This document shows positions 1 to 64,000 of a stretch of 64,000 nucleotides of DNA, in pieces (positions within the stretch are counted from its first letter, which is position 1; the number at the start of each line of letters is the position of its first letter). Made by a program: the position numbers and the translations under genes. The notes under the pieces are model-generated. The model saw nothing but the letters and a program-made list of their open reading frames with translations, was not told where the DNA came from and did no database searches. This stretch comes from an uncultured bacterium (lineage in GTDB: Bacteria; Eisenbacteria; RBG-16-71-46), in the NCBI GenBank assembly GCA_964609125.1, contig CAZSQX010000001.1, forward strand, positions 54,459 to 118,458. Direction: 5' to 3'.

Positions 1-873
1 ACGGTGGAGCTGGCGCGATCCGGCCGCGTGCTCCTCGGGGACCCGGCGGTGCTCGCCGGGCTGCCGCGCTGGGCGCCGGCCGACATCGGGATCGAGGAGC
101 GGCGGCTGCTGCTGGAGAACCGCGCGTTCGAGCTGCTGTGGGCGCACCTCACGTGGGGCCCCGGCCTCTCCGGCCTGCGCGCCCGCCACGCCGTGCACAA
201 GACCGCGCTCGAGCTGGCCGCCTCGCGCACGCTCATGGCCGGGGAGCTGCCGGGCCCGCTCTCGGAACGCGTGGCGCGGGCCCTCGCGCTCGGGGCGCCG
301 GCACGCACGCCGTCGTGGCTCGCCGCGGCTTGGGAGTCGGTCGAGCCGGCCTGGCGCGAGGCGCTCGCCGCGCGCGCCGGGCTCGCGCGAACGGTGGACG
401 AGCCCGCGTTCCGTCGCGAGTGGCAGGCCGTCGTCCGCGCGTGGGCCGTGCTGTGGTGGGCACAGGCCCCCGGCGCGGACCCCGCGTCGGAGCCGTGGGA
501 GCTCGCCGCCGCGTCGGCCGCGCGTGAGCCCCTGCGCCGGCGGCTCCGCCGGGCGCTCGCGCACGCGCCGGGTGAGCCGGGCGCAGGCGCGTCGGCGCGA
601 GAGTCCTCGCGGGACGGCCGGTGGCCGGACGGGCTCGTGGCGCGCCTCGCCCACGCGCTGGCGGGATCCCCCGCGCTCCGCCGGAACGGCTGCGCCGCGG
701 TCCTGCTTCTCGCCGCGGCCCAGTCCGGCGGCGAGCCTCCGCTCCCGCTCGGGGCGCTCCGGGCGCTCCGCCGGCTCGGATGCGGCGGCCCCGGCTCGTT
801 CGCCGGGGCGGCGCGCCTCGTGCTCGCCGCGTGGGGTCGCTCCGTGCCGATCGCGGCGGGGGGGAGGCCGTGA
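1..873 (+). CDS. hypothetical protein, C-terminal portion (5' end lies outside window)
   Basis: The ORF runs off the 5' edge (track 4..873). Its stop TGA at 871-873 overlaps the GTG of the next gene. No motif recognised. Confidence 0.45.
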   Translation, partial: TVELARSGRVLLGDPAVLAGLPRWAPADIGIEERRLLLENRAFELLWAHLTWGPGLSGLRARHAVHKTALELAASRTLMAGELPGPLSERVARALALGAPARTPSWLAAAWESVEPAWREALAARAGLARTVDEPAFRREWQAVVRAWAVLWWAQAPGADPASEPWELAAASAAREPLRRRLRRALAHAPGEPGAGASARESSRDGRWPDGLVARLAHALAGSPALRRNGCAAVLLLAAAQSGGEPPLPLGALRALRRLGCGGPGSFAGAARLVLAAWGRSVPIAAGGRP

Positions 874-2033
874 GGCCCGTGCTCGTCGTGGTGCTGGTGG
901 ACGCGCTCGGCTGGACGCTCGCGCGCTCGCTGCCCGGATTCGCGCCGCGGCTTACCGAGCGGCGGCCGCTCGCGACCATCCTCGGGTTCAGCTCCGGCGC
1001 GCTCCCCACGGCGTTCACCGGCCGCCTGCCGAGCGAGCACGGCCGCTGGCTCATGTACCGGCGCGCCGGCGCGGGCGGCGTGTTCCGCGGCTTCGAGCGG
1101 CTGCGCTGGCTCCCGGGCCGGCTGCGGCGGAGCTGGCGGCTCGGCCGCTGGCTCACGGCGCAGGTCGCGCGCCGCGGCGTGCGGGGCTACTTCGACCTCT
1201 ACGAGGTGCCGCGCGAGGAGCTGGCCGCGTTCGACCTGCCCGAGCGCGCGGACATCTTCGCGCCCGGCGGGCTGCCGGTGGACTCGCTGTGGGACGCGCT
1301 CGAACGCCGCGGGGTGCCGTGGCGCGGCTGGAACTGGCGGCATCCCGAGCCGGACGCGCGCCGCGAGGCGCTCGCGTGCCTCGAGCAGGGGCGCGAGGAC
1401 CTGCTGTTCCTCTACTCGGCGGTGCTCGATGCCCGGCTGCATCGCGAGGGTTCGCGCGGGGCGTCGGTGCGCGAGAGCCTCCAGGAGTGGTCGGAGTGGT
1501 TCGAGCGCGCGCACGCGGCGGCCGCGCGCGCCGGGCGCGAGGCGTGGCTCTACCTGTGCTCGGACCACGGCATGGTGGACGTGGACGCGACGGTGGACGT
1601 GATGGGCCGGCTCGCCGGGCTCCGCTGGCGCCGCGGGCGGGACTACCTCGCGTTCTTCGATTCCACCATGGCGCGCTTCTGGTGGCGCGATCCGGCCGCG
1701 AGGGACGGCGTGCGCGCGGCGCTCGCCTGCGAGCCCGCGGGGCGCTGGCTCGCGCGCGAGGACCTGGCGCGCGAGGGGGCCGACTTCGCGGACGACCGCT
1801 ACGGCGAGGACGTGTTCCTGCTGCGGCCGGGGGCGCTGATGCTGCCTTCGTTCATGGGCAGGGACCGGGTGGCCGCGATGCACGGCTACGACCCGGCGCA
1901 CGCGGACATGCCGGGGCTGCTCGCCTCCAATCGCGCGCTCCCGGACGGCGTCACGCACCTGGCGCACCTGCGCGGGTTCCTCGAGCGCGAGCTGGACGCG
2001 AGCCGTGCCGCGGCGCGGACGGGTGCGGCGTGA
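870..2033 (+). CDS. alkaline-phosphatase-superfamily protein (type I phosphodiesterase / nucleotide pyrophosphatase-like), soluble
   Basis: An in-frame GTG at 870 inside ORF 621..2033 forms a GTGA overlap with the upstream stop. The N-terminus VLVVVLVDALGW... resembles the metal-binding start of AP-superfamily enzymes. Sequence upstream of 870 in this frame is Arg/Pro-rich junk. Confidence 0.7.
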   Translation: MRPVLVVVLVDALGWTLARSLPGFAPRLTERRPLATILGFSSGALPTAFTGRLPSEHGRWLMYRRAGAGGVFRGFERLRWLPGRLRRSWRLGRWLTAQVARRGVRGYFDLYEVPREELAAFDLPERADIFAPGGLPVDSLWDALERRGVPWRGWNWRHPEPDARREALACLEQGREDLLFLYSAVLDARLHREGSRGASVRESLQEWSEWFERAHAAAARAGREAWLYLCSDHGMVDVDATVDVMGRLAGLRWRRGRDYLAFFDSTMARFWWRDPAARDGVRAALACEPAGRWLAREDLAREGADFADDRYGEDVFLLRPGALMLPSFMGRDRVAAMHGYDPAHADMPGLLASNRALPDGVTHLAHLRGFLERELDASRAAARTGAA

Positions 2034-3625
2034 AGCGGGGCGAGATCGCGCAGCACGTCACGCGCGGGGCGTTCTACCTCGCGGCCGAGAAGACCGCGGC
2101 GCTGGCGTCGGGGATGCTCTACTTCGCGCTCATGCTGCGCTGGCTGGGCCCCACGAACTACGGGATGCTCACGCTCGCGCTCGCCATCACCGGGCTCGCC
2201 ACGATCACGACCGGGAACCTGGAGATGTTCCTGGAGCGCTTCGCCGCGGAGTACCAGGCCCGGGGGCGCTTCGACCTGCTCCGCCGCGCCCACTTGCTGG
2301 CGGTGGGCGTCAAGCTCGGGCTCGGCGCCTTGGCGAGCCTGGCGCTTCTGCTGCTCGCGCCGGCGCTCGCCGTCCAGTTCGACATGCCGCCGCTCGCCGT
2401 CCTGTTGCCCATCCTCGCGCTCACGGTGGCGACCGACGGGCTGGCCACGACCGGCCGCTCGCTGCTCTTCGGCCTGCAGCGCTACGAGTGGGTGAGCGGT
2501 CTCTCGGTCCTCTTCCACCTCCTCAAGACCGTGATGGTCGGACTGCTGTGGTGGAGCCAGCAGGGCCTGGCCTCGCTCGCGGTCGGCCTCGCGGCGCTGG
2601 CGGTCGTGCAGGCGGTGGCGGTCACGGGCGCGGCCTGGACCGTGGCGCGACGCGCGGCCGCAGCCTCGGGCGCGGGCCCCGGCGCCGCCGGTCCGGAGCC
2701 GGGGCCCGGCATGCTGCGGCAGATGCTCGGCTACTGCGTGCCGCTGCTCGGGGCGCGTGCGGCGTTCCTGTCCGGTCAGAACCTGGGCAAGGTCCTGCTC
2801 GCGAAGGTGCTCGACGCCACGCATCTCGGCTACTACACGTTCGCGTTCCAGACCATCGAGCGGTTCGTGGAGCTGGCCTACACGGTGCCCTCATCGCTGC
2901 TGCCCTCGCTCACGCACCTGGTCACGCGCGAGGAGCGCGAGCGGCTGGGCTACGTGTTCGACCAGGCGTTCCGGCTGGTGCAGGTCGTGGCGTGCGCCGT
3001 GGCCTGGACGCTGTTCTCGTTCGCGCCCGAGCTCACGCTGTTCGTCGGGAGCCCGCTGTTCCTGCCCTCCATCGGGATCCTGCACGTCCTGGCGCTGGTG
3101 CCGATCGCGCGCACCGCGCAGCAGCCGCTCACCATGCTGTTCCAGGCCACGCGCCGGCCGGGCCTCGTGCTGGCGCTGTCGCTTCTCAAGCTGGGCGTGG
3201 AGCTGGCGTGCTATCTGGCGATCGTGCCGCGGTTCGGGAGCCTCGGCGCGGCGTGGGCGAACCTGGCGGGCGCGATGGTGTCCTACGTCGCGGCGCTCGG
3301 CTTCGCCGCCGTCGTGCTGCCGGAGACGGCCGCGGCCCGCACCTCGGTGGTGACGCGCGCGCTGCTGCTCGTGCTGCCGACGCTCGGGCTCGCCTGGCTG
3401 CTGCTGCCGGAGGGCGCCCCGAGCGCGGGTTCGCTGCTCGCGCGTCTGCTGCTCGTGCTGCCCGCGTCGATCGCCCTGTTCCCGCTCCAGCTGGTGACCC
3501 GCTACGATCTCGAGAAGCTGTCCGGGCTGAGGCTGCGCATGGCGTTCGCCCGGCGGCTGCGTGACCTGGTCGTGCGGGCGGCGGATCCGCTCGCCCGTCT
3601 GTTCGGGCCCCGGAGGACCGCGTGA
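2030..3625 (+). CDS. wzx: Wzx-type (MOP superfamily) oligosaccharide/polysaccharide flippase
   Basis: GTG at 2030 overlaps the upstream stop (GTGA). The N-terminus YLAAEKTAALASGMLYFALMLRWLGPTNYG is the usual Wzx start. Many hydrophobic helices are visible over about 530 aa. Confidence 0.75.
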   Translation: MKRGEIAQHVTRGAFYLAAEKTAALASGMLYFALMLRWLGPTNYGMLTLALAITGLATITTGNLEMFLERFAAEYQARGRFDLLRRAHLLAVGVKLGLGALASLALLLLAPALAVQFDMPPLAVLLPILALTVATDGLATTGRSLLFGLQRYEWVSGLSVLFHLLKTVMVGLLWWSQQGLASLAVGLAALAVVQAVAVTGAAWTVARRAAAASGAGPGAAGPEPGPGMLRQMLGYCVPLLGARAAFLSGQNLGKVLLAKVLDATHLGYYTFAFQTIERFVELAYTVPSSLLPSLTHLVTREERERLGYVFDQAFRLVQVVACAVAWTLFSFAPELTLFVGSPLFLPSIGILHVLALVPIARTAQQPLTMLFQATRRPGLVLALSLLKLGVELACYLAIVPRFGSLGAAWANLAGAMVSYVAALGFAAVVLPETAAARTSVVTRALLLVLPTLGLAWLLLPEGAPSAGSLLARLLLVLPASIALFPLQLVTRYDLEKLSGLRLRMAFARRLRDLVVRAADPLARLFGPRRTA

Positions 3626-4326
3626 ACCCCGCGCGAGTGCTCGTCGTGGTGCCGGCGCACAACGAGGAGGAGAGCCTCCCCGGGACGCTGGCCGAGGTCC
3701 GCGCCCGCGCGCCGGGAGTGGAAGTGCTCGTCGTGGACGACGGCTCCCGCGACGACACGGCGCGCGTGGCGCGCGAGGCCGGCGTGGCGGTGGTGCGACA
3801 CCCGGTGAATCTGGGGGTCGGCGGCGCGCTCCAGACCGGGTTCCAGTGGGCGGTGGCGCGCGGCTACGACGTGACCGTGCAGCTCGATGCCGACGGCCAG
3901 CACGATCCCGCCTACCTGTCCGCGCTGGTGACGCCTGTGCTCGCGGGCCGCTGCGACGTGTGCATCGGCTCCCGCTTCGTCTCGGCGACCGGCTACCGTG
4001 CGCCGTGGAACCGCCGCCTCGGCATGCTGCTGTTCAGCGGCGTCGTACGCCTGGCGCTGGGGCGGCCGATCTCCGACACGACGTCGGGCTTCCGCGCCTA
4101 CGGCCGCGCGGTCATGCGGGTGTGCCAGCACGACTTCCCGAAGGACTTCCCGGACGCGCCGCTGCTCATCGCGCTCGCCCGCCGCGGCTTCCGCCTCGAC
4201 GAGGTGCCCGTCGTCATGCGCGAACGCCACGCGGGCCGCTCGTTCTACACGCTCGGCAAGCAGCTCTACTACCCGTACAAGAACCTACTCGCGTCGCTGA
4301 TGGCCCTGATCCGCCGGCCGATCTGA
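3622..4326 (+). CDS. GT2 glycosyltransferase, polyprenol-phosphate hexose synthase-like (Dpm1/ArnC/GtrB/CsbB type)
   Basis: GTG at 3622 in GTGA overlap. Motifs VLVVVPAHNEEESL, VLVVDDGS, QLDADGQH and SRF..TSGFRAY are typical of this family. Confidence 0.8.
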   Translation: MNPARVLVVVPAHNEEESLPGTLAEVRARAPGVEVLVVDDGSRDDTARVAREAGVAVVRHPVNLGVGGALQTGFQWAVARGYDVTVQLDADGQHDPAYLSALVTPVLAGRCDVCIGSRFVSATGYRAPWNRRLGMLLFSGVVRLALGRPISDTTSGFRAYGRAVMRVCQHDFPKDFPDAPLLIALARRGFRLDEVPVVMRERHAGRSFYTLGKQLYYPYKNLLASLMALIRRPI

Positions 4327-4357
4327 CCCCGCCGGACCCGCAAGGAGGAGACCCGCC

Positions 4358-4729
4358 GTGTTCCTGTCCCGAACCCAGCTCATCACCGCGCTCGGCGCGG
4401 TGCTGCTCGTGCTGTTCGTGCTCGACCTGGTCCGCCGGCGCCGCCTGTCCGAGGAGTACTCGCTGCTGTGGGTGATCGCCACCACGGTGATCGCCATCCT
4501 CGGCTTCTCGACCCCTCTGTTGACGTGGATCACGGGCGCGCTCGGGTTCTACGGCGAGTCGTCCACCACGTTCGCTTTCGGGCTCGCGTTCTCTCTCGCG
4601 ATGCTGCTCTACCTGTCGCTCAAGCTGTCGCGGCTGGGCTACGAGAACCACGCGCTCACGCGCGAGCTCGCGCTCCTCCGGCACGAGGTGGAGGGGCTGC
4701 GCGCCGACCGGGAGGGCGCCCCACGGTGA
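4358..4729 (+). CDS. small 3-4 TM membrane protein (DUF2304-like), the usual partner of polyprenol-P-sugar GT2s
   Basis: A 123-aa ORF with hydrophobic helices LITALGAVLLVLFVL, WVIATTVIAILGF and AFGLAFSLAMLLYL and a charged C-terminal tail. It sits directly after the GT2. Confidence 0.6.
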   Translation: MFLSRTQLITALGAVLLVLFVLDLVRRRRLSEEYSLLWVIATTVIAILGFSTPLLTWITGALGFYGESSTTFAFGLAFSLAMLLYLSLKLSRLGYENHALTRELALLRHEVEGLRADREGAPR

Positions 4730-5733
4730 CCCGGGTGCTGCAGCTCCTGCTCGGCGTCGCGGTCTCGGCGCTGTGCGTGTGGCTGTCCATGCGGGACGTG
4801 CGCCTCGGCGAGGTGCTGCACGCCCTGCGCGGGGCGAACGCGGTCGGTTTCGCGCTGGCCATGCTCGTCACGCTGGCGGGCTTCTGGCTGCGCGCGCTGC
4901 GCTGGCGCTACTTCATCCAGGCCGGCCGCCGGCTCCGCATCGGCTCGCTGTTCAGCGCCACCATGATCGGGTTCATGGCGAACAACGTGCTGCCGTTCCG
5001 GCTGGGGGAGTTCGTCCGCCCGTGGGCGCTGGCGCGACGCGAGGGGCTGTCCAAGACCACGCTGTTCGCCACCGTCGTGGTCGAGCGCGCGGTGGACATG
5101 CTGACCCTGCTCGGCATTTTCGGGGTGAGCATGCTCGTCCACCCGATCGCCGAGAACACCGAGGCCGGACGGCTGGTGCAGTGGGGCGCCCGGCTGCTCA
5201 TCGCCTTGTGCGTGGGCCTGACCGTGCTGGTGATCGCGGTCGAGCGCAGCCGGCGCCTGGCGCAGGCGGTGCTCGGGCTCGTCACGGCTCCGCTGCCGGG
5301 GGCGGCACGCGAACGGGCGAGTCAGATGTTCGAGCGGTTCCTCGAGGGGCTGGGGCTGTTCCGCGACCTGCGCCGGCTCGCGATCGTGTTCGCGATCTCG
5401 TTCACGATGCTCCTGTGCTTCGCGTTCGCGCTCGCCGTGAGCCTGTGGTCGCTGGACATCCACCTGCCCTGGTACGCCGGGCTCGTCATGCTCGTGATCA
5501 CGTCCATCGGCATCATGGTGCCGGCCGCGCCGGGCTACATCGGCACGCTCAACATCGCCTGCACGGCGGGGCTGGGGCTGTTCGCCGTGGGAAAGGCGCA
5601 GTCCGTGCCGTTCTCGTGGTTCTACTTCTTCAGCCAGTGGCTTCCGATCACCGCGGTCGGGCTGGTGTTCCTGAACCGCGAGGGCCTCACGCTGCGCGCG
5701 CTCGGACAGGCCGGGCGCGGGGAGACCGCTTGA
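4726..5733 (+). CDS. UPF0104 / lysyl-PG-synthase-TM-like 'flippase-like' membrane protein
   Basis: GTG at 4726 in GTGA overlap. The 335-aa protein is multi-TM and of the TIGR00374-like type (FMANNVLPFRLGEF...VVERAVD). Confidence 0.7.
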   Translation: MTRVLQLLLGVAVSALCVWLSMRDVRLGEVLHALRGANAVGFALAMLVTLAGFWLRALRWRYFIQAGRRLRIGSLFSATMIGFMANNVLPFRLGEFVRPWALARREGLSKTTLFATVVVERAVDMLTLLGIFGVSMLVHPIAENTEAGRLVQWGARLLIALCVGLTVLVIAVERSRRLAQAVLGLVTAPLPGAARERASQMFERFLEGLGLFRDLRRLAIVFAISFTMLLCFAFALAVSLWSLDIHLPWYAGLVMLVITSIGIMVPAAPGYIGTLNIACTAGLGLFAVGKAQSVPFSWFYFFSQWLPITAVGLVFLNREGLTLRALGQAGRGETA

Positions 5734-5735
5734 CT

Positions 5736-6959
5736 CTAGCGCCGATGCGCGGCGGCGATGCGCGCGACCGCGGTCACGACGTCGTCCACGTCGCGGTCGG
5801 TCATGCGCGTGAACAGGGGCAGCGAGATCGCGCGCCGGTACGCGTCCTCGGCCACGGGCAGGCCCGTGGAGGGGAGGCGGAGCCGCCCGCGGAAGTACGG
5901 GTGCTGATGGACCGGGATGAAGTGCACGCTGGTTCCGATGTTCTCGGCGCGCAGCTCCTCGATGAACCGCGCCCGGTCGACGCGGAGGCGCTCGAGCTCG
6001 AGCGCGATCGGGTAGAGGTGCCAGGCATGCGTCACCCCGGGCCGGGCGCGCGGCCGCCGCACCTCGGGGACGGAGGCGAGCCCCGCATCGTAGCGCTCGA
6101 CCAGTTCGTTGCGGCGGCGCTGGCCGGCCTCGAACCGCTCGAGTTGCGCGAGCCCGATCGCGGCCAGCAGGTCCGGGAGGTTGTACTTCCAGCCCGCCGC
6201 GGTGACCTCGTAGTACCAGGAGCCGCCGGCCCCGTAGCGCTTCCAGGCGTCGCGATCCATGCCGTGGAGCGACAGGTTCGCGACGCGCTCGGCCAGCGCC
6301 GCGTCGTCGGTCACGAGCGCGCCACCCTCGCCGGTGGTCAGGTTCTTGGTGGCGTAGAACGAGAACGCGGTGGCGTCGGCGAGCGCGCCGGAGCCCACCG
6401 GCAGCCCGCCGCACGCGGCGCCGAGCGCGTGCGCGGCGTCGTTCACGACGCGGATGCCCCGGTCGCGCGTGACCTCTCGCAGCGCCTCGTACGCGCACGG
6501 ATGCCCGGCGTAGTCCACGCCCAGCACGACGCGCGTGCGGGGGGTCACCGCCTCGGCGACACGGCGGGGGTCCAGGCACAGCGTGTCGGGCTCGATGTCC
6601 ACCAGCACCGGCGTCGCGCGCACGTGCTCGATGACGTTGACGGTGGCGACGAACGTGTACGGGGTGGTGATGACCTCGTCGCCGGGTCCCACGCCGAGCG
6701 CCTCGAGCGCCAGGTGGAGCGCCCCCGTCGCGCTGCTCAGCGCCACCCCGTGCCGCGCGTTCGCGAGCGCCGCGATGCGGCGTGCCAGCTCGAACGCGCG
6801 CGGGCCGGTCGTGATCCAGCCCGAGTCGAGCGTCTCCAGGACGAGCTCGCGCTCGCGCGGCCCGAGGTCCGGGACGGTGAGCGGCAGGAACTCGGCGCGC
6901 ACAGGCGTGCCGCCCTGCGAGGCGAGCCGCGCGGTGGAGCCCGTGGAGGTCGGACGCAC
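5736..6959 (-). CDS. DegT/DnrJ/EryC1/StrS PLP-dependent sugar aminotransferase (ArnB/WecE-like)
   Basis: LPLTVPDLGPRERELV start region. PLP-lysine motif SFYATKNLTTGEGG. The start may be GTG at 6959 or the in-frame GTG at 6902. Confidence 0.85.
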   Translation of the reverse strand: MRPTSTGSTARLASQGGTPVRAEFLPLTVPDLGPRERELVLETLDSGWITTGPRAFELARRIAALANARHGVALSSATGALHLALEALGVGPGDEVITTPYTFVATVNVIEHVRATPVLVDIEPDTLCLDPRRVAEAVTPRTRVVLGVDYAGHPCAYEALREVTRDRGIRVVNDAAHALGAACGGLPVGSGALADATAFSFYATKNLTTGEGGALVTDDAALAERVANLSLHGMDRDAWKRYGAGGSWYYEVTAAGWKYNLPDLLAAIGLAQLERFEAGQRRRNELVERYDAGLASVPEVRRPRARPGVTHAWHLYPIALELERLRVDRARFIEELRAENIGTSVHFIPVHQHPYFRGRLRLPSTGLPVAEDAYRRAISLPLFTRMTDRDVDDVVTAVARIAAAHRR

Positions 6960-7024
6960 GCCGCGCAGTCTAAGCCCGCGGCTCCACGCCGCGCCAACCG
7001 CGGTCGCGCGCGACTGAGCCCCGA

Positions 7025-8560
7025 TTGAACCCCCTGCGCCGGAAGTTCACGCGGGATTCCCTCGGCCTCGCGTTCACGCAGTACCTCGTTCGCGCGATGA
7101 GCATGGCGCGCGGCTTCCTCGCCGCGAAGCTGCTCGACCCCACGTCGTTCGGAGCCTGGAACGCGCTCCAGCTCATGATGGACTACGGCGCGCTCGCGCC
7201 GCTCGGCACGCAGCAGGGCCTCGACCAGCTCGTGCCGTCGCGGCTGGTGGAGCAGGACCCGGAACGGGTCGCCCGGCTCAAGCGCGCGGCGCTGTTCAAC
7301 GTGATCCTGCTCACGCTGCTGTTCAGCGCGTTCGGCCTCGGCTGGGCCTCCGTCGGCAGCAGCCGCATGCGGGACTTCTGGAACCTGTCCGGGCTGTCGC
7401 TCGCGATGGCCTGCGTCCTGCTCGTGAACCTCGCCTACGTCGGCACCAGCATCCTGCGATCGCACGGTGACATCGGCGGCCTCAAGCGCTGGTTCGTGCT
7501 GCAGGGCCTGCTCGGCTCGGGGCTCGGGCTGGTCCTCATGCTGTGGTTCGGGCGCTGGGGCCTGCTGTGGGGCTGGTTCGCCGGGTGCCTGGTGGCGTTC
7601 GTGTTCGTGGTCCATCGCGGCCGGCGCGTGATCCCGCTGTGGCCCGCGGCGGCGACCGACTCCCTCGACCTCGTCCAGGTGGGGCTGCCGCTGTACGTGT
7701 TCAGCGCGAGCAGCATCGTGATGCGCAACCTGGACCGCATCGTCGTCCTGCGCTTCCTCGGCACGCAGGCGCTCGGGTACTACGGCCTGTCCGTGAACGT
7801 GCTCACGCTGCTCATGGCGATCCCCGATTCGCTCGCCTACGTGAGCTATCCGCAGCTGGTGAAGCGGTTCAGCGAGGCGGGCGGCGACCCCGCGGCGATC
7901 CGGGAGCGCGTGGACCGGCTCGTGCGCGGCGTGGCGCTCGGGCTGCCTCTGCTCGCCGGGCTGTGCGCGCTGTGGGCGCGCGACCTGGTGCACGCTCTGC
8001 TGCCGCGCTACGACGCCTGCGTGCCGCCTCTGCAGGTGCTCGCGTTCGGCGCCACGGGCCTCGCGCTCAGCGCGTTCGGCTCGATCGTTCTCATGACCGT
8101 CGGCCGGCGCATCATCCTCGTGCCCGCGGCCGTGTTCCTCAGCGCGCTCTCCGGCGGATTCCAGCTGCTGTCCCTGCGCTGGAGCGGCGGGCTCTCCGGC
8201 GTCGCCGGCGCGGCCTCGTTCGCCTACCTCGTGAGCGGAGCAGTGCTCATGTCGCTGGCGTGGTTCGGCCTGGGCCACGCGGTCCCGCGCATGGCGGGCC
8301 TGCTGGCGCGCTGCCTCGCGCCGACCGCGATCGGCGCGCTCGCGGCCTGGGCTTCGGCCCGCTGGCTGCTCCCGGCGGACGCCGGCGGGTTCACGTGGGC
8401 GCTCCTCGCGCGCCTGGTCGCGGCCTCGGGCGTGTTCGCCGCCGGCTACCTCGTGGCCGTGGCCCCGTTCGCGCGCGGGATCGGCTTCCGGGCGCTCGTG
8501 GCGGAGTGGCGGCTCCCGTTCGCGGGCCGCGGCCCGGTTCCCCCCGAGGAGCCGCGATGA
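7025..8560 (+). CDS. wzx: second Wzx-type MOP flippase
   Basis: The N-terminus FTQYLVRAMSMARGFLAAKLLDPTSFG matches the Wzx consensus start. About 12 TM segments. The first in-frame start is TTG at 7025; ATG at 7097 is an alternative. Confidence 0.7.
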   Translation: MNPLRRKFTRDSLGLAFTQYLVRAMSMARGFLAAKLLDPTSFGAWNALQLMMDYGALAPLGTQQGLDQLVPSRLVEQDPERVARLKRAALFNVILLTLLFSAFGLGWASVGSSRMRDFWNLSGLSLAMACVLLVNLAYVGTSILRSHGDIGGLKRWFVLQGLLGSGLGLVLMLWFGRWGLLWGWFAGCLVAFVFVVHRGRRVIPLWPAAATDSLDLVQVGLPLYVFSASSIVMRNLDRIVVLRFLGTQALGYYGLSVNVLTLLMAIPDSLAYVSYPQLVKRFSEAGGDPAAIRERVDRLVRGVALGLPLLAGLCALWARDLVHALLPRYDACVPPLQVLAFGATGLALSAFGSIVLMTVGRRIILVPAAVFLSALSGGFQLLSLRWSGGLSGVAGAASFAYLVSGAVLMSLAWFGLGHAVPRMAGLLARCLAPTAIGALAAWASARWLLPADAGGFTWALLARLVAASGVFAAGYLVAVAPFARGIGFRALVAEWRLPFAGRGPVPPEEPR

Positions 8561-11088
8561 GCGCCGCTCGCCTGGCCGGCGCGCTGCCGCCCGCCGCGGG
8601 GCTCCTCGTCGCGCTCCTGCTCGAGCACGGCGCGCTCGCGGGCTGGCCGGGGCCGCTTCGGCTGGCGCTCGCCTTCGGCGTGCTCGTGCTGCTCCCCGGC
8701 TTCGGCTGGCTGCGGGCGATCGGCGTGCAGCCGCCGGGCGGCTCGGGGCTCGCCGCCGGCTGGGCGCTCGGGCTGGGGCTCGCATGGTGGGGCGTCGGCG
8801 CGCTGCTGACACGCGTCGCGGCGCTCCCGTTCATCGTGCTCGGCCTCGCCGGCGCGCCGTGGGCGGTGCTGCCCTGGCTCGCCGCGGCGGTGGTGGCGCC
8901 GCGGGAGCGGCGGCCGGCCCCGGCGCTGGGGCGCGGCGCGCTCCTGGCCATCGCGCTCGCCGCGTTCTTCGCGTTCGTGCACGTTGCGGGCTCCCCGCCG
9001 CCGCTCACCGCCTACAGCGACTCGCCCGACCACCTCGGCACCATCCGCCGCATGCTCGCGGGCGGCGACGCGTTCCCGGCGGACGCGTTCTTCCGCGACG
9101 CGGGTCGCGCGGGCGTGGACCCGCGCAAGGGTCTCTGGCACCCGGGCGTGGCGGCCTTGTGCGCGCTCGCGCGCGTGGACCCGGTGGACGCCTGGCGCGG
9201 GCTCGCGGCGCTCCTCGCCCCGCTCTTCGTGCTGAATGCGGCCGCGTTCGCGTTCCTGTTGGGCGGCGGGCTCGCGGCCGCGGCGGGGGCGTGGGGACTG
9301 CTGCTCGCCTACGGGGGCGGGCTCGGCACCCAGTACCTGGCCGAGGCGGTGTTCGCCACCAAGCTCGCCGACCAGCTCGCGCTGGCCACGCTCGCGGCGC
9401 TGCTTCAGGACCTCGAGCAGCGCACGGCCCGCACCCGCCTCGCGTTCGTGGGGCTCGCGCTCGGCACGGTGCTCGTGCACGTGTTCGGCGCGATCCAGTT
9501 CGCGATCACGTTCGCGGCGCTGGGGCTCGGCCTGCTGGTGCGCGATCGCGGTGCGTCCCGCCCGCTGGCGCGGCTCGCGGCCAGCTCGCTGGCCGGCGCG
9601 CTCGCGCTGGCGCCGTACCTGGGCTGGCGCGCCCAGCAGGCGTACGCCCCGGTCAACGTCATCCACACCCAGACCCAGGGCATGCTCGAGCTGGCGCCGG
9701 GAGTGAGCATCGTCTCGTTCGGAGCGTGGTGGGACTGGCTCGGTCCGGCGTGGATCCTGTTCCCGCTCTCGCTGCTCGCGTGGCGGCGCGCGTCGGGCTC
9801 GCTCGCCGTGCTCGCGCTGCTCTCGACGACGCTGGCCGTGAGCGTGCTCATGTTCGTCCCGCCCGTGGCGGCGCTGCTCGAGCCGCGGCTCGGCTACCTG
9901 CTCATGCGCCTGCCCTGGCTCCTGCCCGCGTCGGCGGCGGTGGCGTTCCTGGTGGTCGCGATGCGCGACGCGTGGGTATCCGGGCGGCGCGCGTCGGCGG
10001 GGTTCGCGGCGGCGGCGCTCGTAGCCGGGCTCGCGGGCCCGGCCGCGGACGCGGTCCGCGCCTTCGCACCCCGCGGCCCGGCGCCGGCCGCGGGTCCGGC
10101 CAGCGTGTCACGCTGGGCGGACGCGCTGGCGTGGATGGACCGCGAGCTGCCCGAAGGCTCCGTGATCCTGTCCGATCCCGCGACCAGCTACGCCGTGCCC
10201 ATGCTCACGCGCCACTGGGTCACCTGCCTCGCCGACCAGCACAGCTCGCCGAACGACTCGCTCGCGCTCGCGCGCATCCTGGACGCGCGGGACGCGCTCG
10301 ACCCCTGGGCGGACTGGCGGCGCACGGCGGACGTGGTGCGGCGCTGGGGCGCGACCGCGGTCGCGCTGAACGGACGTTTCGAAGAGCCGTTGCAGCTCGA
10401 CTACTGGTCCGCGAGCCGCGAATGGTACGCCGCCGCGCGCGCCCGGCTCGAGCGCGCGCCCGCGGCGTTCGAGCGCGTCCACGAGCGCGACCGGTTCACC
10501 GTGTACGTCATCCACCGCCCCGAGCTGGAGCTGCTCGAGGGCGGCGCCACGCCACGCGCCGTCGTGCGCCCCGCGAACCGCAACGACCGGCCGCGGCCGA
10601 TGGGGTCGGGCCTCCCGGGCCTGGTCGCGTTCCGCCTCGGCGCGACGCAGGCCGCGCGCGGCGACACGCTCGCGGGGCGGATCGAATGGCGCGCCGGGGG
10701 ACGGCTCGATCCCGGCGCCTACCGCGTCTCGGTGCGCTTCGACCGGGCGCTGCCGGCGGGCGTCCCGCGCGCCCCGGCCGCGGTCTCGAAGCCCTGGCGG
10801 AAGCTGGTCGAGCGCCAGCGCGGCGAGCGCTACCGGTTCCGCGCCGACCACCTCCCGACCGGAGGAGCCTATGGCGTGGACCACTGGGCGGTGGATGAGG
10901 TGGTGCTGGACGCGTTCCGGATCGTCGTCCCGCACGACGTGGCCCCGGGTGACTACACCGTGAAGGTGGCCATGACCCGCCAGCCGCACTACCCCAACCT
11001 GCGCCTGCGCGACCTGCTGAGCGACGACGACCTCCTCGACGGCCTCGAGGTGGGCCGGCTCCAGGTCGTGGGCGGGGGAGGACGCTGA
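8557..11088 (+). CDS. large polytopic membrane protein with C-terminal soluble domain; putative GT-C-fold glycosyltransferase/polymerase (YfhO/ArnT-like architecture)
   Basis: ATG at 8557 in ATGA overlap with the wzx stop. About 843 aa: roughly 500 aa of TM helices, then a hydrophilic domain. No stops and a good hydrophobic periodicity. Confidence 0.65.
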   Translation: MSAARLAGALPPAAGLLVALLLEHGALAGWPGPLRLALAFGVLVLLPGFGWLRAIGVQPPGGSGLAAGWALGLGLAWWGVGALLTRVAALPFIVLGLAGAPWAVLPWLAAAVVAPRERRPAPALGRGALLAIALAAFFAFVHVAGSPPPLTAYSDSPDHLGTIRRMLAGGDAFPADAFFRDAGRAGVDPRKGLWHPGVAALCALARVDPVDAWRGLAALLAPLFVLNAAAFAFLLGGGLAAAAGAWGLLLAYGGGLGTQYLAEAVFATKLADQLALATLAALLQDLEQRTARTRLAFVGLALGTVLVHVFGAIQFAITFAALGLGLLVRDRGASRPLARLAASSLAGALALAPYLGWRAQQAYAPVNVIHTQTQGMLELAPGVSIVSFGAWWDWLGPAWILFPLSLLAWRRASGSLAVLALLSTTLAVSVLMFVPPVAALLEPRLGYLLMRLPWLLPASAAVAFLVVAMRDAWVSGRRASAGFAAAALVAGLAGPAADAVRAFAPRGPAPAAGPASVSRWADALAWMDRELPEGSVILSDPATSYAVPMLTRHWVTCLADQHSSPNDSLALARILDARDALDPWADWRRTADVVRRWGATAVALNGRFEEPLQLDYWSASREWYAAARARLERAPAAFERVHERDRFTVYVIHRPELELLEGGATPRAVVRPANRNDRPRPMGSGLPGLVAFRLGATQAARGDTLAGRIEWRAGGRLDPGAYRVSVRFDRALPAGVPRAPAAVSKPWRKLVERQRGERYRFRADHLPTGGAYGVDHWAVDEVVLDAFRIVVPHDVAPGDYTVKVAMTRQPHYPNLRLRDLLSDDDLLDGLEVGRLQVVGGGGR

Positions 11089-11090
11089 GC

Positions 11091-13031
11091 ATGTGCGGCA
11101 TCAACGGCGTGTTCTGGTACCGGGGTGGCGAGGCGGACGCGCGGCTCGTGCAAGCGCAGGCGCGCGCCCAGCGCCACCGCGGACCCGACGACGCCGACGT
11201 CTGGGCGGAGGGGCCGGTGGCGCTCGGCCACCGCCGGCTCGCGGTGGTCGACCTCTCGCCCGGGGGTCGCCAGCCGATCGCCAACGAGGACGGCACGGTG
11301 CACGTGGTGTTCAACGGCGAGCTCTACAACTGGCCGGAGGTCATGCCGCAGCTGGCCGCGCGCGGGCACCGCTTCCGCGGCAGGAGCGACGTCGAGATGC
11401 TGCTCCACCTGTGGGAGGAAAAGGGCCCCGCGCTGGTGGACGACCTGCGCGGCATGTTCGCGTTCGCGCTCCACGACTCGGGACGGCGCACGCTGCTGCT
11501 GGCGCGCGACCGGGCGGGCAAGAAGCCGCTCTACTGGCACGACGACGGCCGGCGGATCGTGTTCGCGAGCGAGTTGAAGAGCCTGCTCGCGGACCCCTCG
11601 GTTCCGCGCGACGTGGACCCGGCCGCGATCGCGGACTACCTGACGTTCCAGTACGTGCCCGCCCCCGGCAGCATCCTCGCGGGGGTGCGCAAGCTGCCCG
11701 CCGGCCACCGTCTGGTGTGCGACGAGCGCGGGCCGCGCGTCGAGCGCTGGTGGGAGCTGCCGTTCACGCCCGACCCCTCGATCTCGGACCGCGACGCCGT
11801 CGAAGGGCTGCGCGAACGGCTGCGCGAGGCCGTGCGCGTGAGGCTCATGTCCGACGTGCCGCTCGGCGCGTTCCTGTCCGGCGGCATCGACTCGAGCGCG
11901 GTGGTCGCGCTCATGACCCGGGTCTCGCCCGCGCGCGTGAAGACGTACAGCATCGGATTCGAGGACGCGGACGTGAGCGAGCTGGAGCACGCGCGCGCGG
12001 TGGCGGCCCACCTCGGCACGGAGCATCACGAGCTCATCGTGCGGCCGCGGGCGCTGGAGCTCCTGCCGCGGCTCGTGTGGGGGCTCGACGAGCCGTTCGC
12101 CGACGCGTCCATGATCCCCACGTTCCACGTCTCCGAGATGGCGCGCCACCACGTCACGGTCGCGCTCTCGGGCGACGGCGGCGACGAGGCGTTCGCCGGC
12201 TACACCACCTACCCGTGGGCCCGGTCCTACGCGCGGGTGGACGCGGTCCCGTGGGCGCTGCGGCGCGCGCTCGGCGTGCCCGGCGCCTGGCTTCCGGGCG
12301 ATCACCCGCTGGGCCGCCGGCTGCGCCGCGCCGCGATGCGCCCCGTGGACCGGCACCTCGAGGCGATGTCGCACTTCCCGCCGCGCGAGCGGCGCGCGGT
12401 GCTCTCGGAGGGGATGCGCGCGGCGGTCGCGGCGCACGAGCCGTGGGCGGTCTCGCGCGCGCTCCACGCGCGCGCGGCGCGCACGCTGGGCGAGGTGCCC
12501 GCGCTGGCCGCGCTCGACGCGCTCACCTACATGACCGACGACGTGCTGGTGAAGGTGGACCGCACGAGCATGCTCAACTCGCTGGAGACGCGTGCGCCGC
12601 TCCTCGACCACCACGTGCTGGAGTGGGCCGCGCGGCTGCCGTTCCACATGAAGCTGCGCGGGGACGTCGGCAAGTGGGTGCTGCGCGAGTGCGTGCGACC
12701 GTGGCTCCCGCCCGCGATCCTCTCGCGCGGCAAGCAGGGTTTCGGCGTGCCGCTCGAGCGCTGGTTCGCCGGCGACTTCGGCCGGCTCGCGCGCGAGGTG
12801 CTGCTCGACCCGCGCACGCGCGGCCGCGGCTGGCTCGACCCGCGCGCCGTGGCCCGTCTGCTGGCGGGCGCCGATCTGCGCGAGGATCTGCGCGCGAAGC
12901 GCGTGTTCACGCTCCTCTGCCTCGAGCTGTGGGCGCGCTGCTACCTCGACCGGCCGCGCTCCGAGCTCGTGGCGCCCACCGACGGTCCGTATCCGCTGCA
13001 CCCGGCCGTCGCGGCGCTGGCGAAGGACTGA
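11091..13031 (+). CDS. asnB: asparagine synthetase family glutamine amidotransferase (AsnB-like, EPS-associated)
   Basis: Starts MCG, the Cys2 nucleophile. PP-loop FLSGGIDSS. 646 aa. Confidence 0.85.
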   Translation: MCGINGVFWYRGGEADARLVQAQARAQRHRGPDDADVWAEGPVALGHRRLAVVDLSPGGRQPIANEDGTVHVVFNGELYNWPEVMPQLAARGHRFRGRSDVEMLLHLWEEKGPALVDDLRGMFAFALHDSGRRTLLLARDRAGKKPLYWHDDGRRIVFASELKSLLADPSVPRDVDPAAIADYLTFQYVPAPGSILAGVRKLPAGHRLVCDERGPRVERWWELPFTPDPSISDRDAVEGLRERLREAVRVRLMSDVPLGAFLSGGIDSSAVVALMTRVSPARVKTYSIGFEDADVSELEHARAVAAHLGTEHHELIVRPRALELLPRLVWGLDEPFADASMIPTFHVSEMARHHVTVALSGDGGDEAFAGYTTYPWARSYARVDAVPWALRRALGVPGAWLPGDHPLGRRLRRAAMRPVDRHLEAMSHFPPRERRAVLSEGMRAAVAAHEPWAVSRALHARAARTLGEVPALAALDALTYMTDDVLVKVDRTSMLNSLETRAPLLDHHVLEWAARLPFHMKLRGDVGKWVLRECVRPWLPPAILSRGKQGFGVPLERWFAGDFGRLAREVLLDPRTRGRGWLDPRAVARLLAGADLREDLRAKRVFTLLCLELWARCYLDRPRSELVAPTDGPYPLHPAVAALAKD

Positions 13032-13034
13032 CGC

Positions 13035-14138
13035 GTGCGACTCGCGGTCCTGATCGGGCACTTCCCGCCGGCGGCCTACGGCGGCGCCGAGCTCCAGGCC
13101 GAGGGCTGGGCCCGGCGGCTGGCCGGCCGACACGAGGTGACGGTGGTCACGCGCGCCGACCACGAACGGCGGCCCGGGCGCGAGTCCCGGGACGGATTCG
13201 AGATCGTGCGACTGCCGGTCTCGCGCGTGCCGGGCTGGAGGACCGTCGCGGACGTCGTGGGCATCGAGCGCGCGCTCGCGCGGATCAAGCCGGGGCCGGA
13301 GCTCCTGCTCTGCTTCCAGACGTTCGTCTCGGGCCTCGCCGGGACGCGGGCCGGCGCTCGGCTCGGCATCCCGGCGGCCGTGTGGATCCGCGGCGAGGCG
13401 GAGTACCGGCTCGGAGACTCGGCGCTCATGCGCGCCCTCTCGCCGCGCGTCTGGGCCGCGGCCGCGGGCGTGCTGGTGCAGAGCGAGGCGAACCGCGCCG
13501 ACCTGCTGGCCGAGCTGGAACGTGTGGCGCCGCGGCTCGCGCCGCGGGTGCGCGAGCGGCTGGAGGTGGTCGAGAACGGGCTCGAGCTGCCGCCGCGGGG
13601 TCCGCGGCCGGACGACGGCCGCGTCGTCACGGTGGGACGACTGATCGCGGACAAAGGGATGGACGTGGTGATCGCGGCCTGCGCGCGCGCCGCGCGTCCG
13701 CTGACGATCGTGGGCGAGGGGCCCGAGCGCGCCGCGCTCGAGACCCGCGCCCGCGCGCTCGCGGCCGACGTGTGCTTCGCCGGGCACGTGAGCCGTGAGG
13801 AGCTGGCCGCGATCTATGCCGGCGCCGGCGCGGTCGTGCTGGCCGCACGCCGCGGTGAGGGGCTCCCCAACGTGCTGCTCGAGGGCATGGCGCACGGCCG
13901 GCCGGTCGTGGCCACGGCCTGCGCCGGGACGCGCGATCTGGTCGTGGACGGCGAGAACGGCGTGATCGTGCCCGCCGGCGACGCCGAGGCGCTGGCGAGC
14001 GTGCTCACCCGCCTGGCCGGCGACGCGCCGTGGCGCGAGCGGCTCGGGGATCGGGCCCGGGCCACGGCCGAGCGCTTCGAGTGGTCGCGCGTCCAGCCCA
14101 GGCTGGAGACGCTTCTCGAACGCTGGCGGCGCGCGTGA
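13035..14138 (+). CDS. GT4 glycosyltransferase
   Basis: GTG at 13035, 3 nt after the asnB stop. C-terminal GT4 motifs RLIADKG and EGLPNVLLEGMAHGRPVVAT. Confidence 0.8.
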   Translation: MRLAVLIGHFPPAAYGGAELQAEGWARRLAGRHEVTVVTRADHERRPGRESRDGFEIVRLPVSRVPGWRTVADVVGIERALARIKPGPELLLCFQTFVSGLAGTRAGARLGIPAAVWIRGEAEYRLGDSALMRALSPRVWAAAAGVLVQSEANRADLLAELERVAPRLAPRVRERLEVVENGLELPPRGPRPDDGRVVTVGRLIADKGMDVVIAACARAARPLTIVGEGPERAALETRARALAADVCFAGHVSREELAAIYAGAGAVVLAARRGEGLPNVLLEGMAHGRPVVATACAGTRDLVVDGENGVIVPAGDAEALASVLTRLAGDAPWRERLGDRARATAERFEWSRVQPRLETLLERWRRA

Positions 14139-15274
14139 GCCGAGCGCCGCGGGTGGCGATGTTCGCCGAGTTCCTCTACCCGGTCGTGAGCGGCGGCCGG
14201 GTGCCGTTCGCGGGCGGCATCGAGGTCCAGCTCGCGCACCTCGGCCGCGGGCTCGCGCGCCGCGGCTTCGACGTGCGCGTGATCACCTGCGACTACGGGC
14301 AGCCGGACCCGTTCGTGGTGGACGGGCTCACCCTGCACAAGGCGTACCCGCCCGCGGGCGGCATCCCTGTCCTGCGTTTCTTCCACCCGCGGCTCACGCT
14401 CGGCCTCTCGGCGTTGTGGCGCGCGGATGCGGACGTGTACCTGTTCCGGGGCGGCTCGATGTGGGCGGGACTCGTCCACGCCGTGGCGCGTGCGCGACGG
14501 CGGCGGTTCGTGTGGCTCACGGGCCACGACCACGACGTTCGCCGCGAGCTGCCCGACGTGCACGGTCCGCGCGACCGCCTGCTCGTGCGCGGCGCGATGC
14601 GCGGCGCGGACGCCATCGTCACGCAGACGCGCGCCCAGCAGGAACGGCTGCTCGCCGACTTCGGCCTGCGCTCGACCGTGCTCATGAACTCGGTCCCGAT
14701 CCCGCCCGAAACCGAGGTGCGCGACTGCGGCGCTGGCGCGGGTCTCGCCTGGCTTTCGACATACCGCGCCGGCAAGCGTCCCGACTGGTTCGTGCGCTTC
14801 GCCGAACGCCACCCGGACGTGCCCTGTCGCATGGCGGGCGTCGTGCCCGGCCCGCCGCAGGGCGATGCGGAGTACCGGCGCGTGCGCGAGAGGGCCGCGG
14901 CGATCCCGAACCTATCGGTGCAGGGCACGCTTCCGCACGAGCAGGTGGGCGCGTTCCTCGCCGGCGCCGCGCTGTTCGCGCACACTTCGCCCGCCGAGGG
15001 CTTCCCGAACACGCTGCTCGAATGCTGGGCCCGCGCGCTCCCCGCGGTCTCGTGCTTCGACCCCGACGGCATCGTCGAGCGCGAGCGGCTCGGCGCCTGC
15101 CGCGACGATTACGACGCCTGGGAGCGCGAGATCGAGCGCCGGCTCGCCGACCCCGCACTGCGCCGCGACGAGGGCCGCCGCGCCCGCGCCTGGGCCGCCG
15201 CCCACCACGCCCCCGAGGTCATCCACGAGGCCCTGGCGACACTGCTGCGGGAGGTCCTGGCCAAGCGGGGGTGA
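14135..15274 (+). CDS. GT4 glycosyltransferase
   Basis: GTG at 14135 in GTGA overlap (alternative ATG at 14159). Motif EGFPNTLLECWARALPAV is GT4-like. Confidence 0.75.
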   Translation: MSRAPRVAMFAEFLYPVVSGGRVPFAGGIEVQLAHLGRGLARRGFDVRVITCDYGQPDPFVVDGLTLHKAYPPAGGIPVLRFFHPRLTLGLSALWRADADVYLFRGGSMWAGLVHAVARARRRRFVWLTGHDHDVRRELPDVHGPRDRLLVRGAMRGADAIVTQTRAQQERLLADFGLRSTVLMNSVPIPPETEVRDCGAGAGLAWLSTYRAGKRPDWFVRFAERHPDVPCRMAGVVPGPPQGDAEYRRVRERAAAIPNLSVQGTLPHEQVGAFLAGAALFAHTSPAEGFPNTLLECWARALPAVSCFDPDGIVERERLGACRDDYDAWEREIERRLADPALRRDEGRRARAWAAAHHAPEVIHEALATLLREVLAKRG

Positions 15275-15278
15275 GGCC

Positions 15279-15321
15279 GCGGCGGTGGCCGCGCCGCGAG
15301 AGCCGACGGCGCCACCGCCGC
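15279..15321. terminator. inverted repeat between convergent genes (candidate bidirectional terminator)
   Basis: An approximately 11-bp stem (15279-15289 gcggcggtggc pairing with 15311-15321 gccaccgccgc) and a 21-nt loop lie in the 58-nt gap between the GT4 stop and the deacetylase stop. There is no U-run. Confidence 0.35.
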
Positions 15322-15332
15322 CCGCTCGAGCC

Positions 15333-16196
15333 CTACAACCACCCCTCCTTCTCGAGGATCTCGCGCATCGTCGTCCACTCGTAGCGCTCGAACAGCCGCT
15401 CGAGCTTGGTCATCACGGTGTGCAGGTTCACGTACGTGATGAACCCGTTCACCGGGTCGAGCGGCAGCCGGCGTGCCTCCGGCGCCACCTCGCGCGGATG
15501 CAGGTAGAGCACGAACGGCCGGTGCCGCAGGATGAAGTCCAGCCCGGCGCGGAACACCCACAGCGGCAGCGCGCGCAGGTAGAACCCGCCACCCACCGGG
15601 AAGCGGACCCCCTGGAACTCGGCGATCGCCACCGGGAACTCCACAAGCTCGCCGCGAGGGTCGTGATCGCGGAGGTCCTCGCGGGACGGCCGGTAGATGC
15701 CCACCGGAGCCCCCGGCGTGCCGTAGAGCTTCACCTTCATCGGAAACACGCTGCTGTCGTAGCGGTATCCCTCGCTCCTCAGCACGTCGAGCGCCCAGGC
15801 GTTCGAGCGGTCGATGCTGAACGTGGGCGCGCGGAAGCCGATGACCGGGAACGAGCCCAGCACGCCCTCGACCGCGGCCCGGAACTCGCGCAGCTCCGCC
15901 CGGAACGAGGCCGGGTCCGCGCGCCACACCGGCCGGTGCGACATGCCGTGGCAGGCCAGCTCGTGCCCCTCGTCCACCATGCGGCGGATGAGCCCGGGGT
16001 GCGCGCGGACCACGTCGCCCAGGACGAAGAACGTGCTCCGCCAACCGTGGCGGGCGAGCAGGTCGAGGATGGCCTCGGTGCCCCGCTCCACGATGCTCTC
16101 CTCGGGCCGGGCGTCGCCCACGCGGTGCAGCTCGCTGTGGTGCCAGTCCTCGATGTCGAACGAGAACGCCGCGCGGTGGGGGAACCTGGGGCTCAC
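15333..16196 (-). CDS. polysaccharide deacetylase, exosortase/PEP-CTERM-locus subfamily-like
   Basis: GTG at 16196 overlaps the upstream stop (GTGA). The N-terminus AAFSFDIEDWHH matches the hallmark start of that subfamily. NodB-like His/Asp residues are present. 287 aa. Confidence 0.8.
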   Translation of the reverse strand: MSPRFPHRAAFSFDIEDWHHSELHRVGDARPEESIVERGTEAILDLLARHGWRSTFFVLGDVVRAHPGLIRRMVDEGHELACHGMSHRPVWRADPASFRAELREFRAAVEGVLGSFPVIGFRAPTFSIDRSNAWALDVLRSEGYRYDSSVFPMKVKLYGTPGAPVGIYRPSREDLRDHDPRGELVEFPVAIAEFQGVRFPVGGGFYLRALPLWVFRAGLDFILRHRPFVLYLHPREVAPEARRLPLDPVNGFITYVNLHTVMTKLERLFERYEWTTMREILEKEGWL

Positions 16197-18244
16197 GGCC
16201 GGCGACGGTACACGCGATGGGTCGGGGTGGCGTAGACGCGCTCGAACCGCGCGCTGTCCGCCTCGAGCGCGGTCCACGGGGCGGCGTCCGGGAAGTCCTC
16301 GATCCGGTAGAGCACGTACACCGGGGCCCCGAGCGCGTCCAGGAGCTCGACATCCCGGTCGAGCCCGGTCGCCGGGCCGAAGAGATCCGCCATCACTTCG
16401 CGACGGCGGGCCAGCTCCGAGACGGAGAACGCCGTGCGCTCGGCGGGGTGCGGCGTGCCGGCCAGCAGCCGGCGGCGTCCCTCCACGAGCAGAACGTCCC
16501 GCGAGCGGTTGTCCACGAACACCGCCCGCGCCGGCGTCGCGCTGCGGACCCAGGCGTACAGATCGCGATCGCCCGGGGCGCGGCGCGTCTCCGGCGCCGC
16601 GGCGGCCGACGGATCCGCCAGGAACCCGCGCAGGAACAGGGCGGAAGGCAGGACGAACGCGACACCCACCGCGAGCGCCGCCCCGATGCGGCCGAGCCGT
16701 GCGCGCCACGCCGCCAGCAACCCCGGCAGGCCGGCCGCACCGAGGATCGCGAGCGGCGCGAACACCTGCCAGACGAACTTCACCTCGTTGGATTCCGGGA
16801 GGTGGACGAAGAGCGCGAAGCCGACCATGGCCGCGGTCCAGGCCACGAGCCACACGCCCGCGACCCGGCCCTCGGCGACCACGCGCCGTACGCCGGCCAT
16901 GGCCGCCCACGCGGCCAGCCCGCAGGCCGTGACCAGCGTCCACGGCATCTCCCACCCGAATCGAAGGTAGTGGTGCTCGAACCCCGACCGGTCCGCCTGC
17001 CAGCCGCGCATCATCATCCGGAAGTAGGGCAGCGTGAGCGCGAGCCCTGCCGCGAGCGCGCCCGCCAGCGCCAGCGCGCGACGCGGATCCGCGAGCTCGC
17101 GCCGGCCCGCGCCGAGCAGCGCCAGGGCCGCGCACGCCGCGATTCCCACGGGCACGGCGGACAGGCCGACGACGCTGTGGAAGAGCATCATGCCTGCCGC
17201 GGCGCACGCCGCCACGAGCAGCCAGCGCCACGCCGGCGGCGAACCCTCGGGGCGCTCCTCCCGGCCCGCGGCCAGCCAGCGGCCGCCTGCCCACAGCGAC
17301 ACCAACAGCAGCAGGTAGGCGTAGCCGAGCGCCGTGCCGATCGTGAACTTGTCCCAGCTGTTCACCATCCAGGCGAACGGCGCGCGGAGCTGGTAGAGGA
17401 CGTCGGTGCGGTCCCAGGCGGCGCCTTCCCAGATGCGCGCCACCTCGGCCGCCCCGCGCACCTCGCCCCGGAACGCGCGCAGGAACCAGAGCGGCCACAG
17501 CAGGAGCGCCCCCGCGTTGAGTCCGGTGAGGAGGAGCGGGAGCGCCGGGCGCGCCGTGCGGTGCTCCCGCCACACGAGCCATGACAGCTGCCAGGCCAGC
17601 CACACCTGTGCGCCGATCCACACGACGTTGGCCGTGGCCATGGTCGTGAATGGGCGTGGATCGGCGCGCAACGAGCTCGCGAGCGCGATGAACAGGTTGT
17701 AGAACCACACGTACGCGAGCGGATGTCCGGCGAGGCGCGGGTCCTCGGGCCACACGCCACGCGTCGCGATCTCCCACACGATCCCGGCGTGAACCCACGT
17801 GTCGCTCCGCACCCGCACCCACGGCGAGGCGAGGAGCGGCAGCGCCACGAACGCGGCCGCCGCGACCGCCCACGCCCACGCCGCGCGCGAGGCCGGCGCG
17901 TCGCCGGGGCCGGCGGCGGGCTCCACGAGCGCGCGCGCCTCCCCGCTCGCGAACAGCAGCCAGCTCCCGACGGCCACCAGCCGGGCCGCGGCCGGAAGCG
18001 GCTGTCCGGACTGGAGCAGGGCCCAGCCGAACACGGACGCGGCGAACGGGGCCAGCACCACGCCCAGCGTCCACCGGGTCGCCGCCGGAGCGCCGGGCAG
18101 GAGGAGCCGGACCCACGCCAGTCCGGGGAACACGCCGAGCCAGACGAAGCCCGCCACGTCGCCGGCCGGCCCCGGCACGAACAGCCCCGCGGCCCCGAGC
18201 GCGAACGTGGCCGCGATCGGCCCGAGCCGGCCCGCGAGCCTCAA
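16193..18244 (-). CDS. large polytopic membrane protein, same architecture as 8557..11088 (putative GT-C-like)
   Basis: In-frame TTG at 18244 forms a TTGA overlap with the GT39 stop. The longer in-frame extension up to 19192 is Arg/Gly-rich junk. About 683 aa, multi-TM plus a C-terminal soluble domain. Confidence 0.6.
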   Translation of the reverse strand: MRLAGRLGPIAATFALGAAGLFVPGPAGDVAGFVWLGVFPGLAWVRLLLPGAPAATRWTLGVVLAPFAASVFGWALLQSGQPLPAAARLVAVGSWLLFASGEARALVEPAAGPGDAPASRAAWAWAVAAAAFVALPLLASPWVRVRSDTWVHAGIVWEIATRGVWPEDPRLAGHPLAYVWFYNLFIALASSLRADPRPFTTMATANVVWIGAQVWLAWQLSWLVWREHRTARPALPLLLTGLNAGALLLWPLWFLRAFRGEVRGAAEVARIWEGAAWDRTDVLYQLRAPFAWMVNSWDKFTIGTALGYAYLLLLVSLWAGGRWLAAGREERPEGSPPAWRWLLVAACAAAGMMLFHSVVGLSAVPVGIAACAALALLGAGRRELADPRRALALAGALAAGLALTLPYFRMMMRGWQADRSGFEHHYLRFGWEMPWTLVTACGLAAWAAMAGVRRVVAEGRVAGVWLVAWTAAMVGFALFVHLPESNEVKFVWQVFAPLAILGAAGLPGLLAAWRARLGRIGAALAVGVAFVLPSALFLRGFLADPSAAAAPETRRAPGDRDLYAWVRSATPARAVFVDNRSRDVLLVEGRRRLLAGTPHPAERTAFSVSELARRREVMADLFGPATGLDRDVELLDALGAPVYVLYRIEDFPDAAPWTALEADSARFERVYATPTHRVYRRRP

Positions 18245-19473
18245 GCTCCGCTCCGCCCCGGACCGTGCGCCGGTCCCGGCGCGAGCAGCGCGGACAGCCT
18301 CGGGAATGCGCGCGGGATCGCGAGCGAGGCGAGCACGATGAGCTGCGGCTCGACCGGGATCCGGTAACGCGTCTGCGAGAAGAAGAACGCGTAGAAGGCC
18401 GCGGTCGCGAGCGCCGCGCCGGCGAGCAGCACCCGGCCGCGGCCGGGTCCCGCCCCGCGCGCGGCGCCCGCGACCGCGAGCAGGAGCACGAGGCTGAACC
18501 ATGCCGCGCCCGCGAGCAGCACCGGCAGCCGGTTGAAGCGGTTCTGCGAGGTGACCCGGTCCGGCAGCGGTTGGAAGAAGTGCAGCAACTCGAACGCGTA
18601 GTCGTGGAGGTAGGCCGCAGGTCGTGAGCGCAGGAGCCCCCACTCGCGGGCGACGAGCGCGCGGGGCGAGAGTCCGACGAACGGCGTGCCGGGGGCGTGG
18701 CGGATCCAGCGCGGGCGCGAGATCACGGGGTCGGTGCGCGCGAAGTGGAGCACGGCCTGCGCCTTGCCCATGAACACGCGGTCGCCGCCCTGCCTGCGCA
18801 GCAGCTGCAGCGTGGGGAGAGCGAGCAGCGCGGTGGTCGCCGTGGTCACCGCCAGCGCGCGCGCGAGCGCCCAGCCGGCGCGCCGGACGCGGGCGAGCAG
18901 CCACAGCGCCACGGCCGTGAGCGGCGCGACGATGACCATGTCCGTGAGCCAGCCCGCCACCACGAGCACGCCGAGGAGCGCGGCTCGGGCGACCCCCGGC
19001 CGCAGCGAGAGGTCCCACGCGACGACCATGATGCCGAGCAGCAGCGTCGAGTAGAGCACGGTGGGGTAGAGGAGTCCCGAGACGAACACCAGCGTCGGCG
19101 TGAGCGCCACGAGCACCGCGGCCGCGGCGCCGGCTGCACGGTTCCCGATCCGCGTCGCGAGGCCCACCGCCAGCGTCATCTGCACGGCGCACAAGCCTAC
19201 CTGGACCAGGCGGGCGAAGCGGTGGTTCTCCTCACCTCCGATCGCGTACGAGAGCGCGAGCCAGAGCGGATAGAGCGGCGCGCGTGGCGAGGCCTCACCC
19301 AGGCTCACGCCGTGCAGGATCCGCAGCGCGATCTGCTCGTACTCCGGAGTGTCGCCGAAGTAGACCCGGTCGCCGAGGCTCAGGACGTGCGCGAGGCGCG
19401 CGGCCAGGCCGATCGCGATCCACGTCCAGGGGGCGCTCCACCACGGCGAACCGGTCGGGCGGGGGACGTTCAC
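18241..19473 (-). CDS. GT-C glycosyltransferase, GT39 / ArnT / PMT-like
   Basis: GTG at 19473 in GTGA overlap. The first-loop motif YFGDTPEYEQIALRIL resembles ArnT DExRYAEI. Multi-TM, 410 aa. Confidence 0.75.
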   Translation of the reverse strand: MNVPRPTGSPWWSAPWTWIAIGLAARLAHVLSLGDRVYFGDTPEYEQIALRILHGVSLGEASPRAPLYPLWLALSYAIGGEENHRFARLVQVGLCAVQMTLAVGLATRIGNRAAGAAAAVLVALTPTLVFVSGLLYPTVLYSTLLLGIMVVAWDLSLRPGVARAALLGVLVVAGWLTDMVIVAPLTAVALWLLARVRRAGWALARALAVTTATTALLALPTLQLLRRQGGDRVFMGKAQAVLHFARTDPVISRPRWIRHAPGTPFVGLSPRALVAREWGLLRSRPAAYLHDYAFELLHFFQPLPDRVTSQNRFNRLPVLLAGAAWFSLVLLLAVAGAARGAGPGRGRVLLAGAALATAAFYAFFFSQTRYRIPVEPQLIVLASLAIPRAFPRLSALLAPGPAHGPGRSGA

Positions 19474-20456
19474 GTGCGCTCCCCCGCCCCCGCCGGCCGC
19501 CGCCCGCGATCGAGCACGAGGGAGGCGGCGACACCGAGCAGGCCCGGGATCAGCGTGACCACGATGAACCACGAGAGCGAGAACACGACGCCGGTCGCCG
19601 CGCCGGCGCCGAGCTCGTGGAACACCGTGGCGCTCACCTGTTCGCGGAGTCCCAGCCCGCCGAGCGCGATGGGTAGGTTGCCGAGAAGCGGCAGGAGCGG
19701 CAGCCCGAGCAGGAGCAGGTGCGACGCCTGCGGCGCGAGGTCCCGGAGCAGGATCCAGGCGGCCGGGATCGTGAGCGCATAGAAGAACGTCCCCCAGGCG
19801 AAGCTCGATGGCCCGAGCCCGCCGCGCAGCATCTCCTGCGAGCGGAGGGACCAGCTTTGGATCGGAGCCGTGAACGTGGGAAGCAGCCGGCTGGCGCCCC
19901 GGTGGAACGCCGGGCTCGCCAGCAGCGACAGGCCTACCACGGTCGCCAGCACGACGAGCACGAAACCCACCAGCAGCGGCCCGCGCCACGCCGGAACGAA
20001 CACGAACCCGGGCACGCACAGGAGCTCGAGGAGGATCACGTCGGCCATGCGGTCCCACACCGCCGAGGTCAGCGTGGCCGAGCGCGGCGCGGACAGGTGC
20101 AGGACGCGGGCGAGCTCGCCGACGCGTCCCGGCGTGAACAGACCGTAGAAAGTGCCAACCAGCGTGAGCCGGTATCCGTCCCACACCGACAACAAGACGC
20201 CGCACCGGCGAAGCAGCAGGGTCCAGCGCAGCGACCGGCCGAGGTAGCCCACGAGCGAGAGCGCGAGACAGACGAGCAGCGTCCGCGGACGGAGGCCGGC
20301 CAGCGCGGCGCGGGCGTCCTCCAGCGGCACCCTCCACGCGAGCAGCACCAGCAGCAGGACCGAGGCGAGGAGCTGCAGGAGCAGGCCGAGGCGGGCCCGG
20401 CTCACGGGGCCCCGGCCGGGCACGCCGGGCTCACTCGGGCCCCCGTCCCGCGCCAC
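19470..20456 (-). CDS. UPF0104 'flippase-like' membrane protein (paralogue of 4726..5733)
   Basis: Multi-TM protein with the same family look (LLQLLASVLLLVLLAWRV...). The start is GTG 20456 (26-nt overlap) or GTG 20423. Confidence 0.65.
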   Translation of the reverse strand: MARDGGPSEPGVPGRGPVSRARLGLLLQLLASVLLLVLLAWRVPLEDARAALAGLRPRTLLVCLALSLVGYLGRSLRWTLLLRRCGVLLSVWDGYRLTLVGTFYGLFTPGRVGELARVLHLSAPRSATLTSAVWDRMADVILLELLCVPGFVFVPAWRGPLLVGFVLVVLATVVGLSLLASPAFHRGASRLLPTFTAPIQSWSLRSQEMLRGGLGPSSFAWGTFFYALTIPAAWILLRDLAPQASHLLLLGLPLLPLLGNLPIALGGLGLREQVSATVFHELGAGAATGVVFSLSWFIVVTLIPGLLGVAASLVLDRGRRPAGAGERT

Positions 20457-21399
20457 CGCGGTCGAGCCGCTGCAGCCGCGAGTTGACCACGAGTTCCTCG
20501 AGCAGCCGGCGGTTCATCGCCGTGAGGTCGGCGAGCACGCCCAGCGCCAGCAGCAGCGTGCCCATCACCGCGAGCGCGCCGGCCACGATGACCGACTGGA
20601 TGTGACCCGTCTGGCCGGGAATCGTGAAGTAGAGCCAGGCGAAGCGCGCGAACAGCACGAGCGCCGCCAGCAGGAAGCCGGCGGCGAGCGTGAAGAAGAA
20701 GCGCAGCGGGCGGTAGAGCAGGTACACGCGCGCCATGGTGCCGAGCGAGCGCGTGACGTAGGAGCCCATGCCGCGGAACAGCCGGGACTCGCGCAGCTTG
20801 CCGTTCACACGGATCGGGACATGCGCGATCGCGATGTTCTTCTGGCTCGCCTGGATCAGCGTCTCGAGCGTGTAGGTGAAGCCGGTGAGCACCGTGAGCC
20901 GGAGCGCGGCTTCGCGGCTGTAGGCGCGGAACCCCGAAGTGGCGTCCGGCACGTCCGAGGCGGACAGCGCGCGGACGACGGCGCTGCCCAGGCGCTGGAG
21001 GAGCTTCTTGAGCCCGGAGAAGTGGGCGATGGACTCGATCGGCCGGCTGCCCACCACCATGTCGGCGCGGCGCTCCAGGATCGGCTGCACGAGCTTCGCG
21101 ATGTCGGCGCCCACGTACTGGTTGTCGGCGTCCGTGTTGACGATGACGTCCGCGCCCATGGCGAGCGCCTCGCGCAGGCCCGTGTCGAAGGCGCGCGCGA
21201 GTCCGCGCCGGGCGGGGAAGCGCACGACGCGGGTCACGCCCTGGCGCCGGGCCGCTTCGCTCGTGGCGTCCGAGCTGCCGTCGTCGATGACGAGCGTCTC
21301 GATGCAGTCGATGCCCGGGATGCTCCGGGGCAGGTCGGCGAGCGTGACCGGCAGCGTCTCCTGCTCGTTGAGGCACGGGATCTGGATGACGAGCTTCAT
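20431..21399 (-). CDS. GT2 polyprenol-phosphate hexose synthase-like with C-terminal TM helices (Dpm1/Ppm1/ArnC type)
   Basis: MKLVIQIPCLNEQETL, LVIDDGSSD, NTDADNQY and TSGFRAYSREA, plus two C-terminal hydrophobic helices. Confidence 0.8.
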   Translation of the reverse strand: MKLVIQIPCLNEQETLPVTLADLPRSIPGIDCIETLVIDDGSSDATSEAARRQGVTRVVRFPARRGLARAFDTGLREALAMGADVIVNTDADNQYVGADIAKLVQPILERRADMVVGSRPIESIAHFSGLKKLLQRLGSAVVRALSASDVPDATSGFRAYSREAALRLTVLTGFTYTLETLIQASQKNIAIAHVPIRVNGKLRESRLFRGMGSYVTRSLGTMARVYLLYRPLRFFFTLAAGFLLAALVLFARFAWLYFTIPGQTGHIQSVIVAGALAVMGTLLLALGVLADLTAMNRRLLEELVVNSRLQRLDRGGAGRGPE

Positions 21400-21466
21400 G
21401 GGCAGCGGGTCCCCTCGCCGGCGGCGGCGGCGGCATGATGCCCGAGCGCCCGGGGTGTGGCCACCC

Positions 21467-23392
21467 TCACGCCGCTCCCGCCACGACGCGCGCCGGCACG
21501 CGCCAGGCCTCGGGTCGGCGGCCGTCGCCGTCGATCCAGGCCTGGTGCCAGAGCTCCAGCGTGAGCAGCGTCCACAGCTCGCGCGCCCGGTCCCGACGGC
21601 CGCCCAGGTGGTCGTCCACCGCCGCGCGCAGCGGCCCGGGCTCGTACCACCCGCGCTGCAGGCAGCGCGCGGACAGCAGCGTGTCCGCGAGCAGAGCGCG
21701 GAGCGGTCCGCGGAACCACGGCGAGAGCGGCACGGTGAAGCCCACCTTGGGCCGGTCCACCACCGAGACGGGCAGCAGTTCGCGCGCGAGGCGCTTGAGC
21801 AGGACCTTGCCCTCGAGCCGGCGCACCTTGTGGTCCGCGCCGAGCTTGAGCGCCCACTCCACGAGCGGCCGGTCGAGCAACGGCACGCGCGCCTCCACCG
21901 AAGCGGCCATGCTCATCTTGTCCATCTTCGCGAGCAGGTCGTCGGCGAGCCACAGCCGCAGGTCCACGTCCAGCATGCGATCGAGAGCCGTGCGCGCCCG
22001 GGTGTCCGCCAGCGCCTCACGGAACGGCCGGGTGCCGGCCCCGCCGCGGTCGCGGAGCGGGCCCGCCAGCAGCCGGTCGCGCTCGGCGCCCACGAAGCCC
22101 GCGAACCAGGCTGCCAGCCGCTCGGGCTCGTCGCGGAAGCGCGCGCTCCGCGCCACCACCTGCAGCTTGCGGAATCGGAACGGCAGGCGGTCCACGACGC
22201 CGGACAGGAGCGCGTCACGGAGCGGCCGCGGCAGCCGCGACAGCCGTCGCGCGAGCGGCTCGGCGGCATGCTTGGGATATCCGGCGAACAGCTCGTCGCC
22301 GCCCTCCCCGGTGAGCACGACCGTCACGGTCTCGCGCGCGAGCCTCGACACCATGTACGTCGGGATCGCCGCCGGTTCGCTCACCGGCTCGTCCTGGTGC
22401 CAGACCAGCGACGGCAGCTCGCGCAGCAGGTCCCCGGCGCCGACCGTCAGCTCGTGGTGGTCGGTGCGGCAGTGCCGGGCGACCTCGCGCGCGAACGGCA
22501 GCTCGCTGTAGGGCCCCGGCGCGTCGAAGCCCACCGAGAACGTCTGCACCGGGCGCGCGCTCATCCGGCTCATGAGCGCGACCACCAGGCTCGAATCCAC
22601 GCCGCCCGAGAGCAGCGCTCCGAGCGGCACCTCGCTCATCAGGTGGCTGCGCACGGAATCCTCGAGCCGGCGCTCCAGCTCGCCCGTGGCCGCCGCCGGG
22701 TCGAGCGGCTGCTTGGGCTCGTACTCCGCGCGCCACCAGCGCTCCATCCGCGCCTCGCCCCCCTCGACGCACAGCCCGTGGCCGGGGGGCAGCTTGTGCA
22801 CGCCCTCGAACAGCGTGCGCGGTGCCGCGGCGTAGCGGAGCGTGAGGTGCTGGACGACCGCCTCGAGGTCGGCGCTCCGGGCGGTGCCGGGGAACGCGAA
22901 CAGCGCCTTCAGCTCCGAGGCGAACACGAACGCGCCGCCCGCCCGCGTCCAGTAGAGCGGCTTGATCCCCACGTGGTCGCGCGCCGCGAACAGCCGCCGG
23001 CGCGGCCGGTCCCAGATCGCGAACGCGAACATGCCCCGCAGCCGCCGGACGAACGCCGGACCCCATTCCTCGTAGGCGTGGACCAGCGTCTCGGTGTCGC
23101 TCGCGGTGCGGTAGCGGTGCCCGGCGCGCTCCAGCTCGCGGCGAAGCTCGGCGTGGTTGTAGATCTCGCCGTTGTACGCGATCCACACCGTGCCGTCCTC
23201 GTTCGCGAGCGGCTGGTGGCCGCCCGCGACGTCCACGATGGACAGCCGGCGGAACGCGAGGCCCGCCCCGGGCTCGGCGAGGAAGCCCTCGTCGTCCGGC
23301 CCGCGATGACGGAGCGCGGCGGCCGCGGCCTCGAGCCATGCCCGCTGGGGCGTGGCGCCCTCCGGGTGGTGGTACGCCGCGAATCCGCACAT
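21467..23392 (-). CDS. asnB: asparagine synthetase family amidotransferase, second copy
   Basis: ATG at 23392 followed by CG (MCGFAAY). PP-loop LLSGGVDSS. 641 aa. The ORF-track extension to 24145 is GC-frame junk. Confidence 0.85.
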   Translation of the reverse strand: MCGFAAYHHPEGATPQRAWLEAAAAALRHRGPDDEGFLAEPGAGLAFRRLSIVDVAGGHQPLANEDGTVWIAYNGEIYNHAELRRELERAGHRYRTASDTETLVHAYEEWGPAFVRRLRGMFAFAIWDRPRRRLFAARDHVGIKPLYWTRAGGAFVFASELKALFAFPGTARSADLEAVVQHLTLRYAAAPRTLFEGVHKLPPGHGLCVEGGEARMERWWRAEYEPKQPLDPAAATGELERRLEDSVRSHLMSEVPLGALLSGGVDSSLVVALMSRMSARPVQTFSVGFDAPGPYSELPFAREVARHCRTDHHELTVGAGDLLRELPSLVWHQDEPVSEPAAIPTYMVSRLARETVTVVLTGEGGDELFAGYPKHAAEPLARRLSRLPRPLRDALLSGVVDRLPFRFRKLQVVARSARFRDEPERLAAWFAGFVGAERDRLLAGPLRDRGGAGTRPFREALADTRARTALDRMLDVDLRLWLADDLLAKMDKMSMAASVEARVPLLDRPLVEWALKLGADHKVRRLEGKVLLKRLARELLPVSVVDRPKVGFTVPLSPWFRGPLRALLADTLLSARCLQRGWYEPGPLRAAVDDHLGGRRDRARELWTLLTLELWHQAWIDGDGRRPEAWRVPARVVAGAA

Positions 23393-23397
23393 GGCCG

Positions 23398-24072
23398 CTA
23401 GACGAGGCCCAGGCGCTTGCGGAACAGGAACACCAGGTTCCGCCAGCCGTCCCGCCACTTCTGCAGCTTCACCTCGCCGATGCGGGCGCCGTAGTGGATG
23501 TGCGACTCGCCGAATCGGAACCCGCGCACGATCGCCTCGAGCTTGATCTCCTGGCTGAACGGCATGCCGTCCGAGGTGACGCGCAGCTTCTCGAGCAGCG
23601 GACGCCGGAACACCCACATGCCGGACTGGCTGTCGCGGATGGGCTTGAAGAACAGCAACATCGCGGTCACGGTGAGCACCGCGTTGCCGAGCCGGTTCGT
23701 GAGCCCCATCGCGCGCCGGTCGGCGAGCGGGAACCGGCACGCGGACAGGAAGTCCCAGCCGCGCGCCACCAGCTCGTCCACGAGCGCCGGGATCGCCTCG
23801 GGAGGATACGTGCCGTCGCCGTCGAGCGTCACGATGACGTCGCCCGTCGCGGCGCGGAGCCCGGCCTTGTAGGCGGCCCCGTAACCCGGGCGCGACTCGT
23901 GGACGACCACCGCGCCCAGCGAGCGCGCGACCTCGGCCGTGCGGTCCGTGCAGTTGTTGTCCACGACCACGATCTCGTCCACGTCCTTCGGACATCGCCC
24001 GATGACCTCTCGGACGCCGTCCTCTTCGTTGTAGCAGGGGATGACGAGGCTGAGCTTGAGGTTCTGGCGCAT
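23398..24072 (-). CDS. GT2 glycosyltransferase (small, soluble)
   Basis: MRQNLKLSLVIPCYNEEDG, VVVDNNCTD and TLDGDGTY. 224 aa. The TAG stop is 5 nt before the asnB ATG. Confidence 0.8.
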   Translation of the reverse strand: MRQNLKLSLVIPCYNEEDGVREVIGRCPKDVDEIVVVDNNCTDRTAEVARSLGAVVVHESRPGYGAAYKAGLRAATGDVIVTLDGDGTYPPEAIPALVDELVARGWDFLSACRFPLADRRAMGLTNRLGNAVLTVTAMLLFFKPIRDSQSGMWVFRRPLLEKLRVTSDGMPFSQEIKLEAIVRGFRFGESHIHYGARIGEVKLQKWRDGWRNLVFLFRKRLGLV

Positions 24073-24327
24073 CCGGTCGGAAAGGTCCGGGAGGGGGGCG
24101 CGGGCGGCGCGAGGGGCCCGCAGCATGGCGGACGGGGCGGGGCACGACTGCGTGAGAAGCCTATCAGCCGCGCGAGTGAACCGCCAAGCTGCGGGGCGCC
24201 CCGCGAGCGCTCCCGGCCGGTGCGTGCGTGCAGGCTGCAACGGCCGGCTCTCGGCGCCGTCGCCGACGCCTGCGCGGGGCGAGCGCGGGCGCGGCCGGGC
24301 GGCCGCGCTGTGATAGCCTGAGACGGC

Positions 24328-25095
24328 ATGCGCGCGCGCCCCCACGAGCCCCTCGACCCGCCCGCCGAGCGCCTCGGGCTCATCGAGCCCCGCCGGGTCG
24401 CGGTCGTGGTGCCGGCCTGGAACGAGCAGGGCAAGATCGGCGACGTGGTCCGCAAGGTCCCGCGCCGGTGGGCGGGGACCGTGATCGTCGTGGACGACCA
24501 CTCCTCGGACGGCACGGCCGAAGAGGCCCGGGCCGCGGGAGCGGACGTCGTGATCCGGCACGAGCGCAACCGGGGTGTCGGGGCGGGTATCCGCACCGGG
24601 CTCCTCGAGGCCAGGCGCCGCGGCATCGAGTTCGCGGCGGTCCTGTCCGGGGACGACCAGCATGAGCCCGACGAGCTGCCGCGGATCCTGGTACCCCTGT
24701 TCGCCGGCGAGGCCGACCTCGTCCAGGGGAGTCGCTGGCTGCCCGGCGGCGCCACGCCCGGGATCCCGCCCGACCGCCGCTGGCTCACGCGGCTCTACCC
24801 GCTGCTGTTCCGGCTCGCGAGCGGGTTCCCGATCACCGACGGCACGAACGGCATGCGCGCTTTCCGCCTCGCCCTGCTGGATGCGCCGGGAGTCCGGCTC
24901 GAGCAGGACTGGCTCGACCGTTACGAGCTCGAGCCCTACCTCCTGTTCCAGGTCATCCGCGGCCGCCACCGGGTGCGCGAGGCGCCGGTCACGGTCCGCT
25001 ATCATGGGCGCGGCACCACGAAGATGCGGTTGTTCCGCGACGGCTGGCGCATCCTGCGCCCGCTCGTCTACCTGCGCCTCGGCCTGCGTCACTGA
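24328..25095 (+). CDS. GT2 glycosyltransferase (Dpm1-like, soluble)
   Basis: VAVVVPAWNEQ, VIVVDDHSSDGT and LSGDDQHEP. It is divergent from the GT2 at 23398..24072. Confidence 0.8.
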   Translation: MRARPHEPLDPPAERLGLIEPRRVAVVVPAWNEQGKIGDVVRKVPRRWAGTVIVVDDHSSDGTAEEARAAGADVVIRHERNRGVGAGIRTGLLEARRRGIEFAAVLSGDDQHEPDELPRILVPLFAGEADLVQGSRWLPGGATPGIPPDRRWLTRLYPLLFRLASGFPITDGTNGMRAFRLALLDAPGVRLEQDWLDRYELEPYLLFQVIRGRHRVREAPVTVRYHGRGTTKMRLFRDGWRILRPLVYLRLGLRH

Positions 25096-25114
25096 CCCCG
25101 GAGGGACGTCCCTC

Positions 25115-26083
25115 ATGATCCCGCTCGAGAACACGCGCGTGCTCGTGACCGGAGGCGCCGGCTTCATCGGCTGCAACCTGGTCCGCCGCCTGCTCCGCGA
25201 CGGGGCACGCGTCACCGTGCTCGACGACCTGTTCACCGGCCGGCTCGAGAACCTGCCGCGGGAGGGGATCGAGTTCGTGAAGGGCTCGGTGTGCGACGCC
25301 GGCACGGTCGAGAAGCTGGTGCGCGAGGCCGAGGTCGTCTTCCACGCCGCCGCGCGCAACATCGTGGTGTCCACGCGCAACCCGCGCGAGGACTTCGAGA
25401 CCAACATCGGCGGCACGCTCAACGTGCTCATGGCGGCGCGCTCGGCGGGGGCGAGCGTGCGACGCGTCGTCTACACCTCGTCCACCTCCGTGTACGGGAA
25501 CCCGCGCTACCTGCCCATCAACGAGGACGACCACCTGTCGCTGCTCACGCCGTACGCCGTCTCGAAGCTCGGCGGCGAGAACTACTGCATGGCGTTCTTC
25601 GAGAGCTACGGCGTGCCGGCCACCGCGGTGCGCTACTCGAACGTCTACGGCCCGGGGCAGGATCCGGCCAACCCCTACTGCGGCGTGGTCGCGAAGTTCA
25701 TCGAGAGCCTTTTCGCCGGGCGGCCGCCCGTGATCCACGGCGACGGCGAGCAGACGCGCGACTTCACGTTCGTGGACGACGCGGTCGAGGCCACCGTGCT
25801 GGCCGCGCAGTCGGACCGCGCGCTCGGCGAGGTGTTCAACGTCGGGACCGGGGTCGAGACGCGCGTGAACGAGCTGGCCGCCACGCTGATCCGGATCGTG
25901 GGAGCGGACGTGGCGCCGGAGCACACGAACCGCCGCGACGTGGACAACATCCGCCGGCGCGTGGTGAACATCGAGAAGACGCGGCGCACGCTGCGCTGGA
26001 TCCCCGACACCACGCTCGAGAACGGGCTGCGCCGGACCGTGACCTGGCAGCGGGAGCAGGGGCCGGGGCAGGGGCGGGGGTGA
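25115..26083 (+). CDS. NAD-dependent epimerase/dehydratase (extended SDR; UDP-glucuronate decarboxylase / UDP-hexose 4-epimerase-like)
   Basis: GGAGG lies 8 nt upstream of ATG 25115. Motifs VLVTGGAGFIG, DDLFTGR and YAVSKL (YxxxK). Confidence 0.85.
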   Translation: MIPLENTRVLVTGGAGFIGCNLVRRLLRDGARVTVLDDLFTGRLENLPREGIEFVKGSVCDAGTVEKLVREAEVVFHAAARNIVVSTRNPREDFETNIGGTLNVLMAARSAGASVRRVVYTSSTSVYGNPRYLPINEDDHLSLLTPYAVSKLGGENYCMAFFESYGVPATAVRYSNVYGPGQDPANPYCGVVAKFIESLFAGRPPVIHGDGEQTRDFTFVDDAVEATVLAAQSDRALGEVFNVGTGVETRVNELAATLIRIVGADVAPEHTNRRDVDNIRRRVVNIEKTRRTLRWIPDTTLENGLRRTVTWQREQGPGQGRG

Positions 26084-26994
26084 GCGCCCCACGCGGGCCG
26101 CACGGGCGACCGCCCCGTCCGGGCGGAGGCGGCCCGGCGGAGGGCGGGGACCGCCGCCGGTTCATCGAGCACACGCTCCGCGAGCGGGACGACGCCGGCG
26201 GGCGAGCGCTGCTCGAGGCGGAGTGGCGCTACATCGGCCCGCTGCTGGGCGCCCGGGCGGGCGAGCCGCTGGACGTGCTCGACCTGGCGTGCGGCTCGGG
26301 GCACCAGTCCCTGGCCTGGGCCGAGCGCGGATTCCGCCTGACCGGACTCGACTTCGACCACGGCCTGCTCCTCGCCGGGCGCGAGCGCGTGCGGCGCGCG
26401 TCGGCGGGCCGGCTCGCCGTGCGCTGGGCGTGCGGCGACGCCACCCGGCTCCCGTTCCGCGACCGCGCCTTCGACGTGGTTTTCAACAACTCGCTGCTCG
26501 AGCACGTCCCCGACTGGCGCGCGGTGCTCGCGGAGACGGCGCGTGTCCTGCGCCCGGGCGGCCTGTTCGTGATGTACACGACCAATCGCTGGTGCCCCCT
26601 CCAGCAGGAGGTGAACGGGTTCCCGTTCTACCCGTGGCTGCCGGACCCGGTGCAGAGGCGAGCCCTCGCCTGGATCATGACCCACCGCCGGGATCTCGTG
26701 AACTTCACGGATTTCCCGGCGATCCACTGGTTCACGTTCGGCGGCATGCGTCGTGCATTCCGGCAGGTGGGGCTCGAGCCCTTCGATCGACTGGACCTCA
26801 TGGCCCGCCAGCGGCCCCGGGGCTGGCGCGGCGCGCTCGTGCGCACGCTCGCCCTCGGCGGGGTGTCCAAGTGGCCCTACCAGTTGTACGCCATCTCGAT
26901 GGCGCTCTACGGCGTCCGTCGCGACGGGCCATCCGCGGCTCCCGCACGTGACTCCGGCGTCTCGGGGCAGGAGGCCCTCGGGGGAGCCAAATGA
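26080..26994 (+). CDS. class I SAM-dependent methyltransferase
   Basis: GTG at 26080 in GTGA overlap. Motif I VLDLACGSG. Acidic motif II. Confidence 0.7.
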   Translation: MSAPRGPHGRPPRPGGGGPAEGGDRRRFIEHTLRERDDAGGRALLEAEWRYIGPLLGARAGEPLDVLDLACGSGHQSLAWAERGFRLTGLDFDHGLLLAGRERVRRASAGRLAVRWACGDATRLPFRDRAFDVVFNNSLLEHVPDWRAVLAETARVLRPGGLFVMYTTNRWCPLQQEVNGFPFYPWLPDPVQRRALAWIMTHRRDLVNFTDFPAIHWFTFGGMRRAFRQVGLEPFDRLDLMARQRPRGWRGALVRTLALGGVSKWPYQLYAISMALYGVRRDGPSAAPARDSGVSGQEALGGAK

Positions 26995-27412
26995 CCCGGC
27001 TCGCGGATCACCTCACCGGATCCGGCTTCGCTCCCGGCGAACTCCCCCCGTCCGCCTCGGGCGAGCGGCGCGGACCCGAAATCCGAGGTTGAATCCGCTG
27101 TCACGTCGTTGCTAACATCGCGAACAGAGCACCCGTCCACCCTTGGTCCACCGGAGGCCCACGCGACGAACCTTTGATAACTGGGTGTGCAGTACACGAG
27201 CTCCACCTCGGGTCGTCGAGAGACGACCGGGAAGCCCGGCTGACCGGGCCAAGCTTCTGAGGATACGACATCTTGGTTCCCCCCCTGTCGCTCGTACTCG
27301 ATCACTCCCAGTTCCGTGCGGGAATGCTGACGCGAGTGTCCTAGAGAGCCCCGGGGCGATGTTCCGCCACGTGGCTTTTTTTGGTGGGCGACGACAACTG
27401 AGAGCAGCCGTG
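26995..27412 (+). promoter_or_regulatory. longest intergenic region in window, a lower-GC leader/promoter region upstream of the priming glycosyltransferase
   Basis: About 418 nt without convincing coding signal. It contains a TTGATA -35-like hexamer near 27174, a hairpin ggtcgtc-GAGA-gacgacc at 27211-27228, a hairpin gcccgg-ctga-ccgggc at 27234-27249, and the palindrome gccacgtggc followed by T7 at 27366-27382. Confidence 0.35.
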
Positions 27413-28333
27413 ATGGAGCCCGACCTACTCGCGTCCGCCAGCGACCCTGGAACATCCAAGGCCGACTGGACAGGCGCGGAGATCATCCAGTCCGAGGAGT
27501 CGTCGCCGGTGGAGACCCCGCCCGACACCGCCAAGCCGCGCACCGCGCATCTTCACGCCGTGACCGCGCACGTGCCCGCGGTCACCCGCGCCCGGCCGCA
27601 CCCGGGCGGTCTCGCGAACGGTCACGCGCGCCCGCGGTCCGCCTCGGCGACGGCCTGGCGCTCGAGCGCCGCGCCGACCCTGCCCTCGCTGCCCGGCGTC
27701 CTCCCCTTCGAAACCCCGGTGCCGGAGGGCGCGTACCTGCGGTTCGGCAAGCGGCTCCTCGACGTGGTCGGGGCCGCGACCGCGCTCGTGCTGTTCTCGC
27801 CGGTTCTGCTCGTGCTCGCCGTGCTCGTGAAGCTCACGTCGAGGGGGCCGGTCTTCTATCGCTCCACTCGCATCGGACGCGGCGGCCGGCCGTTCACGTT
27901 CATCAAGATCCGCTCCATGGTGCGCGACGCCGACAGCAACCGGCACCATGTCGAGCACCTGAACGAGGCGGACGGCCCCGTGTTCAAGATCGCACGCGAC
28001 CCGCGCATCACTCCGATCGGGCGCTTCCTGCGCACGACCAGCCTCGACGAGGTCCCCCAGTTCTGGAACGTGCTGCGCGGCGACATGAGCCTGGTGGGCC
28101 CGCGGCCTCCGATCCCCGACGAGGTGGCACAGTACGAGCCCTGGCAGCTCCGCCGGCTGGACGTGCGGCCCGGCATCACGTGCCTGTGGCAGATCAGCGG
28201 CCGCAGCCGCATCGGGTTCCAGGAATGGATGCGGCTCGACCTCGAGTACATCCGGCACCAGTCGCTGCTGCTCGACCTGAAGATCCTGCTGCGCACGATC
28301 CCGGCCGTTCTGTCTCGGGAGGGAGCGTACTGA
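27413..28333 (+). CDS. polyprenyl glycosylphosphotransferase (bacterial sugar transferase, EpsB / WbaP C-terminal domain type), the priming enzyme
   Basis: ATG at 27413. TM helix LLDVVGAATALVLFSPVLLVLAVLV, then the catalytic domain with KFRSM-like IKIRSMV, SLVGPRP and DLKILLRT. The N-terminal ~100 aa are low-complexity. Confidence 0.8.
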   Translation: MEPDLLASASDPGTSKADWTGAEIIQSEESSPVETPPDTAKPRTAHLHAVTAHVPAVTRARPHPGGLANGHARPRSASATAWRSSAAPTLPSLPGVLPFETPVPEGAYLRFGKRLLDVVGAATALVLFSPVLLVLAVLVKLTSRGPVFYRSTRIGRGGRPFTFIKIRSMVRDADSNRHHVEHLNEADGPVFKIARDPRITPIGRFLRTTSLDEVPQFWNVLRGDMSLVGPRPPIPDEVAQYEPWQLRRLDVRPGITCLWQISGRSRIGFQEWMRLDLEYIRHQSLLLDLKILLRTIPAVLSREGAY

Positions 28334-29922
28334 CGGGAGAGCCCGCGAGTCCCTCCGCGCAGGGACCCCGCCTCCGGGTAGAGGATCCGCAGGACACCAC
28401 CGCCCGCCCGACCCCGTCCGATCCTGTCCTGCTGCGCTCGCTCATCGCGGCCACGCTCGTGGGCGCGGTGCTCCGTCTGTTCCGGCTCGGCCACCAGAGC
28501 CTGTGGATCGACGAGCAGTTCACGTTGCGCGCGGCGGGCCTCCCGGGCGGATTCGCGTGGCGCGACCTGCTCGACAACGTGCACGGGCCACTGCACACGC
28601 TCGCGGTGGCAGCGGCCGCGGCGCTCGGGGGCACGTCGGAGTGGGTCGTGCGGCTGCCGAGCGCGCTCGCGGGCATCGCGATGGTCCCGGTGATGGCGTG
28701 GCTCGCGGGGCGGTTCGCCGGGCGGGGCGCCCTGGCGCCGGCCGCCTGGCTCGCGGCGGGCTCGCCGTTCGCGGTCTGGTACGCGCAGGAGTGCCGCAAT
28801 TACTCGTTCGCGATGCTCGCCTCGGCGGCCGCGACAGGGCTGCTCCTCGGCCTCCACCGCCGCTGCGGCCCGCGCGACGTCGTGCGCTACCTCGGCGTGG
28901 CCGCGGCGGGGGCGCTCTCCAACCTCTCGTTCGCGCTGCTCCTGCCGCTCCACCTGCGGCTGTGGCTCGCCGCGGGCCCCACCCGGGCGGCCCGCGTCCG
29001 CGCGCTGGCGCTGGTGGCGGCGGGCGCGCTGCTCGTCTCCCTGCCTTGGCTGCCCGCGATCGGCGGCATCTGGGACTGGTCGCGGCTCGCGCCGGGCCGG
29101 GAGCCATCCGCGGCCGAGGCGCCGTTGCGGACCAGCGGCACGTTCCACGCCGCGGCGGTCCCGTACGCGCTCCACGCCATGCTGGTGGGCTACTCGGGCG
29201 GGCCGAGCCTGCGCGAGCTGCGGGCCGGACCCGCGCGCGCCGTGCGCGCCCACCTCCCCGAGGTGGCGCTCTCGGGGCTCGTGTTCGGCGCGCTGCTCGC
29301 GCTCGGCGGCCGCGCGCTCGTCCGCCGCGGGCGGAGCCGGGACGCGCTGCTGTGGCTCGTCGCGCCGATGCTCGTGGTGAGTTACTTTGCCGCCCACAAC
29401 TTCAAGGTGTTCCACCCACGGTATCTCGCGGTCGCCTGGCCGTGCCTGGTGCTGGCGGTGGCGGCGGCGTTCACCGACCTCGGTCCGCGCGCGAGGCGCG
29501 GGTTCGCCGTCGCGGTGGGCCTCCTGTGGGCGCTCTCGATCGGGCGCATGGCGTTCGATCCGGCCCACGGCCGGGAGGACTACCGTGCCGCGCTCGGCCG
29601 CGTCCGGGCGGGATTCCAGTCGGGCGAGCGGGTGCTCGCGGTCGGGGCGCCGGAGCCTGTGGAGTGGTACGGGCGCGGACTTCCGGTCGCGCGCTGGTGG
29701 TTGGGATTCGCGGCGGACCCGGAGCGCATGGCGGGCAGGCTCGAGGACTCGCTCGGCGTGGCGCCGGGCACCTGGATCGTCTCGAGCCGTTCGGAGGACC
29801 TGGACCCGGGCGGTCGGCTGGCGCGCTGGCTGGACGCGCGCGTGCGGCCCGACGCGCGCTGGGAGGCGGGCGGCGTCAAGGTGTGGCACTGGCGGCGGGA
29901 GGGAGCGGCCCCTCGCCCCTGA
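28225..29922 (+). CDS. GT-C glycosyltransferase, GT39/PMT-like (start uncertain)
   Basis: Multi-TM protein with the first-loop motif SLWIDEQFT (the DE motif of PMT-like enzymes). In-frame start candidates are GTG 28180, ATG 28225 and CTG 28330. There is no ATG/GTG/TTG between the upstream stop (28333) and the first TM helix. Confidence 0.6.
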   Translation: MDAARPRVHPAPVAAARPEDPAAHDPGRSVSGGSVLTGEPASPSAQGPRLRVEDPQDTTARPTPSDPVLLRSLIAATLVGAVLRLFRLGHQSLWIDEQFTLRAAGLPGGFAWRDLLDNVHGPLHTLAVAAAAALGGTSEWVVRLPSALAGIAMVPVMAWLAGRFAGRGALAPAAWLAAGSPFAVWYAQECRNYSFAMLASAAATGLLLGLHRRCGPRDVVRYLGVAAAGALSNLSFALLLPLHLRLWLAAGPTRAARVRALALVAAGALLVSLPWLPAIGGIWDWSRLAPGREPSAAEAPLRTSGTFHAAAVPYALHAMLVGYSGGPSLRELRAGPARAVRAHLPEVALSGLVFGALLALGGRALVRRGRSRDALLWLVAPMLVVSYFAAHNFKVFHPRYLAVAWPCLVLAVAAAFTDLGPRARRGFAVAVGLLWALSIGRMAFDPAHGREDYRAALGRVRAGFQSGERVLAVGAPEPVEWYGRGLPVARWWLGFAADPERMAGRLEDSLGVAPGTWIVSSRSEDLDPGGRLARWLDARVRPDARWEAGGVKVWHWRREGAAPRP

Positions 29923-29981
29923 AACGGGCGGGCGGCCGCGGAGCGCCGCGATCGGACCGGGCGATCCCGGAGGGAGAGGCG

Positions 29982-31298
29982 ATGCGGGTGGTGGTGGTGG
30001 GGCTCGGTTACGTGGGGTCGGTGTGCTCGGCGTGCCTCGCCGAGCGCGGGCACGACGTCGTGGGCGTGGACACGACGCCGAGCAAGGTGGACCGCATCCG
30101 GGCCGGCGAGAGCCCGATCGTGGAGCGCGGCCTCGGCGAGCTCATCGCGCGCGCGGTCGCCGCCGGCCGCCTGACCGCCACGACCCAGATCGCCGAGGCC
30201 ATGCCCGGCGCCGACATCGTGCTCGTGTGCGTCGGTACGCCGAGCGCCGAGGACGGCTCGCTCGAGCTGGGCCATGTCAAGCGCGCCTGCGCCGAGGTGG
30301 GCCGCGCGCTCCGCGGCGCCGACCGCTTCGTGACCGTGGTCATGCGCAGCACGATGCTGCCCGGCTCGGTGCTGGACGAGCTGGCCCCGGTGCTCGAGCG
30401 GGCCGCGGGCGGGCGCGCCGGCGAGACGTTCGGCGTGGGCTACAATCCGGAGTTCCTGCGCGAGGGCACCGCGGTGGAGGACTTCTTCGGCGCCGACTAC
30501 ACCATCCTCGGCGCCGGCTGCGACCGCGCCCTGGCCGCGCTCCACCGGCTCTACGACGGCGTGGGGGGCGAGCTGATCGCCACCTCCATCCCCACCGCGG
30601 AGATGCTCAAGTACGTGAACAACTCATTCCACGCGCTCAAGGTCGCGTTCGCGAACGAGTTCGGCCGGCTGTGCAAGCGCGAGGGCGTGGACAGCCACGA
30701 GGTCATGCGGCTGATGCGCCGCGACACGAAGCTCAACCTGTCGGGCGCCTACCTGTCGCCCGGGTTCGCGTTCGGCGGCTCGTGCCTGCCCAAGGACCTG
30801 CGCGCGGTGAACTCGCGCGCGCGCCGCCACGACCTCGACCTGCCGGTGCTCGCGAGCATCCTGCGCTCGAACGAGCTGCATGTGGCCGAGGCGGTGCACC
30901 TCATCGAGCGCTTCCGGCGCCGGCGGCTGGGCTTCCTCGGCCTGTCGTTCAAGGCCGGCACCGACGACCTGCGCGAGAGCCCGATCCTGCGCGTGATCGG
31001 CGCGCTCGTCGGCAAGGGCTACGACGTCCGCCTGCACGACCCGAGCCTCGACATGGAGCTCGTGCTCGGCGCCAACCGGCGGTTCGTCGAGCACGAGCTG
31101 CCCTACCTGCCCGAGCGTCTGCGCCCGTCGGTGGAGGAGGTGCTCGACCACGCCCAGGTCGTCGTGATCGGGAACCGCTCGGCGGAGTACCGCACGCTCG
31201 GCCCGCGCCTGAGGGCCGGCCAGGTTGTCGTGGACCTGGTGGCCGCGCTCGAGCCCGGCTCGGTCACGGCCGGGGAATACCATGGCCTCGCCTGGTAG
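29982..31298 (+). CDS. ugd: UDP-glucose / GDP-mannose dehydrogenase family enzyme (UDP-glucose 6-dehydrogenase-like)
   Basis: GGAGGGAGAGG lies upstream of ATG 29982. Motifs MRVVVVGLGYVGSV, catalytic GFAFGGSCLPKD and a C-terminal UDP-binding domain. Confidence 0.85.
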   Translation: MRVVVVGLGYVGSVCSACLAERGHDVVGVDTTPSKVDRIRAGESPIVERGLGELIARAVAAGRLTATTQIAEAMPGADIVLVCVGTPSAEDGSLELGHVKRACAEVGRALRGADRFVTVVMRSTMLPGSVLDELAPVLERAAGGRAGETFGVGYNPEFLREGTAVEDFFGADYTILGAGCDRALAALHRLYDGVGGELIATSIPTAEMLKYVNNSFHALKVAFANEFGRLCKREGVDSHEVMRLMRRDTKLNLSGAYLSPGFAFGGSCLPKDLRAVNSRARRHDLDLPVLASILRSNELHVAEAVHLIERFRRRRLGFLGLSFKAGTDDLRESPILRVIGALVGKGYDVRLHDPSLDMELVLGANRRFVEHELPYLPERLRPSVEEVLDHAQVVVIGNRSAEYRTLGPRLRAGQVVVDLVAALEPGSVTAGEYHGLAW

Positions 31299-32487
31299 GG
31301 TCCTGCACCTCTCCGAGAACCTGACGCTGCCGTTCGACCGCCGCGTCTGGATGGAGCTGAACGCGCTGCGCGACGCCGGGTTCGAGGTGTCGGCCATCTG
31401 CCCGATGGGGGAGGGCGGCCGCGCGCCGTACGAGGTGCTGAACGGGATCCATCTCTGGCGCTACCCGGCTCCGCCCGCGACGCGCGGGTTCCTGTCGTAC
31501 GTCTGGGAGTTCCTGTACTGCTGGCTCCAGACCGCGCGGCTCACTCTGGTGGTGCACGCGACGCGCGGGTTCGACGTCATCCACACCGCGAACCCGCCCG
31601 ACACGTTCTGGGCGATCGCCCTGCCGTTCAAGCCGTTCGGAGTCCGGTTCGTGTTCGACCACCACGACCTGTGCCCGGAGCTCTACCTGTCGCGCTTCGG
31701 CGAGCGGCGCGCCGGGTCGCTCCCCCACCGGGCGCTGCAGTGGCTCGAGCGGATGCAGTTCGCGTGCGCCGACCTCGTGGTTTCGACGAACGAGTCGTAC
31801 CGCCAGGTCGCGCTCGGGCGCGGTCGCAGGCGCCCCGACCAGGTCTGCGTCGTGCGCAGCGGACCGAGCCACCAGCGGTTCGCGACCGTGCGCGCGCCCG
31901 ACCCCGCGCTCAAGCGCGGCCGCCCGTACCTCGTGGCCTACCTCGGCGTCATGGCCCCGCAGGACGGAGTGGACCACCTCGTGCGGGCGGCGCAGATCCT
32001 GTCCCGCGCGCGCTCCGACGTGTCGTTCACGTTCGTGGGCGCCGGGGACTCGTTCGAGGACCTCCGGGGCCTCGCCGGCTCGCTGGGGCTGCACGGCGTC
32101 TGCCACTTCACCGGCCGCATCCCCGACGACGACGTGGAGCGCATCCTCGCCACGGCCGACGTGTGCGTGAGCCCCGATCCCCGGAACCCGCTCAACGACG
32201 TGAGCACCATGAACAAGGTGCTCGAGTACATGGCGTGCGCGAAGCCGGTCGTGTGCTTCGACCTGCGCGAGCACCGCGCCAGCGCGGGCGAGGGCGCGCT
32301 CTACGCCGAGCCGAACCGCGACGAGGACCTGGCCGCGAAGATCGCGCAGCTGCTCGACGACGCGCCGCTGCGCGAGCGGCTCGGGGCCCTGAACCGGCGG
32401 CGGTTCCTGGAAGAGCTCGCCTGGGAGCACAACGCGGGGACGCTCATCGAGGCGTACCGGAAGCTATGCGCGAAGCCGGCAAGATAA
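31282..32487 (+). CDS. GT4 glycosyltransferase
   Basis: ATG at 31282 (17-nt overlap with ugd). GT4 C-terminal domain with NKVLEYMACAKPVV. Confidence 0.75.
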   Translation: MASPGRVLHLSENLTLPFDRRVWMELNALRDAGFEVSAICPMGEGGRAPYEVLNGIHLWRYPAPPATRGFLSYVWEFLYCWLQTARLTLVVHATRGFDVIHTANPPDTFWAIALPFKPFGVRFVFDHHDLCPELYLSRFGERRAGSLPHRALQWLERMQFACADLVVSTNESYRQVALGRGRRRPDQVCVVRSGPSHQRFATVRAPDPALKRGRPYLVAYLGVMAPQDGVDHLVRAAQILSRARSDVSFTFVGAGDSFEDLRGLAGSLGLHGVCHFTGRIPDDDVERILATADVCVSPDPRNPLNDVSTMNKVLEYMACAKPVVCFDLREHRASAGEGALYAEPNRDEDLAAKIAQLLDDAPLRERLGALNRRRFLEELAWEHNAGTLIEAYRKLCAKPAR

Positions 32488-33653
32488 GGCTCCTTCTCGT
32501 CGAGAGTGGGCGCGCCGTGGGCGGCACCGAGCGCGTGGTGTGGGAGCTGGCCACGCGGCTGCCCGCCGCGCGCTTCGACGTGCACGTCTGGCTGTCGCCC
32601 GACCGCGGCGTGGACGAGTTCGCCGATGCGCTCGCGCACGCCGGGATCGCGGTGGACCGCGTGGCCGAGGTGGACCGCCGCTTCGACGTGAAGGGCATGC
32701 TCGCGACCTGGTCACGGCTCCGACGGCTCCGGCCGGACCTGCTGCACGTCCACCACGTCTGGCCCGCCGCCGACCGCTACCTGGCGCTGATCGCCCGCGC
32801 CGCCCGCGTGCCCCACCTCGTCGTCACCGAGCACATCGTCGGCCGCTCGCACTCCTCCGGCCAGCGGATGCTCAAGCGCGACGAGCTGTCGCGCGCCGAG
32901 GCGGTGACCGCCGTGACCGGCGCCATCGCCGAGTCGCTGGCGCGCGACTACGGGATGGAGCCGGGGCGGGTGCGCATCGTCCCGAACGGCGCCGACCCGC
33001 CCGAGGTGGAGCGCGAGGCCGAGGTCGCGAGGCGCTGGCGCGAGCGCTTCCTGCCCACGCCGCTCAAACCGCTGTGGGTGGTGGCCGGGCGGCTCGAGGA
33101 GCAGAAGGGCCACGACGTCCTGTTCGACGCGCTCGCGCGGCTGGTCGAGAAGGGCGTGGACTTCACGCTCGCGGTGGCGGGCGAGGGCTCGCGCCGGAGC
33201 TGGCTCGAGCAGCAGGCGCTGTCGCGCGGGCTCGCGCCGCGCGTCCAGTTCGTGGGGCAGCTCGACGACGTGGCCGGCCTGCTCGCGGGGGCCGACGCGG
33301 TGCTGCTGCCCTCGCGCTGGGAGGGGCTGCCGCTCGTGCTGCTCGAGGCCATGGCGCGGGGGCGACCGATCGTGGCGAGCGCCGTGGGCGGGGTGCCGGA
33401 CGCGATCGAGGACGGCGTGCACGGCACGCTCGTGCCGCCGGGCGACGCGGAGGCGCTCGCGGCCGCGCTCGAGCAGCTGCATCGTTCGGCGGACCGCGCG
33501 TGGCGCCATGGCCGCGCCGCGGCGCAGCGCGTGCGCGAGCGCTACACCTGGCGCGCCGTGGTGGACGAGTTCGAGGCCGTCTACGACGACGTGCTCGGCT
33601 TCGCCTCGTTCAGTCGCGGGGCCGTGCCGCCCGCCCGCGGGGCCGGACGATGA
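32466..33653 (+). CDS. GT4 glycosyltransferase
   Basis: ATG at 32466 (22-nt overlap). Motifs GRLEEQKGHDVL and EGLPLVLLEAMARGRPIVAS. Confidence 0.75.
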   Translation: MREAGKIRLLLVESGRAVGGTERVVWELATRLPAARFDVHVWLSPDRGVDEFADALAHAGIAVDRVAEVDRRFDVKGMLATWSRLRRLRPDLLHVHHVWPAADRYLALIARAARVPHLVVTEHIVGRSHSSGQRMLKRDELSRAEAVTAVTGAIAESLARDYGMEPGRVRIVPNGADPPEVEREAEVARRWRERFLPTPLKPLWVVAGRLEEQKGHDVLFDALARLVEKGVDFTLAVAGEGSRRSWLEQQALSRGLAPRVQFVGQLDDVAGLLAGADAVLLPSRWEGLPLVLLEAMARGRPIVASAVGGVPDAIEDGVHGTLVPPGDAEALAAALEQLHRSADRAWRHGRAAAQRVRERYTWRAVVDEFEAVYDDVLGFASFSRGAVPPARGAGR

Positions 33654-34627
33654 GTCTCGGCGTCGTGATCCCCTGCTACCGGCAGGAGCGCTTCCTGCCG
33701 CGCACGATCGCGGCGCTCGAGGCCGCGCTGGCCGGCCGCGACTGGCGGGGCGTGCTCGTGCTGTCGGCGCCCGAGGGGGAAACGCCGGCCGAGGCGCGCG
33801 GCGGACACTGGCGCGCCCTGCGTGCCTCCGGCCCGCTCGGCGGGCCCGCGCTCACGCCGGGGGCGGCGCGCAACACCGGATTCGCGGAGTGCGGCGGGGA
33901 GTGCGTTCTGTTCGCCGACGCCGACGTCGAGGTCGAGCGCGACTGGCTCGAGCGCGCTCTGGCCGAGCTCGCGCGCGAGCCGCTACTCGCGGGCGCCTGG
34001 GGCCGCATCGAGGAGTGGTTCGTGCAGGACGGGCGCGAGCGCCCCGGCTCGCGCGACCTCTACCGGGTCGGGGACGCCGACACCGACACGCCGTACACGG
34101 CCACGCTCTCGCTCTACCGCCGCGCCGCGCTCGAGCAGGTGGGCGGGTACGACGCGCGCCTCCACAGCGAGGAGGACTTCGAGCTGGGGCTCCGGCTCGC
34201 GCGGGCCGGCTTCCGCATGCGCTCGCTCGCGCCGCTCGCGGCGCGGCACTGGAGCGCACCCCGTCCGAGCTTCGCCGAGGTCGGGCGCCGCTGGCGCACG
34301 GGACTCTGCTTCGGCCCGGGCCAGGCGCTGCGGCTCTACCTGGGGCGCCCGGGCTTCGGCGCGCTCGCGCGCCGGAACGCGCACTACGTCGCCACGCTCG
34401 GGCTGTGGCTCGCCGCGCCGTTCGCCGCGTGGGCCGCCGGCGCGCGCGGGCTCGCGGCGTGGGCGCTGCTGCCGCTCGGGCTGTTCGCGCTGATGACGGC
34501 ACGCAAGGCGAGCCCGCGACTCGCGCTGCATTCGCTCGTCACCTGGACGGTGATGGCCGCCGGCACGGTGGTGGGCTTCGCACGCGGAGGCGCGCCCGAG
34601 CGTGCGCCGGCGCGGGAGGCCGCGTGA
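33650..34627 (+). CDS. GT2 glycosyltransferase with C-terminal TM helices
   Basis: ATG at 33650 in ATGA overlap. Motifs LGVVIPCYRQE and LFADADVEV. Hydrophobic C-terminus. Confidence 0.75.
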   Translation: MSLGVVIPCYRQERFLPRTIAALEAALAGRDWRGVLVLSAPEGETPAEARGGHWRALRASGPLGGPALTPGAARNTGFAECGGECVLFADADVEVERDWLERALAELAREPLLAGAWGRIEEWFVQDGRERPGSRDLYRVGDADTDTPYTATLSLYRRAALEQVGGYDARLHSEEDFELGLRLARAGFRMRSLAPLAARHWSAPRPSFAEVGRRWRTGLCFGPGQALRLYLGRPGFGALARRNAHYVATLGLWLAAPFAAWAAGARGLAAWALLPLGLFALMTARKASPRLALHSLVTWTVMAAGTVVGFARGGAPERAPAREAA

Positions 34628-35835
34628 GAATCCACTGGGCGTGCGACAACGACGTCCATCCGCCCCTGTTCGGCTCCACGCAGCGGATCTTCGGGCTCGC
34701 GCGCGGGCTGGCCTCGCGCGCCGACGTGCGGATGCTGTGCGTGGTGCCGAACCGCTCGCGCGGAGCGCGCGAGGAGCGGGTGGACGGCGTCACGCTCCGC
34801 CGCGTGAAGTCGTGGCACACGAGCCTGGCCTGGTGGCTCGAGCGCGCCGGCGTGCGACCGCTGTTCGCCGCCGAGGCCGGCCATCGCGCGCGCGCGGACC
34901 GCTACCGCGCGGCGCTCGGCGCCGGCGCGGACGTCCTGCTGTGCGACCTGGCTCTCACCGGCCTGTTCCCGGGCGCGGCCGGCGCTCTGCGCGTCTACCA
35001 CGCGCAGAACGTCGAGTCCGAGCGCTGGCGCGCGCAGGCCCCGCGGGTCTGGCGGCGCGGGCACTGGGGGGAGCGCCTCGCCGCGTTCGAGCGCCGCGCG
35101 GTCCAGGACAGCGAGGTCTGCCTGGCGTGCACGGACGAGGACGCGGCGCTGCTGCGCTCGGTGCACGGCGCGCGCGAGGTGGAGGTGGTGCCGAACGGCT
35201 ACGACGAGACCGCGCTCGCCGCGCCCACACCCGAGGCACGCCTGCGCGCCCGGCGCGCGCTCGGGATCTCCGACGACGCCTACGTCGCCGCGTTCGTGGG
35301 CGGGGACTGGGCGCCGAATCACGAAGCGCTGGCGCTGCTGATGACGCGGGTGATGCCGGCGCTCGCGGGCGAGCCGATCGTCCTGCTCGCCGTGGGCGCG
35401 GTCGCGCGGCGGCTCGCCGGCCGGCGCGAGCGGTGGCTCGTGGCGCGTCCGGAGACGCGGGACCTGGCGTCCGTGCTCGCCGCCGCCGACTGCGGCCTGA
35501 ATCCGGTGTCCCGGGGCGGCGGCAGCAACGTGAAGGTCCCCACCTACCTGGCGATGGGGCTGGCGGTGCTGTCCACGCCGTTCGGCCTGCGTGGCTTCAC
35601 GCCGCTCGCCGACAGCGCGTTGAGTCTTCCGCTCGAGGACTTCGCCAGCGCGCTCCACGCGCAGCCGCGCGGCTGGGCCGCCCGCGGCGAGCCGGCGCCG
35701 CCCGCGCTCGCGGGTTACGCGTGGGGCGCGCTGGGGGCGGGCCTCGCGCGTGCGCTGGCCACGCGCCGGGCGCGCGCGACCGCGCCCGTGTCCGCGGCGC
35801 CGACGCCGGACGCCGGCCGGGTGGGGGCGCTCTGA
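34624..35835 (+). CDS. GT4 glycosyltransferase
   Basis: GTG at 34624 in GTGA overlap. GT4-like C-terminal Rossmann domain. Confidence 0.7.
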   Translation: MRIHWACDNDVHPPLFGSTQRIFGLARGLASRADVRMLCVVPNRSRGAREERVDGVTLRRVKSWHTSLAWWLERAGVRPLFAAEAGHRARADRYRAALGAGADVLLCDLALTGLFPGAAGALRVYHAQNVESERWRAQAPRVWRRGHWGERLAAFERRAVQDSEVCLACTDEDAALLRSVHGAREVEVVPNGYDETALAAPTPEARLRARRALGISDDAYVAAFVGGDWAPNHEALALLMTRVMPALAGEPIVLLAVGAVARRLAGRRERWLVARPETRDLASVLAAADCGLNPVSRGGGSNVKVPTYLAMGLAVLSTPFGLRGFTPLADSALSLPLEDFASALHAQPRGWAARGEPAPPALAGYAWGALGAGLARALATRRARATAPVSAAPTPDAGRVGAL

Positions 35836-36983
35836 TGCGGGTGGCGATGATCGGCCAGAAGGGGATCCCGGCCACGTACGGCGGCATCGAGCGGCACGTG
35901 GACGAGATCGCGCGCCGGCTCGTCCAGCGGGGCGTCGCCGTGGACGTGTTCTGCCGTCTCTACTACACGCCCGCCGGCAGCCGCTACCACGGCGTGGGCC
36001 TGCTGCGCAGGCCGAGCCTCCACACCAAGCACCTCGACACCGCCACGCACGTGGCGTGGTGCACGCTCGAGTCCATGTTCCGCCGCTACGACGTGGTCCA
36101 CTTTCATGCGCTCGGGCCGGCGCTGTTCGCCTCGCTGCCGCGGCTCGTGGGCTCGAGGACCGTGGTCACCGTGCACGGGCTCGACTGGCAGCGCGAGAAG
36201 TGGGGGCGGTTCGCGGCCTGGGTGCTGCGGCGATGCGAGCGCCCCGCGGCGCGGTTCCCGAACCGGACCATCGTCGTGAGCAAGACGCTGCGCGAGCACT
36301 TCCGCGTCGCGCACGGCGTGGACGCGGCCTACATCCCGAACGGCACGCTGCTGCCCCAGCCGCGGCCGCCCCGCAAGCTCGCCTCGCTCGGCCTCGAGCC
36401 CGGCAGATACGTCCTGTTCGTGGGCCGGCTCGTGCCCGAGAAGGGGGTGCACTTCCTGTGCGAGGCCTTCAGCCGGATCGACACCGACATGAAGCTCGCG
36501 CTCGTGGGCGGCCTGTCGTTTTCGCAGGACTACGTGAGCCTGCTCCGGCGCTTCGAGAGCGACCGCATCCGCCTCCTGGACTACGTGTTCGGCGAGGCGC
36601 TCGAGGAGCTGTGGAGCAACGCCTACTGCGTGGTGCAGCCCTCGACCATGGAGGGGCTGTCGATCGCCCTGCTCGAGGCGCTCTCGTACGGCCGCTGCGT
36701 CCTCATCTCGGACATCCCCGAGAACATGGAGGTGGCGGCGGAGTGCGCGGTGCCGTTCCGGAGCCGGGACGTGGACGACCTGCGCGCCAGGCTCGAGCAC
36801 CTGATCCGGAACCCGGACGAGGTGCAGCGCCACGGCGAGCGCGCCCGCCAGCACATCGCCCGGCGCTACTCGTGGGACACGGTGGCCGAGGCCACGGCGA
36901 AGCTGTACGAGGACCTGACCGGCCGTTCGCGAGGCGACATGGCGCGCGGCGGGCCGCCGCCGGGCCCGGGGCGCGAGCCGTGA
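35835..36983 (+). CDS. GT4 glycosyltransferase
   Basis: ATG at 35835 (TGATG overlap). Motifs MIGQKGIPATYGGIERHV, VGRLVPEKG and EGLSIALLEALSYGRCVL. Confidence 0.8.
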   Translation: MRVAMIGQKGIPATYGGIERHVDEIARRLVQRGVAVDVFCRLYYTPAGSRYHGVGLLRRPSLHTKHLDTATHVAWCTLESMFRRYDVVHFHALGPALFASLPRLVGSRTVVTVHGLDWQREKWGRFAAWVLRRCERPAARFPNRTIVVSKTLREHFRVAHGVDAAYIPNGTLLPQPRPPRKLASLGLEPGRYVLFVGRLVPEKGVHFLCEAFSRIDTDMKLALVGGLSFSQDYVSLLRRFESDRIRLLDYVFGEALEELWSNAYCVVQPSTMEGLSIALLEALSYGRCVLISDIPENMEVAAECAVPFRSRDVDDLRARLEHLIRNPDEVQRHGERARQHIARRYSWDTVAEATAKLYEDLTGRSRGDMARGGPPPGPGREP

Positions 36984-37030
36984 GCCTCGAGCCGCCTGCG
37001 ACGGATCCCACCCGCCCCGCATCGGTTCCG

Positions 37031-37045
37031 CCTCCCATCGGGAGG
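37031..37045 (+). promoter_or_regulatory. hairpin cctccc-atc-gggagg whose 3' arm is the Shine-Dalgarno of the next gene
   Basis: A perfect 6-bp inverted repeat. GGGAGG lies 5 nt before ATG 37051. Confidence 0.3.
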
Positions 37046-37050
37046 ATCGG

Positions 37051-38625
37051 ATGAGCGGACGTCGGACAGGCCGCGGCGGGCCGGCCGACGCGGGCCGGCC
37101 GGCCCGCGAGCCCGGGGCGTCCGGCGTCGCGGCGAGGGGCGGAGCGGAGGCGGGCGCGGCGGGCACGCTCGCAGCCGTGCCCGGCGTCCTCCTCGCCGCG
37201 GCGCTGCTGCTGCTCGTCTCGCGCGCGGCACTGTGGCTGCTCCAGCCGCTCGCGAGCGAGGACGCGTACATCACGTTCCGCTACGCGCGCAGCCTGGTCG
37301 AGGGGCACGGGCTGGCCTACAACCCGGGCGAGCGCGTGATGGGCTTCACGTCTCTGCCCTGGACGCTCTGGTGCGCGCTCGGCCTGCTCGCCCGCGTGGA
37401 TCCCGTGGTGTGGACACGGGCGACCGGGCTCGCCGCCGACCTCGCCACGCTGTGGCTCGGCTGGCGCATGCTCGCCCCGGCCGCCGGGCGCGCGAGCGCC
37501 GGCGCGTTCGCGCTGTTCTTCGCGGGCTGGCCGCTGTTCGCGGCGGGCGCCGTCTCGGGCCTGGAGGTGAGCGCGCTCCTGGCGCTGCTGTTCGCGTCGG
37601 CGTGGTGGGTCAGCGGCGGCTCACGGCTCGCGGGGCCGGCGCTCGGGCTCCTGGCGCTCCTGCGTCCCGAGGGCCTCGTCGCGGCGCTCTTGCTCCTGCC
37701 CGCCGCCCGCTGGCCGGCGCGGCTCGTGGCGCTGGCCTTGGCGGGGCTCGGGCTCGCCGCGCTCGCGGCGCTCTACGGGACCCCGGTGCCCCAGAGCGTC
37801 CTCGCCAAGGCGGACCTCTACGGCACGCCCGGGCCGTGGGCGGGACGGCACTGGTGGGAGTGGCTGTCTCCGTTCCCGGTCGGGCGCTTCCCGGTGGCGG
37901 CCGAGGGCCAGCACCTGCTCCCGCTCGCGACCGTGTTCCTGGTCTCCGTCGTCCAGGGCGCGCGCACGCTCGCGCCGCAGTGGCGCTCGCCGGCCGCTCT
38001 GGCCGCGGCGGCCGGCGTCGTGGTGTGGCTCGTCTACGTCGCGCTCGGAGTGGCCTACTTCTGGTGGTACCTGGTCGTGCCGCTCGGCGCGCTCGGGCTC
38101 CTCGCCGCGGTCGGCTTCCCGCAGCTCGTGCGCGGCCGGGCGCTGCTCGCGGCCGCGGCGCTCGCGGTGCTCGGCGTGTGGACCGTCGCGATCCCGGTCT
38201 ACGTCGGGCGCGCGCAGGCGGAGGCCGCGGCGTTCGGGCCGGTGGCCGATCACCTCGCGGGCGCGGCGGCGCCCGGCGAGACGGTGCTGCTCGAGCCCAT
38301 CGGCCTCATCGGCTACCGGAGCGGCCTGCGCGTGCTGGACGAGAGCGGGCTCGTGAGCCCGGCGATCGCGGCACGCCGCCGCGAGGGCGCGGGCTGGTAC
38401 GCCGACGTGGTGGCGCGGGAGCGGCCCGAGTGGCTCGTGGTCCGCCCCGAGGTGCTCGAGCGCGGCGTCGCGTTCGCGGGGGCGGGCGCGCCGTTCCGCG
38501 CCACCGCGGAGCGGGACGCGCTGCTCGAGCGCTACCGGGTCGAGCGCCCGGCGCGGCCCGGGCTCGGCCAGGTGCTCGCGATCTACCGGCGGGTGCGGGA
38601 ACCGTCCGCGCCGGGGAGCCGCTGA
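37051..38625 (+). CDS. polytopic membrane protein with acidic first-loop motif (SEDAYITFRYARSL), putative GT-C-like glycosyltransferase/polymerase
   Basis: 524 aa. Many TM helices, then a C-terminal soluble domain. Clean ORF with SD. Confidence 0.6.
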   Translation: MSGRRTGRGGPADAGRPAREPGASGVAARGGAEAGAAGTLAAVPGVLLAAALLLLVSRAALWLLQPLASEDAYITFRYARSLVEGHGLAYNPGERVMGFTSLPWTLWCALGLLARVDPVVWTRATGLAADLATLWLGWRMLAPAAGRASAGAFALFFAGWPLFAAGAVSGLEVSALLALLFASAWWVSGGSRLAGPALGLLALLRPEGLVAALLLLPAARWPARLVALALAGLGLAALAALYGTPVPQSVLAKADLYGTPGPWAGRHWWEWLSPFPVGRFPVAAEGQHLLPLATVFLVSVVQGARTLAPQWRSPAALAAAAGVVVWLVYVALGVAYFWWYLVVPLGALGLLAAVGFPQLVRGRALLAAAALAVLGVWTVAIPVYVGRAQAEAAAFGPVADHLAGAAAPGETVLLEPIGLIGYRSGLRVLDESGLVSPAIAARRREGAGWYADVVARERPEWLVVRPEVLERGVAFAGAGAPFRATAERDALLERYRVERPARPGLGQVLAIYRRVREPSAPGSR

Positions 38626-38676
38626 CCGCCCCGCGCATGACGCGGCGGGCGGCCGTGTGCTAACCCTTGCGGCCTC

Positions 38677-39738
38677 ATGACGAGCCCGCAACCCGAGCGC
38701 GGAGCGCTCATCCTCGCCGGCGGCAGCGGCGAGCGCTTCTGGCCCTGGAGCACGCCGGCGCGGCCGAAGCAGCTGCTGCCGCTCGCGCCGGCCGGGCGCA
38801 CGCTGCTCGCCGCCACGTTCGCCCGCGCGACGCGCGTGGTGCCGCCGGCCGCGGTGGTGGTGATGACGTCGGCGGCGCTCGTCGAGGCGTGCCGGCGCGA
38901 GTGCCCGGGCGCGATCGTCGTGGGCGAGCCCGTGGGCCGCAACACGGCGCCCGCCATCGCCGCGGCGGCCGCGTTCTTCGCCGACGACACGGCGTTCGCG
39001 GTCATGCCGTCGGACCACGCCATCGAGCCGGAGGAAGCGTTCGTCGCCGACCTCGGCCGCGCGTTCGACCTGGCGCGGCGGGATCCGGTGCTGATGACGT
39101 TCGGGGTCCGGCCGACGGCCCCCGAGACGTCGTTCGGCTACCTCCGGCGCGGCGAGCGCCTGGCCGAGCGCCTGCACCGCGTGGCGCGGTTCACCGAGAA
39201 GCCCGACCTCGAACGCGCCGCGGCGTGGGCGGCGAGCGGCGAGTACCTGTGGAACAGCGGCATCTTCGTGTGGCGGAAGCGCGTGTTCCTGGACGCGCTC
39301 GCCGCCGGGCGCCCGGCGATCGCGGGCGCGCTCGCCGGGCTCTCGTTCGGCGCCGGCGAGGAGCGGGCGTTCGAGTCGGCGCTGGCCGCGCGCTTCCCGG
39401 CGATCGAGTCGGTGTCCGTGGATTACGCGGTGCTCGAGGTGGCCCCGAACGTGGTGCTGCTCGAGGCGTCGTTCGAGTGGGATGACCTCGGGAACTGGGG
39501 CGCGTGGGCCCGCCGCCAGCCGGCCGACGCGGCCGGGAACGTGCTGTGGGGCGAGGCCGTCCCGGTGGACTGCGAGCGCTGCGTCGTGGTCGGGGACGGC
39601 GCGCCCGCCGCGCCGCTCGGGCTTTCCGATATGGTGGTGGTGGCGACGCCGAACGGCACGCTGGTGTGCCGGCGGCAGGACACGGAGCAGGTGAGGCGGG
39701 TGGCCGACGCGGTGCGCGCGCGAAAGGCACGGACATGA
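38677..39738 (+). CDS. manC: mannose-1-phosphate guanylyltransferase (GDP-mannose pyrophosphorylase)
   Basis: ILAGGSGERFWPWSTPARPKQLLPL nucleotidyltransferase motif. Confidence 0.8.
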   Translation: MTSPQPERGALILAGGSGERFWPWSTPARPKQLLPLAPAGRTLLAATFARATRVVPPAAVVVMTSAALVEACRRECPGAIVVGEPVGRNTAPAIAAAAAFFADDTAFAVMPSDHAIEPEEAFVADLGRAFDLARRDPVLMTFGVRPTAPETSFGYLRRGERLAERLHRVARFTEKPDLERAAAWAASGEYLWNSGIFVWRKRVFLDALAAGRPAIAGALAGLSFGAGEERAFESALAARFPAIESVSVDYAVLEVAPNVVLLEASFEWDDLGNWGAWARRQPADAAGNVLWGEAVPVDCERCVVVGDGAPAAPLGLSDMVVVATPNGTLVCRRQDTEQVRRVADAVRARKART

Positions 39739-40691
39739 ACCGCACGCGGGAGGCGGGTCGGACGGAGCGCGGCGGATCGCGGCCGCGGCAGGACGACCGC
39801 AGGCAGGAGCGGGGCGCGCGAGAGGAACGCGGGGCCCGCGCGCTCCGCCTCGCCGTGCTCCTCGTCGCGGCGCTCGTCCCGGGCGCCGGCTGCGCGCCGA
39901 TGGCCTACCCGCCCGCGAGCCCGCCGGCGCCCGCAGCGCCGCGCCCGGCGGAGCCGGCGGGCGGGCCCGCTCCGACGCGCGCCGAGCCCGCGCCGCCGGT
40001 CGCGCGTGTGGACACGCTGCCCTCCCCGGAGGCCGAGCGGGTGCTCGCGACGATCCCCGACCCGCTCCCGGGGGCGGTCCGCCCGGGGGTCGCGCGCGAC
40101 AGCACGCGGCCTCGCCCGGTGGTGGCTCCCGAGGCCGGCTACGACACGCTCCGCGTCGAGCGCACGCCCGAGGACGCCGCCGCCGGCGTCCCGGTGCCGG
40201 CGCCCACGCGCGCGCTCGGCTCGCCCTCGCCGGTGGCCCCGGATCCCGCGGAGTCGCTCGCGGCCCGTCCGCCCGTGACGGCTCCCGCCGCGCCGGCCGT
40301 GGCGCCCCCGACGGGCGCCCCGCCCGCGTCGCCGCCAACGGGCGCCACCAGCCCGGCGCCGGGCCCGCCCGCCGGAGGAGCCCCGGCGGTCGGCGCGGGC
40401 GGGCCGTGCTGGCGCGTCCAGGTGGCGGCGCCGGCGACGCGCGAGGAGGCCGAGTCGCGGCACGCGGCCGCGCAGTCGCTGCTCCTCGTCGAGATGGTGA
40501 TCGAGCCCGAGAAGGGGCTCTTCAAGGTGCGCACGCGAAGCTGCCTCCCGCGCGAGGCGGCCTCGGCCGTCAAGCAGCGCGCGCTCGATTCGGGCTTCGA
40601 CGGGAGCTTCCTCGTGGACACGGCGGCGAAGCCCGCCGGGCCGCCCGCGAGTCCGCGGCGTCCGGCCCGCCGCTCCGGCGCGCGCCGATGA
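39735..40691 (+). CDS. SPOR-domain lipoprotein with long Pro/Ala-rich linker
   Basis: ATG at 39735 in ATGA overlap. Signal peptide with lipobox ...VPGAGC. The C-terminal ~75 aa (CWRVQVAAPATREEAE...GFDGSFLVD) look like a SPOR domain. Confidence 0.7.
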   Translation: MNRTREAGRTERGGSRPRQDDRRQERGAREERGARALRLAVLLVAALVPGAGCAPMAYPPASPPAPAAPRPAEPAGGPAPTRAEPAPPVARVDTLPSPEAERVLATIPDPLPGAVRPGVARDSTRPRPVVAPEAGYDTLRVERTPEDAAAGVPVPAPTRALGSPSPVAPDPAESLAARPPVTAPAAPAVAPPTGAPPASPPTGATSPAPGPPAGGAPAVGAGGPCWRVQVAAPATREEAESRHAAAQSLLLVEMVIEPEKGLFKVRTRSCLPREAASAVKQRALDSGFDGSFLVDTAAKPAGPPASPRRPARRSGARR

Positions 40692-41941
40692 GCCGCCGCC
40701 TCGTCCTCTACGAGGATCGTCACTGGCGGTCGCTCCGGCCGCTCACCGACCTGCTGCCCGTCCCGGCGCTCGCGTTCGGGGCCTCGGACCTGGCCCGGCG
40801 CTGGCTCGCCGCGACCGGGCTGCCGCTCGCCGCCATCGAGGCGCGCGCCGGGGCGATGGCGGGCTGGATGGCCGCGCCGCCGCGCGAGGGCGTGGCGCCC
40901 GGGCCCGAGGACGAGGCCGTGGTCGTGAACGCCGCGGCGCTCCCCGGCGTTTGGGTCGCCGCGGCGCTCGACTCGCGCGCGCCCGCGCTCTGGCTCGGCG
41001 ACGGCCGAGTGGCCGGCGCCCGGCTGCCGCTCGCCTCGCTCCGCGGCGGACTCGGCCGCGGCGAGGACTTCGAGACCGTGCTGCTCGGGCTCGGGCTCCC
41101 GGCGCTGCCGGTGGAATCCCGTTTCATCACCTGGCCGTGGGAACTCATGGCGTGGAACGCGGACGCCATCTTTGAGGACCTCGCCGGACTGCCGCCCGCG
41201 ACGGGCGGCGCCATCCACCGGCTGGCGTGCCTCGAGGCGCCGGAGCGCATCCGCGTGGAGGATGGCGCGTCGGTCGGGCCTTACGCGGTGCTGGACGCCA
41301 CCACGGGGCCCATCCTCGTCGCGCGCGGCGCGCGCATCGAGCCGCACACGCTGGTGCGCGGGCCGTGCGTCGTGGGCGAGGGCACGCAACTCCTGGGAGG
41401 CGCCGTCTCGGGGACCACTTTCGGGCCCGAGTGCCGGGTCGCCGGCGAGGTGGAGTCGAGCGTGTGGCAGGGCCACGCCAACAAGCGCCACCACGGCTTC
41501 GTCGGCCACAGCGTGCTCGGCGAGTGGGTGAACCTCGGCGCGCTCACCACCACCAGCGACCTCAAGAACAACTACGGCAGCGTGCGGGTGTGGGTGGATG
41601 GCCGCGGCGTGGACTCCCGCTCGCCCAAGGTGGGCGCGTTCGTGGGCGCGCACGTGAAGACCGGGATCGGCACGCTGCTGCCCACCGGCGCCTCGGTCGG
41701 GACCGCGGCGAACCTGTTCGGGGGCGGCCGGTTCGCGCCCAAGGCCGTCGCCGCGTTCGCGTGGTGGGACGGGGAGGGCACCGAGGAGCACGAGCTCGAG
41801 CGCTGCCTCGCCACCGCCCGCGTCGCGATGTCCCGGCGCGCTCGTACGCTCGCGCCGGGAGCCGAGGCCGCGCTGCGCGCGCTCCACTCGGCCACCGCGG
41901 CCGAGCGGCGGGCGCTCGCCGGCACGGCTGGCGGCGCGTGA
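40688..41941 (+). CDS. putative sugar nucleotidyltransferase with left-handed beta-helix (hexapeptide-repeat) domain
   Basis: ATG at 40688 in ATGA overlap. The C-terminal half is rich in hexapeptide-like repeats (VGEGTQLLGGAVSG..., VGHSVLGEWVNLGA...). Confidence 0.6.
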   Translation: MSRRLVLYEDRHWRSLRPLTDLLPVPALAFGASDLARRWLAATGLPLAAIEARAGAMAGWMAAPPREGVAPGPEDEAVVVNAAALPGVWVAAALDSRAPALWLGDGRVAGARLPLASLRGGLGRGEDFETVLLGLGLPALPVESRFITWPWELMAWNADAIFEDLAGLPPATGGAIHRLACLEAPERIRVEDGASVGPYAVLDATTGPILVARGARIEPHTLVRGPCVVGEGTQLLGGAVSGTTFGPECRVAGEVESSVWQGHANKRHHGFVGHSVLGEWVNLGALTTTSDLKNNYGSVRVWVDGRGVDSRSPKVGAFVGAHVKTGIGTLLPTGASVGTAANLFGGGRFAPKAVAAFAWWDGEGTEEHELERCLATARVAMSRRARTLAPGAEAALRALHSATAAERRALAGTAGGA

Positions 41942-42006
41942 TTCGTTCGGGCTAGACTTCCGCGGTTTGCGCTCCGCCGCACGTTCGCTCCACGCCGAGG
42001 AACCCG

Positions 42007-43017
42007 ATGCCCGAACTGCGCAAGGATCCCGTCGTCGGCCGCTGGGTGATCATCTCCACCGAGCGGAGCCGCCGCCCCGGGCACTTCACGCCCGAGCCCG
42101 CGAACGGCGACCAGGCGCAGTCCCCGTTCGTGAGCGGGCGCGAGGAGATGACCCCGCCCGAGGTGTTCGCGGTGCGCCCCGCCGGCGGCCGCGACGGGCC
42201 CGGCTGGAGCGTGCGGGTGGTGCCGAACAAGTTCCCGGCGCTCGAGATCGAGGGCTCGCTCGACCGCCGCGGCGAGGGGCTTTACGACAAGATGAACGGC
42301 GTCGGCGCGCACGAGGTGGTGATCGAGACGCCGGACGCTCAGACCCAGCTCGCCGACCTGCCGGTGGAGCAGATCCGCCACGTCCTCGTGGCCTGGCGCG
42401 AGCGCATGCGCGACCTCCGCAACGACCCGCGGCTCCGCTACGCGCTCGTGTTCAAGAACCACGGCGCCGGCGCCGGCGCCACGATCGTGCATTCCCACAG
42501 CCAGATCATCGCCACGCCGATCATCCCGCGCATGGTGCAGGAGGAGCTGGACGGCGCGCGCCGGTACTTCGAGCTCAAGGAACGCCCGGTGTTCTCGGAC
42601 ATCATCGACCAGGAGACCGGGGACGGGCAGGGCCGCCGCGTGGTGGCTCGCACCGAGCGCTACATCGCGCTCGCGCCGTTCGCGCCGCGCTTCCCGTTCG
42701 AGACCTGGATCCTGCCCATGGCGCGTCGCGCCGCCTACCACACGATCGACGACGAGGGCGAGATGCACGAGCTGGCCGGCGTCCTCAAGGACACGCTCGG
42801 CCGCCTGAACGCGGCGCTCGACACTCCGCCGTACAACCTGGTGCTGCACACGGCGCCGCTCGCCGAGCCGGACGTGCCCTACTACCACTGGCACCTCGAA
42901 ATCATGCCGAAGCTGACGCGCGTCGCCGGTTTCGAGATCGGCTCGGGCTTCTACATCAACCCGACGCCCCCCGAGGACGCCGCCCAGTACCTGCGCGACG
43001 TGGGCGTCCGGGCCTGA
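42007..43017 (+). CDS. galT: galactose-1-phosphate uridylyltransferase
   Basis: HSHSQII active-site histidines. KFPALE. C-terminal YHWHLEIMP. Confidence 0.85.
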   Translation: MPELRKDPVVGRWVIISTERSRRPGHFTPEPANGDQAQSPFVSGREEMTPPEVFAVRPAGGRDGPGWSVRVVPNKFPALEIEGSLDRRGEGLYDKMNGVGAHEVVIETPDAQTQLADLPVEQIRHVLVAWRERMRDLRNDPRLRYALVFKNHGAGAGATIVHSHSQIIATPIIPRMVQEELDGARRYFELKERPVFSDIIDQETGDGQGRRVVARTERYIALAPFAPRFPFETWILPMARRAAYHTIDDEGEMHELAGVLKDTLGRLNAALDTPPYNLVLHTAPLAEPDVPYYHWHLEIMPKLTRVAGFEIGSGFYINPTPPEDAAQYLRDVGVRA

Positions 43018-43030
43018 ACCGCGTCGCGAC

Positions 43031-44563
43031 ATGACCGCGCGGTTCTCCGTGGTGCACCTGGCGAGCGAGATGGCGCCGTTCGCCAAGGTCGGCGGCCTGG
43101 GCGACGTCGTCGCCGCGCTGGCGGCCGAACAGGCGCGCCGCGGGCACCGGGTGGTGGTGGCGCTGCCGCACTGGCGCGACCTGACGCTGCCCGCGCGCTG
43201 GAGCCTCACCGAGCTCTCCGGCACGCGCGTGCCGTGGGGCATGGGTCACGAGCCGGCGCGCTTCACCATGGCCGAGGGGCCGGACGACCAGCCGAGCGTG
43301 CTGCTCGTGGACCACGCCGGCGACCGCCGCTTCTTCCACCGGCCCGGCCTCTACGACGATCCGCTCACGCACGAGGGCTACCCGGACAACCCCGAGCGCT
43401 TCCTGTTCTTCACCCGGGCCGCGCTCGAGGCCCTGAAGGCCTTCGGCGAGCACTTCGACGTCGTGCACGCGCACGACCAGCAGGCCGCCTGGGCGCCGTG
43501 CTTCGTGCGCACGCACGACGCCGAGGAGTCGGCGTGGGACGGGACCGCGACCGTGTTCACCATCCACAACCTGGGCTACCAGGGGATCGTGGACCCGTGG
43601 GTGCTGGGCCTGGCCGGGTTCCCGCGCGCGAGCTTCTTCCCGCAGAGCCCGTTCGAGTACCACGGCCGCGTCAACTTCATGAAGGTCGGGATCCTGTTTG
43701 CCGACCTCGTTTCGACCGTGAGCCCGACCTACGCGCGCGAGATCCAGGCGGGCGGCGAGCACGGCCACGGCCTGGAGGGCGTGCTGCGCCGACGAACAGG
43801 CGACGTGCGCGGGATCCTGAACGGGATCGACGTACGGGAGTGGGATCCGGCCACCGACCGCTGGCTGCCCGCCCGGTACGACCGCGACCATCTCGAAGGC
43901 AAGCGGGCCTGCAGGCACGCGCTGGCGCTCGAGTGCGGTTTCCCGCTCGACCCCGACTGGCCGGTCGTCGGGCTCATCGGCCGGCTCGCGGAGCAGAAGG
44001 GCTGGGACCTGCTCGAGGCGGGCGAGCGCGCGCTGTGCGACCTGCCGGCGCGCTTCGCCGTGCTCGGCATGGGCGCGCCGCGCTACGTCGAGTTCCTGCG
44101 CCGCCTGGCCGACGAGCGGCCGTGGCAGTGGCGGTTCGAGGCCGCACAGGACGAGGGCCTCGCGCACCGCATCGAGGCCGGCGCCGATCTGTTCCTGATG
44201 CCGTCGCGCTACGAGCCGTGCGGGCTCAACCAGATGTACTCGCTCCGCTACGGCACCGTGCCGGTGGTGCGTGCGACCGGCGGTCTGGCCGACACGGTGC
44301 GCGAGTTCGACCCCGTGAGCCGCGAGGGCAACGGGTTCGTGTTCGCGGGTTTCTCCGCCGACGAGATGGTGATGGCGCTGCGGCGCGCGCTGGCCGCGTG
44401 GGGCGAGCCCGAGTTGTGGCGCGCGCTGCAGCGGAACGGGATGGCGCGCGATTCGAGCTGGCGGGTCGCTGCGGACGGCTACGACCGGCTCTACGCCGAG
44501 GCGCTGCAGCGCGTGGTGTCGGGCCGCGTGCCCACCCTGGAGAGCGTGCGCGACACGTTCTGA
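43031..44563 (+). CDS. glgA: glycogen synthase (ADP-glucose type)
   Basis: N-terminal KVGGLGDVV motif. GT5-type C-terminus. 510 aa. Confidence 0.85.
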   Translation: MTARFSVVHLASEMAPFAKVGGLGDVVAALAAEQARRGHRVVVALPHWRDLTLPARWSLTELSGTRVPWGMGHEPARFTMAEGPDDQPSVLLVDHAGDRRFFHRPGLYDDPLTHEGYPDNPERFLFFTRAALEALKAFGEHFDVVHAHDQQAAWAPCFVRTHDAEESAWDGTATVFTIHNLGYQGIVDPWVLGLAGFPRASFFPQSPFEYHGRVNFMKVGILFADLVSTVSPTYAREIQAGGEHGHGLEGVLRRRTGDVRGILNGIDVREWDPATDRWLPARYDRDHLEGKRACRHALALECGFPLDPDWPVVGLIGRLAEQKGWDLLEAGERALCDLPARFAVLGMGAPRYVEFLRRLADERPWQWRFEAAQDEGLAHRIEAGADLFLMPSRYEPCGLNQMYSLRYGTVPVVRATGGLADTVREFDPVSREGNGFVFAGFSADEMVMALRRALAAWGEPELWRALQRNGMARDSSWRVAADGYDRLYAEALQRVVSGRVPTLESVRDTF

Positions 44564-44588
44564 GCCGCGCCCGGCGGCGAGGCCGGCG

Positions 44589-45791
44589 TCAACCCTCGAG
44601 AAACGCGGCGTGGAGCGCGCGGACCGCGTCGGCGGCGCGGGGGTCGTCCACGCGGAAGACGAGCGCGGACGGCGTCACCCGGAGCGCCACCATCGGCACG
44701 CCCGCCTGCTCGAGCGCGCGCTCGGCGCGCACGGCCTCCGCCACGCCGAGCCCGAGGCCCACGAGCGACACGAACGCCGCGCCGTGCACGGCCTCCAGCC
44801 GCCACTCGCCGCCCGGACCCCGCACCTCGCGGAAGCGCGCGCGCAGCGATTCCACGTCGTCCTTCCCGCCGAGCCAGACGAGCGCGCCGTGGGCCTCGCT
44901 GGCCTGCTCGTGCGCCACCAGCTCGAGCGCGGGGAACTCGGCGGCCACCGCCTCCAGGATGCCGCGCGCCTCGCCCCTGCCGCCGGCGTTTCCCTCGGCG
45001 ATCGCGAGCGAGACCCCGGCGCGGTGCGTCACGGCTTCGACCCTCGGACCTTCCACGTCGTCCTCCCCGATCTCGGTGCCGGGCGCGTCGCGGAACGACG
45101 AGCGCACGGCCAGCGGCACGCGCTCGCGCGCGGCCAGGTCCACGCAACGCGCGTGCAGCACGCGCCCGCCCAGGTGGGCGAGCGCCGAGCACGCACGATA
45201 GCCCAGGCGCGGCACGAGCCGCGCATGCGGCGCGATCCGCGGATCGGCGGTGAACACGCCGTCCACGTCGGTGAAGATCTCGCAGCGCGCCCGGCCGAGC
45301 GCCGCGGCGAGCGCCACCGCGGTCGTGTCGCTTCCGCCGCGGCCGAGCGTGGTGATCTCGCGGGTCACGGGCGAGACGCCCTGGAACCCGGCCACGATCA
45401 CCACCCGGCCCTCCGCCAGCGCGGCGCGGATGCGGTCCGGCTTCACCCCCACGATGCGCGCGTTCGAATGCGCCTCGTCGGTGAGGATGCCGCTCTGCGA
45501 GCCCGTGAACGAGATCGCCCGCACGTCCAGGTCGTGAAGCGCCATCGCCAGCAGCGCCATGGAGACGCGCTCGCCGGTCGTGAGCAGCATGTCGAGCTCG
45601 CGTCGGCTGGGCGAGGGCGAGACGCGGTGGGCGAGCGCGATCAGCTCGTCCGTCGTGTCGCCCATGGCGCTCACGACCACCACCATCTCGTGACCCAGCG
45701 CGCGGGCGGCGGCGATGCGCCGCGCCACGGCTCGGATGCGATCGGGGCCGTTCACCGACGTGCCGCCGTACTTGTGGACGAGGACGCTCAC
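44589..45791 (-). CDS. lysC: aspartate kinase
   Basis: In-frame GTG at 45791 gives [13 protein letters not shown] (the KFGGTSV motif). ACT-like C-terminal region. Confidence 0.8.
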
Positions 45792-45940
45792 GCGCGGAGG
45801 GATAGTCGCTCGCGGGCGGAGCCGCAAGCGCGCGCCGCCGGGTCCCGCCGCGTGCGGGAGCCCCGCGCGAGCTCGCCGCATCGTCGTGGCGCTCTTGACG
45901 CTCCCGGGGGAGCGGCGTATGGTCCCCGCCGCTCTTGCAC

Positions 45941-46017
45941 GCGGAAGTAGCTCAGCCCGGTAGAGCATCACCTTGCCAAGGTGAGGGTCGCGGGTTCGAA
46001 TCCCGTCTTCCGCTCCA
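45941..46017 (+). tRNA. tRNA-Gly: tRNA-Gly (anticodon GCC)
   Basis: A cloverleaf can be drawn by hand. Acceptor GCGGAAG/CTTCCGC. D stem GCTC/GAGC. Anticodon stem TCACC/GGTGA with loop TTGCCAA. T loop TTCGAAT. Discriminator T, then CCA. Confidence 0.85.
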
Positions 46018-46066
46018 TGTGGACGGGCCGGCTCCCTGCCGGCCCGTGCTGCTTCCGGGGGTCCTC

Positions 46067-46690
46067 ATGCGCAAGCCCGCCCGAGCCGGACCCGCCGCCC
46101 GAGCGGCGGGCGCCCCCCGCGCGGCCGCGCCGGGCGCGTTCGACGGCGCCGCCGTCGAGCGCGCGATCGCCGAGCTGATCCTGGCGCTCGGCCTGGACCC
46201 CGCCGGGGAGGCCGAGCTCGCGCGGACCCCCGCGCGGGTCGCCGACTTCTACCGCGAGGCGCTGTCCGGGCTCGATCCCGGCCGCGACCCGGACCTGGTG
46301 ACGTTCCCGAACGAGGGCCGGGACGACCTGGTGATCGTGCGCGACCTCCCGTTCCACTCGCTGTGCGTACACCATTTCGCGCCGTTCTTCGGGCGCGCGC
46401 TCGTGGCGTACCTGCCCGCGGAGAAGCTGGTGGGGATCAGCGCCCCGGCGCGGCTGCTGGAGACGTACTCGCACCGGCCCCAGCTCCAGGAGCGGCTCGG
46501 CGGGCAGGTCGCCGACCACCTCGAGCGCCTGCTCGCGCCCCGCGGCGTGGCGGTCGTGCTCGAGGCCCGCCACCTGTGCATGGAGATGCGCGGCGTGCGC
46601 CGGCGCGGCGTGGTGGAGACCCGGGCGGTGCGCGGCGAGCTCGCCGACCCGCGCTGGGCGGATACGCTCCGCCTGCCGCCCGAGCGCTGA
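46067..46690 (+). CDS. folE: GTP cyclohydrolase I
   Basis: ATG at 46067 inside ORF 45935..46690. Motif HSLCVHHFAPFFG (the CEHH-type zinc site, here CVHH) and VVLEARHLCMEMRG. Confidence 0.85.
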   Translation: MRKPARAGPAARAAGAPRAAAPGAFDGAAVERAIAELILALGLDPAGEAELARTPARVADFYREALSGLDPGRDPDLVTFPNEGRDDLVIVRDLPFHSLCVHHFAPFFGRALVAYLPAEKLVGISAPARLLETYSHRPQLQERLGGQVADHLERLLAPRGVAVVLEARHLCMEMRGVRRRGVVETRAVRGELADPRWADTLRLPPER

Positions 46691-46697
46691 CCGGCCC

Positions 46698-47450
46698 GTG
46701 CCCGCGTCACCCCGCGTGAGCGTGATCGTGGTGACGCGCGACCGTCCGCGGCTCGTGGCCGACGCGCTGGCCAGCGTGGCCGTGCAGACCCGGCCGCCGC
46801 TCGAGGTGCGCGTGGGCGACGACGGCGGCGGACACCCGGGCGAGCTGCCCGGGGCGCCGCTCCTCGAGCTCACCTGGCTCGCGCTCGCGTGCGGCCAGCC
46901 CGGGGCCGCGCGCAACGCCACGGCCGCCGGCGCGCGCGGCGACGTGCTCGCGTTCCTGGACGACGACGACCGCTGGCGGCCGGACCATCTGGCGGGGCTC
47001 GTCTCGGCGTTCGAAGATCCCGGCGTGGGCTTCGCGTGGCGGGACTGCGAGGTGATCCGCGAGAAGACGCGCGCCGACGGCACGCGCGTGACGCTCGCGA
47101 CCCGCACCATCGCGCGGGACTGGGACGACGCGCTCATGCGCTGCGATGACTACCTGCCGCCGAGCGCGTGGGGCATGCGCCGCTCGCTGTTCGAGGCGCT
47201 GGGCGGGTTCGACGACTCGTTCCGCTACAGCGAGGACTGGGACCTGGTCCTGCGCGCCGCCGCGGCCACGCGCGTACGCCGGGTGCCGGGCGTGACGGTG
47301 GAGGTCCGCCTGCGCGAGACCGGGAACGCGTCCGCCGAGCGGACGCCCGAGCGGCTCGACTGCCTGCGCCGGCTCGCCGAGCGGCACGGCTTCGCCACGC
47401 CACCGCCGCGCACGTTCTGGGAGGTGGCCGGCCGCGTGGGCCGGGTGTGA
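46698..47450 (+). CDS. GT2 glycosyltransferase
   Basis: Starts 8 nt after the folE stop. Motifs VSVIVVTRDRP and LAFLDDDD. The start is GTG at 46698 or 46716. Confidence 0.7.
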   Translation: MPASPRVSVIVVTRDRPRLVADALASVAVQTRPPLEVRVGDDGGGHPGELPGAPLLELTWLALACGQPGAARNATAAGARGDVLAFLDDDDRWRPDHLAGLVSAFEDPGVGFAWRDCEVIREKTRADGTRVTLATRTIARDWDDALMRCDDYLPPSAWGMRRSLFEALGGFDDSFRYSEDWDLVLRAAAATRVRRVPGVTVEVRLRETGNASAERTPERLDCLRRLAERHGFATPPPRTFWEVAGRVGRV

Positions 47451-48373
47451 GCGCGCCCGCGCGAGAGCTGGTGGTCGTCGGCGCGGGGCCGGCGGGGGTC
47501 TCGGCCGCGCTGTGGGCGAGGTCGCGCGACCTGGACGTGCTCGTGCTGGAGGCGGAGGCGCGACCGGGCGGTCAACTCCACGCGATCCACTTCGAGCCGC
47601 GCGAGATCGCCGGCTGGCCCTCCGGGGACGGCCCGGCGCTCGCGGACGTCTATGCCCGGCAGCTCGCCACGAGCGGGATCGCGGTGCGTCACGGCGCGCG
47701 GGTGCGTGCGCTGGAACCGGACGCGGGGCGGGCGCTGGGGCTCGCGCTCGAGGGCGGCGGGCGGATCGAGGCCCGCGCGGTGCTCGTCGCGACCGGCGCG
47801 CGCCGGCGGACGCTGGGGGTGCCGGGCGAGCGCGAGTTCGAGGGCCGCGGCGTCTCCACGTCCGCGACGCGCGACCGGGCTGAGCTCGCCGGCCGCGCGG
47901 TCGTGGTGGTGGGCGGGGGCGACGCGGCGTTCGAGAACGCGCTCCTCCTCGCCGGGCTCGGCTGCGACGTGACGGTGCTCGTCCGGGGCGCTCCGCGGGC
48001 GCGCCGCGAGTTCCGGGAGCGCCTGGCCGCGGAGCCGCGCGCGCGGGTGCTCGAGACGACGCGGATGCTCGAGGTCACCGGCGGAGAGCGGGTGAGCGGG
48101 GTGCGCGTGGCGGGCCCCGGCGGCGAGCGCCGGCTCGCCTGCGACGCCGTGGTCGTCAAGGTGGGCGTCGTGCCGCAGACCGCGTGGTGTCGGGAGGCGC
48201 TCGCGCACGACGCCGACGGCTACCTGCGGGTGGACGACCGGCTCGCCACGTCCCGTGCGGGCGTGTGGGCGGCGGGGGACGTGGTGCGGCCGCTGCTCCC
48301 GAGCGTGCCCGTCGCCGCGGGTCACGGCGCGCTCGCTGCGGCCGCCATCCGGCTCGCGCTGCGCGGCGACTGA
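47447..48373 (+). CDS. FAD/NAD(P)-binding oxidoreductase, thioredoxin-reductase-like but lacking the CxxC redox motif
   Basis: GTG at 47447 in GTGA overlap. Motifs VVVGAGPAGVSAA and a second GGGDAAFE. The position of TrxB CATC reads SATR. Confidence 0.7.
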   Translation: MSAPARELVVVGAGPAGVSAALWARSRDLDVLVLEAEARPGGQLHAIHFEPREIAGWPSGDGPALADVYARQLATSGIAVRHGARVRALEPDAGRALGLALEGGGRIEARAVLVATGARRRTLGVPGEREFEGRGVSTSATRDRAELAGRAVVVVGGGDAAFENALLLAGLGCDVTVLVRGAPRARREFRERLAAEPRARVLETTRMLEVTGGERVSGVRVAGPGGERRLACDAVVVKVGVVPQTAWCREALAHDADGYLRVDDRLATSRAGVWAAGDVVRPLLPSVPVAAGHGALAAAAIRLALRGD

Positions 48374-48440
48374 CGCCGGCGGGTCAAGCGCCCGCACCGG
48401 GGCGCCGACAACCCCGGCAGTCCACCCGCACGAGGATGCG

Positions 48441-49436
48441 ATGCCGCCGTTCGAGTGCCGACCGCTCCCGTTCGCCGACCGCGCCGACCCGGTCCTGCGC
48501 GGGCGCTGGTGCTGGCCGGCGCTCGCCCCGGGGGCCGCGGTGATGCTGGACGCGTGCTGGCCGATCGCGCCGGGCAGGGGCGGGCTCGGCCTCCTGTGGC
48601 TGGACCTGGCCGCGCTCGCCTGCCTGGCGTGGGCGGCGGTCGGGCCGCGCCGCGCGCCGGCGCGCGACTGGGGCACGCCTCTCGACGGCCGCGTCGCGGC
48701 CGGAATCGTGCTCGCGCTCCTGCACGTGCTCGCCGCGGGCGGCGCGGGCGAGCCCATGCAGGGGCTCCATCAGGTGGCCGCGAGCGGCGCCTGCTACTAC
48801 GCGCTCGCGGCGCGCCTGCGGCACGACCCGCGCGCGCCGGACGCGATCTGGCCTTCGTTCGCGCTCGTGGTGCTGGCGCTCGCCACGTACTCGCTGGCGC
48901 GCGTCACCCAGGGGGCCGACGTGCTCGCCGACGCCGCGCGCGCCGTGGACCTCAACTGGGCGAGCCGTCACGGCCTCGCGAAGGCGCTGCTGCTGGGGGC
49001 GCTCCTGTGCGCGGGGCGGGCGGCCGAGCCCGGCGCGCGCCCGCTGTGGTCGGTCACCGCGCTCACGGGCGGGCTCGTCGCCACGCTGCACCTGGCCACG
49101 AGCGGGCTCGGGCTTGGGATCGCGTCGCTCGCCGGGCTCGACGAGCCGTTCTTCTTCGGCACGAGCGTGCTCGCGTTCCTGCTCCTGTCCGGGTTCTCGC
49201 GGCTCGCCTGGCAGGCCGCGCGCGAGCGGCCCGCGGAGTCGAACCGCTGGCGCGCCGCCGCGCTCGCGTTCCTGTTCGTCGTCGCCATGCTCCTGTTCGG
49301 GGGCTCGAGCGGCGGCGAGGGCGTGCGGGTGCTCACCGCGCTCGCTGGCGCGGCGTCGGTCTCCGCCGCGTTCGCGCCGAGGGCCGCTCGCGCCGGCGCG
49401 CCCGCGGAGGCGGAGCCGGCACGGCGCGCGGCGTGA
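48441..49436 (+). CDS. hypothetical polytopic membrane protein
   Basis: ATG at 48441. Several hydrophobic helices. No recognisable motif. Confidence 0.55.
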   Translation: MPPFECRPLPFADRADPVLRGRWCWPALAPGAAVMLDACWPIAPGRGGLGLLWLDLAALACLAWAAVGPRRAPARDWGTPLDGRVAAGIVLALLHVLAAGGAGEPMQGLHQVAASGACYYALAARLRHDPRAPDAIWPSFALVVLALATYSLARVTQGADVLADAARAVDLNWASRHGLAKALLLGALLCAGRAAEPGARPLWSVTALTGGLVATLHLATSGLGLGIASLAGLDEPFFFGTSVLAFLLLSGFSRLAWQAARERPAESNRWRAAALAFLFVVAMLLFGGSSGGEGVRVLTALAGAASVSAAFAPRAARAGAPAEAEPARRAA

Positions 49437-49470
49437 CCTCGCCGCGCCGAGCGGGTAGCGTGCGCGGGCC

Positions 49471-51042
49471 ATGGACCGGACCCGACGTGAGGGAGTCGCA
49501 AGCGACGCGCGAACGCGCTGGGATGCGGCCGACCGCGCGGCGCTCGCGGCGCGCGGGATCGCGGTCGAGGAGGCCGAGCGTCAGCTCGCGGTGATGTCCC
49601 GCCCGGCCGCGTGGGCGGCGATCGAGCGGCCGTGCACCGTGGGCGACGGGATCGTCCGGCTGGACGCCGCGAGCCTGGAGGCCTCGCTCGAGGCGCACTC
49701 GCTCGCCGCGCGCTCCGGCCGGGTGTCGGTGTTCGTGCCCGCCTCCGGCGCCGCGACGCGGATGTTCAAGGACCTGCTCGCCGCGCGCGAGCGCCCGGGG
49801 CCGCTCGATCCGGCGGAGGTGAGGGCGGACGGCTCGGCGCCGGCGCGCGCGCTGGCGCGGTTCGTGGACGAGCTGCCGCGCTTCGCGTTCGCGGGCGCGC
49901 TCGGCGAGCAGCTCTCCCGGCGCGGCCGCTCGCTCGACGCGTTGCGGCGGGACGGCCCGTGGCGGCCGCTCGTGGACGCGTTCCTCGACCCGGACGGGCT
50001 CGACGCCGCGCGCGCGCCCAAGGGGCTGCTCGCGTTCCACCGCGAGGGCGACGAGGTCCACACCGCGTTCGAGGAGCACCTGGTGGAGGCCTGCGCGCTG
50101 GCGGGCGACGAGCGCGGAGTGCGGCGTCTCGACGTCACGGTCTCGCCCGAGCACCGGGAGGGTTTCGAGCGCGTGCTCGCGGATCGCACGCCCGCGCTCG
50201 CCGCGCGCCACGGGGGCGGGTGGCAGGTCCGGTTCAGCGAGCAGGACCCCGCCACGGACACGATCGCGGCCGACCCGGGCGGCGGCCCGTTCCGCGACGC
50301 GTCTGGACGGCTCGTGTTCCGCCCGGCCGGGCACGGCGCGCTGCTCCGGAACCTGGCGGCGACGGGCGGCGACCTCGTGTTCCTCAAGAACATCGACAAC
50401 GTTTCGGTCGCGCGCCTGCGGCCCGAGTCGGAGGGCTGGGGCCGCGCCCTGCTGGGGCACGCCGCCCGCCTCGCCGCCGACGTGCGTACATGGTGCGAAG
50501 CGCTGGAGGCGCGCGAGCCGGGGGCCGTCGAGGGCGCGCGCGGCTTCGCGCGGGAGGCGCTCGGGCTCGCGCTGCCGTCCGGACGGGACGCACCGGAGCT
50601 GGCCGCCGAGCTCGATCGCCCGGTCCGCGTCTGCGGCATGGTCCCCAACACCGGCGAGCCGGGCGGCGGCCCGTTCTGGGTACGCGGCGGGCACGGCCCC
50701 ACGCGCCAGATCGTGGAGTCGGCGCAGGTGGACATGGGCTCGGCCGAGCGCGCCGCCGTGTTCCGCGCCGCGACCCACTTCAACCCCGTGTTCCTCGCCG
50801 TGTCTCTCCGAGACCGCCACGGCCGGCCGCACGACCTCGCGCGCTTCGTGGACGAGGCCGCCGTCATCGTCACGCGCAAGTCGCACGAGGGCCGCGAGCT
50901 GCTCGCACTTGAGCGCCCGGGCCTGTGGAACGGCGCCATGGCGGGGTGGCACACGGTGTTCGTCGAGGTGCCGCTCGCGGTCTTCAACCCCGTGAAGACC
51001 GTGTTCGACCTGCTGCGGCCCGAGCACCAGGGCGAGCCGTAG
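49471..51042 (+). CDS. hypothetical protein (resembles DUF4301-family proteins, from memory)
   Basis: Clean 523-aa ORF with non-repetitive composition. The family assignment is recollection only. Confidence 0.55.
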   Translation: MDRTRREGVASDARTRWDAADRAALAARGIAVEEAERQLAVMSRPAAWAAIERPCTVGDGIVRLDAASLEASLEAHSLAARSGRVSVFVPASGAATRMFKDLLAARERPGPLDPAEVRADGSAPARALARFVDELPRFAFAGALGEQLSRRGRSLDALRRDGPWRPLVDAFLDPDGLDAARAPKGLLAFHREGDEVHTAFEEHLVEACALAGDERGVRRLDVTVSPEHREGFERVLADRTPALAARHGGGWQVRFSEQDPATDTIAADPGGGPFRDASGRLVFRPAGHGALLRNLAATGGDLVFLKNIDNVSVARLRPESEGWGRALLGHAARLAADVRTWCEALEAREPGAVEGARGFAREALGLALPSGRDAPELAAELDRPVRVCGMVPNTGEPGGGPFWVRGGHGPTRQIVESAQVDMGSAERAAVFRAATHFNPVFLAVSLRDRHGRPHDLARFVDEAAVIVTRKSHEGRELLALERPGLWNGAMAGWHTVFVEVPLAVFNPVKTVFDLLRPEHQGEP

Positions 51043-51045
51043 CCC

Positions 51046-53076
51046 TCAGCGCGCCGCGAGCACCGCCACCGAATGGGGTGGGAGCGTGCGCGCGGCCGGG
51101 GTCGCCAGCGGACTCGCGGTCGCCAGCGGCGTGAAGTCCCGGGGCGGCGCGGCCGCCGTGTCCACGACCAGGTGCCAGGCGCGTCCGGCAGGGGGCTCGG
51201 GCAGGGGGCAGCTCCACTCGCCGGCGTCGCCGTTCGCGAGCAGCAGCAGGTCCTCGCCGCCCGCGGGCGCGAACCGGAGCATCAGGCGATGCGGCTCCGG
51301 CCGGCCGCTTTCCGGGCCCGCCCCCTCGTCGCCGCGCTCGACCCGCGCCTCCCCGGCCAGCGCCGGGTGCGAGCGCCGGAGCGCCAGCAGTCCGGCCACG
51401 TACCGCTGGAAGGCCCGCCCCCGCTCGCCCGGGTCCCAGTCCAGCCACCATGCGGGGCCGTCCTGGCACCACGGGTTGTTGTTGCCACCCTGCGAGCGCA
51501 GCGCATCGTCGCCCCACAGCCACAGCACCGAGCCGCGCGAGAGCAGAAGCAGCGCCGCCGCGTTGCGCGCCTGGCGCTCGCGCACCGCGCGCACGTTCGG
51601 GTCGTGCGAGGGGCCCTCGGCGCCGCCGTTCCAGCTCCGGTGGTCGTCGGTGCCGTCGTGGTTCCGCTCGCCGTTCGCCTCGTTGTGCTTGCGCTCGTGG
51701 CTCACGAGATCCGCCAGCGTGTACCCGTCGTGCGAGGTGAGGTAGTTCACCGAGTGCCCGACCGGGCGGCCCGGGCCGTATAGGTCGCGCGAGCCGAGCA
51801 GCCGGCCTGCGAGCACGTCCGAGCGGCCGCTCCGGCGCCGGAGCCAGTCCCGCACGTCGTCGCGGAAGCGGCCGTTGAGCTCCGCGAACCGGCCGTGGTG
51901 CGGGAAGCGCCCGACGTGGTAGAGCCCGGTGTCCCACGGTTCGGCGATGAGCTTGCAGTGCGCGAGGGCCGGCTCGCCGGCGATGCGCCTGAGGAGCGGG
52001 GGGTCTTCGAGCGGCTCGCCGTTCACGCCGCGCGTCAGCGTCGAGGCCAGGTCGAAGCGGAACCCATCCACGCGCATCTCGACCGCCCAGAACCGCAGCG
52101 CGTCGAGGATCAACCTCGCCGGCGCGGGGCGCGCGCACGCGAACGTGTGCCCGCAGCCCGTGAAGTCCACGTCGCGGCCGGCGGCGTCGAGCAGGAAGTA
52201 GACCTCGCGGTCGAAGCCGCGCCACGAGCGCGGCGGCACCGTGCGGCCGCCCTCGCCGGTGTGATTGAAGACCACGTCGAGGATCACCTCGAGCCCGTGC
52301 GCGTGCAGCGCGCGCACCATGTCGCGGAACTCGCGCAGCGCGCCGGCGGCCGTGGCGTCGGCCGCGTAGGCGGTGCGCGGCGCCATGAACGCGAGCGGGG
52401 CGTAGCCCCAGGCGTTCAGCAGCCGCTCGCCCGTGAACGGGTTGACCCGCGGGTTGTCGGTCTCGTCGAACTCGGCCACGGGCATGAGCTGGACCGCGGT
52501 CACGCCCAGCGAGCGGAGCCAGTCCGCCTTCTCGGCCAGCCCGGCGAACGTGCCCGGATGGCGCACCCCGGAGCTCGGGTGCGCCGTGAATGCCCGGACG
52601 TGCGTTTCGTACAGGATCGTGCGCTCGAGCGGCGTGCCCGGGTGGCGGTCGTCGCCCCAGTCGTGGGCGAGGTCGCAAACCACCGCGCGCCGGGGTGCCC
52701 TCCGGGGCGAGCGGTCCGCCCAACGCTCGGAGCCCGCGATCCCCTTCGCGTAGGGGTCCAGCAGCATCGCCCGCGGGTCGAACGCGTGGCGCGTGTCGTG
52801 CGGGTGCCCCTCGGCGCGCCACAGGTATTCGGCGCCCGCCCGCACCCCCCGCACGTACGCGTGCCAGACGTCGCCGGTTCGGTTCCGGGCGGGATCCAGC
52901 GCGATCTCGCCGCGCGGGACGCCTCCGGGGGAGAGCAGCACGAGCGTCAGCCGCTCGGCGTGTGACGAGACCACCGCGAAGCGGGTGCCGCCGGCGTCCA
53001 CCGTCGCGCCGAGCGGCTCGGGGCCGCCGGGCTCGACGGCGAACGGCGGCGGCGGTACGGGGTCGGATGCCTCCAT
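51046..53076 (-). CDS. glgX: glycogen debranching enzyme (isoamylase-type GH13)
   Basis: GH13 catalytic regions GFRFDLAS, EPWD and YLTSHDG. GGAGG lies 8 nt upstream of ATG 53076. Confidence 0.85.
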   Translation of the reverse strand: MEASDPVPPPPFAVEPGGPEPLGATVDAGGTRFAVVSSHAERLTLVLLSPGGVPRGEIALDPARNRTGDVWHAYVRGVRAGAEYLWRAEGHPHDTRHAFDPRAMLLDPYAKGIAGSERWADRSPRRAPRRAVVCDLAHDWGDDRHPGTPLERTILYETHVRAFTAHPSSGVRHPGTFAGLAEKADWLRSLGVTAVQLMPVAEFDETDNPRVNPFTGERLLNAWGYAPLAFMAPRTAYAADATAAGALREFRDMVRALHAHGLEVILDVVFNHTGEGGRTVPPRSWRGFDREVYFLLDAAGRDVDFTGCGHTFACARPAPARLILDALRFWAVEMRVDGFRFDLASTLTRGVNGEPLEDPPLLRRIAGEPALAHCKLIAEPWDTGLYHVGRFPHHGRFAELNGRFRDDVRDWLRRRSGRSDVLAGRLLGSRDLYGPGRPVGHSVNYLTSHDGYTLADLVSHERKHNEANGERNHDGTDDHRSWNGGAEGPSHDPNVRAVRERQARNAAALLLLSRGSVLWLWGDDALRSQGGNNNPWCQDGPAWWLDWDPGERGRAFQRYVAGLLALRRSHPALAGEARVERGDEGAGPESGRPEPHRLMLRFAPAGGEDLLLLANGDAGEWSCPLPEPPAGRAWHLVVDTAAAPPRDFTPLATASPLATPAARTLPPHSVAVLAAR

Positions 53077-53190
53077 GCGGCGGTCCTCCGGTGCGGGAAG
53101 GGAGAGCCGGGACCCTACCCCAATCCGCCGCGCGCACCGACCCCGGACCCGCGTGGGGTCCGGGGCCGCTGCCCGCCGCCGGGGCCGCGC

Positions 53191-53724
53191 TCAGCGGGCG
53201 GGCACGAACGTCAGCGCGGCCGAGTTGATGCAATAGCGCAGGCCCGTCGGCTCGGGGCCGTCCTCGAACACGTGGCCCAGGTGGCCGCCGCAGCGCGCGC
53301 ACTCGGCCTCGACGCGCAACATGTCGTGGCTCTCGTCGCGCTTCTCGGCCACCACGCCCCGCCACGCCGGCCGCCAGAAGCTCGGCCAGCCCGTGCCCGA
53401 GTCGAACTTGGTGTCCGAGCCGAACAGCTCGAGCCCGCACCCGGCGCAGCGGTAGCTCCCGCGGCGGTGCTCGTTCCAGAGCGCGCCCGTGAACGCGATC
53501 TCGGTGCCCTCCTGGCGGAGGATCCGGTAGGCGGCGGGTTTGAGCAGGCGGCGCCATTCCTCGTCGGTCTTCACGACCCGGGTGAACGGCGCCGCGGGCG
53601 GCGCCTCGGCGGGGACCGGGGGTGCGGCGGTCCGGAGAGAGCGATCCGCGGCGTCGGCGCGCGAGGCCAGCACCGGGATCGCGAGGGCGGAGAGGAGCGC
53701 GAGGCGGAGGATCGAGGGTTTCAT
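53191..53724 (-). CDS. msrB: peptide-methionine (R)-S-oxide reductase MsrB with signal peptide
   Basis: Signal peptide [18 protein letters not shown]. Two CxxC Zn sites. Catalytic RYCINS. Confidence 0.85.
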
Positions 53725-53849
53725 CCGGTGTCCTTTCCCGTTCGGGTGGCTGGGACCCTACTACGGGAGGATGCGCCGGATGGGATGAGCCGCGTGACCG
53801 GCCCATGTCCGGTTCGCGTCAATCCCGCGGACGGAGCGTGCGGCGGGGG

Positions 53850-54494
53850 CTACGCGGCGGCGCGCCAGCCGTCGGCGCGGCGCACGTAGAGGTCCATCTC
53901 CTCCCGGGTGAAGCCCTCCCACAGCCGGCCCGTGTCGTGGAGCCGCAGGAACGCGTCCACGACCTCGGGGAAGAACTGGGTGCCGGAGTGGCGGCGCAGC
54001 TCGTCGCAGGCGGCCGCAGCGGGCAGGCCGTGCCGGTACGGCCGCTCCTCGGTCATGGCGTCGTAGGCGGCGCACACCATGATGATGCGCGCCCCGGCCG
54101 GGACTCGGTCACCGCTGAGGTGCCGCGGGTAGCCCTTGCCGTCGGGCCGTTCGTGGTGCGTGTAGACGATCTCCGCCGCGGTTCCGAGCCCGGGGATGTC
54201 GCGCAGCATCTCCCAGCCGATCGTGGGGTGGGTCTGCACCATCGCCCGCTCGCCGGCGTCCAGCGGCCGCGGCGTCTGGACGACGTCGTTGAGGATCGCG
54301 AACCGGCCGAGGTCGTGCAGCATCGCGGCCAGCTCGATGTCGGCGTGCTCGCGCTCCGGCAGGCCGAGCTCGCGGGCCACGCGCACCGCGAAGCGGGAGA
54401 TGCGCAGCGACCGGCCGCGCGTGTGCGGGTCCGCCGCGTCGATGACGTGGGTCAGCACGCGCACCATCCGCATGAGGGTCAGATCGGCGTCCAT
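53850..54494 (-). CDS. stand-alone HD-GYP domain phosphohydrolase (c-di-GMP phosphodiesterase type)
   Basis: HDLGR and HHERPDGKGYP motifs. 214 aa. Confidence 0.8.
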   Translation of the reverse strand: MDADLTLMRMVRVLTHVIDAADPHTRGRSLRISRFAVRVARELGLPEREHADIELAAMLHDLGRFAILNDVVQTPRPLDAGERAMVQTHPTIGWEMLRDIPGLGTAAEIVYTHHERPDGKGYPRHLSGDRVPAGARIIMVCAAYDAMTEERPYRHGLPAAAACDELRRHSGTQFFPEVVDAFLRLHDTGRLWEGFTREEMDLYVRRADGWRAAA

Positions 54495-54664
54495 GGCGGT
54501 CTCCCGGGAGCGGCGGGGCCGGGCCCTGCGTCCGGCAGGGCGGCGGCCGCCGCGGTCCTCGCGGTCATCGGCAGGCCGGGGCCGGGACTTGAGCCCGCGG
54601 CCGGGCGCACGCCGCGCAGGTCGGGGTTCAGGCGCGGGCCGCGAGTGACGATGCTTCCGGGGTC

Positions 54665-55942
54665 ATGGTGCCCGATCTGTCGTTCGAATTCGCCCCGGAG
54701 GACTCGGAGTCCTTCCAGGGTGCCGGCTCGCCCGAACCCACCGTCCTCGCCTGGCGCTCCGCCGAGGACTGGGGCGACGTGCGCCGCCTCGTCGTGCGCA
54801 CGGACGCGCGCGTCGCCGAGCTCCTGCTCGGCCTCGTGCGGGAGACCGCCGCGGCGCGGCACGACGAGGCCGAGCTGGTGTCCGTGCTCGCCCGGTTCGC
54901 GTTCGAGGCGTTCCCCAACGCCACGCACCACGTGCTCGTCGCGCGCGAGCAGGAGGAGGCGCCGCTGCGCACGCTGACGGCCGCCGCGCGCAACGGCGAC
55001 GGGACGCGGGTGGCACTGTCGCGGACCATCGTCGAACGCGCGCTGCGCGACGGACACGCGCTCCTCTACGTCCACGGCCAGGACCCGGGCAAGGCCAGCG
55101 AGAGCATCGTGCTGTCGCGGCTCGAGACGGCGATCGTGGCACCGCTGCTCGGGAGCAGCGGGCGGGCGCTGGGCGTTGTGCAGCTCGACGTGCGGCGACC
55201 CGCGCGCGGGCGGTTCACGAAGGACGACATGGACATGCTGTCCGTGTTCGCGAGCCAGGCCGGCCTCGCGCTGGAGAACCTCTGGCTCCACCGCCAGCAG
55301 CAGCGCGCGTTCCACTCGACGATCGCTGCGCTGGTGCACTCGCTCACGCTGAAGGATCCCGAGGCGGCGAAGCACAGCGAGCGGGTGAGGGGCGTCTCGC
55401 TCGCGATCGCGGACCGCATGCGGCTCGGCCCGGTCGAGACCGAGGTGGTGTCGGTCGCCGCGCTGCTCCACGACGTCGGCAAGCAGGGCGTGCGCGACGA
55501 GGTGCTGTTCAAGCCCGGGGCGCTCACGACCGAGGAGCGCCAGGAGATGGACCTCCACGCCACGCATACGCAGGGCATCCTCGACATGATCCAGTATCCG
55601 GCCGAGCTGTGGGACGTGCCGCGCATCGCCGCCTATCACCACGAGAAGATCGACGGCTCCGGCCCGTTCGGCATCGCCGGCGACCGGATCCCGCTGGCCG
55701 CGCGCATCATCTCCGTGGCCGACGTGTTCGACGCGCTGGTGAGCGATCGCCCCTACAAGGCGGCGTTGCCGCCCGACGAGGTGTTCGCGGTCCTGGACCG
55801 GGGCCGCGACAAGGACTGGGACCCGGTCGTGATCGACGCGCTCCGCGAGTCCGTGCACGAGGTCCTCGCCGAGGTCTACGGTCGCGACCTCCCGGTCACC
55901 CCGTCGGTCGAGCCCGACGAGCCCATGGAGCGCGCCGCCTAG
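54665..55942 (+). CDS. GAF-domain protein with C-terminal HD-GYP-like domain carrying GPF in place of GYP
   Basis: N-terminal GAF-like region. HDVGK and HHEKIDGSGPFG. Confidence 0.75.
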   Translation: MVPDLSFEFAPEDSESFQGAGSPEPTVLAWRSAEDWGDVRRLVVRTDARVAELLLGLVRETAAARHDEAELVSVLARFAFEAFPNATHHVLVAREQEEAPLRTLTAAARNGDGTRVALSRTIVERALRDGHALLYVHGQDPGKASESIVLSRLETAIVAPLLGSSGRALGVVQLDVRRPARGRFTKDDMDMLSVFASQAGLALENLWLHRQQQRAFHSTIAALVHSLTLKDPEAAKHSERVRGVSLAIADRMRLGPVETEVVSVAALLHDVGKQGVRDEVLFKPGALTTEERQEMDLHATHTQGILDMIQYPAELWDVPRIAAYHHEKIDGSGPFGIAGDRIPLAARIISVADVFDALVSDRPYKAALPPDEVFAVLDRGRDKDWDPVVIDALRESVHEVLAEVYGRDLPVTPSVEPDEPMERAA

Positions 55943-55950
55943 CTGGCCTT

Positions 55951-56039
55951 CGTCGATTCGGCACCACGTCAACCGTGTCGGGCCGGCGTCGATTCGAGGG
56001 TGGGGCGGCGAAGCGGGATCCCCGCGAGTGGATCGATTC
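55951..56039. repeat. direct repeats CGTCGATTCG (x2, 36 nt apart) plus a third TCGATTC in a convergent intergenic region
   Basis: Identical 10-mers at 55951-55960 and 55987-55996, with 14/16 identity including flanks. TCGATTC occurs again at 56033-56039. Nearby there is a hairpin cccagccc(16-nt loop)gggctggg. Confidence 0.3.
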
Positions 56040-56131
56040 CGGCCCGGGCCGGCGGTGATGCGGAATCAGTGAACGCTGCCCAGCCCTGCTCCCGAATGAT
56101 CCGGGCTGGGACCGACGTCCGGGGGGGGTGA

Positions 56132-57205
56132 CTACGCCGCGGGGTCCTGAGTCGCGTAGCTCTCGAACGTCGCGCGCTCCACCGCGTGCTCGTACGCCTC
56201 GTCTCCCGTGATTACCTCGCGGCGCACGAGGTCCATGAGCACGGCGTCCAGGCTCTGCATCCCCGAGCGCTGCCCCGCCTGGATCGCGCTGACCAGCTTG
56301 TGCGTGTTGCCCTGGCGGATCATCGAGCTCACCGCGTGCGTGTTCACGAGCACCTCCGCCGCCACCAGCCGCCCGCTCCGATCCGCCTTGCGCACCAGCT
56401 GCTGCGACACCACCAGCCGCAGCGTGTCCGCCATCATCGTCCGCACCTGGTCCTGCTTCCGCGCCGGGAAGACGTTCACGATCCGGTCCACGCAGCGCAC
56501 GGCGCCGTTCGTGTGCAGCGTGCCCAGCACCATGATCCCCGTCTCGGCTGCGGTCAGCGCCAGCGCGATGGTCTCCCGGTCGCGCATCTCGCCCACCATG
56601 ACCACGTCCGGATCCTCGCGGACCACGCTGCGCAGCGCTTCGGCGAACGAACTGGCGTGCGTGCCGATCTCGCGCTGCGTCACCACGCACTGGCGGTAGC
56701 CGTGCACGAACTCGATCGGGTCCTCCACCGTGATGATGTGGCCGCGGCGGGTCGCATTGAGGTGCGAGATCATGCCCGCCAGCGTCGTGGACTTGCCCGA
56801 GCCCGTCGGCCCGGTGACGAGCACGAGGCCCTTGCCCACGGCCAGCATCTGGGGGACCACGGCCGGCAGGTTCAACGACTCGAGCGAGGGGGGCTCGGCG
56901 GGGATCACGCGGAACGCCGCGGCCAGGCCGGTGGCGTGCCGGTAGACGTTGACCCGGAACCGGCCGGCCACCTCGGACTCGTAGGCGAAGTCCACGTTCT
57001 GGTCGCGGGCCAGCACCTCGCGCTGCTCCGGCGCCATGAATTCCTCGAGGAAGTCGTTCATGTCCGCGGCCGTGACGTCGCGGAACCGCACCGGCTCGAG
57101 CACGCCGTTCAGCCGGATGCGGATCGGCTGGCCCGAGACCAGGTGCACGTCGGAGCCGCCCTGCTTCACCGCCAGCTCGAGGAACGCGTCGATGCGGTTG
57201 GTCAT
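56132..57205 (-). CDS. PilT/PilU-family type IV pilus retraction ATPase
   Basis: ATG at 57205. Walker A GPTGSGKST. EDPIEF. C-terminal MIRQG...GMQSLD. Confidence 0.85.
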   Translation of the reverse strand: MTNRIDAFLELAVKQGGSDVHLVSGQPIRIRLNGVLEPVRFRDVTAADMNDFLEEFMAPEQREVLARDQNVDFAYESEVAGRFRVNVYRHATGLAAAFRVIPAEPPSLESLNLPAVVPQMLAVGKGLVLVTGPTGSGKSTTLAGMISHLNATRRGHIITVEDPIEFVHGYRQCVVTQREIGTHASSFAEALRSVVREDPDVVMVGEMRDRETIALALTAAETGIMVLGTLHTNGAVRCVDRIVNVFPARKQDQVRTMMADTLRLVVSQQLVRKADRSGRLVAAEVLVNTHAVSSMIRQGNTHKLVSAIQAGQRSGMQSLDAVLMDLVRREVITGDEAYEHAVERATFESYATQDPAA

Positions 57206-57207
57206 CG

Positions 57208-58308
57208 TCAGGCCGCCCGGAACTCGCCGTTGACGATGCCCAGCAGCTCGGGCCGGGTCAGGAACGGAGCGAATCCCCACTTGTCCTCGGCGCGCAGGAA
57301 CGCCTCGTCGGGGTCGATCTCGCCGGCGCGCACGAGCGCGAGCAGCGACTGGTCCATGAGCTGCATCCCCTGCCGCTTGCCGGTGGTGATCGCGCCCGGG
57401 ATCTGGAACGACTTGCCCTCGCGGATCATCTGCTGCACCGCGACGTTCACCACCAGCACCTCGTGCGCCGCGCGCCGCCCGCGCCCGTCCGCGCAGCGGA
57501 CCAGTTCCTGGCACACGACCGCCTTGAGGTTCTCGGCGAGCGAATGGCGCACCTGCGCGTGGTTCTCGGAAGGATGCGCGTCCACGATGCGGTCGATCGT
57601 CTGCGCGGCGCCGCGCGTGTGCAGCGTGCCCAGCACGAGGTGGCCCGTCTCGGCCGCCTCCAGCGCGAGCGTGACGGTCTCGGGGTCGCGCAGCTCGCCC
57701 ACGAGGATCACGTCGGGATCCTCGCGCAGGGCCGCGCGCAGCCCGGCCTCGAACGAGGCCACGTGCACGCCCAGCTCGCGCTGGATGATCTGGCAGCGCC
57801 CGCTCGGGTGCACGAACTCGATTGGATCCTCGAGCGTGAGGATGTTGAGCGACTCGCGTTCGTTGATCTCGCGGATCATCGCCGCCAGCGTCGTGGACTT
57901 GCCGCTGCCGGTCGTGCCGGTGATCAGCACCAGGCCGTTCGAGAGGCGCGTGAACTGGGAGATCACGCGCGGCAGTCCGAGCTCGGCCAGCGTCGGCACC
58001 TGGTCCGGGATGATGCGGCAGATGGCCGAGACCCCGGCGCGATGCCGGACGACGTTGATCCGGAAACGCCCGAGCGTCTCCGCGGTGTAGCCGAGGTCCA
58101 CGGTGCCGGCGTGCTCGAGGCGGGTCCACTGCTCGTTCGTCATGATCTCGCGGATCAGGTCCCGGCACTCCTGTTCCGTGAGCGTGCGGTACTGGATCGG
58201 CATCAGGTCGTCGTCCAGCCGGACGAGCGGTGGCAGCCCGACCACCAAGTGGATGTCCGATCCGCCCTGCTGCCGGCCGATCTCGAGGAACGCGTCGAGG
58301 CGAGGCAT
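57208..58308 (-). CDS. pilT: PilT-family twitching-motility ATPase
   Basis: Walker A GTTGSGKST. LEDPIEF. C-terminal MIREGK...GMQLMDQSL. Its stop is 2 nt before the downstream paralogue's ATG. Confidence 0.85.
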   Translation of the reverse strand: MPRLDAFLEIGRQQGGSDIHLVVGLPPLVRLDDDLMPIQYRTLTEQECRDLIREIMTNEQWTRLEHAGTVDLGYTAETLGRFRINVVRHRAGVSAICRIIPDQVPTLAELGLPRVISQFTRLSNGLVLITGTTGSGKSTTLAAMIREINERESLNILTLEDPIEFVHPSGRCQIIQRELGVHVASFEAGLRAALREDPDVILVGELRDPETVTLALEAAETGHLVLGTLHTRGAAQTIDRIVDAHPSENHAQVRHSLAENLKAVVCQELVRCADGRGRRAAHEVLVVNVAVQQMIREGKSFQIPGAITTGKRQGMQLMDQSLLALVRAGEIDPDEAFLRAEDKWGFAPFLTRPELLGIVNGEFRAA

Positions 58309-58320
58309 GGCGGGCGTCGG

Positions 58321-60717
58321 CTACATCGCGGCCCGGACCGCCTCCAGCATCGCGAGCGCGCTGGCGGGACGGTCCTGCGGGTGGCGCGACATCGCGCGCA
58401 TGACGAGGTCGTTGACCGCGACGGGGATGCCGGCGGCGACGCTGCAAAGCGGCGGCACCGTGGCCTCGAGGTGCTGGAACAGCACGTTCACCGCGTTGGC
58501 TCCCGAGAACGGCTGCTTGCCGGACATCGCCTCGTAGAGCACGACGCCGAGCGAATAGAGGTCCGAGCGCGCGTCCACGTCGCTGCCGGTGATCTGCTCC
58601 GGCGAGATGTACTCCGGCGTGCCGACCAAGATGCCGCTCTGGGTGAGCCGCGAGTGCGAGGAGTGGCTCACCGAGGCGAGTCCGAAGTCCACGATCTTGA
58701 GCTGGTCGCCGTCGCCGACGAGCAGGTTGGCCGGCTTGATGTCGCGATGGTGGATGCCCGTGGCGTGCGCGGCCGACAGGCCGGCCAGCGCCTGCTCGGC
58801 GATGTGCATCGCACGCGCGGGGGACAGCGGACCCTCCTGGCGCAGCAGCGCCCCGAGGTCGCGGGCGGCGAAGTGCTCCATGGAGATCGCGTGCGAACCC
58901 TCGAGGTCGAGCAGGTCGTGGATGCGGATGACGTTCGGGTGGGTGATCCGCCGCGTCAGCTTCAGCTCCTGCACGAAGCGCTTGATCATGGTCGGGTCCA
59001 GCGACAGCTGGGGCGAGAGGATCTTGAGGACCAGCGTCTCCTTCACCAGCACGTCCTCGACCAGGTAGACGGTGCCGAAGCCGCCGCCGCCGATCTTCTG
59101 CACCACCCGGAAGCGCCCGACGAGCTCGGTGCCGGGCGCGAGCTTCTGGAAGTTGAGCTTGACCGGCTCGCTCGGCACCGGCGTGGCGCCGGAGCCGGCC
59201 GGTGCGGTGCCCGCCGGGGTCGCGCCGCCGTGCGCCGGAGACGCCGGCGTGACCGGCGCCCCGAGCCCGCCGGGGCCCGAGCTCGGCTCGCCGTCGACGC
59301 GGCGCCCGCCGCGGACGGACATGGGCCGTTGCGCCTGCCGGGTGATGCGGACGCCGGCGCGGTCGAGCACCGCGACGATGACCTGGCGCGCGGACTCCGG
59401 CAGCTCGCGGTGGACGAGCGAGCTCAAGGCCTGCAGCGCCTCGCGACGCACCTCCACGTCGGACGACTCGGCGAGGCGCGACAGCGGCTCGACCACGCTC
59501 TCGCTGCCGAGCGCGCCGAGCGCCCGCACGCACAGCGGCAGCGCACGCGCGTCGCGGCCCATCATGCGCAGCAGGGGATCCACCGCCGCGGGGTCGCCGG
59601 TCTTGCCGAGCGCGTCCACCGCCCGCTCGCGCACCCACCAGTCCTCGTCCTCGAGCGCTTCGATGAGCGCCGGCACGGCGCGCGGGTCGGGGACCGTGTT
59701 CAGGATCTCGATCGCGTACCGGCGGGCGAACTCGTCGGGATCCCGGGTCAGATCGAGCACCGCGTCCACGACCTTGGGGCCGCCAAGCGTGCCGAGCGCG
59801 TCGGCGGCGCGCACGCGCACCCACCAATCGGCGTCGCGCAGCGCGTTCACGAGGTCCTTGATGGCGTCCGGCGTGACGACCTGGTTCAGCACCTCGACCG
59901 CGCCGCGACGGACGTATTCCGACTCGTCCTTGAGCGCGTCGAGCAGGTTCGGGACGGCGCGCACGTCGTTGAGCCCGACCAGCGCCTCGATGGCCGCGGT
60001 CTGGACCTTGAGGTCCTGGTCGCGCAACCGCGTGCACAGCGCCGGGATCGCCTCCTTGGCCTGCATGCGGACCACGCTGCGCACGGCCTCGAGCCGGACG
60101 GCGCCGTTCTCGTCCTTCACCAGCTTCGTCATGGCGGCGTTCGCGGCCGGGCCCGGAAGCCGGGCGAGCAGGCGCGCGACGTGCAGCCGGATCCACCATT
60201 CGGGGTGCGTCGTCAGCTCGAGCGCGTCCGCGAGGATGCTCGCGTCGGCGATCCGTTCGAGGATCCGGAACGCGCTGCTGCGCGCCTCCTTGCCGAGGTT
60301 CGGCAGAACGCGCAGCAGGGCGGTCGGGTGCACGCGCGCGGACTGCGCCTCGAGGATCGCCTCGAGCCGCGCCCGCGAAATGCGCTCGTCCGCGTACAGC
60401 GCGAGGAGCTGCGTCGCGTCGTAGGTCGTGGCGCGGCTCAGCACGAGCGCGGCGGCGTCGACCGTGTGCGTGCTCGGGGCGCGAAGCCCCTCGAGGAACG
60501 CCGGCAGGGTGTCCTGTCCGAGCAACGCCTGGAGCACGTCGAGCGTGGCCGGCGTGGCCGGCCCGGACTCCAGCGCGCGGAAGATCGAGTGCACGGCCGC
60601 CGCGCCCATCGCCTCGAGCTGGGCACGCGCCTCGACGAACTGGGAGTCGGACAGACGCGACGGCGACTGGAGCTGGCGCACGTGGCGGCTGGCCTGGAAG
60701 CGCTTGAGGATCTCCAT
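58321..60717 (-). CDS. HEAT-repeat (PBS-lyase-like) domain fused to a Hanks-type Ser/Thr protein kinase
   Basis: ATG at 60717 (MEILKRF). At least five HEAT-like repeats (DADWWVRVRAADALG, DEDWWVRERAVDALG...). The kinase half has GGGGFGTVY, VLKIL, HRDIKPANLL, DFG and GTPEYISPE. Confidence 0.8.
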   Translation of the reverse strand: MEILKRFQASRHVRQLQSPSRLSDSQFVEARAQLEAMGAAAVHSIFRALESGPATPATLDVLQALLGQDTLPAFLEGLRAPSTHTVDAAALVLSRATTYDATQLLALYADERISRARLEAILEAQSARVHPTALLRVLPNLGKEARSSAFRILERIADASILADALELTTHPEWWIRLHVARLLARLPGPAANAAMTKLVKDENGAVRLEAVRSVVRMQAKEAIPALCTRLRDQDLKVQTAAIEALVGLNDVRAVPNLLDALKDESEYVRRGAVEVLNQVVTPDAIKDLVNALRDADWWVRVRAADALGTLGGPKVVDAVLDLTRDPDEFARRYAIEILNTVPDPRAVPALIEALEDEDWWVRERAVDALGKTGDPAAVDPLLRMMGRDARALPLCVRALGALGSESVVEPLSRLAESSDVEVRREALQALSSLVHRELPESARQVIVAVLDRAGVRITRQAQRPMSVRGGRRVDGEPSSGPGGLGAPVTPASPAHGGATPAGTAPAGSGATPVPSEPVKLNFQKLAPGTELVGRFRVVQKIGGGGFGTVYLVEDVLVKETLVLKILSPQLSLDPTMIKRFVQELKLTRRITHPNVIRIHDLLDLEGSHAISMEHFAARDLGALLRQEGPLSPARAMHIAEQALAGLSAAHATGIHHRDIKPANLLVGDGDQLKIVDFGLASVSHSSHSRLTQSGILVGTPEYISPEQITGSDVDARSDLYSLGVVLYEAMSGKQPFSGANAVNVLFQHLEATVPPLCSVAAGIPVAVNDLVMRAMSRHPQDRPASALAMLEAVRAAM

Positions 60718-60773
60718 GCGCGGCTCGTTCGTCCTTCCTTGGCTGTACGCGGACGGGGGACCGTCCGCGCGTC

Positions 60774-61367
60774 TCAGCTCAGCGTGGGGCGCTGCAGGAC
60801 CAGCCACAGCACGACGGCGCCGATGGCGAGACCCACCAGCACGCCGAGCGCGATGCCGATCCAGGCCGGGACCGCCCGCTGCTTTACGTGGGGCGAGGCC
60901 GGTGCCGCCGGCGACTGCACCGCGACCACCCGGGGCGAACCGCTCCGCCTCTCCTGCTCGAGGATGCTCCCGATCTCGGCCCGCGAAAGCACGACCGTGT
61001 GGCCCAGCGTGTCGCTCACGGCGCTCACCACGGGCCCGCTGCGCTCGGCGCTGCGTCGGTCGGCCTCGTAGCCCACCCACAGCGTGTACTTCCCGAAGCG
61101 GATGACGTCGTTGTTGTGGACCAGGGACGTGTTCACCATCTGGTCGTTCACGAACGTGCCGTTCGCGCTGCCCAGGTCCACGACCTGGTACTCGCCCTGC
61201 GAGGTACGCTCGAGCCGGAAGTGGTCGCGCGAGACACCAGGATTGTCCACGTAGACGTCGGCGCCCGGGTCGCGGCCGACGCTGATGACCGGCTTCTCGA
61301 AGGTGTAGTTGCGCACCGGGCGTCCCATGAGGGAGAGCCGGAGCTTGATGACCTGACCGTCGGACAT
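60774..61367 (-). CDS. FHA-domain protein with C-terminal transmembrane anchor
   Basis: AGGAG lies 7 nt upstream of ATG 61367. FHA signature VISVGRD...SRDHFRLE...VVDLGSANGTFVN. C-terminal helix WIGIALGVLVGLAIGAVVLWLV. Confidence 0.75.
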   Translation of the reverse strand: MSDGQVIKLRLSLMGRPVRNYTFEKPVISVGRDPGADVYVDNPGVSRDHFRLERTSQGEYQVVDLGSANGTFVNDQMVNTSLVHNNDVIRFGKYTLWVGYEADRRSAERSGPVVSAVSDTLGHTVVLSRAEIGSILEQERRSGSPRVVAVQSPAAPASPHVKQRAVPAWIGIALGVLVGLAIGAVVLWLVLQRPTLS

Positions 61368-61594
61368 GGTCGGACTCCTGAGGCGGCGGCCGTCCTGGCC
61401 GCCGGTTGGCGTGGGAGCAGCCCCACGGGCCGGGATTCCCCGCTGGCATCGGCGCACGGACGCGGCGACTTGAGGGGGGAGTGCGGTCCGGGAGCGCCCC
61501 CGGGCGTGCTATCGTGCCCCCTCGCCTCGAACGCCCATCCGGGCCTGCGGCCTCGCGCGCCGCGGCCCGCCCCGATGCCCCGGAGGAGCCCGTC

Positions 61595-64000
61595 GTGACG
61601 CCACAGCCCCGTCTCCAGGGCCTCGCGCCCCGCCGTACGACCCCGCGACCCGACCCCGCCCGCGGCCTGGCCGCCGCGATGGTGGTCTGCCTGGCGGCGC
61701 TTCCGGGTTCGGCCTCGGCCAGCCCTCGCCCGCTCGAGCCGCTGGACGGCGGCGAGATCGCGCACGCGCTCCGGCGGCTCCAGGTCGTGGGTTCCGCGCT
61801 CTACGTGGCGGCCCACCCGGACGACGAGAACACGGCGCTGCTTGCTTGGCTGACCCACGTGAAGGGGGTGAGGACCGCCTACCTCTCGATGACCCGTGGC
61901 GACGGCGGCCAGAACCTGATCGGGGAGGAGCTGGGCGCGGCCCTGGGCGTCATCCGCACGCAGGAGCTGCTCGCCGCGCGGCGCATGGACGGAGCCGAGC
62001 AGCTGTTCACGCGCGCGCTCGACTTCGGCTATTCCAAGCGCGCCGACGAGACGCTGGCGTTCTGGGAGCACGACTCGGTGCTCGCCGACGTGGTCTGGGC
62101 CATCCGCCGGTTCCGGCCCGACATCGTCATCACGCGCTTCCCGCCGGACTCGACCGCGGGCCACGGGCACCACACGGCGTCCTCGATCCTGGCCGGCGAG
62201 GCGTTCGCGGCGGCCGCCGACCCCGAGCGCTTTCCCCTGCAGCTCGACCGGGTGTCGCCGTGGCGCGCGAGGCGGCTGTTCTGGAACGTGTTCACGTTCG
62301 GCCGCATCCCGAGCGTGGACTCGAGCTGGCTCGTGGTGGACGTGGGCGACTACGAGCCGCGCCTGGGCCGCTCGATGAGCGAGCTGGCCGGCCTTTCGCG
62401 CAGCAACCACAAGAGCCAGGGCTTCGGCGCGCCCGAGCGGCGCGGGACGCTCCTTAACCATCTCGCGCTCCGCGCCGGGGAGCCGGCGAGGCGCGACCCG
62501 TTCGAGGGCGTGGACCTCACCTGGAAGCGCTTCCGCGGCGGCGACGCCGTGGCGACGCTGCTCGCCCAGGCCGAGGGCGCGTTCGACGTGCGCCGGCCCG
62601 AGGCCGTGCTCCCGGTGCTCGCGCGCGCCCACGCCGCGATGCGGAAGCTCCCCGACGACCCGCTCGTCGAGCGACGGCGCCGAGAGCTCGAGCGAGTGAT
62701 GGCCTCGTGCGCCGGTCTGTGGCTGGAAGCGGTCTCGCTCCGACCGTCGGTGACCCCCGGGGAGATGGTGACGGTCGCCACCTCGGTGCTCGTTCGCCGC
62801 CCCGCCGCGGTGACGCTGGAGTCCGTGACGGTGGAGGAGCAGTCGCGGTCCGGCTCGCGCACGCTCGAGCCGAACCGCGCGGCGCCGGACACGTTTCGCT
62901 TCACGCCGGCGCGCGAGCTCGCGGTGACGCAGCCCTACTGGCTCGCGCTGCCCGCCGGCCGCGGGCTCTCGCGCGTCGCCGACCCCGCGGACCTCGGGAA
63001 CCCCGAGAGCCGCCCGGCGCTCGCGGCGCGGTTCCGGCTCTCGCTCGCCGGGGAGCCGGTCGAGTTCGAGCTGCCCGTGGCGCATCGCTGGACCGACCCC
63101 GTCCGGGGCGAGCGCTGGCGCCTGATGGAGGTCTCGCCGCCCGCCACGCTCGCGTTCGACCAGGGATTCCAGCTCTTCGACGTCGGCGGCGCCCCGCGCC
63201 AGGTGCGCGTCACGGTGCGCGCGAACCGGGCGAAGCTCTCGGGCGCGGTGCGCCTCGGGGTCCCGTCCGGCTGGGACGTGCGCCCGGCGCGGTTCCCCGT
63301 CGCGATCGAGGGCGCGGGTGCGGAGCAGACGGTGGAGTTCACGGTGACGCCGGGGTCCGCGGGCGGTGCGGCACGCGCCACGATCGAGGTGGATGGCCGC
63401 GACTGGTCATACTCCGGGCAGCGCATCGACCACGAGCACATTCCGGTTCAGACGCTTTACCAGCCCGCCGAGCTGAAGCTCGTGCGCGCCGAGCTCGCCA
63501 CGCGCGCGTCGCGCGTGGGCTATATCGCCGGCTCGGGCGACGAGCTCCCGGCGGCGCTCCGGCAGATGGGATCGAGCGTGACGCTCCTCTCCGACGACGA
63601 CGTCGCATACGGCGACCTGTCCGGCTTCGACACGATCGTGACCGGCGTGCGGGCCTACAACACGCGCCCGCGGCTGCGGGTGCTGCAGCCCCGGCTGCTC
63701 GACTGGGTCGCCGCCGGCGGCGCGCTGGTGATGCAGTACGTGACCACGTCGGACGGCCCGGTGGACTACCTGGGCCCGAAGCCGATGCGGCTCGGACGCG
63801 AACGCGTTTCGGTCGAGGACGCGCCGGTCACGTTCCTCAAGCCCGACCACCCGCTGCTCGCGGCCCCCAACGCGCTCGGTCCCGAAGACTTCGAGGGCTG
63901 GGTGCAGGAGCGCGGCATCTACTTCGCCGCCACTTGGGACCCGGACTACGAGGCGCTGCTCGGGAGCCGCGACCCCGGCGAACCTTCCCGCGAGGGCGGA
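61595..64000 (+). CDS. LmbE/PIG-L-family deacetylase with long C-terminal extension (3' end outside window)
   Basis: Not in the ORF track because no stop is reached. GGAGG lies 8 nt before GTG 61595. Signal-peptide-like MVVCLAALPGSASA. AAHPDDENTALLAW (HPDDE motif) and TAGHGHHTASS. The frame stays open to the window edge by my translation. Confidence 0.65.
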   Translation, partial: MTPQPRLQGLAPRRTTPRPDPARGLAAAMVVCLAALPGSASASPRPLEPLDGGEIAHALRRLQVVGSALYVAAHPDDENTALLAWLTHVKGVRTAYLSMTRGDGGQNLIGEELGAALGVIRTQELLAARRMDGAEQLFTRALDFGYSKRADETLAFWEHDSVLADVVWAIRRFRPDIVITRFPPDSTAGHGHHTASSILAGEAFAAAADPERFPLQLDRVSPWRARRLFWNVFTFGRIPSVDSSWLVVDVGDYEPRLGRSMSELAGLSRSNHKSQGFGAPERRGTLLNHLALRAGEPARRDPFEGVDLTWKRFRGGDAVATLLAQAEGAFDVRRPEAVLPVLARAHAAMRKLPDDPLVERRRRELERVMASCAGLWLEAVSLRPSVTPGEMVTVATSVLVRRPAAVTLESVTVEEQSRSGSRTLEPNRAAPDTFRFTPARELAVTQPYWLALPAGRGLSRVADPADLGNPESRPALAARFRLSLAGEPVEFELPVAHRWTDPVRGERWRLMEVSPPATLAFDQGFQLFDVGGAPRQVRVTVRANRAKLSGAVRLGVPSGWDVRPARFPVAIEGAGAEQTVEFTVTPGSAGGAARATIEVDGRDWSYSGQRIDHEHIPVQTLYQPAELKLVRAELATRASRVGYIAGSGDELPAALRQMGSSVTLLSDDDVAYGDLSGFDTIVTGVRAYNTRPRLRVLQPRLLDWVAAGGALVMQYVTTSDGPVDYLGPKPMRLGRERVSVEDAPVTFLKPDHPLLAAPNALGPEDFEGWVQERGIYFAATWDPDYEALLGSRDPGEPSREGG

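Follow-up and report, generated by a model that had tools for sequence, protein, structure and literature searches.

The question raised by this locus is why a single gene island of an uncultured bacterium, probably a member of Candidatus Eisenbacteria, should hold so many proteins of the kind expected to make, move and use polyprenol phosphate-linked sugars, and what these proteins could be doing together. The window, that is, the whole stretch of 64,000 nucleotides that was analysed, has a GC content of ~75% and, for this reason, genes were called by third-position GC, a procedure that reproduced almost exactly the gene coordinates of an earlier sequence-only reading. The sugar-polymer gene island occupies 39 kb (about 870-39738) and contains four Dpm1/PpgS/ArnC-like GT2s, two MprF-flippase-like proteins and five GT-C membrane proteins. 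It looks like several packed copies of the known three-component extracytoplasmic glycosylation scheme, two of which appear to use uncharacterised GT-C families. The gene orders of its modules are conserved across dozens of independent contigs, so that chance does not account for what the island contains; Modules A and B (see below) are both strongly syntenic in Eisenbacteria MAGs and soil metagenomes. Protein families, folds, paralogy, operon structure and conserved synteny are the level at which the evidence is established.

We consider it probable that the island encodes a Wzx-dependent, undecaprenyl-PP-linked heteropolysaccharide pathway onto which several three-component extracytoplasmic glycosylation systems have been grafted. 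The polysaccharide part would comprise an initiating polyprenyl glycosylphosphotransferase (PGT), six GT4s, one ordinary GT2, two Wzx proteins and a Ugd-like dehydrogenase, together with two AsnB-type amidotransferases, an aminotransferase and a methyltransferase. The PGT (27410..28333, + strand; Bac_transf, PF02397, E 5e-67), whose start is uncertain (27143 or 27410), passes the TIGR03025 cutoff (300 vs. 295.55 bits). The genes at 29982..36983 (+), which code for the Ugd-like nucleotide-sugar dehydrogenase, two GT4s, GT2_E and two further GT4s, are those of cytoplasmic repeat-unit assembly, and a mannose-1-phosphate guanylyltransferase-like NTP transferase (38677..39738, +) marks the end of the island. 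The other two cytoplasmic GT4s (13035-14138 and 14153-15274, +) are syntenic with the membrane protein M843 and with the first AsnB-like glutamine amidotransferase (11091..13031, +; Asn_synthase, E 3e-98), which resembles XrtA/PEP-CTERM-type EPS amidotransferases, although its 593 bits fall short of the TIGR03108 cutoff (817); the second one (21467..23392, −; Asn_synthase, E 7e-104) reaches 591 bits with the same model, also below cutoff. As no Wzy, chain-length regulator or exporter was found in the window, the pathway of the acceptor polymer is incomplete as seen there.

Regarding the enzymes that could load the lipid carrier, two GT2s had been claimed; both are real, but the island contains four mutually related Dpm1-like GT2s, with the extra ones at 23398-24072 (−) and 24328-25095 (+). 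GT2_A (3622..4326, +; PF00535 Glycos_transf_2, E 4e-28), GT2_C (23398..24072; PF00535, E 1e-25) and GT2_D (24328..25095; PF00535, E 3e-19) are soluble, while GT2_B (20431..21399, −; PF00535, E 9e-21) carries two C-terminal TM helices (232-250 and 270-288). From its ATG at 24072, GT2_C has 224 aa, the same length as its homologues. GT2_D, which is 37% identical to GT2_A, is the first gene of a unit that continues with a 4,6-dehydratase/epimerase-like SDR (25115-26083, +) and a SAM methyltransferase (26080-26994, +). The four proteins share the motifs DDGS, DxDxQ (DADGQH in GT2_A) and DxxSGFR, which are lacking in the ordinary GT2_E and GT2_F, the former being unrelated to GT2_A-D. Their best NCBIfam matches are PpgS, AglJ, Dol-P-hexose transferase and ArnC; for instance, GT2_A and GT2_D match PpgS (105 and 90 bits, respectively), GT2_C a Dol-P hexose transferase (128 bits) and GT2_B AglJ (94 bits) ahead of PpgS (66 bits, both below cutoff). 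All these equivalog matches are far below cutoff and, thus, define neither the sugar nor the lipid acceptor; in particular, with 105 bits against a cutoff of 370, GT2_A is not a PpgS orthologue. Among solved structures, in line with the earlier reading, these GT2s cluster with Dol-P-Man synthase and ArnC, and the DADxQ motif is shared: their best relative is PfDPMS (5mlz, ~1e-13), followed by ArnC (1e-13 and 3e-13, respectively, for GT2_A; PfDPMS 2e-13 for GT2_B). We therefore infer polyprenol phosphate as their acceptor, with GT2_A and GT2_B as candidate polyprenol-phosphate sugar synthases of their respective modules.

Module A lies in a conserved operon that opens with a gene for a type I phosphodiesterase/alkaline-phosphatase-superfamily protein (870..2033, +; Pfam Phosphodiest, E 1e-6), which shares 4 nt with the next gene, that of the MOP/Wzx-family flippase WzxA (2030..3625, +; Polysacc_synt, E 9e-17), and also precedes it in metagenome loci. 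WzxA is, in turn, directly upstream of GT2_A and translationally coupled to it, a position kept in metagenome loci. Behind GT2_A are a DUF2304 protein of the GacJ/Rv3632 family (4358..4729, +; PF10066, E 1e-20; 3 TM segments) and UPF0104_A (4726..5733, +), a stand-alone MprF-flippase-like (PplT) membrane protein (PF03706 LPG_synthase_TM/UPF0104, 168.7 bits vs. a cutoff of 33.4; TIGR00374 “flippase-like”, 85 vs. 43 bits) with no sequence-level match to solved MprF structures. These last two genes overlap by 4 nt and keep their order in 57/58 loci, and a DegT-family sugar aminotransferase (5736..6902, −; PF01041, E 4e-118) is kept after UPF0104_A in 38 loci. GT2_A and DUF2304 constitute a GacI/GacJ-type pair, with DUF2304 as a candidate activating or anchoring subunit and UPF0104_A as a candidate flippase for the GT2_A product. 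In Streptococcus pyogenes, GacI is a GlcNAc-P-Und synthase that GacJ binds and stimulates, whereas GacK is of the Wzx type and GacL is a GT-C. Module A resembles this system and PpgS/Rv3632/Rv3779 of M. tuberculosis in the succession of a soluble Dpm1-like GT2 and a 3-TM DUF2304 protein, in the adjacent Wzx-type gene and in having a GT-C as presumed final transferase; by contrast, it has an additional UPF0104 behind DUF2304, and its likely GT-C, M843, is DUF6541-like, stands 3 genes away and was not related to GacL or Rv3779 in the tests made. Thus, the three components claimed for Module A are present as regards GT2, DUF2304 and UPF0104, all at the expected positions, but no GT-C adjoins them in the window.

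As a Wzx gene also adjoins GT2_A/DUF2304, like GacK in GacIJK, the donor flippase may be a protein other than UPF0104_A. It could be argued that the three-component logic holds but that the Wzx proteins flip the polyprenol-P-sugars, with UPF0104 serving, for example, in carrier-lipid or phospholipid redistribution or as a scaffold for GT2 and GT-C. WzxA is coupled to GT2_A, and its conserved place ahead of GT2_A/DUF2304 recalls that of GacK beside GacI/GacJ; MATE/Wzx-type flippases have been implicated in other three-component systems, a role proposed for GacK and for the MATE-family flippase of GT136 systems. Additionally, the E. coli UPF0104 protein has been proposed to be a general phospholipid translocator, and HNHDRG is produced without HexF. 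Nevertheless, the Und-PP-linked repeat unit (PGT and GT4s) already needs at least one Wzx, the Module B operon has no Wzx, and yet in 25/30 loci UPF0104 separates its GT2 from its GT-C, and in archaeal AglD a GT2 is fused directly to UPF0104. We consequently regard this alternative as unlikely.

The GT-C partner of Module A is most likely M843 (8557..11088, +), which is translationally coupled (4-nt overlap) to a second MOP/Wzx-family flippase, WzxB (7025..8560, +; Polysacc_synt_3, E 3e-14), since, in 15/15 loci, UPF0104_A is followed within 6.5 kb by a DUF6541-like GT-C, which adjoins it directly in 3. M843 itself has no Pfam or NCBIfam match, but 14 of its 45 relatives match DUF6541 (and 6/45 NPCBM_assoc). 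Its TM domain of ~500 aa is accompanied by a periplasmic domain and, at the C-terminus, by a beta-sandwich-like one, with D155, D158 and H159 as invariant residues. Profile alignment with the M683 family (hhalign, 97.4% probability, E 1e-11) identifies it as a remote paralogue of the latter.

Module B is encoded on the minus strand, and its four membrane-associated proteins were found where they had been placed. Behind GT2_B lie UPF0104_B (19470..20456; PF03706 LPG_synthase_TM, 109.6 bits; TIGR00374, 44.8 vs. a cutoff of 43.2), which would be the candidate flippase, the 410-aa M410 (18241..19473) and the 683-aa M683 (16193..18244). The last gene of the operon codes for a cytoplasmic polysaccharide deacetylase with a DUF3473 domain (15333..16196; PF01522 and PF11959), which has neither a signal peptide nor a TM helix and is XrtA-system-like, albeit with 229 bits where TIGR03006 requires 276. 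M410 has no Pfam or NCBIfam match of its own, but 32/34 members of its family match PMT_2 (best E 2.8e-13), relatives are annotated in their sources as GT39/ArnT family, and the loop behind TM1 contains invariant D41 and Y45. The proposed GT39/ArnT likeness holds at the superfamily level, but not closer; a sequence search of the PDB with the M410 profile did not recover ArnT. UPF0104_B directly precedes M410 in 25/32 loci, the order GT2–UPF0104–M410 is conserved in 25/30, M683 is next in 21/27 and the deacetylase follows M683 in 18/27. A similar arrangement of a PMT_2-like protein, a GT2 and a (weak) UPF0104 recurs in Cytophagia MAGs. In a distant genome, M683 and the deacetylase stand together while GT2_B, UPF0104 and M410 are absent, so the triad, although real, does not intrinsically include M683, and constitutes an accessory element inserted next to an older M683–deacetylase core.

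The neighbourhood of Module B is not new in itself. Makarova et al. (2015) described archaeal neighbourhoods of UPF0104, PMT/STT3-like proteins and AglD-like GT2s (arCOG00899/00563/00897), as well as AglD fusions, although their prediction for UPF0104 itself lacks experimental confirmation. Module B matches these in its Dpm1/AglJ/AglD-like GT2 (AglJ being the best NCBIfam match of GT2_B), UPF0104 and PMT_2-like GT-C, and a second archaeal context, with a polysaccharide deacetylase, matches too; it differs in being bacterial (Eisenbacteria), in its separate rather than fused genes, in the extra novel GT-C M683 and in its EPS-type island.

The step order of Module B also parallels that of the Arn pathway (ArnC-ArnD-ArnE/F-ArnT): an anchored ArnC-like GT2, a NodB-family deacetylase, a translocator and an ArnT/PMT_2-superfamily GT-C. 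ArnD belongs to the polysaccharide-deacetylase family. However, UPF0104 replaces the small ArnE/F, ArnA (formyltransferase/decarboxylase) is missing and nothing in the island points to a lipid A acceptor. The Arn-like amino-pentose branch proposed by the sequence-only reading is not supported: the SDR scores best as a LegB/RmlB-type 4,6-dehydratase (~180 bits, whereas UXS/ArnA-type decarboxylases give 78 and 57), the island lacks a formyltransferase and DegT is tied between ArnB and PseC, below cutoff in both cases (363 and 350 bits against 631 and 423.5, respectively).

The deacetylase brings to mind a different route, in which GT2_B, the deacetylase and UPF0104_B, possibly with GT2_A and UPF0104_A, would produce a de-N-acetylated HexN-glycerolipid and flip it, thereby altering the charge of the membrane, with the GT-Cs serving the polysaccharide independently. 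Experimental work on stand-alone UPF0104 operons is confined to GpgSDF of P. aeruginosa and HexSDF of C. difficile, which consist precisely of a glycosyltransferase, a deacetylase and a UPF0104 “flippase” (yielding GlcN-PG and HNHDRG), and act on glycerolipids, not polyprenol phosphates, although even for GpgF and HexF flipping is unproven. All three component types sit in the Module B operon, and Makarova et al. noted this context as well. By contrast, GpgS (a GT4) and HexS (MGDG-synthase-like) are GT-B enzymes that act on PG or glycosyl-diradylglycerol and have no GT-C partner, whereas GT2_B belongs to the GT-A enzymes of the Dpm1/ArnC type, and polyprenol or dolichol phosphate is used by every one of its nearest characterised relatives. 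Here the synthase always has a GT-C for a neighbour, and in 25/30 loci such a gene comes directly downstream of UPF0104_B. Moreover, the deacetylase families differ (COG3233 for GpgD, PF01522 with DUF3473 here), and the deacetylase tracks M683, not UPF0104. Such a glycolipid route thus seems very unlikely.

The count of five GT-C-like proteins stands, with evidence of varying grade. M683, whose GT-C family is unannotated, lacks Pfam or NCBIfam matches, has an N-terminal helical extension ahead of its catalytic-loop motif RSD148xWVH152 (D148 invariant) and ends in an AglB-like globular domain. M580 (28225..29922, +; start 28180 or 28225) is of the PMT_2 type, passing marginally (26.6 bits vs. 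a cutoff of 26.1), with LWIDEQF behind TM1, weak MT1671/Agl23 matches and hhalign probabilities of 91% and 93% to the M410 and M524 families. M524 (37051..38625, +; start 37051 or 37177), without Pfam or NCBIfam matches, is AftB-like; its fold evidence comes from ALG12 (22.7), Pmt4 (22.0) and AftB (21.9), and its loop behind TM1 is an invariant EDAYITFRY, with D71 as the invariant Asp. Unlike for mycobacterial AftB (GT89) and other cell-wall GT-Cs, donors would come here from GT2 synthases, and the window contains none of the genes of the DPA pathway (for UbiA-type DPPR synthase and DprE1/E2). It is conceivable, albeit rather improbable, that M683 and M843 are instead en-bloc transferases (oligosaccharyltransferase-, ligase- or polymerase-like) that use an Und-PP-oligosaccharide flipped by WzxA or WzxB, without single-sugar polyprenol-P donors, which would fill the missing Wzy/ligase role. 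The fold of the large membrane proteins is GT-C(A) and not that of Wzy, WaaL or transporters, and conserved acidic residues lie in the loop behind TM1 or its equivalent.

The reading that we prefer, grafted three-component systems, is backed by the conserved orders of both modules and by Pfam matches to PF00535, PF10066 and PF03706 in the expected genes. The four GT2s would load polyprenol phosphate with single sugars at the cytoplasmic face, the lipid-linked sugars would be moved to the periplasmic face and the five GT-Cs would pass them to the exported glycan or another envelope acceptor. In unit A, GT2_A with its GacJ-like DUF2304 may feed M843 through UPF0104_A and/or WzxA; in unit B, a single translationally coupled operon, anchored GT2_B may feed M410 through UPF0104_B, adjoining the older pair of M683 and a deacetylase that, by analogy with ArnD, may de-N-acetylate lipid-linked HexNAc before export. 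GT2_C and GT2_D probably supply M683, M580 and M524; this pairing, like the sugars and acceptors, is inferred. Lipid-P-sugar synthases, flippases and post-export GT-Cs are likewise combined in Gtr (GtrA/GtrB/Gtr*), CsbB/GtcA/YfhO and GT136 pentofuranose systems, which use varied flippase families. In the island, where neither YfhO, GtrA/GtcA nor SMR families were matched (Pfam/NCBIfam), the flippase slot would be taken by UPF0104 and/or Wzx, and four synthases and five GT-Cs are clustered. Periplasmic polymerisation, also suggested earlier, is pure speculation. Most likely, these proteins serve to decorate a Wzx-exported glycan in the periplasm, with polyprenol-P-sugars as donors and UPF0104 as the candidate flippase of these donors.

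In each of two independent, strongly syntenic modules of the glycan gene cluster, a stand-alone, MprF-flippase-like protein is flanked by a Dpm1-type synthase and a GT-C membrane protein. Because the window has a GC content of about 75%, raw ORF lists are unreliable; genes were called by third-position GC, and the resulting map matched the gene coordinates of the sequence-only reading. Module A consists of GT2_A (3622-4326; Pfam Glycos_transf_2, PF00535, E 4e-28), a DUF2304 protein (4358-4729; PF10066, E 1e-20, 73.9 bits vs. a cutoff of 25.5) and UPF0104_A (4726-5733; UPF0104/LPG_synthase_TM, PF03706, 168.7 bits). Module B, on the minus strand, consists of GT2_B (20431-21399; PF00535, E 9e-21), UPF0104_B (19470-20456; PF03706, 109.6 bits), the membrane proteins M410 (18241-19473) and M683 (16193-18244), named by their length in amino acids, and a deacetylase (15333-16196). 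Start/stop overlaps join all five genes of Module B, and they also join the Phosphodiest gene, WzxA and GT2_A, the DUF2304 and UPF0104_A genes, and WzxB and the large membrane protein M843 (8557-11088). The Module B deacetylase (PF01522 and DUF3473) has no signal peptide and is, therefore, cytoplasmic.

Other genes lie beside the island. A possible gene at 39504-40691 (plus strand) encodes 395 aa of Pro/Ala/Arg-rich, low-complexity sequence with a short, structured-looking C-terminal segment; its coding signal is weak and it has no Pfam match. The island is flanked, at 40688-44563 and 51046-53076, by glycogen and sugar-nucleotide genes, which encode an NTP_transf_4/hexapeptide protein, a GalT-like protein, a glycogen synthase (Glyco_transf_5) and a CBM48/alpha-amylase-family enzyme. 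A DUF4301 protein (49591-51042, plus strand) gives a strong match of 488.6 bits, and 56132-60717 (minus strand) contains a tandem pair of PilT/T2SSE-type ATPases and, after them, a HEAT-repeat Ser/Thr protein kinase of 798 aa. Finally, a protein of more than 770 aa (61679-64000, plus strand), which extends past the window end, has an N-terminal PIG-L (GlcNAc-PI de-N-acetylase family) domain and is a further sugar deacetylase-type enzyme outside the island.

Both GT2s of the modules are real, but the related Dpm1-like GT2s number four, and not two as originally noted. GT2_A, GT2_B, GT2_C and GT2_D are mutually related (28-41% identity, E 1e-15 to 1e-32), while an ordinary GT2 at 33650-34627 shows no relationship to them. 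GT2_C (23398-24072, minus strand) and GT2_D (24328-25095, plus strand), both absent from the earlier account, are divergently transcribed from a 255-bp intergenic region, and the unit formed by GT2_D, an SDR (25115-26083) and a methyltransferase is kept in relatives, including the distant locus L004. All four contain a GT-A GT2 catalytic domain (PF00535, E 1e-19 to 4e-28) with a DxD motif of the DADxQ type; the DADGQH and DADNQY of the window proteins align with the DADLQH of PfDPMS. Their top NCBIfam matches are PpgS, AglJ, Dol-P-hexose transferase and ArnC, and, among solved structures, GT2_A and GT2_B are closest to the Pyrococcus Dol-P-Man synthase (~1e-13) and then to ArnC. The proposed assignment to the Dpm1/ArnC clade is thus upheld, as the nearest characterised relatives are polyprenol/dolichol phosphate sugar synthases and not polymer-forming GT2s. 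Orthology to a named enzyme was not reached by any of the four (best scores of 66-128 bits vs. NCBIfam equivalog cutoffs of 325-529) and they are new subfamily members, not orthologues of PpgS, AglJ or ArnC.

GT2_B has two C-terminal TM helices. GT2_A is soluble, and the DUF2304 protein next to it, which starts 31 nt downstream, has three TM segments. GacJ and Rv3632 are members of the DUF2304 family; the GlcNAc-P-Und synthase GacI becomes much more active in complex with GacJ, and Rv3632 has the same effect on PpgS. With a three-TM DUF2304 gene directly downstream, GT2_A has the arrangement of a GacI/GacJ (PpgS/Rv3632) pair; the addition of a UPF0104 protein to such a pair is new.

UPF0104_A and UPF0104_B (335 and 328 aa) have PF03706 as their sole domain, both exceeding its cutoff of 33.4 bits, and score 85.4 and 44.8 bits with TIGR00374 (cutoff 43.2). 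MprF proper was considered and rejected for both (bifunc_MprF 19 bits vs. a cutoff of 600; no C-terminal aminoacyl-PG synthase domain), and a PDB sequence search with UPF0104_A gave nothing useful. They are stand-alone UPF0104 proteins that we consider candidate donor translocators. UPF0104 is known to be widespread; lipid translocation by GpgF and HexF is unverified, and a flippase has been directly demonstrated for none of the polyprenol-phosphate-monosaccharide donors, for which GtrA, ArnE/F, Wzx/MATE-type proteins and Agl23 are candidates. It could also be that the Wzx proteins, rather than UPF0104, flip the donors, as has been proposed for GacK and MATE-type flippases; this appears rather unlikely here. 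As a Wzx gene lies alongside one module and none in the other, the two modules offer a clean comparative system for UPF0104 as a translocator of lipid-linked sugars.

The third component is the GT-C. M580 (28180/28225-29922) is the only one of the five large membrane proteins with a direct Pfam or NCBIfam match (PMT_2, 26.6 bits vs. a cutoff of 26.1); M843, M683, M410 and M524 (37051-38625) have none. PDB sequence searches fail on families as divergent as GT-C and UPF0104 (single-sequence and profile searches with M410 and M580 returned nothing useful) and, consequently, fold and profile-profile methods were needed. Structure comparison revealed the multi-TM GT-C(A) fold for M683 and M524, M843, M410 and M580 being assigned by family and profile matches, and, together with profile alignment, it bore out the GT-C fold anticipated for the large membrane proteins, Wzy, WaaL and transporter folds being absent among the top matches. 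Likewise, no membrane protein of the island matched the HMMs of Wzy polymerases and O-antigen ligases (Wzy_C and its relatives) or showed a fold of the GT-C(B)/SEDS kind.

Two GT-C lineages are present, one PMT_2-like (M410, M524 and M580) and the other DUF6541-like (M683 and M843). Profile comparison finds no relationship between the M410 and M683 families, pairwise BLAST detects no similarity among the five proteins, and the paralogy within each lineage is visible only with hhalign. PMT_2 is found on about half of 93 M410 homologues, some of them named GT39/ArnT family in Candidatus Eisenbacteria MAGs, and in 32/34 family members scanned singly (best E 2.8e-13); M410 itself has no PMT_2 match, and its profile did not recover ArnT or PMT from the PDB. 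From these sequence relationships, the predicted membership of M410 and M580 in the PMT_2/ArnT superfamily holds. The weak NCBIfam matches of M580 (28180-29922) include TIGR03663, "flippase activity-associated protein Agl23" (36.8 bits vs. a cutoff of 126); since in vitro translocation of lipid-linked oligosaccharide has been reported for purified archaeal Agl23, some PMT_2-like proteins may serve flipping and not transfer.

M843 is a remote paralogue of M683 (hhalign 97.4%, E 1e-11, 581 columns), with its DSPDH aligned to the SDxWVH of M683. DUF6541 (PF20176) occurs in 14/45 M843 relatives (best E 5.7e-9) and an NPCBM_assoc-like C-terminal domain in 6/45; the DUF6541 HMM matches one distant M683 relative, and neither M843 nor M683 themselves. 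A literature search on DUF6541 found nothing. A conserved acidic residue is located in the loop after TM1, or its equivalent, in M410 (D41, invariant together with Y45 in GDTxEY), M683 (D148), M843 (D155/D158) and M524 (D71). In M580, the LWIDEQF loop aligns to the M410 (91%) and M524 (93%) profiles, and its D-E aligns with the acidic loops of the other GT-Cs. These loops would be oriented towards the periplasm. In M683 and M843 the conserved Asp comes after an additional N-terminal helical bundle, and M683 has conserved C-terminal residues W565, R591 and R614.

An oligosaccharyltransferase of the STT3/AglB/PglB type (GT66) was rejected for M683, which has no STT3 Pfam match and no WWD motif after its last TM helix. 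The related proposal that M683 and M843 are AglB-type en-bloc transferases draws on the resemblance of the M683 fold to AglB but is weakened by the missing STT3 match and WWDYG motif, and we regard it as unlikely. The GT-Cs also bear on an amino-glycolipid route like GpgSDF/HexSDF: the synthases of those systems are GT-B enzymes that act on glycerolipids, and no GT-C takes part, so that such a route seems quite improbable for the island.

The triad formed by GT2_B, UPF0104_B and M410 is strongly conserved. The M410 profile, run against a single genome for each GTDB species, gave 39 loci, nearly all in Candidatus Eisenbacteria MAGs, whose neighbourhoods were tallied by gene adjacency. The order GT2, UPF0104, M410 was found in 25/30 loci with sufficient upstream DNA, the exceptions being paralogous M410-like genes in other contexts; an M683 homologue follows M410 in 21/27 loci, and then the deacetylase in 18/27. 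As genome-wide search patterns favour close relatives, the triad probably extends over more taxa than these loci show. Second M410-like PMT_2 paralogues (40-43% identity) occur in the same Eisenbacteria MAGs at L024, L029, L031 and L034, where UPF0104, GT2_B and M683 do not adjoin them. Module components also recur outside Eisenbacteria in a different order: in two Cytophagia MAGs and one unclassified bacterial MAG (L041, L042 and L043), a distant PMT_2-like gene precedes a GT2_B-like gene (142-148 bits), which in L041 and L043 is followed by a weak UPF0104 match (31-35 bits).

The distant locus L004 (GCA_009612875.1, WBZR01000004.1) keeps M683-deacetylase and GT4-GT4-AsnB-M843 and lacks GT2_B, UPF0104 and M410, which indicates that the triad is an accessory insert beside an older core. 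At L004 4798-9897 there are Wzy_C, AsnB, an Acetyltransf_6 protein and a hexapeptide acetyltransferase, and the window equivalent is GT2_C-AsnB-GT2_B-UPF0104-M410; no Wzy-family gene was detected in the whole 64-kb window. In two other relatives (L001 11934-14226 and L002 9389-11681), a 514-aa protein with no Pfam match and a nitroreductase lie between the deacetylase and GT4 genes. The window has neither, only 58 nt separating 15274 and 15333. The 514-aa protein was discarded as the missing Wzy, being soluble with a single hydrophobic segment.

Module A has the order Phosphodiest-WzxA-GT2_A-DUF2304-UPF0104_A-(DegT)-WzxB-[M683-like]-M843 in 80 metagenome loci. GT2 is followed by DUF2304 in at least 34/44 loci, the GT2_A counts being lower bounds, DUF2304 lies directly before UPF0104_A in 57/58, and a DUF6541-like GT-C lies up to 6.5 kb downstream of UPF0104_A in 15/15; on the P0211 contig, as well as in three loci, this GT-C comes immediately after UPF0104_A.

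Among the enzymes of sugar chemistry, the initiating glycosylphosphotransferase (27410-28333) scores above the EPS_sugtrans model cutoff and the dehydrogenase above the generic NDP-sugar dehydrogenase cutoff, while both AsnB homologues resemble the XrtA/PEP-CTERM EPS amidotransferase at sub-cutoff scores, and DegT (5736-6902) scores as a tie between ArnB-like and PseC-like. The Arn amino-pentose branch thought plausible from the sequence is not supported: the SDR scores as a LegB/RmlB-type 4,6-dehydratase (LegB 181 and RmlB 178 bits vs. UXS 78 and ArnA 57) rather than a UXS/ArnA decarboxylase, and no formyltransferase is present in the island. ArnD belongs to the NodB/polysaccharide-deacetylase family. 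The step order of Module B (anchored GT2, cytoplasmic NodB-family deacetylase, translocator and PMT_2-type GT-C) parallels that of ArnC-ArnD-ArnE/F-ArnT.

With moderate confidence, we propose a Wzx-dependent pathway for a heteropolysaccharide, presumably linked to Und-PP, to which several three-component systems would add sugars at the periplasmic face, either as decoration or to build part of the glycan. The four synthases GT2_A-D would provide polyprenol-P-sugars for five GT-C enzymes, with a presumed pairing between synthases and GT-Cs and putative glycan acceptors, and the UPF0104 proteins would be candidate translocators of the lipid-linked sugar donors. A bolder reading, which we hold to be speculative and improbable, makes the UPF0104 proteins dedicated polyprenol-P-sugar flippases of a widespread bacterial three-component class, and has the glycan of this Wzy-less island largely assembled in the periplasm from four lipid-P-monosaccharide donors by five GT-Cs. 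In that case M683 and M843, the hitherto unannotated DUF6541-like pair with an AglB-like C-terminal domain and an additional helical bundle at the N-terminus, would act as polymerising or en-bloc enzymes.

Three-component extracytoplasmic glycosylation is well established (Gtr, Arn, CsbB/GtcA/YfhO, GacIJKL, PpgS/Rv3779 and GT136). The suggested likeness to Gtr and CsbB-YfhO survives as the same working logic, but not as membership, as no GtrA/GtcA-like or YfhO Pfam match was found among the island proteins. In archaea, a neighbourhood of UPF0104, PMT/STT3-like and AglD-like GT2 genes was described in 2015 with a flippase prediction, as were GT2-UPF0104 fusions (AglD); compared with that arrangement, the versions found here are new in being bacterial and strongly syntenic. 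Also new are two uncharacterised GT-C families, the M683 family, for which Pfam has no model, and that of the DUF6541-like M843, now defined with confident models and candidate catalytic residues, and the unusually dense grouping of four synthases with five GT-Cs in a single island from an uncultured phylum. If the function is ordinary side-chain decoration, the value of these findings is mainly one of annotation. If UPF0104 flipping and periplasmic assembly were both true, an assembly logic like that of the mycobacterial cell wall would exist in an uncultured candidate phylum. The analysis also shows that the uncultured phylum Candidatus Eisenbacteria devotes resources to a pathway for envelope glycan that is unusually rich in GT-Cs.

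What the first reader, a model, noticed from the sequence alone, without database searches (positions are those of the whole stretch)
18241..29922. Two GT39 (PMT/ArnT-like) enzymes plus Dpm1-like GT2 and ManC: a possible protein O-mannosylation system
GT39 enzymes with a DE first-loop motif (SLWIDEQFT at 28225-29922) are protein O-mannosyltransferases in Actinobacteria and eukaryotes. They need polyprenol-P-mannose made by a Dpm1/Ppm1-type GT2 (20431-21399 has the C-terminal TM helices typical of Ppm1/Dpm1) and GDP-mannose (manC at 38677). Finding this whole set in one locus outside an obviously actinobacterial context is worth checking. The alternative is the ArnT-like use of an amino-pentose donor.
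Basis: inference. Interest (0 to 1): 0.55.

Follow-up and report, generated by a model that had tools for sequence, protein, structure and literature searches.

The report
Lipid-sugar glycosyltransferase modules in polysaccharide locus
This is a large surface-polysaccharide gene cluster from an uncultured, non-actinobacterial (Eisenbacteria-like) bacterium that carries two membrane glycosyltransferases fed by lipid-linked sugars; this is an ordinary way of decorating cell-surface glycans, and nothing here points specifically to protein O-mannosylation.

Summary
Partly confirmed, and reinterpreted. The 698-aa "GT39" ORF (18241-20337) is an artefact of 75% GC DNA. Its first 288 codons are out of frame (GC3 0.52 against 0.93). 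The real genes are an MprF-type flippase-like protein (19470-20456) and a 410-aa membrane protein (18241-19473).

The GT2 with two C-terminal helices and manC are confirmed.

GT2 + flippase-like + GT-C(410) recurs in 24 Eisenbacteria loci inside a larger conserved block. The second GT-C always sits between the priming phosphoglycosyl transferase and Ugd, near a PpgS-like GT2 and a GalE-like epimerase.

Best reading: three-component periplasmic glycosylation of a surface glycan. Sugar and acceptor are unproven. This is a new member of a known kind.

By-product: a conserved, structured ~320-nt leader (27095-27412) with no Rfam match.

The parts
20431..21399 (-). GtrB/Dpm1-type GT2 (322 aa): cytoplasmic GT-A domain plus two C-terminal TM helices. 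Predicted polyprenyl-phosphate glycosyltransferase (donor synthase of module 1).
   Evidence: Pfam Glycos_transf_2 E=9e-21. Best solved relative is P. furiosus DPMS 5mlz (E=2e-13), then ArnC. NCBIfam AglJ 93.8 and PpgS 66 bits, all far below cut-offs. TM helices at 232-250 and 270-288. 62-82% identical copies lie directly upstream of the flippase-like gene in 24 related loci.
19470..20456 (-). MprF-type flippase-like membrane protein (LPG_synthase_TM; 311-328 aa depending on start). Candidate flippase for the lipid-linked sugar.
   Evidence: PF03706 E=2.6e-31. TIGR00374 flippase-like domain 44.8 bits, cut-off 43.2. Its stop overlaps the next gene's start in GTGA. Conserved between the GT2 and the GT-C in 24 loci and in L005-L009.
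18241..19473 (-). First-loop motif is YFGDTxEYE.
16193..18244 (-). 683-aa polytopic membrane protein with a C-terminal soluble domain and unknown function (possibly a distant GT-C). Conserved partner downstream of the 410-aa GT-C.
   Evidence: No Pfam or NCBIfam hit. Family is about 680 aa and largely restricted to Eisenbacteria-type contigs. Scattered weak hits of single members to DUF2298, DUF6541 and PTPS_related. Conserved position in at least 20 loci.
15333..16196 (-). Cytoplasmic NodB-type polysaccharide deacetylase with DUF3473 (XrtA/PEP-CTERM-locus type).
   Evidence: Polysacc_deac_1 plus DUF3473. TIGR03006 229 bits, cut-off 276. No hydrophobic segment or signal peptide. 63-86% identical in related loci.
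21467..23392 (-). AsnB-like glutamine amidotransferase (641 aa), the type found in XrtA/PEP-CTERM polysaccharide loci.
   Evidence: Asn_synthase E=6.5e-104 plus GATase_7. TIGR03108 591 bits, cut-off 817. Conserved in the block.
23398..24072 (-). Soluble Dpm1-like GT2 (224 aa from MRQNLK...).
   Evidence: Glycos_transf_2 E=8.7e-26. Dolichyl-phosphate hexose transferase model 127.7 bits, cut-off 375. No TM segment. 224-aa call in relatives.
24328..25095 (+). Soluble PpgS-like GT2 (255 aa). Candidate donor synthase for the second GT-C.
   Evidence: Glycos_transf_2 E=3e-19. Best NCBIfam hit is PpgS, 90.3 bits, cut-off 370. DPMS 5mlz E=1.5e-12. Kept next to the epimerase and methyltransferase in L001, L002, L004 and L055.
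25115..26083 (+). GalE-like UDP-hexose / UDP-HexNAc 4-epimerase-type SDR (322 aa).
   Evidence: Epimerase E=5.6e-58. Best solved relatives are UDP-glucose 4-epimerases 4zrm (E=2e-57) and 7ys8. UDP-glucuronate decarboxylase is much weaker (E=4e-38).
26080..26994 (+). SAM-dependent methyltransferase (304 aa).
   Evidence: Methyltransf_11 E=5.5e-25.
27095..27412 (+). Conserved structured non-coding leader upstream of the priming transferase (see Noticed in passing).
27413..28333 (+). Priming polyprenyl-phosphate phosphoglycosyl transferase (Bac_transf).
   Evidence: PF02397 E=2.6e-67. ATGGAGCCCGAC start conserved in homologues.
28225..29922 (+). Second GT-C-fold glycosyltransferase of the PMT_2 family: invariant loop-1 WIDE motif, about 11 TM helices and a C-terminal alpha/beta domain predicted to be periplasmic. 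The start is uncertain (28225 ATG, or the deposited GTG 28459).
29982..31298 (+). UDP-glucose 6-dehydrogenase (Ugd).
   Evidence: UDPG_MGDP_dh N, central and C domains.
31282..36983 (+). Five cytoplasmic Leloir glycosyltransferases (GT4, GT4, GT2, GT4, GT4) that build the repeat unit.
   Evidence: Same order in L001-L004.
38677..39738 (+). ManC, mannose-1-phosphate guanylyltransferase (GDP-mannose supply).
   Evidence: NTP_transferase E=2e-31 plus ManC_GMP_beta-helix. Conserved after the GT4 run in relatives.

Best explanation
Window positions about 2-42 kb hold a large cell-surface polysaccharide biosynthesis locus of an uncultured Candidatus Eisenbacteria-type (Gram-negative-like) bacterium.

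Cytoplasmic enzymes build a repeat unit on a polyprenyl-diphosphate carrier. These are the priming Bac_transf enzyme, GT4 and GT2 Leloir transferases, Ugd, ManC, a GalE-like epimerase, amidotransferases and a methyltransferase.

On top of this, at least two 'three-component' extracytoplasmic glycosylation modules operate.

Module 1 (shown to be a conserved unit): the GtrB-type GT2 (20431-21399) loads a sugar from a nucleotide sugar onto polyprenyl phosphate at the inner face of the membrane. The adjacent MprF-type flippase-like protein (19470-20456) is inferred to move the lipid-linked sugar to the outer face. The 410-aa GT-C enzyme (18241-19473) then transfers the sugar to an acceptor on the periplasmic side, using its first-loop Asp as catalytic base.

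Module 2 (inferred from conserved co-location): the GalE-like epimerase and the PpgS-like soluble GT2 (24328-26083) make a polyprenyl-P-hexose or polyprenyl-P-HexNAc. The larger GT-C (28225-29922, invariant WIDE motif, C-terminal domain predicted periplasmic) uses it.

The acceptor is most likely the lipid-linked or polymerised glycan made by the same locus, so these would be side-chain decorations. Neither the sugar nor the acceptor is established here.
For: Shown:
- Gene structure and independent gene calls.
- The loop-1 acidic residues are invariant.
- The GT2 has GtrB-like architecture, with two TM helices (architecture described in PMC11127046 and PMC5526996).
- GT2_322, the flippase-like gene and GT-C(410) are contiguous in 24 of 45 related genome loci. 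These are all the loci with homologues of at least 47% identity and enough upstream flank. The 683-aa protein and the deacetylase usually follow.
- The same trio plus a methyltransferase stands alone among housekeeping genes in L006, so it is a self-contained unit. Variants occur in L007-L009.
- The second GT-C lies between Bac_transf and Ugd, with the GT2(255)-epimerase-methyltransferase trio upstream, in relatives down to 55% identity.
- The locus content is typical of polysaccharide assembly.

Inferred:
- Flippase function.
- Pairing of GT2(255) with the second GT-C.
- A glycan acceptor.
Against: - No biochemical data exist for any member, and all relatives are MAG or metagenome sequences.
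- PF03706 proteins are not established polyprenyl-P-sugar flippases. Known systems use GtrA, SMR or MATE proteins (PMC11127046).
- In L006 the module is not next to any polysaccharide genes, so a non-glycan acceptor (protein, lipid A, peptidoglycan) is possible for that family.
- Several Eisenbacteria genomes carry 'orphan' paralogues of the 410-aa GT-C with no neighbouring GT2 or flippase-like gene.
- Module 2 has no dedicated flippase candidate next to it.
- No Wzy_C, Wza or Wzc Pfam hit was found in the window genes scanned. One related locus has Wzy_C where the window has module 1.
Confidence: 0.6

Rival explanations
1. Protein O-mannosylation. GT2 20431-21399 is a Ppm1/Dpm1-type polyprenyl-P-mannose synthase fed by ManC. 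One or both GT-C proteins are Pmt-like enzymes that mannosylate Ser/Thr of exported proteins.
For: - Invariant DE motif.
- The best solved relative of the GT2 is a Dol-P-Man synthase.
- manC is in the locus.
- The gene after manC (39735-40691) encodes a predicted lipoprotein with a 169-residue linker that is 27% Pro, 23% Ala and 12% Ser+Thr. The gene is conserved in relatives and would be a conceivable acceptor.
- GT-C-based protein O-glycosylation exists outside Actinobacteria (YfhO-type PgfM1/PgtC2, PMC12041528).
- The standalone module in L006 is not linked to polysaccharide genes.
Against: - Pmt4, ALG12, AglB, STT3B and ArnT all score within about 2.5 Z units at 10-16% identity, so the fold search does not discriminate.
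- PMT_4TMC (PF16192) is matched by none of 60 family members. PF02366 is matched weakly by 5 of 30 and 1 of 30.
- Family profiles find no solved Pmt at E<=10, although genuine bacterial Pmt is 24-29% identical to yeast Pmt1/2 (PMC8698208).
- DE is a general GT-C hallmark (PMC8698208).
- The GT2 scores far below every NCBIfam cut-off, and none of the models it hit is named as a Ppm1 or Dpm1 mannose synthase.
- Both GT-C genes are embedded in conserved polysaccharide synteny.
Confidence: 0.08
2. ArnT/LgmB/FlmK-like envelope-lipid modification. The GT2 makes a polyprenyl-P-N-acyl amino sugar, the cytoplasmic deacetylase (15333-16196) unmasks the amine (analogous to ArnD), the lipid is flipped, and the GT-C adds the cationic sugar to lipid A, LPS core or another lipid.
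For: - The gene set (GT2 with two TM helices, flippase candidate, PMT_2 GT-C, cytoplasmic NodB-family deacetylase) mirrors ArnC / ArnE-F / ArnT / ArnD. This comparison rests on my own knowledge of the arn pathway.
- The deacetylase lacks a signal peptide and co-occurs with the module in at least 20 loci.
- An ArnB/PseC-like aminotransferase lies at 5736-6902 (363 bits).
- Ugd is present.
- The 28225-29922 protein has ArnT-like architecture: TM core plus a C-terminal domain predicted to be periplasmic (ArnT architecture from PMC7801869).
Against: - Profiles find no ArnT sequence at E<=10.
- There is no ArnA-type formyltransferase/decarboxylase. The SDR is GalE-like, and the ArnA model scores only 56.8 bits.
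- The deacetylase is the TIGR03006 type associated with exopolysaccharide loci, and no ArnD model was hit.
- The aminotransferase belongs to a separate module 13 kb away.
- The surrounding genes are polysaccharide-assembly genes, not lipid A genes.
Confidence: 0.17
3. The GT-C proteins are not side-chain transferases but act on the main chain: polymerase-, ligase- or chain-extension-type enzymes, like the mycobacterial Emb/Aft enzymes that build a glycan from polyprenyl-P-sugar donors.
For: - The window genes scanned have no Wzy_C hit, while the related locus L001 has a Wzy_C gene where the window has module 1.
- There are four Dpm1-like GT2 genes and up to five large polytopic proteins in one locus.
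Against: - Loci L007 and L008 carry both Wzy_C and the module.
- The 410-aa protein has no large periplasmic carbohydrate-binding domain.
- The priming Bac_transf enzyme, many Leloir GTs and MOP flippase candidates indicate a conventional repeat-unit pathway.
Confidence: 0.07

Closest known systems
Three-component extracytoplasmic glycosylation systems (GtrA/GtrB/GtrC of Shigella/Salmonella O-antigen; CsbB/GtcA/YfhO of Gram-positive teichoic acids; the GT136 pentofuranose system, PMC11127046)
   Same: A GT2 with 1-2 TM helices that makes a polyprenyl-P-sugar, a membrane protein assumed to flip it, and a GT-C enzyme with a catalytic acidic residue in the first outer loop. All are encoded together, in or next to a polysaccharide locus.
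   Different: The presumed flippase is an MprF-type PF03706 protein rather than a GtrA, SMR or MATE protein. The GT-C belongs to PMT_2, not to the GtrC, YfhO or GT136 families. The module is fused into a larger conserved block (soluble GT2, AsnB-like amidotransferase, 683-aa membrane protein, cytoplasmic deacetylase) found almost only in Eisenbacteria MAGs.
ArnC / ArnD / ArnE-F / ArnT (GT83) lipid A aminoarabinose pathway
   Same: GT2 with C-terminal TM helices, a NodB-family cytoplasmic de-N-acylase, a flippase step, and a PMT/PMT_2-clan GT-C. The larger GT-C has a TM core plus a C-terminal domain predicted to be periplasmic, like ArnT.
   Different: No detectable sequence match to solved ArnT or to ArnD. 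No ArnA. The context is polysaccharide assembly, not lipid A modification.
Mycobacterial PpgS (Rv3631) / Rv3632 / Rv3779 galactosamine decoration of arabinogalactan
   Same: A soluble PpgS-like GT2 next to a GalE-like epimerase, a GT-C transferase and a polysaccharide acceptor. Elsewhere in the window (3637-4729) a PpgS-like GT2 sits next to a DUF2304 protein. From my own recollection this resembles the Rv3631-Rv3632 pair; it was not checked here.
   Different: PpgS model scores are 90-105 bits against a cut-off of 370, so these are not orthologues. The organism is not an actinobacterium. The sugar is unknown.
Actinobacterial and eukaryotic Ppm1/Dpm1 + Pmt (GT39) protein O-mannosylation
   Same: GT-C fold, loop-1 DE motif (in one of the two proteins), a polyprenyl-P-sugar donor and a GDP-mannose supply gene nearby.
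   Different: No PMT_4TMC domain and no sequence-level match to Pmt1/2/4. The GT2 has GtrB-like architecture. The genes lie inside polysaccharide synteny. There is no evidence for a protein acceptor or for mannose.

Membership tests
GT39 / PMT (protein O-mannosyltransferase) | Significant match to Pfam PMT (PF02366) | tested here: not met
   No hit at E<=0.01 for either window protein. Only 5 of 30 (best E=4e-4) and 1 of 30 (E=5.5e-3) family members give weak hits.
GT39 / PMT (protein O-mannosyltransferase) | C-terminal four-TM domain PMT_4TMC (PF16192) | tested here: not met
   Not among the hits for any of the 60 family members at E<=0.1.
GT39 / PMT (protein O-mannosyltransferase) | Sequence similarity to characterised Pmt (S. 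coelicolor Pmt is 24-29% identical to yeast Pmt1/2, PMC8698208) | tested here: not met
GT39 / PMT (protein O-mannosyltransferase) | Loop-1 DE motif | tested here: met
   Met for 28225-29922 (WIDE, D96 and E97 invariant). The 410-aa protein has GDTxEY instead (D41 invariant, E44 nearly invariant). The motif is not specific to PMT (PMC8698208).
GT39 / PMT (protein O-mannosyltransferase) | Transfers mannose from polyprenyl-P-mannose to Ser/Thr of proteins | not testable with these tools
   Needs biochemistry or glycoproteomics.
GT83 / ArnT | Sequence similarity to ArnT | tested here: not met
GT83 / ArnT | Accompanying arn pathway (ArnA, ArnB, ArnC, ArnD) | tested here: not met
   ArnC model scores 26 bits (cut-off 529). 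ArnA model scores 56.8 bits for the SDR (cut-off 777). No ArnD hit. The ArnB-like aminotransferase scores 363 bits (cut-off 631) and is equally PseC-like.
Pfam PMT_2 (PF13231), GT-C clan | Match to PF13231 and GT-C fold | tested here: met
   30 of 30 and 28 of 30 family members match (best E=2.9e-14 and 2.8e-13). The window copies score 26.6 bits (cut-off 26.1) and no hit. The GT-C fold is confirmed for both.
Three-component periplasmic glycosylation system | GtrB-type polyprenyl-phosphate GT2 with 1-2 TM helices, encoded with the GT-C | tested here: met
   Contiguous in 24 related loci.
Three-component periplasmic glycosylation system | Dedicated flippase of a known type (GtrA, SMR/ArnEF, MATE) | tested here: inconclusive
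   The conserved middle gene is an MprF-type flippase-like PF03706 protein. No GtrA, SMR or MATE hit was seen. No paper in the library links PF03706 to polyprenyl-P-sugar flipping.
Three-component periplasmic glycosylation system | GT-C transferase acting on a glycan acceptor outside the cytoplasm | not testable with these tools
   Fold and topology fit. The acceptor is unknown.
Ppm1 / Dpm1 polyprenyl-P-mannose synthase | Equivalog-level match, or GDP-mannose specificity | tested here: inconclusive
   The best solved relative is DPMS 5mlz (E=2e-13, 53 bits), but few such enzymes have solved structures. All NCBIfam hits are far below cut-off. The metal-binding motif is DADNQY, against DADLQH in DPMS and DADLQD in GtrB (PMC5526996). 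Nucleotide specificity cannot be read from this.

The most novel reading that the evidence does not exclude
The Eisenbacteria-specific trio (GtrB-type GT2, MprF-type flippase-like protein, 410-aa PMT_2 GT-C) may be a distinct class of three-component system. In this reading a PF03706 protein is the polyprenyl-P-sugar flippase, and the acceptor is not the polysaccharide but an envelope protein, for example the conserved Pro/Ala/Ser/Thr-rich lipoprotein encoded after manC. That would make it a Pmt-independent protein O-glycosylation pathway in a candidate phylum.
Probability: 0.07. Interest if true: 0.6.

Novelty: new member of a known kind. Interest (0 to 1): 0.27.

Why it matters
As found, the value is mainly corrective.
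- It shows how a 75% GC sequence produced a false 698-aa "GT39".
- Pipeline names such as "glycosyltransferase family 39 protein" for PMT_2 proteins do not imply protein O-mannosylation.
- Eisenbacteria, a soil and groundwater candidate phylum with no cultured members, carry a conserved and unusually GT-C-rich surface-glycan locus.

If the MprF-type flippase-like protein really flips polyprenyl-P-sugars, that would add a fourth flippase family to three-component systems.

The conserved structured leader in front of the priming transferase is a testable candidate for a new cis-regulatory RNA of a polysaccharide operon.

Tried and rejected
- Reading 18241-20337 as one gene. Rejected on GC3, Pfam and homologue lengths.
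- phmmer and profile hmmsearch of both GT-C families against all PDB sequences gave no glycosyltransferase hit, only chance matches to designed repeat proteins and LexA.
- Attempts to classify the 683-aa, 482-aa and 843-aa membrane proteins by hhalign against the GT-C profiles gave probabilities of 0.1-7%, which is uninformative. A profile search of the 683-aa family against PDB found nothing.
- UDP-xylose synthase or an ArnA-like decarboxylase as the role of the SDR. Rejected in favour of a GalE-like epimerase.
- Literature searches for PF03706 / LPG_synthase_TM as a glycolipid flippase found nothing relevant.
- Rfam gave no family for the conserved leader, at gathering threshold or at E<=1. 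The simple sigma-70 promoter and terminator scans found nothing there. A sigma-54-like reading of TGTCAC-N4-TTGCT was considered and dropped because the spacing is one base short of the consensus as I recall it.
- About 10 of the 34 metagenome pattern hits were chance matches and were discarded.

Full report
**Organism and gene calling**

The window is about 75% G+C throughout. The mechanical ORF list is therefore full of overlapping 300-1000-aa ORFs. I called genes from codon-position GC: real genes have GC3 of about 0.93 and GC2 of about 0.5. The nearest relatives of every protein examined are from metagenome-assembled genomes. Those that carry an organism name are mostly labelled Candidatus Eisenbacteria, and several are unnamed or labelled only 'bacterium'. 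Eisenbacteria is the candidate phylum Eiseniibacteriota, so the context is indeed not actinobacterial.

**The observation**

The first "GT39", ORF 18241-20337 (698 aa), is not a gene.
- Its first 288 codons have GC1/2/3 of 0.92/0.73/0.52 and translate to Ala/Arg/Gly/Pro-rich sequence.
- The whole translation has no Pfam hit.
- The other frame, 19470-20456, has GC3 0.93 and is an LPG_synthase_TM / flippase-like protein (PF03706 E=2.6e-31, TIGR00374).
- The real downstream gene is 18241-19473 (410 aa). Its GTG start overlaps the flippase-like gene's TGA stop in the sequence GTGA.
- Gene calls on near-identical JGI contigs and on relatives give 322 / 311 / 410 / 683 / 287 aa.
- All homologues found are about 400-430 aa.

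The second protein is real. SLWIDEQF is present, and D96 and E97 are invariant in 30 homologues. PMT_2 is only just above threshold (26.6 against 26.1 bits). Its start is uncertain. The deposited start at GTG 28459 truncates the conserved TM1 helix (residues 67-85 of the model numbered from 28225). Between the preceding stop (28333) and 28459 there is no ATG, GTG or TTG, although GC3 there is 0.83. ATG 28225 would overlap the priming transferase gene by 109 nt.

The GT2 at 20431-21399 with two C-terminal helices is confirmed, and so is manC at 38677-39738.

**What the two membrane proteins are**

At family level both are Pfam PMT_2: 30 of 30 and 28 of 30 members match, with best E-values of 2.9e-14 and 2.8e-13. 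They are homologous to each other across the whole TM core (hhalign probability 96.9%, E=1.5e-10). WIDE aligns with FGDTxE, and FKVFHPRY aligns with FFTQxRYRIP.

- For the 410-aa protein: AglB 24.2, ALG12 23.4, ArnT 22.9, Pmt4 22.0.
- All alignments are at 10-16% identity.

Structure therefore does not favour PMT over ArnT, OST or ALG enzymes.

At sequence level, family profiles find no solved glycosyltransferase at E<=10. PMT_4TMC is never matched and PF02366 only marginally. A genuine bacterial Pmt is 24-29% identical to yeast Pmt1/2, and the DE motif is called a hallmark of GT-C enzymes, with the same Asp catalytic in ArnT (PMC8698208). Membership in GT39 therefore fails, and so does membership in GT83. 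The pipeline names 'glycosyltransferase family 39 protein' and 'ArnT-like' probably just reflect the PMT_2 match; I did not check the naming rules.

The larger protein has a C-terminal alpha/beta domain (residues about 453-557) that I place in the periplasm from the helix count in the model. This is an ArnT-like architecture (PMC7801869).

**Context**

The region is a polysaccharide assembly locus. On the minus strand it holds:
- the XrtA-type cytoplasmic deacetylase (15333-16196)
- the 683-aa membrane protein
- GT-C(410)
- the flippase-like protein
- GT2(322)
- the AsnB-like amidotransferase
- the soluble Dpm1-like GT2(224)

On the plus strand it holds:
- the PpgS-like GT2(255)
- a GalE-like epimerase (best solved relatives are UDP-glucose 4-epimerases at E=2e-57, with UXS far weaker)
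- a methyltransferase
- a 415-nt intergenic region
- the priming Bac_transf gene
- the second GT-C
- Ugd
- GT4, GT4, GT2, GT4, GT4
- a 482-aa membrane protein
- ManC
- a predicted lipoprotein
- a GlmU-like nucleotidyltransferase

Upstream lie MOP-flippase candidates, a second AsnB, two more GT4 genes and an 843-aa membrane protein. There is also a second small module: a PpgS-like GT2, a DUF2304 protein, a flippase-like protein and an ArnB/PseC-like aminotransferase.

**Conservation**

A pattern scan of one genome per species found 45 loci that encode relatives of the 410-aa GT-C. Most named records are Eisenbacteria MAGs. tblastn with the window's proteins shows GT2(322), the flippase-like gene and GT-C(410) contiguous in 24 of them. 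These include every locus with a homologue of at least 47% identity and enough flank. The trio is usually preceded by GT2(224) and AsnB and followed by the 683-aa protein and the deacetylase.

More distant relatives keep the core. L006 has GT2, a methyltransferase, the flippase-like gene and the GT-C among housekeeping genes (TatC, NrdR, pantothenate kinase). L007-L009 have it beside Wzy_C, FemAB-like and hexapeptide acyltransferase genes. A second group of paralogues (39-46% identity) has no such neighbours.

The second GT-C keeps its place between Bac_transf and Ugd, with GT2(255)-epimerase-methyltransferase upstream and the GT4 run plus ManC downstream, in relatives at 74% and 55% identity. 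In the latter, module 1 is replaced by a Wzy_C gene.

**Mechanism**

The arrangement matches the three-component scheme for extracytoplasmic glycosylation:
1. a GtrB-type GT2 with one or two TM helices makes a polyprenyl-P-sugar;
2. a flippase moves it across the membrane;
3. a GT-C enzyme transfers it (PMC11127046; GtrB has two TM helices, PMC5526996).

The fold, the family, the conserved acidic loop-1 residues, the architecture and the conserved gene order are shown. The flipping role of the PF03706 protein is inferred; no literature support was found. The pairing of GT2(255) and the epimerase with the second GT-C is also inferred, and so is a glycan acceptor.

The sugar is unknown. The GT2s score far below every curated cut-off. 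DPMS is their best solved relative, but very few such enzymes are solved. ManC follows a run of GT4 genes that may use GDP-mannose directly; that is an inference.

**Rivals**

Protein O-mannosylation is not excluded but has no specific support. The only hint is a conserved predicted lipoprotein after manC, which has a lipobox, a linker that is 27% Pro, 23% Ala and 12% Ser+Thr, and a SPOR-like C-terminal domain with no Pfam hit.

An Arn/Lgm-like amino-sugar route is suggested by the cytoplasmic NodB-type deacetylase that travels with module 1. However, there are no ArnA, ArnD or ArnT matches.

A main-chain (Emb/Aft-like) role is less likely, because some relatives carry both Wzy_C and the module.

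**Verdict**

This is a new member of a known kind of system in an uncultured phylum, and its interest is low to moderate.

**By-product inside the finding's coordinates**

The intergenic region 26995-27409 is conserved at DNA level even with the 55%-identity relative. A 20-nt pattern retrieved 34 metagenome loci. About 21 of these are true homologues, always directly upstream of the ATGGAGCCCGAC start of the priming transferase.

The roughly 320-nt element contains the following features (coordinates read):
- two TTGCTAAC-type boxes (27109-27116 and 27174-27192)
- an invariant ACGAGC (27196-27201)
- two adjacent hairpins whose sequences differ between homologues while the architecture is kept (27211-27228 and 27234-27249)
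- an invariant GUCGCUCGUACUCGA (27287-27301)
- an ACUCG/CGAGU helix
- a small hairpin with 5-10 double compensatory changes
- a terminator-like stem plus U-run (27348-27382)
- a predicted helix that pairs CUUGGUU (27272-27278) with the ribosome-binding region AACUGAG (27396-27402)

ACGAGC and GGGCGAC (27386-27392) could both pair with the invariant GUCGCUCGU, as in an attenuator. Rfam has no match at E<=1. This looks like a new structured leader of the polysaccharide operon. I did not compute rigorous covariation statistics.

Noticed in passing
window 27095-27412 (+), inside intergenic 26995-27409: Conserved, apparently structured ~320-nt leader directly upstream of the priming phosphoglycosyl transferase. 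It has two TTGCTAAC boxes, an invariant GUCGCUCGUACUCGA, two hairpins with compensatory changes, a terminator-like stem plus U-run (27348-27382), and a predicted helix that sequesters the ribosome-binding region. About 21 homologues were found in metagenomes, and there is no Rfam match at E<=1. It is a candidate new attenuator, riboswitch or antitermination leader of a polysaccharide operon.
   Followed up: partly
window 3637-6902: A second small lipid-sugar module: a PpgS/ArnC-like soluble GT2 (3637-4326), a DUF2304 membrane protein (4358-4729; from my own recollection this resembles the mycobacterial Rv3631-Rv3632 pair), a second MprF-type flippase-like protein (4726-5733) and a divergent ArnB/PseC-like aminotransferase (5736-6902). 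This suggests a polyprenyl-P-amino-sugar donor.
   Followed up: partly
window 16193-18244(-), 8557-11088(+), 37177-38625(+): Three large polytopic membrane proteins (683, 843 and 482 aa), each with a C-terminal soluble region and no Pfam or NCBIfam family. The 683-aa family is conserved next to the 410-aa GT-C across Eisenbacteria, and single members weakly hit DUF2298, DUF6541 and PTPS_related. They may be further GT-C-like transferases or polymerases.
   Followed up: partly
window 28180-28459: The deposited start (GTG 28459, 487 aa) of the second GT-C cuts into the conserved first TM helix. No canonical start codon lies between the upstream stop (28333) and 28459, although GC3 there is coding-like (0.83). 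The true start is either ATG 28225, overlapping the priming transferase gene by 109 nt, or a non-canonical codon.
   Followed up: partly
window 39735-40691 (+): A conserved gene whose start overlaps the manC stop. It encodes a predicted lipoprotein (lipobox ...AGC-A) with a 169-residue Pro/Ala-rich linker (12% Ser+Thr) and a SPOR-like C-terminal domain that has no Pfam hit. The same gene follows manC in relatives.
   Followed up: partly
window 11091-13031 (+) and 21467-23392 (-); 15333-16196 (-): Two AsnB-like amidotransferases of the XrtA/PEP-CTERM type and an XrtA-type polysaccharide deacetylase, all scoring below the equivalog cut-offs. No exosortase gene was seen among the window genes scanned. 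The locus resembles PEP-CTERM-associated EPS loci without the exosortase.
   Followed up: no
loci L029, L034, L037, L039-L041, L044-L046: Many Eisenbacteria genomes carry a second, 'orphan' paralogue (39-46% identity) of the 410-aa GT-C with no neighbouring GT2, flippase-like or deacetylase gene. These presumably draw on a lipid-sugar donor made elsewhere.
   Followed up: partly
locus L006 (GCA_975961835.1), 5397-9233: The module GT2(322), SAM methyltransferase(213), flippase-like(334) and GT-C(410) stands alone among housekeeping genes (tRNA methyltransferase, pantothenate kinase, TatC, NrdR). The module can therefore exist outside polysaccharide loci. The same small methyltransferase insert occurs in L007 and L009.
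   Followed up: no
window 45941-46014 (+): A tRNA gene. It is the only Rfam family that reaches gathering score in the whole window.
   Followed up: no

Follow-up and report, generated by a model that had tools for sequence, protein, structure and literature searches.

Control of the retraction motors of type IV pili is known to run mainly via c-di-GMP effectors, Pil-Chp, polarity GTPases, and PilT-PilU coupling. Tandems of pilT and pilU are common, and canonical pilT and pilU are usually unlinked to the pilus structural genes, as is the case in P. aeruginosa. In Xanthomonas, a c-di-GMP phosphodiesterase is connected to PilT-family motors through an HD-GYP (RpfG)-PilZ-PilT/PilU link, and in the H1-T6SS of P. 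aeruginosa, the PpkA kinase, Fha1, and the PppA phosphatase form a threonine-phosphorylation pathway. When and how hard bacteria retract their type IV pili, and what role the many "extra" PilT paralogs play, are live questions. Beyond its canonical PilT, M. xanthus encodes the conserved tandem PilT paralogs MXAN_6705 and MXAN_6706, which contain all ATPase boxes, and deletion of MXAN_6706 causes a partial S-motility defect (PMC13584747). In the literature, we found neither a description of the kinase-PilTa-PilTb module reported here nor a described case of a Ser/Thr kinase that is genetically wired to PilT-family ATPases.

The window, that is, the entire 64-kb stretch of DNA that was analysed, contains four minus-strand genes in the order FHA-kinase-PilT-PilT, separated by gaps of 56 nt (60718-60773), 12 nt (58309-58320), and 2 nt (57206-57207). 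This arrangement had been described in a previous sequence-only reading, with which the coordinates and domain matches agree. The features of the locus are:

From 61679, plus strand: PIG-L deacetylase gene, divergent, bounding the unit upstream
61368-61678, no strand: divergent FHA/PIG-L intergenic region, presumed operon promoter, placed only from the gene boundaries
60774-61367, minus strand: FHA adaptor (FHA-TM protein), 197 aa, PF00498
58321-60717, minus strand: HEAT-solenoid/Hanks kinase gene, HEAT_2 and Pkinase
59359-60717, minus strand: alpha-solenoid of the kinase protein, residues 1-453, about 29 helices, PBS/HEAT-like 31-residue repeats
59128-59358, minus strand: Pro/Ala/Gly/Thr-rich linker, approximately residues 454-530, predicted to be disordered
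58321-59127, minus strand: Hanks-type Ser/Thr kinase domain, residues 531-798 and stop codon, Pkinase
57208-58308, minus strand: PilTa, PilT-family ATPase, 366 aa, TIGR01420
56132-57205, minus strand: PilTb, second PilT-family ATPase, 357 aa, TIGR01420
54665-55942, plus strand: GAF and HD-GYP-type protein, 425 aa, convergent, HD_5 and GAF_2, bounding the unit
53850-54494, minus strand: stand-alone HD-GYP protein, 214 aa, HD_5

All four open reading frames of the operon translate cleanly and show the strong GC3 coding signal of the window, which is ~74% GC. A scan of positions 55800-61800 for sigma-70 promoters and intrinsic terminators returned none, a null result that is uninformative in a non-model phylum with 72% GC. 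The remainder of the window is occupied by a polysaccharide-biosynthesis cluster, glycogen genes, and housekeeping genes (Pfam). The earlier statement that pilus structural genes are missing holds for the window, where a Pfam check of nearly every called gene detected none and a motif search yielded no match to the prepilin motif.

The kinase protein combines five HEAT_2 stretches (E=1.5e-55) with a Pkinase domain at residues 537-785 (E=2.2e-47). In the AlphaFold2 model, continuous helix pairs (H2-H453, pLDDT ~85-95) precede a linker that drops below pLDDT 50 at residues 460-518 and a domain with the kinase fold; the protein contains no transmembrane segment and is therefore probably cytoplasmic. 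Thirteen orthologs show no variation at K565, E584, H657-R658-D659, K661, N664, and D677-F678-G679, and the 17 Eisenbacteria-type and 56 gammaproteobacterial sequences compared retain the catalytic motifs as well as T692, the Thr of the activation loop. By fold and motifs, this is a Hanks-type Ser/Thr protein kinase that is predicted to be active; VLKIL, HRDIKPANLL, and DFG, from which the sequence-only reading had judged it not to be catalytically dead, are present and invariant in the orthologs. Between the phyla, the HEAT region (residues 171-465) and the kinase domain are conserved to a similar extent (42% and 44% identity, respectively), and the linker, which in the window sequence holds several TP/SP dipeptides, is 15% identical. 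When the HEAT domain was searched against PDB sequences, the closest matches were alphaRep designed HEAT-like binders and, beyond these, generic HEAT proteins, so that the search yielded no functional clue; the solenoid is presumed to be a partner-binding scaffold.

The FHA protein carries an N-terminal FHA domain (PF00498, E=5.6e-19, residues ~28-92) with the phosphothreonine-binding residues GR, SRDH, and NGT. Among the Eisenbacteria-type orthologs, GR and SRxH are kept in 21 of 21 and NGT in 20 of 21, and we classify the protein as an FHA-domain protein and a predicted phosphothreonine reader. It has a single transmembrane helix at the C-terminus with about 6 residues beyond it and hence is probably tail-anchored, with the FHA domain in the cytoplasm. 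The C-terminal hydrophobic 19-mer scores above the cutoff in 20 of the 21 orthologs and just below it in the remaining one (L017). A match to DotU is weak (16.4 bits against a cutoff of 27).

Both signalling proteins resemble mycobacterial PknB and its FHA partners (FhaA, FhaB/FipA, and GarA/OdhI). The best NCBIfam match of the kinase domain is the PknB/Stk1 family (278.6 bits), and the best matches of the FHA protein include OdhI and FhaB/FipA, in all cases under the equivalog cutoffs; the T-Q-S-G of the kinase activation loop presumably resembles the PknB phospho-Thr pair. However, the module kinase lacks PASTA domains and a transmembrane segment, and it is partnered with motor ATPases, not with proteins of the cell wall or of metabolism. 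The other obvious comparison is with PpkA/Fha1 of the H1-T6SS, where a Hanks kinase and an FHA protein are likewise encoded with an ATPase-driven envelope machine that they control, and the logic, in which FHA reads a phosphothreonine mark and a motor is thereby assembled or activated, may, by analogy, be the same. In contrast to that system, no T6SS genes and no PP2C gene were detected in the window (Pfam), no partner PP2C phosphatase is present in the operon, and the ATPases are of the PilT type, not ClpV; furthermore, the module kinase is predicted to be cytoplasmic with a HEAT solenoid, whereas PpkA is membrane-bound and has a periplasmic domain. Given the lack of T6SS and PP2C genes in the window and of a transmembrane segment in the kinase, assignment to the T6SS threonine-phosphorylation pathway was rejected.

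The sequence-only reading had left conservation of the linkage in relatives to be checked. The kinase, PilTa, and PilTb genes follow one another in the same order in 71 of the 72 informative species-representative loci (species-level loci with at least 2.4 kb of sequence downstream of the kinase gene), which come from at least two bacterial phyla: 18 of 18 Eisenbacteria-type loci and 53 of 54 in Gammaproteobacteria, including cultured Ectothiorhodospira. One locus, L039, has the kinase gene without PilT genes. The gap between PilTa and PilTb is at most 30 nt in 66 of 70 loci, and the kinase and PilTa genes are at most 5 nt apart or overlap in 32 of 70. The flanks change completely by lineage, with PIG-L and HD-GYP genes in one, gene family f13 and FHA in another, and mrp...metG in a third, and unbiased clustering of all flanking genes identified no further universally conserved partner. 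The gammaproteobacterial neighbours metG, mrp/apbC, purM, purN, nth, and rnfB were rejected as partners because these are housekeeping genes. The kinase-PilT-PilT linkage is not due to chance, and a gene order kept almost without exception in both Eisenbacteria-type and gammaproteobacterial genomes makes it very likely that the three genes are functionally coupled. That pilT-pilU tandems are common, and that IMG labels both ATPases simply "twitching motility protein PilT", could be taken to indicate an ordinary pilT-pilU pair whose position next to an unrelated kinase gene and FHA gene is accidental, the genes being functionally uncoupled. This explanation, which we consider extremely improbable, is contradicted by the conserved order amid unrelated flanks, the overlapping or nearly abutting start and stop codons, the dissimilarity of either ATPase to PilU, and the identity of only 46-50% between the gammaproteobacterial copies and the gammaproteobacterial PaPilT.

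The FHA gene does not share this constancy. It is located directly upstream of the kinase gene, and its product is membrane-anchored, in 21 of 21 Eisenbacteria-type loci, but in some Gammaproteobacteria it is downstream and encodes a soluble protein, and it is absent from the Steroidobacteraceae-type loci. Thus, of the proposed coupling of an FHA protein and a kinase to two PilTs, the kinase-PilTa-PilTb part is conserved and the FHA part is lineage-specific. The invariant core consists of the kinase, PilTa, and PilTb, with FHA as an accessory, and all three core proteins are intact, constrained, and co-inherited as a unit across at least two phyla. The existence of the Steroidobacteraceae-type version without FHA implies that phosphothreonine reading by this protein is not essential to the core mechanism.

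The stability of the core in Steroidobacteraceae, where mrp/apbC and metG, both housekeeping genes, flank it stably, also bears on a potential role as an anti-phage or conflict system built of a kinase and P-loop ATPases. The kinase domain does match PADLOC kinase models such as PD-T4-6, mad6, and PglW, but these matches are confined to the generic kinase domain (residues ~530-797), the ATPases match PADLOC models over P-loop stretches only, and the FHA protein has no match. None of the matches is full-length, and a known anti-phage system (PADLOC-DB 2.0) was rejected. With a fixed location unlike that of a mobile defence island and a GC content of the operon equal to that of its surroundings, a defence function seems barely credible.

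Like the PilT/PilU tandem of P. aeruginosa and V. cholerae, the module includes two adjacent, co-transcribed genes for PilT-family hexameric ATPases. That both belong to this family, as first read from the sequence, is confirmed by TIGR01420 ("PilT/PilU family type 4a pilus ATPase"), for which PilTa scores 431.6 and PilTb 423.1 bits, each more than 100 bits above the curated cutoff of 319.1. The suggestion that the second ATPase is PilU-like did not survive comparison: unlike in the tandem, PilTb gives a poorer match to the PilU chain 9n32 (248 bits) than to PaPilT (303 bits), as does PilTa (249 bits against 302 bits to PaPilT 3jvu), that is, about 248 and about 302 bits for both. The module pair differs from the tandem also in that a HEAT-repeat Ser/Thr kinase gene invariably comes before it, an arrangement that has not been described for pilT-pilU. 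PilTa-PilTa identity is 52%, PilTb-PilTb identity 50%, and PilTa-PilTb identity 44-47%, with either protein 46-50% identical to PaPilT. In a custom neighbour-joining tree (Kimura distances, 100 bootstraps, PaPilT rebuilt from alignments), PilTa of both phyla forms one clade (100/100), and a lineage-specific duplication of PilTa/PilTb was recovered in 0/100 bootstraps; PilTb groups with or next to PaPilT, although its placement relative to canonical PilT is weak (63/100) because PaPilT is the sole canonical reference. As judged from scores and tree, PilTa and PilTb diverged long ago into separate paralogs of canonical PilT and do not constitute a PilT/PilU pair. The M. xanthus paralogs, to which PilTa and PilTb can be likened by description, are a precedent for auxiliary retraction motors but are 58-66% identical to their PilT, compared with the 46-50% found here, and have no reported kinase or FHA linkage (PMC13584747).

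PilTa keeps Walker A, the Asp box, Walker B, and the His box with both His residues. In PilTb, Walker A, the Asp box, and Walker B are likewise kept, as is the second His of the His box; the first, which the PilT/PilU tandem has, is replaced by Ile (TGIMVLGTLHT), and this change is the consensus of PilTb in both phyla. In PaPilT, the H222A substitution lowers twitching and retraction velocity and causes more falling off the machine, so that the motor is impaired but functional (PMC10187167). The AIRNLIRE motif, located at the modelled PilT-PilC interface (bioRxiv 10.1101/2025.10.30.685630), is degenerate in both paralogs and in both phyla, not in one paralog as in the PilT/PilU tandem, and neither protein carries the motif of PilT sensu stricto: its counterparts in the window are AVQQMIRE in PilTa and AVSSMIRQ in PilTb, and gammaproteobacterial PilTa is more divergent still (AiakLiqt). 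This degeneracy argues against direct engagement of PilC. Clade-specific conserved Ser/Thr residues, sought as potential phosphosites, are lacking in PilTa and limited to T176 in PilTb, which is too little to support a role of the ATPases as kinase substrates.

The degenerate PilC-contact motif in both ATPases keeps viable the view, raised as an alternative in the sequence-only reading, that the twin PilT-like ATPases were co-opted for a non-pilus machine of the envelope or cytoplasm, with the HEAT-kinase as its regulator or adaptor in a self-contained module. In line with this view, no pilus gene adjoins the module in any lineage examined (about 80 module flanks of up to 10 kb), PilTa forms a separate, deep clade, and the sole invariant partner is the HEAT-kinase, not a pilus component. 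If the ATPases do not serve pili, the module would represent a novel application of the PilT motor. We nevertheless regard such co-option as unlikely, if well worth considering: both ATPases score far above the curated PilT/PilU cutoff and are similar to PaPilT along their entire length, the neighbourhood encodes no alternative machine, canonical pilT and pilU are themselves usually remote from pilus structural genes, and the tandem PilT paralogs of M. xanthus do affect pilus motility (PMC13584747).

Taken together, the comparisons point to an uncharacterised, putatively phospho-regulated motor module. We favour the interpretation, raised in the sequence-only reading and partly supported here, that Ser/Thr phosphorylation controls an auxiliary pair of retraction motors, with both the pilus role and the phosphorylation being predicted. 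Specifically, at a probability of roughly 0.5, we propose a dedicated signalling-plus-motor module in which a HEAT-solenoid Hanks kinase would act through phosphothreonine and FHA on PilTa and PilTb as auxiliary retraction motors of type IVa pili (T4aP). The kinase would be co-expressed with the two specialised ATPases, onto which the solenoid most likely docks, given that its conservation equals that of the catalytic domain and that no other proteins are universally co-conserved with the kinase. The kinase would autophosphorylate at the conserved activation-loop Thr and/or the TP-rich linker and may phosphorylate PilTa/PilTb; the FHA adaptors, in this organism probably tail-anchored in the inner membrane, would read the resulting marks. 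Phosphorylation could then recruit the kinase-ATPase complex to, or release it from, the membrane at the base of a T4aP machine encoded elsewhere, so that the auxiliary retraction motor would be switched on or off. PilTb would be a natural equivalent of PaPilT H222A, that is, a slower and less processive motor. Given this resemblance and the divergent PilC-contact motif in both proteins, PilTa and PilTb are more likely to be conditional or accessory motors, or to form a mixed PilTa/PilTb assembly, than to be the housekeeping retraction ATPase.

Tentatively, and at slightly less than even odds, we suggest that the module embodies either a new and widespread regulatory principle, in which a HEAT-kinase is dedicated, physically as well as genetically, to a heteromeric PilT pair whose engagement is gated by phosphothreonine marks (with membrane-anchored FHA adaptors or FHA-HD-GYP enzymes as readers) and thereby linked to c-di-GMP, or else a PilT-derived machine unrelated to type IV pili. 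The module is experimentally accessible because it is present in cultured Ectothiorhodospira strains (such as DSM 241 and DSM 4180; other genomes that carry it include OZ245046.1 and ERZ25039492 contig_2926), and its testable features are K565 and T692 of the kinase, the His-box Ile of PilTb, the tail anchor of the FHA protein, and the FHA-HD-GYP fusion.

This fusion is part of a broader association with HD-GYP genes, which recur next to the module in both phyla. In the window, the protein encoded at 54665-55942 matches HD_5 (E=6.6e-31) and GAF_2 (E=4.6e-08) and has GPF in place of GYP, and the one at 53850-54494 matches HD_5 (E=1e-33) and has the canonical HHERPDGKGYP motif. In most Eisenbacteria-type loci, a homolog of the GAF-HD-GYP gene follows PilTb, and the stand-alone HD-GYP gene is also kept beside the module; in five gammaproteobacterial loci (L026, L031, L042, L044, and L078), an FHA-GAF-HD-GYP fusion adjoins it. 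The proximity of HD-GYP to PilT-family motors, flanking in Eisenbacteria and fused to FHA in some Gammaproteobacteria, resembles the Xanthomonas RpfG link, but neither a PilZ nor a GGDEF protein was observed in the module, and the connection would run via phosphothreonine and FHA rather than a PilZ adaptor. Under the phosphorylation-control reading, these neighbours suggest that the phosphothreonine signal may be tied to c-di-GMP turnover, and the GAF-HD-GYP protein is a possible signalling partner of the module.

The signal could also flow in the reverse direction, with the HEAT solenoid sensing the load or conformation of the ATPases and activating the kinase, and phosphothreonine passing via FHA or FHA-HD-GYP to c-di-GMP, so that the module would serve surface sensing or mechanosensing. 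The fusion in five gammaproteobacterial loci and the flanking HD-GYP genes in Eisenbacteria fit this scheme, as do the lack of conserved candidate phosphosites on PilTa and the proposal that PilT is a surface-sensing component in P. aeruginosa (PMC10187167). However, the Steroidobacteraceae-type version lacks both the HD-GYP and the FHA partners, so such an output is not universal, and we rate the reverse flow as rather improbable, below even the co-option for a non-pilus machine.

Separately, we note that HD-GYP is a recurring extra partner of the module that the sequence-only reading did not mention.

Four consecutive minus-strand genes, called by GC3 bias and direct translation, encode an FHA protein, a HEAT-repeat Ser/Thr kinase and two PilT-family ATPases, PilTa and PilTb. 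Both the coordinates and the intergenic gaps of 56, 12 and 2 nt (in the order FHA, kinase, PilTa, PilTb) are exactly those of the sequence-only reading. Because the GC content is ~74% throughout the window, raw ORF lists are crowded with spurious frames. The operon and its boundary genes are as follows.

54665-55942, plus strand: GAF-HD-GYP gene, convergent boundary (gene call, Pfam)
56132-57205, minus strand: PilTb, 357 aa (TIGR01420, 423.1 bits, cutoff 319.1; NCBIfam)
57208-58308, minus strand: PilTa, 366 aa (TIGR01420, 431.6 bits, cutoff 319.1; NCBIfam)
58321-60717, minus strand: HEAT-kinase protein, 798 aa (five HEAT_2 stretches, E=1.5e-55; Pkinase, residues 537-785, E=2.2e-47)
60774-61367, minus strand: FHA protein, 197 aa (GC3, translation; PF00498, E=5.6e-19, Pfam)
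from 61679, plus strand: PIG-L-type deacetylase gene, divergent boundary (gene call, Pfam)

TIGR01420 is the curated 'PilT/PilU family type 4a pilus ATPase' model; the IMG labels of the four proteins are generic (FHA protein, serine/threonine-protein kinase and, twice, 'twitching motility protein PilT').

Proteins identical to the window kinase occur on metagenome contigs from JGI, NCBI and Logan. Among named relatives, those of Candidatus Eisenbacteria (Eiseniibacteriota) MAGs come closest, and the protein search returned more than 100 full-length relatives with 54–85% identity. The best 80 loci from a scan of one genome per species with the kinase comprise ~20 of Eisenbacteria type (44–79% identity; one genome is labelled Krumholzibacteriia) and ~60 from Gammaproteobacteria (35–42% over the full length), including Chromatiales, Thioalkalispiraceae and Steroidobacteraceae. 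Among the carriers of the module are the cultured Ectothiorhodospira marina DSM 241 and E. mobilis DSM 4180. Two kinase orthologs, P0019 and P0026, 72–73% identical to the window protein, come from NCBI MAGs labelled 'Methylomirabilota' and 'Verrucomicrobiae'; given that all other close kinase relatives are Eisenbacteria, these labels are probably binning or taxonomy errors.

Synteny was scored by tblastn with the window proteins in the 72 loci whose sequence extends 2.4 kb or more past the kinase. In 71 of these (18/18 Eisenbacteria-type, 53/54 gammaproteobacterial), two PilT genes directly follow the kinase, co-directional with it and in unchanged order, so that the linkage, on whose conservation the proposed coupling had been staked beforehand, is kept in relatives. 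The sole exception, in an uncultured Thiotrichales MAG (L039:6818-13052), is a full-length HEAT-kinase gene followed by rpsF, rplI and dnaB, with no PilT genes. The PilTa-PilTb gap is at most 30 nt in 66 of 70 loci, and in 32 of 70 the kinase gene either overlaps PilTa or stops no more than 5 nt from its start. We consider it extremely improbable that the kinase adjoins the PilT pair by coincidence. The flanking genes are unrelated between lineages and form three arrangements.

Eisenbacteria: PIG-L; FHA(TM)-kinase-PilTa-PilTb; convergent GAF-HD-GYP, then HD-GYP
Chromatiales type: f13 (160 aa)-kinase-PilTa-PilTb-soluble FHA protein
Steroidobacteraceae type: kinase-PilTa-PilTb alone, between mrp/apbC and metG

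By tblastn, FHA lies directly upstream of the kinase in 21/21 Eisenbacteria-type and 0/52 gammaproteobacterial loci; in the latter it follows PilTb in 12/50. The coupling of FHA, kinase and PilT pair originally proposed thus stands for the kinase and the two ATPases but not for FHA, whose presence and position vary by lineage; since the flanks vary likewise while the trio stays, the invariant core is kinase, PilTa and PilTb. In the Chromatiales/Ectothiorhodospiraceae-type module, the gene just before the kinase encodes the conserved f13 protein (~160 aa; L049:6434-6913, plus strand, and ~27 other gammaproteobacterial loci). The sole match of f13 is a sub-threshold one to DUF6812 (19.9 bits, cutoff 27.1), and the protein is a possible fourth component specific to this lineage.

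Both ATPases match Pseudomonas aeruginosa PilT best (~302 bits) and a PilU chain less well (~248 bits), so the second, first read as a PilT/PilU paralogue, is not PilU-like. In an alignment of 141 PilTa and PilTb sequences with P. aeruginosa PilT, identity between phyla is 52% for PilTa and 50% for PilTb, the paralogs are 44–47% identical to each other, and each is 46–50% identical to the reference. A neighbour-joining tree with this single canonical reference united PilTa of both phyla in 100/100 bootstraps and PilTb of both phyla in 63/100, and recovered a lineage-specific PilT duplication in 0/100. These groupings indicate that the PilTa/PilTb split predates the spread of the module, which has been passed on as a unit, by inheritance or transfer.

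Both paralogs retain the Lys of Walker A, the Asp box and the Glu of Walker B. The His box is complete in PilTa; in PilTb its first histidine is replaced by Ile in both phyla. The equivalent H222A mutant of P. aeruginosa PilT is impaired rather than dead: twitching is reduced, retraction is slowed, and the motor comes off the machine more frequently (PMC10187167). The C-terminal AIRNLIRE motif, which PilT conserves strongly and PilU has lost, and which an AF3 model places at the PilT-PilC interface (bioRxiv 10.1101/2025.10.30.685630), is degenerate in both paralogs (AVQQMIRE in PilTa and AVSSMIRQ in PilTb of the window). Judging by this motif, the altered His box and the scores favouring PilT over PilU, both proteins are PilT-family ATPases, but neither textbook PilT nor PilU. 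As the sequence-only reading held, the window contains no pilus structural genes: nearly every called gene was checked against Pfam without finding a pilin, PilB/C/M-Q or secretin, and no frame contains a prepilin motif. A non-pilus use of these PilT-type motors is possible, if rather doubtful.

In an alignment of 13 diverse kinase orthologs, K565, E584, HRD657-659, K661, N664 and DFG677-679 are invariant, and the catalytic residues and the activation-loop T692 ('RLTQSG') are kept in 17 Eisenbacteria-type and 56 gammaproteobacterial sequences; the kinase is thus predicted to be intact, as first proposed, rather than catalytically dead. In its AlphaFold2 model (mean pLDDT 81.7), 29 helices form an unbroken solenoid over residues 1-453, residues 460-518 are a disordered linker rich in TP, and the kinase fold follows; there is no membrane segment. 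Between phyla, the central HEAT repeats (42% identity) match the kinase domain (44%) in conservation and the linker does not (15%), which points to a conserved binding partner of the solenoid. The nearest solved sequences to the HEAT region are designed alphaRep binders, derived from the same repeat class, a likeness that fits a protein-binding scaffold.

In the window FHA protein, GR, SRDH and NGT are intact, and the chain ends in a transmembrane helix with ~6 residues beyond it. All 21 Eisenbacteria-type orthologs retain GR and SRxH, and 20 retain NGT. The tail-anchor hydrophobicity cutoff is passed by 20, L017 falling just under it; FHA proteins from Gammaproteobacteria are soluble. Most Eisenbacteria-type loci have HD-GYP genes after the module. 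A divergent 658-aa FHA-GAF-HD-GYP fusion adjoins it in five gammaproteobacterial loci (L044:4186-6162, minus strand; also L026, L031, L042 and L078), suggesting an independent link between pThr reading and HD-GYP enzymes (phosphodiesterase). In the window, the 214-aa HD-GYP protein (53850-54494) has the canonical HHERPDGKGYP, and in the GAF-HD protein (54665-55942, plus strand) GPF replaces GYP (HHEKIDGSGPFG); the two may form a degenerate/active pair.

At the sequence level, these comparisons show kinase, PilTa and PilTb to be an intact, constrained and co-inherited unit, with FHA and HD-GYP as lineage-specific accessories. We propose, with a probability of roughly one half, an auxiliary retraction-motor pair controlled by kinase/FHA phospho-signalling. 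The HEAT solenoid would dock onto the ATPases, the kinase would phosphorylate itself and/or its partners, and FHA adaptors, at the inner membrane in the window organism, would read the marks and thereby gate access of the motor pair to a putative pilus machine encoded elsewhere. The reverse flow of signal, from motor state through the kinase to FHA/HD-GYP, appears unlikely, and a defence system, for which PADLOC gave generic matches only, highly implausible.

The module resembles pilT-pilU tandems, the Myxococcus xanthus MXAN_6705/6706 pair (PMC13584747) and, in logic, PpkA/Fha1 of the T6SS, yet lacks defining features of each; in the tandems' case, neither ATPase is PilU-like. No account of PilT-family ATPases wired to a Ser/Thr kinase or FHA protein came up in full-text literature searches. 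The parts are known; the conserved wiring is new, and is experimentally accessible.

Other window content identified with Pfam includes glycogen genes, aspartokinase, MsrB and similar, and a large polysaccharide-biosynthesis cluster at 1-39 kb. The cluster also encodes two Polysacc_synt flippase-like proteins, a DegT aminotransferase, many GT2/GT4 proteins, a Bac_transf initiating transferase, UDP-glucose dehydrogenase and mannose-1-P guanylyltransferase. Six sizeable ORFs (289–843 aa), most of them within it, have a strong coding signal and no Pfam family at E<=1e-4.

1-39738, both strands: polysaccharide-biosynthesis cluster (Pfam)
4726-5733 and 19470-20405: LPG_synthase_TM proteins
11091-13031 (plus) and 21467-23392 (minus): asparagine-synthase paralogs
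4-873, 8557-11088, 37177-38625 and 48441-49436 (plus), 16193-18244 and 18241-19473 (minus): ORFs without a Pfam family
23400-24320: no confident gene call; one weak 125-aa ORF at 23498-23872
39740-40420: no confident gene call; 90-aa ORF at 40422-40691

The PIG-L/LmbE-type deacetylase (61679-64000, plus strand) runs past the window end and is unusually long (814 aa in locus L001). Its N-terminus resembles a signal peptide, and it matches NPCBM_assoc weakly; it stays divergent to the operon in many Eisenbacteria-type loci.
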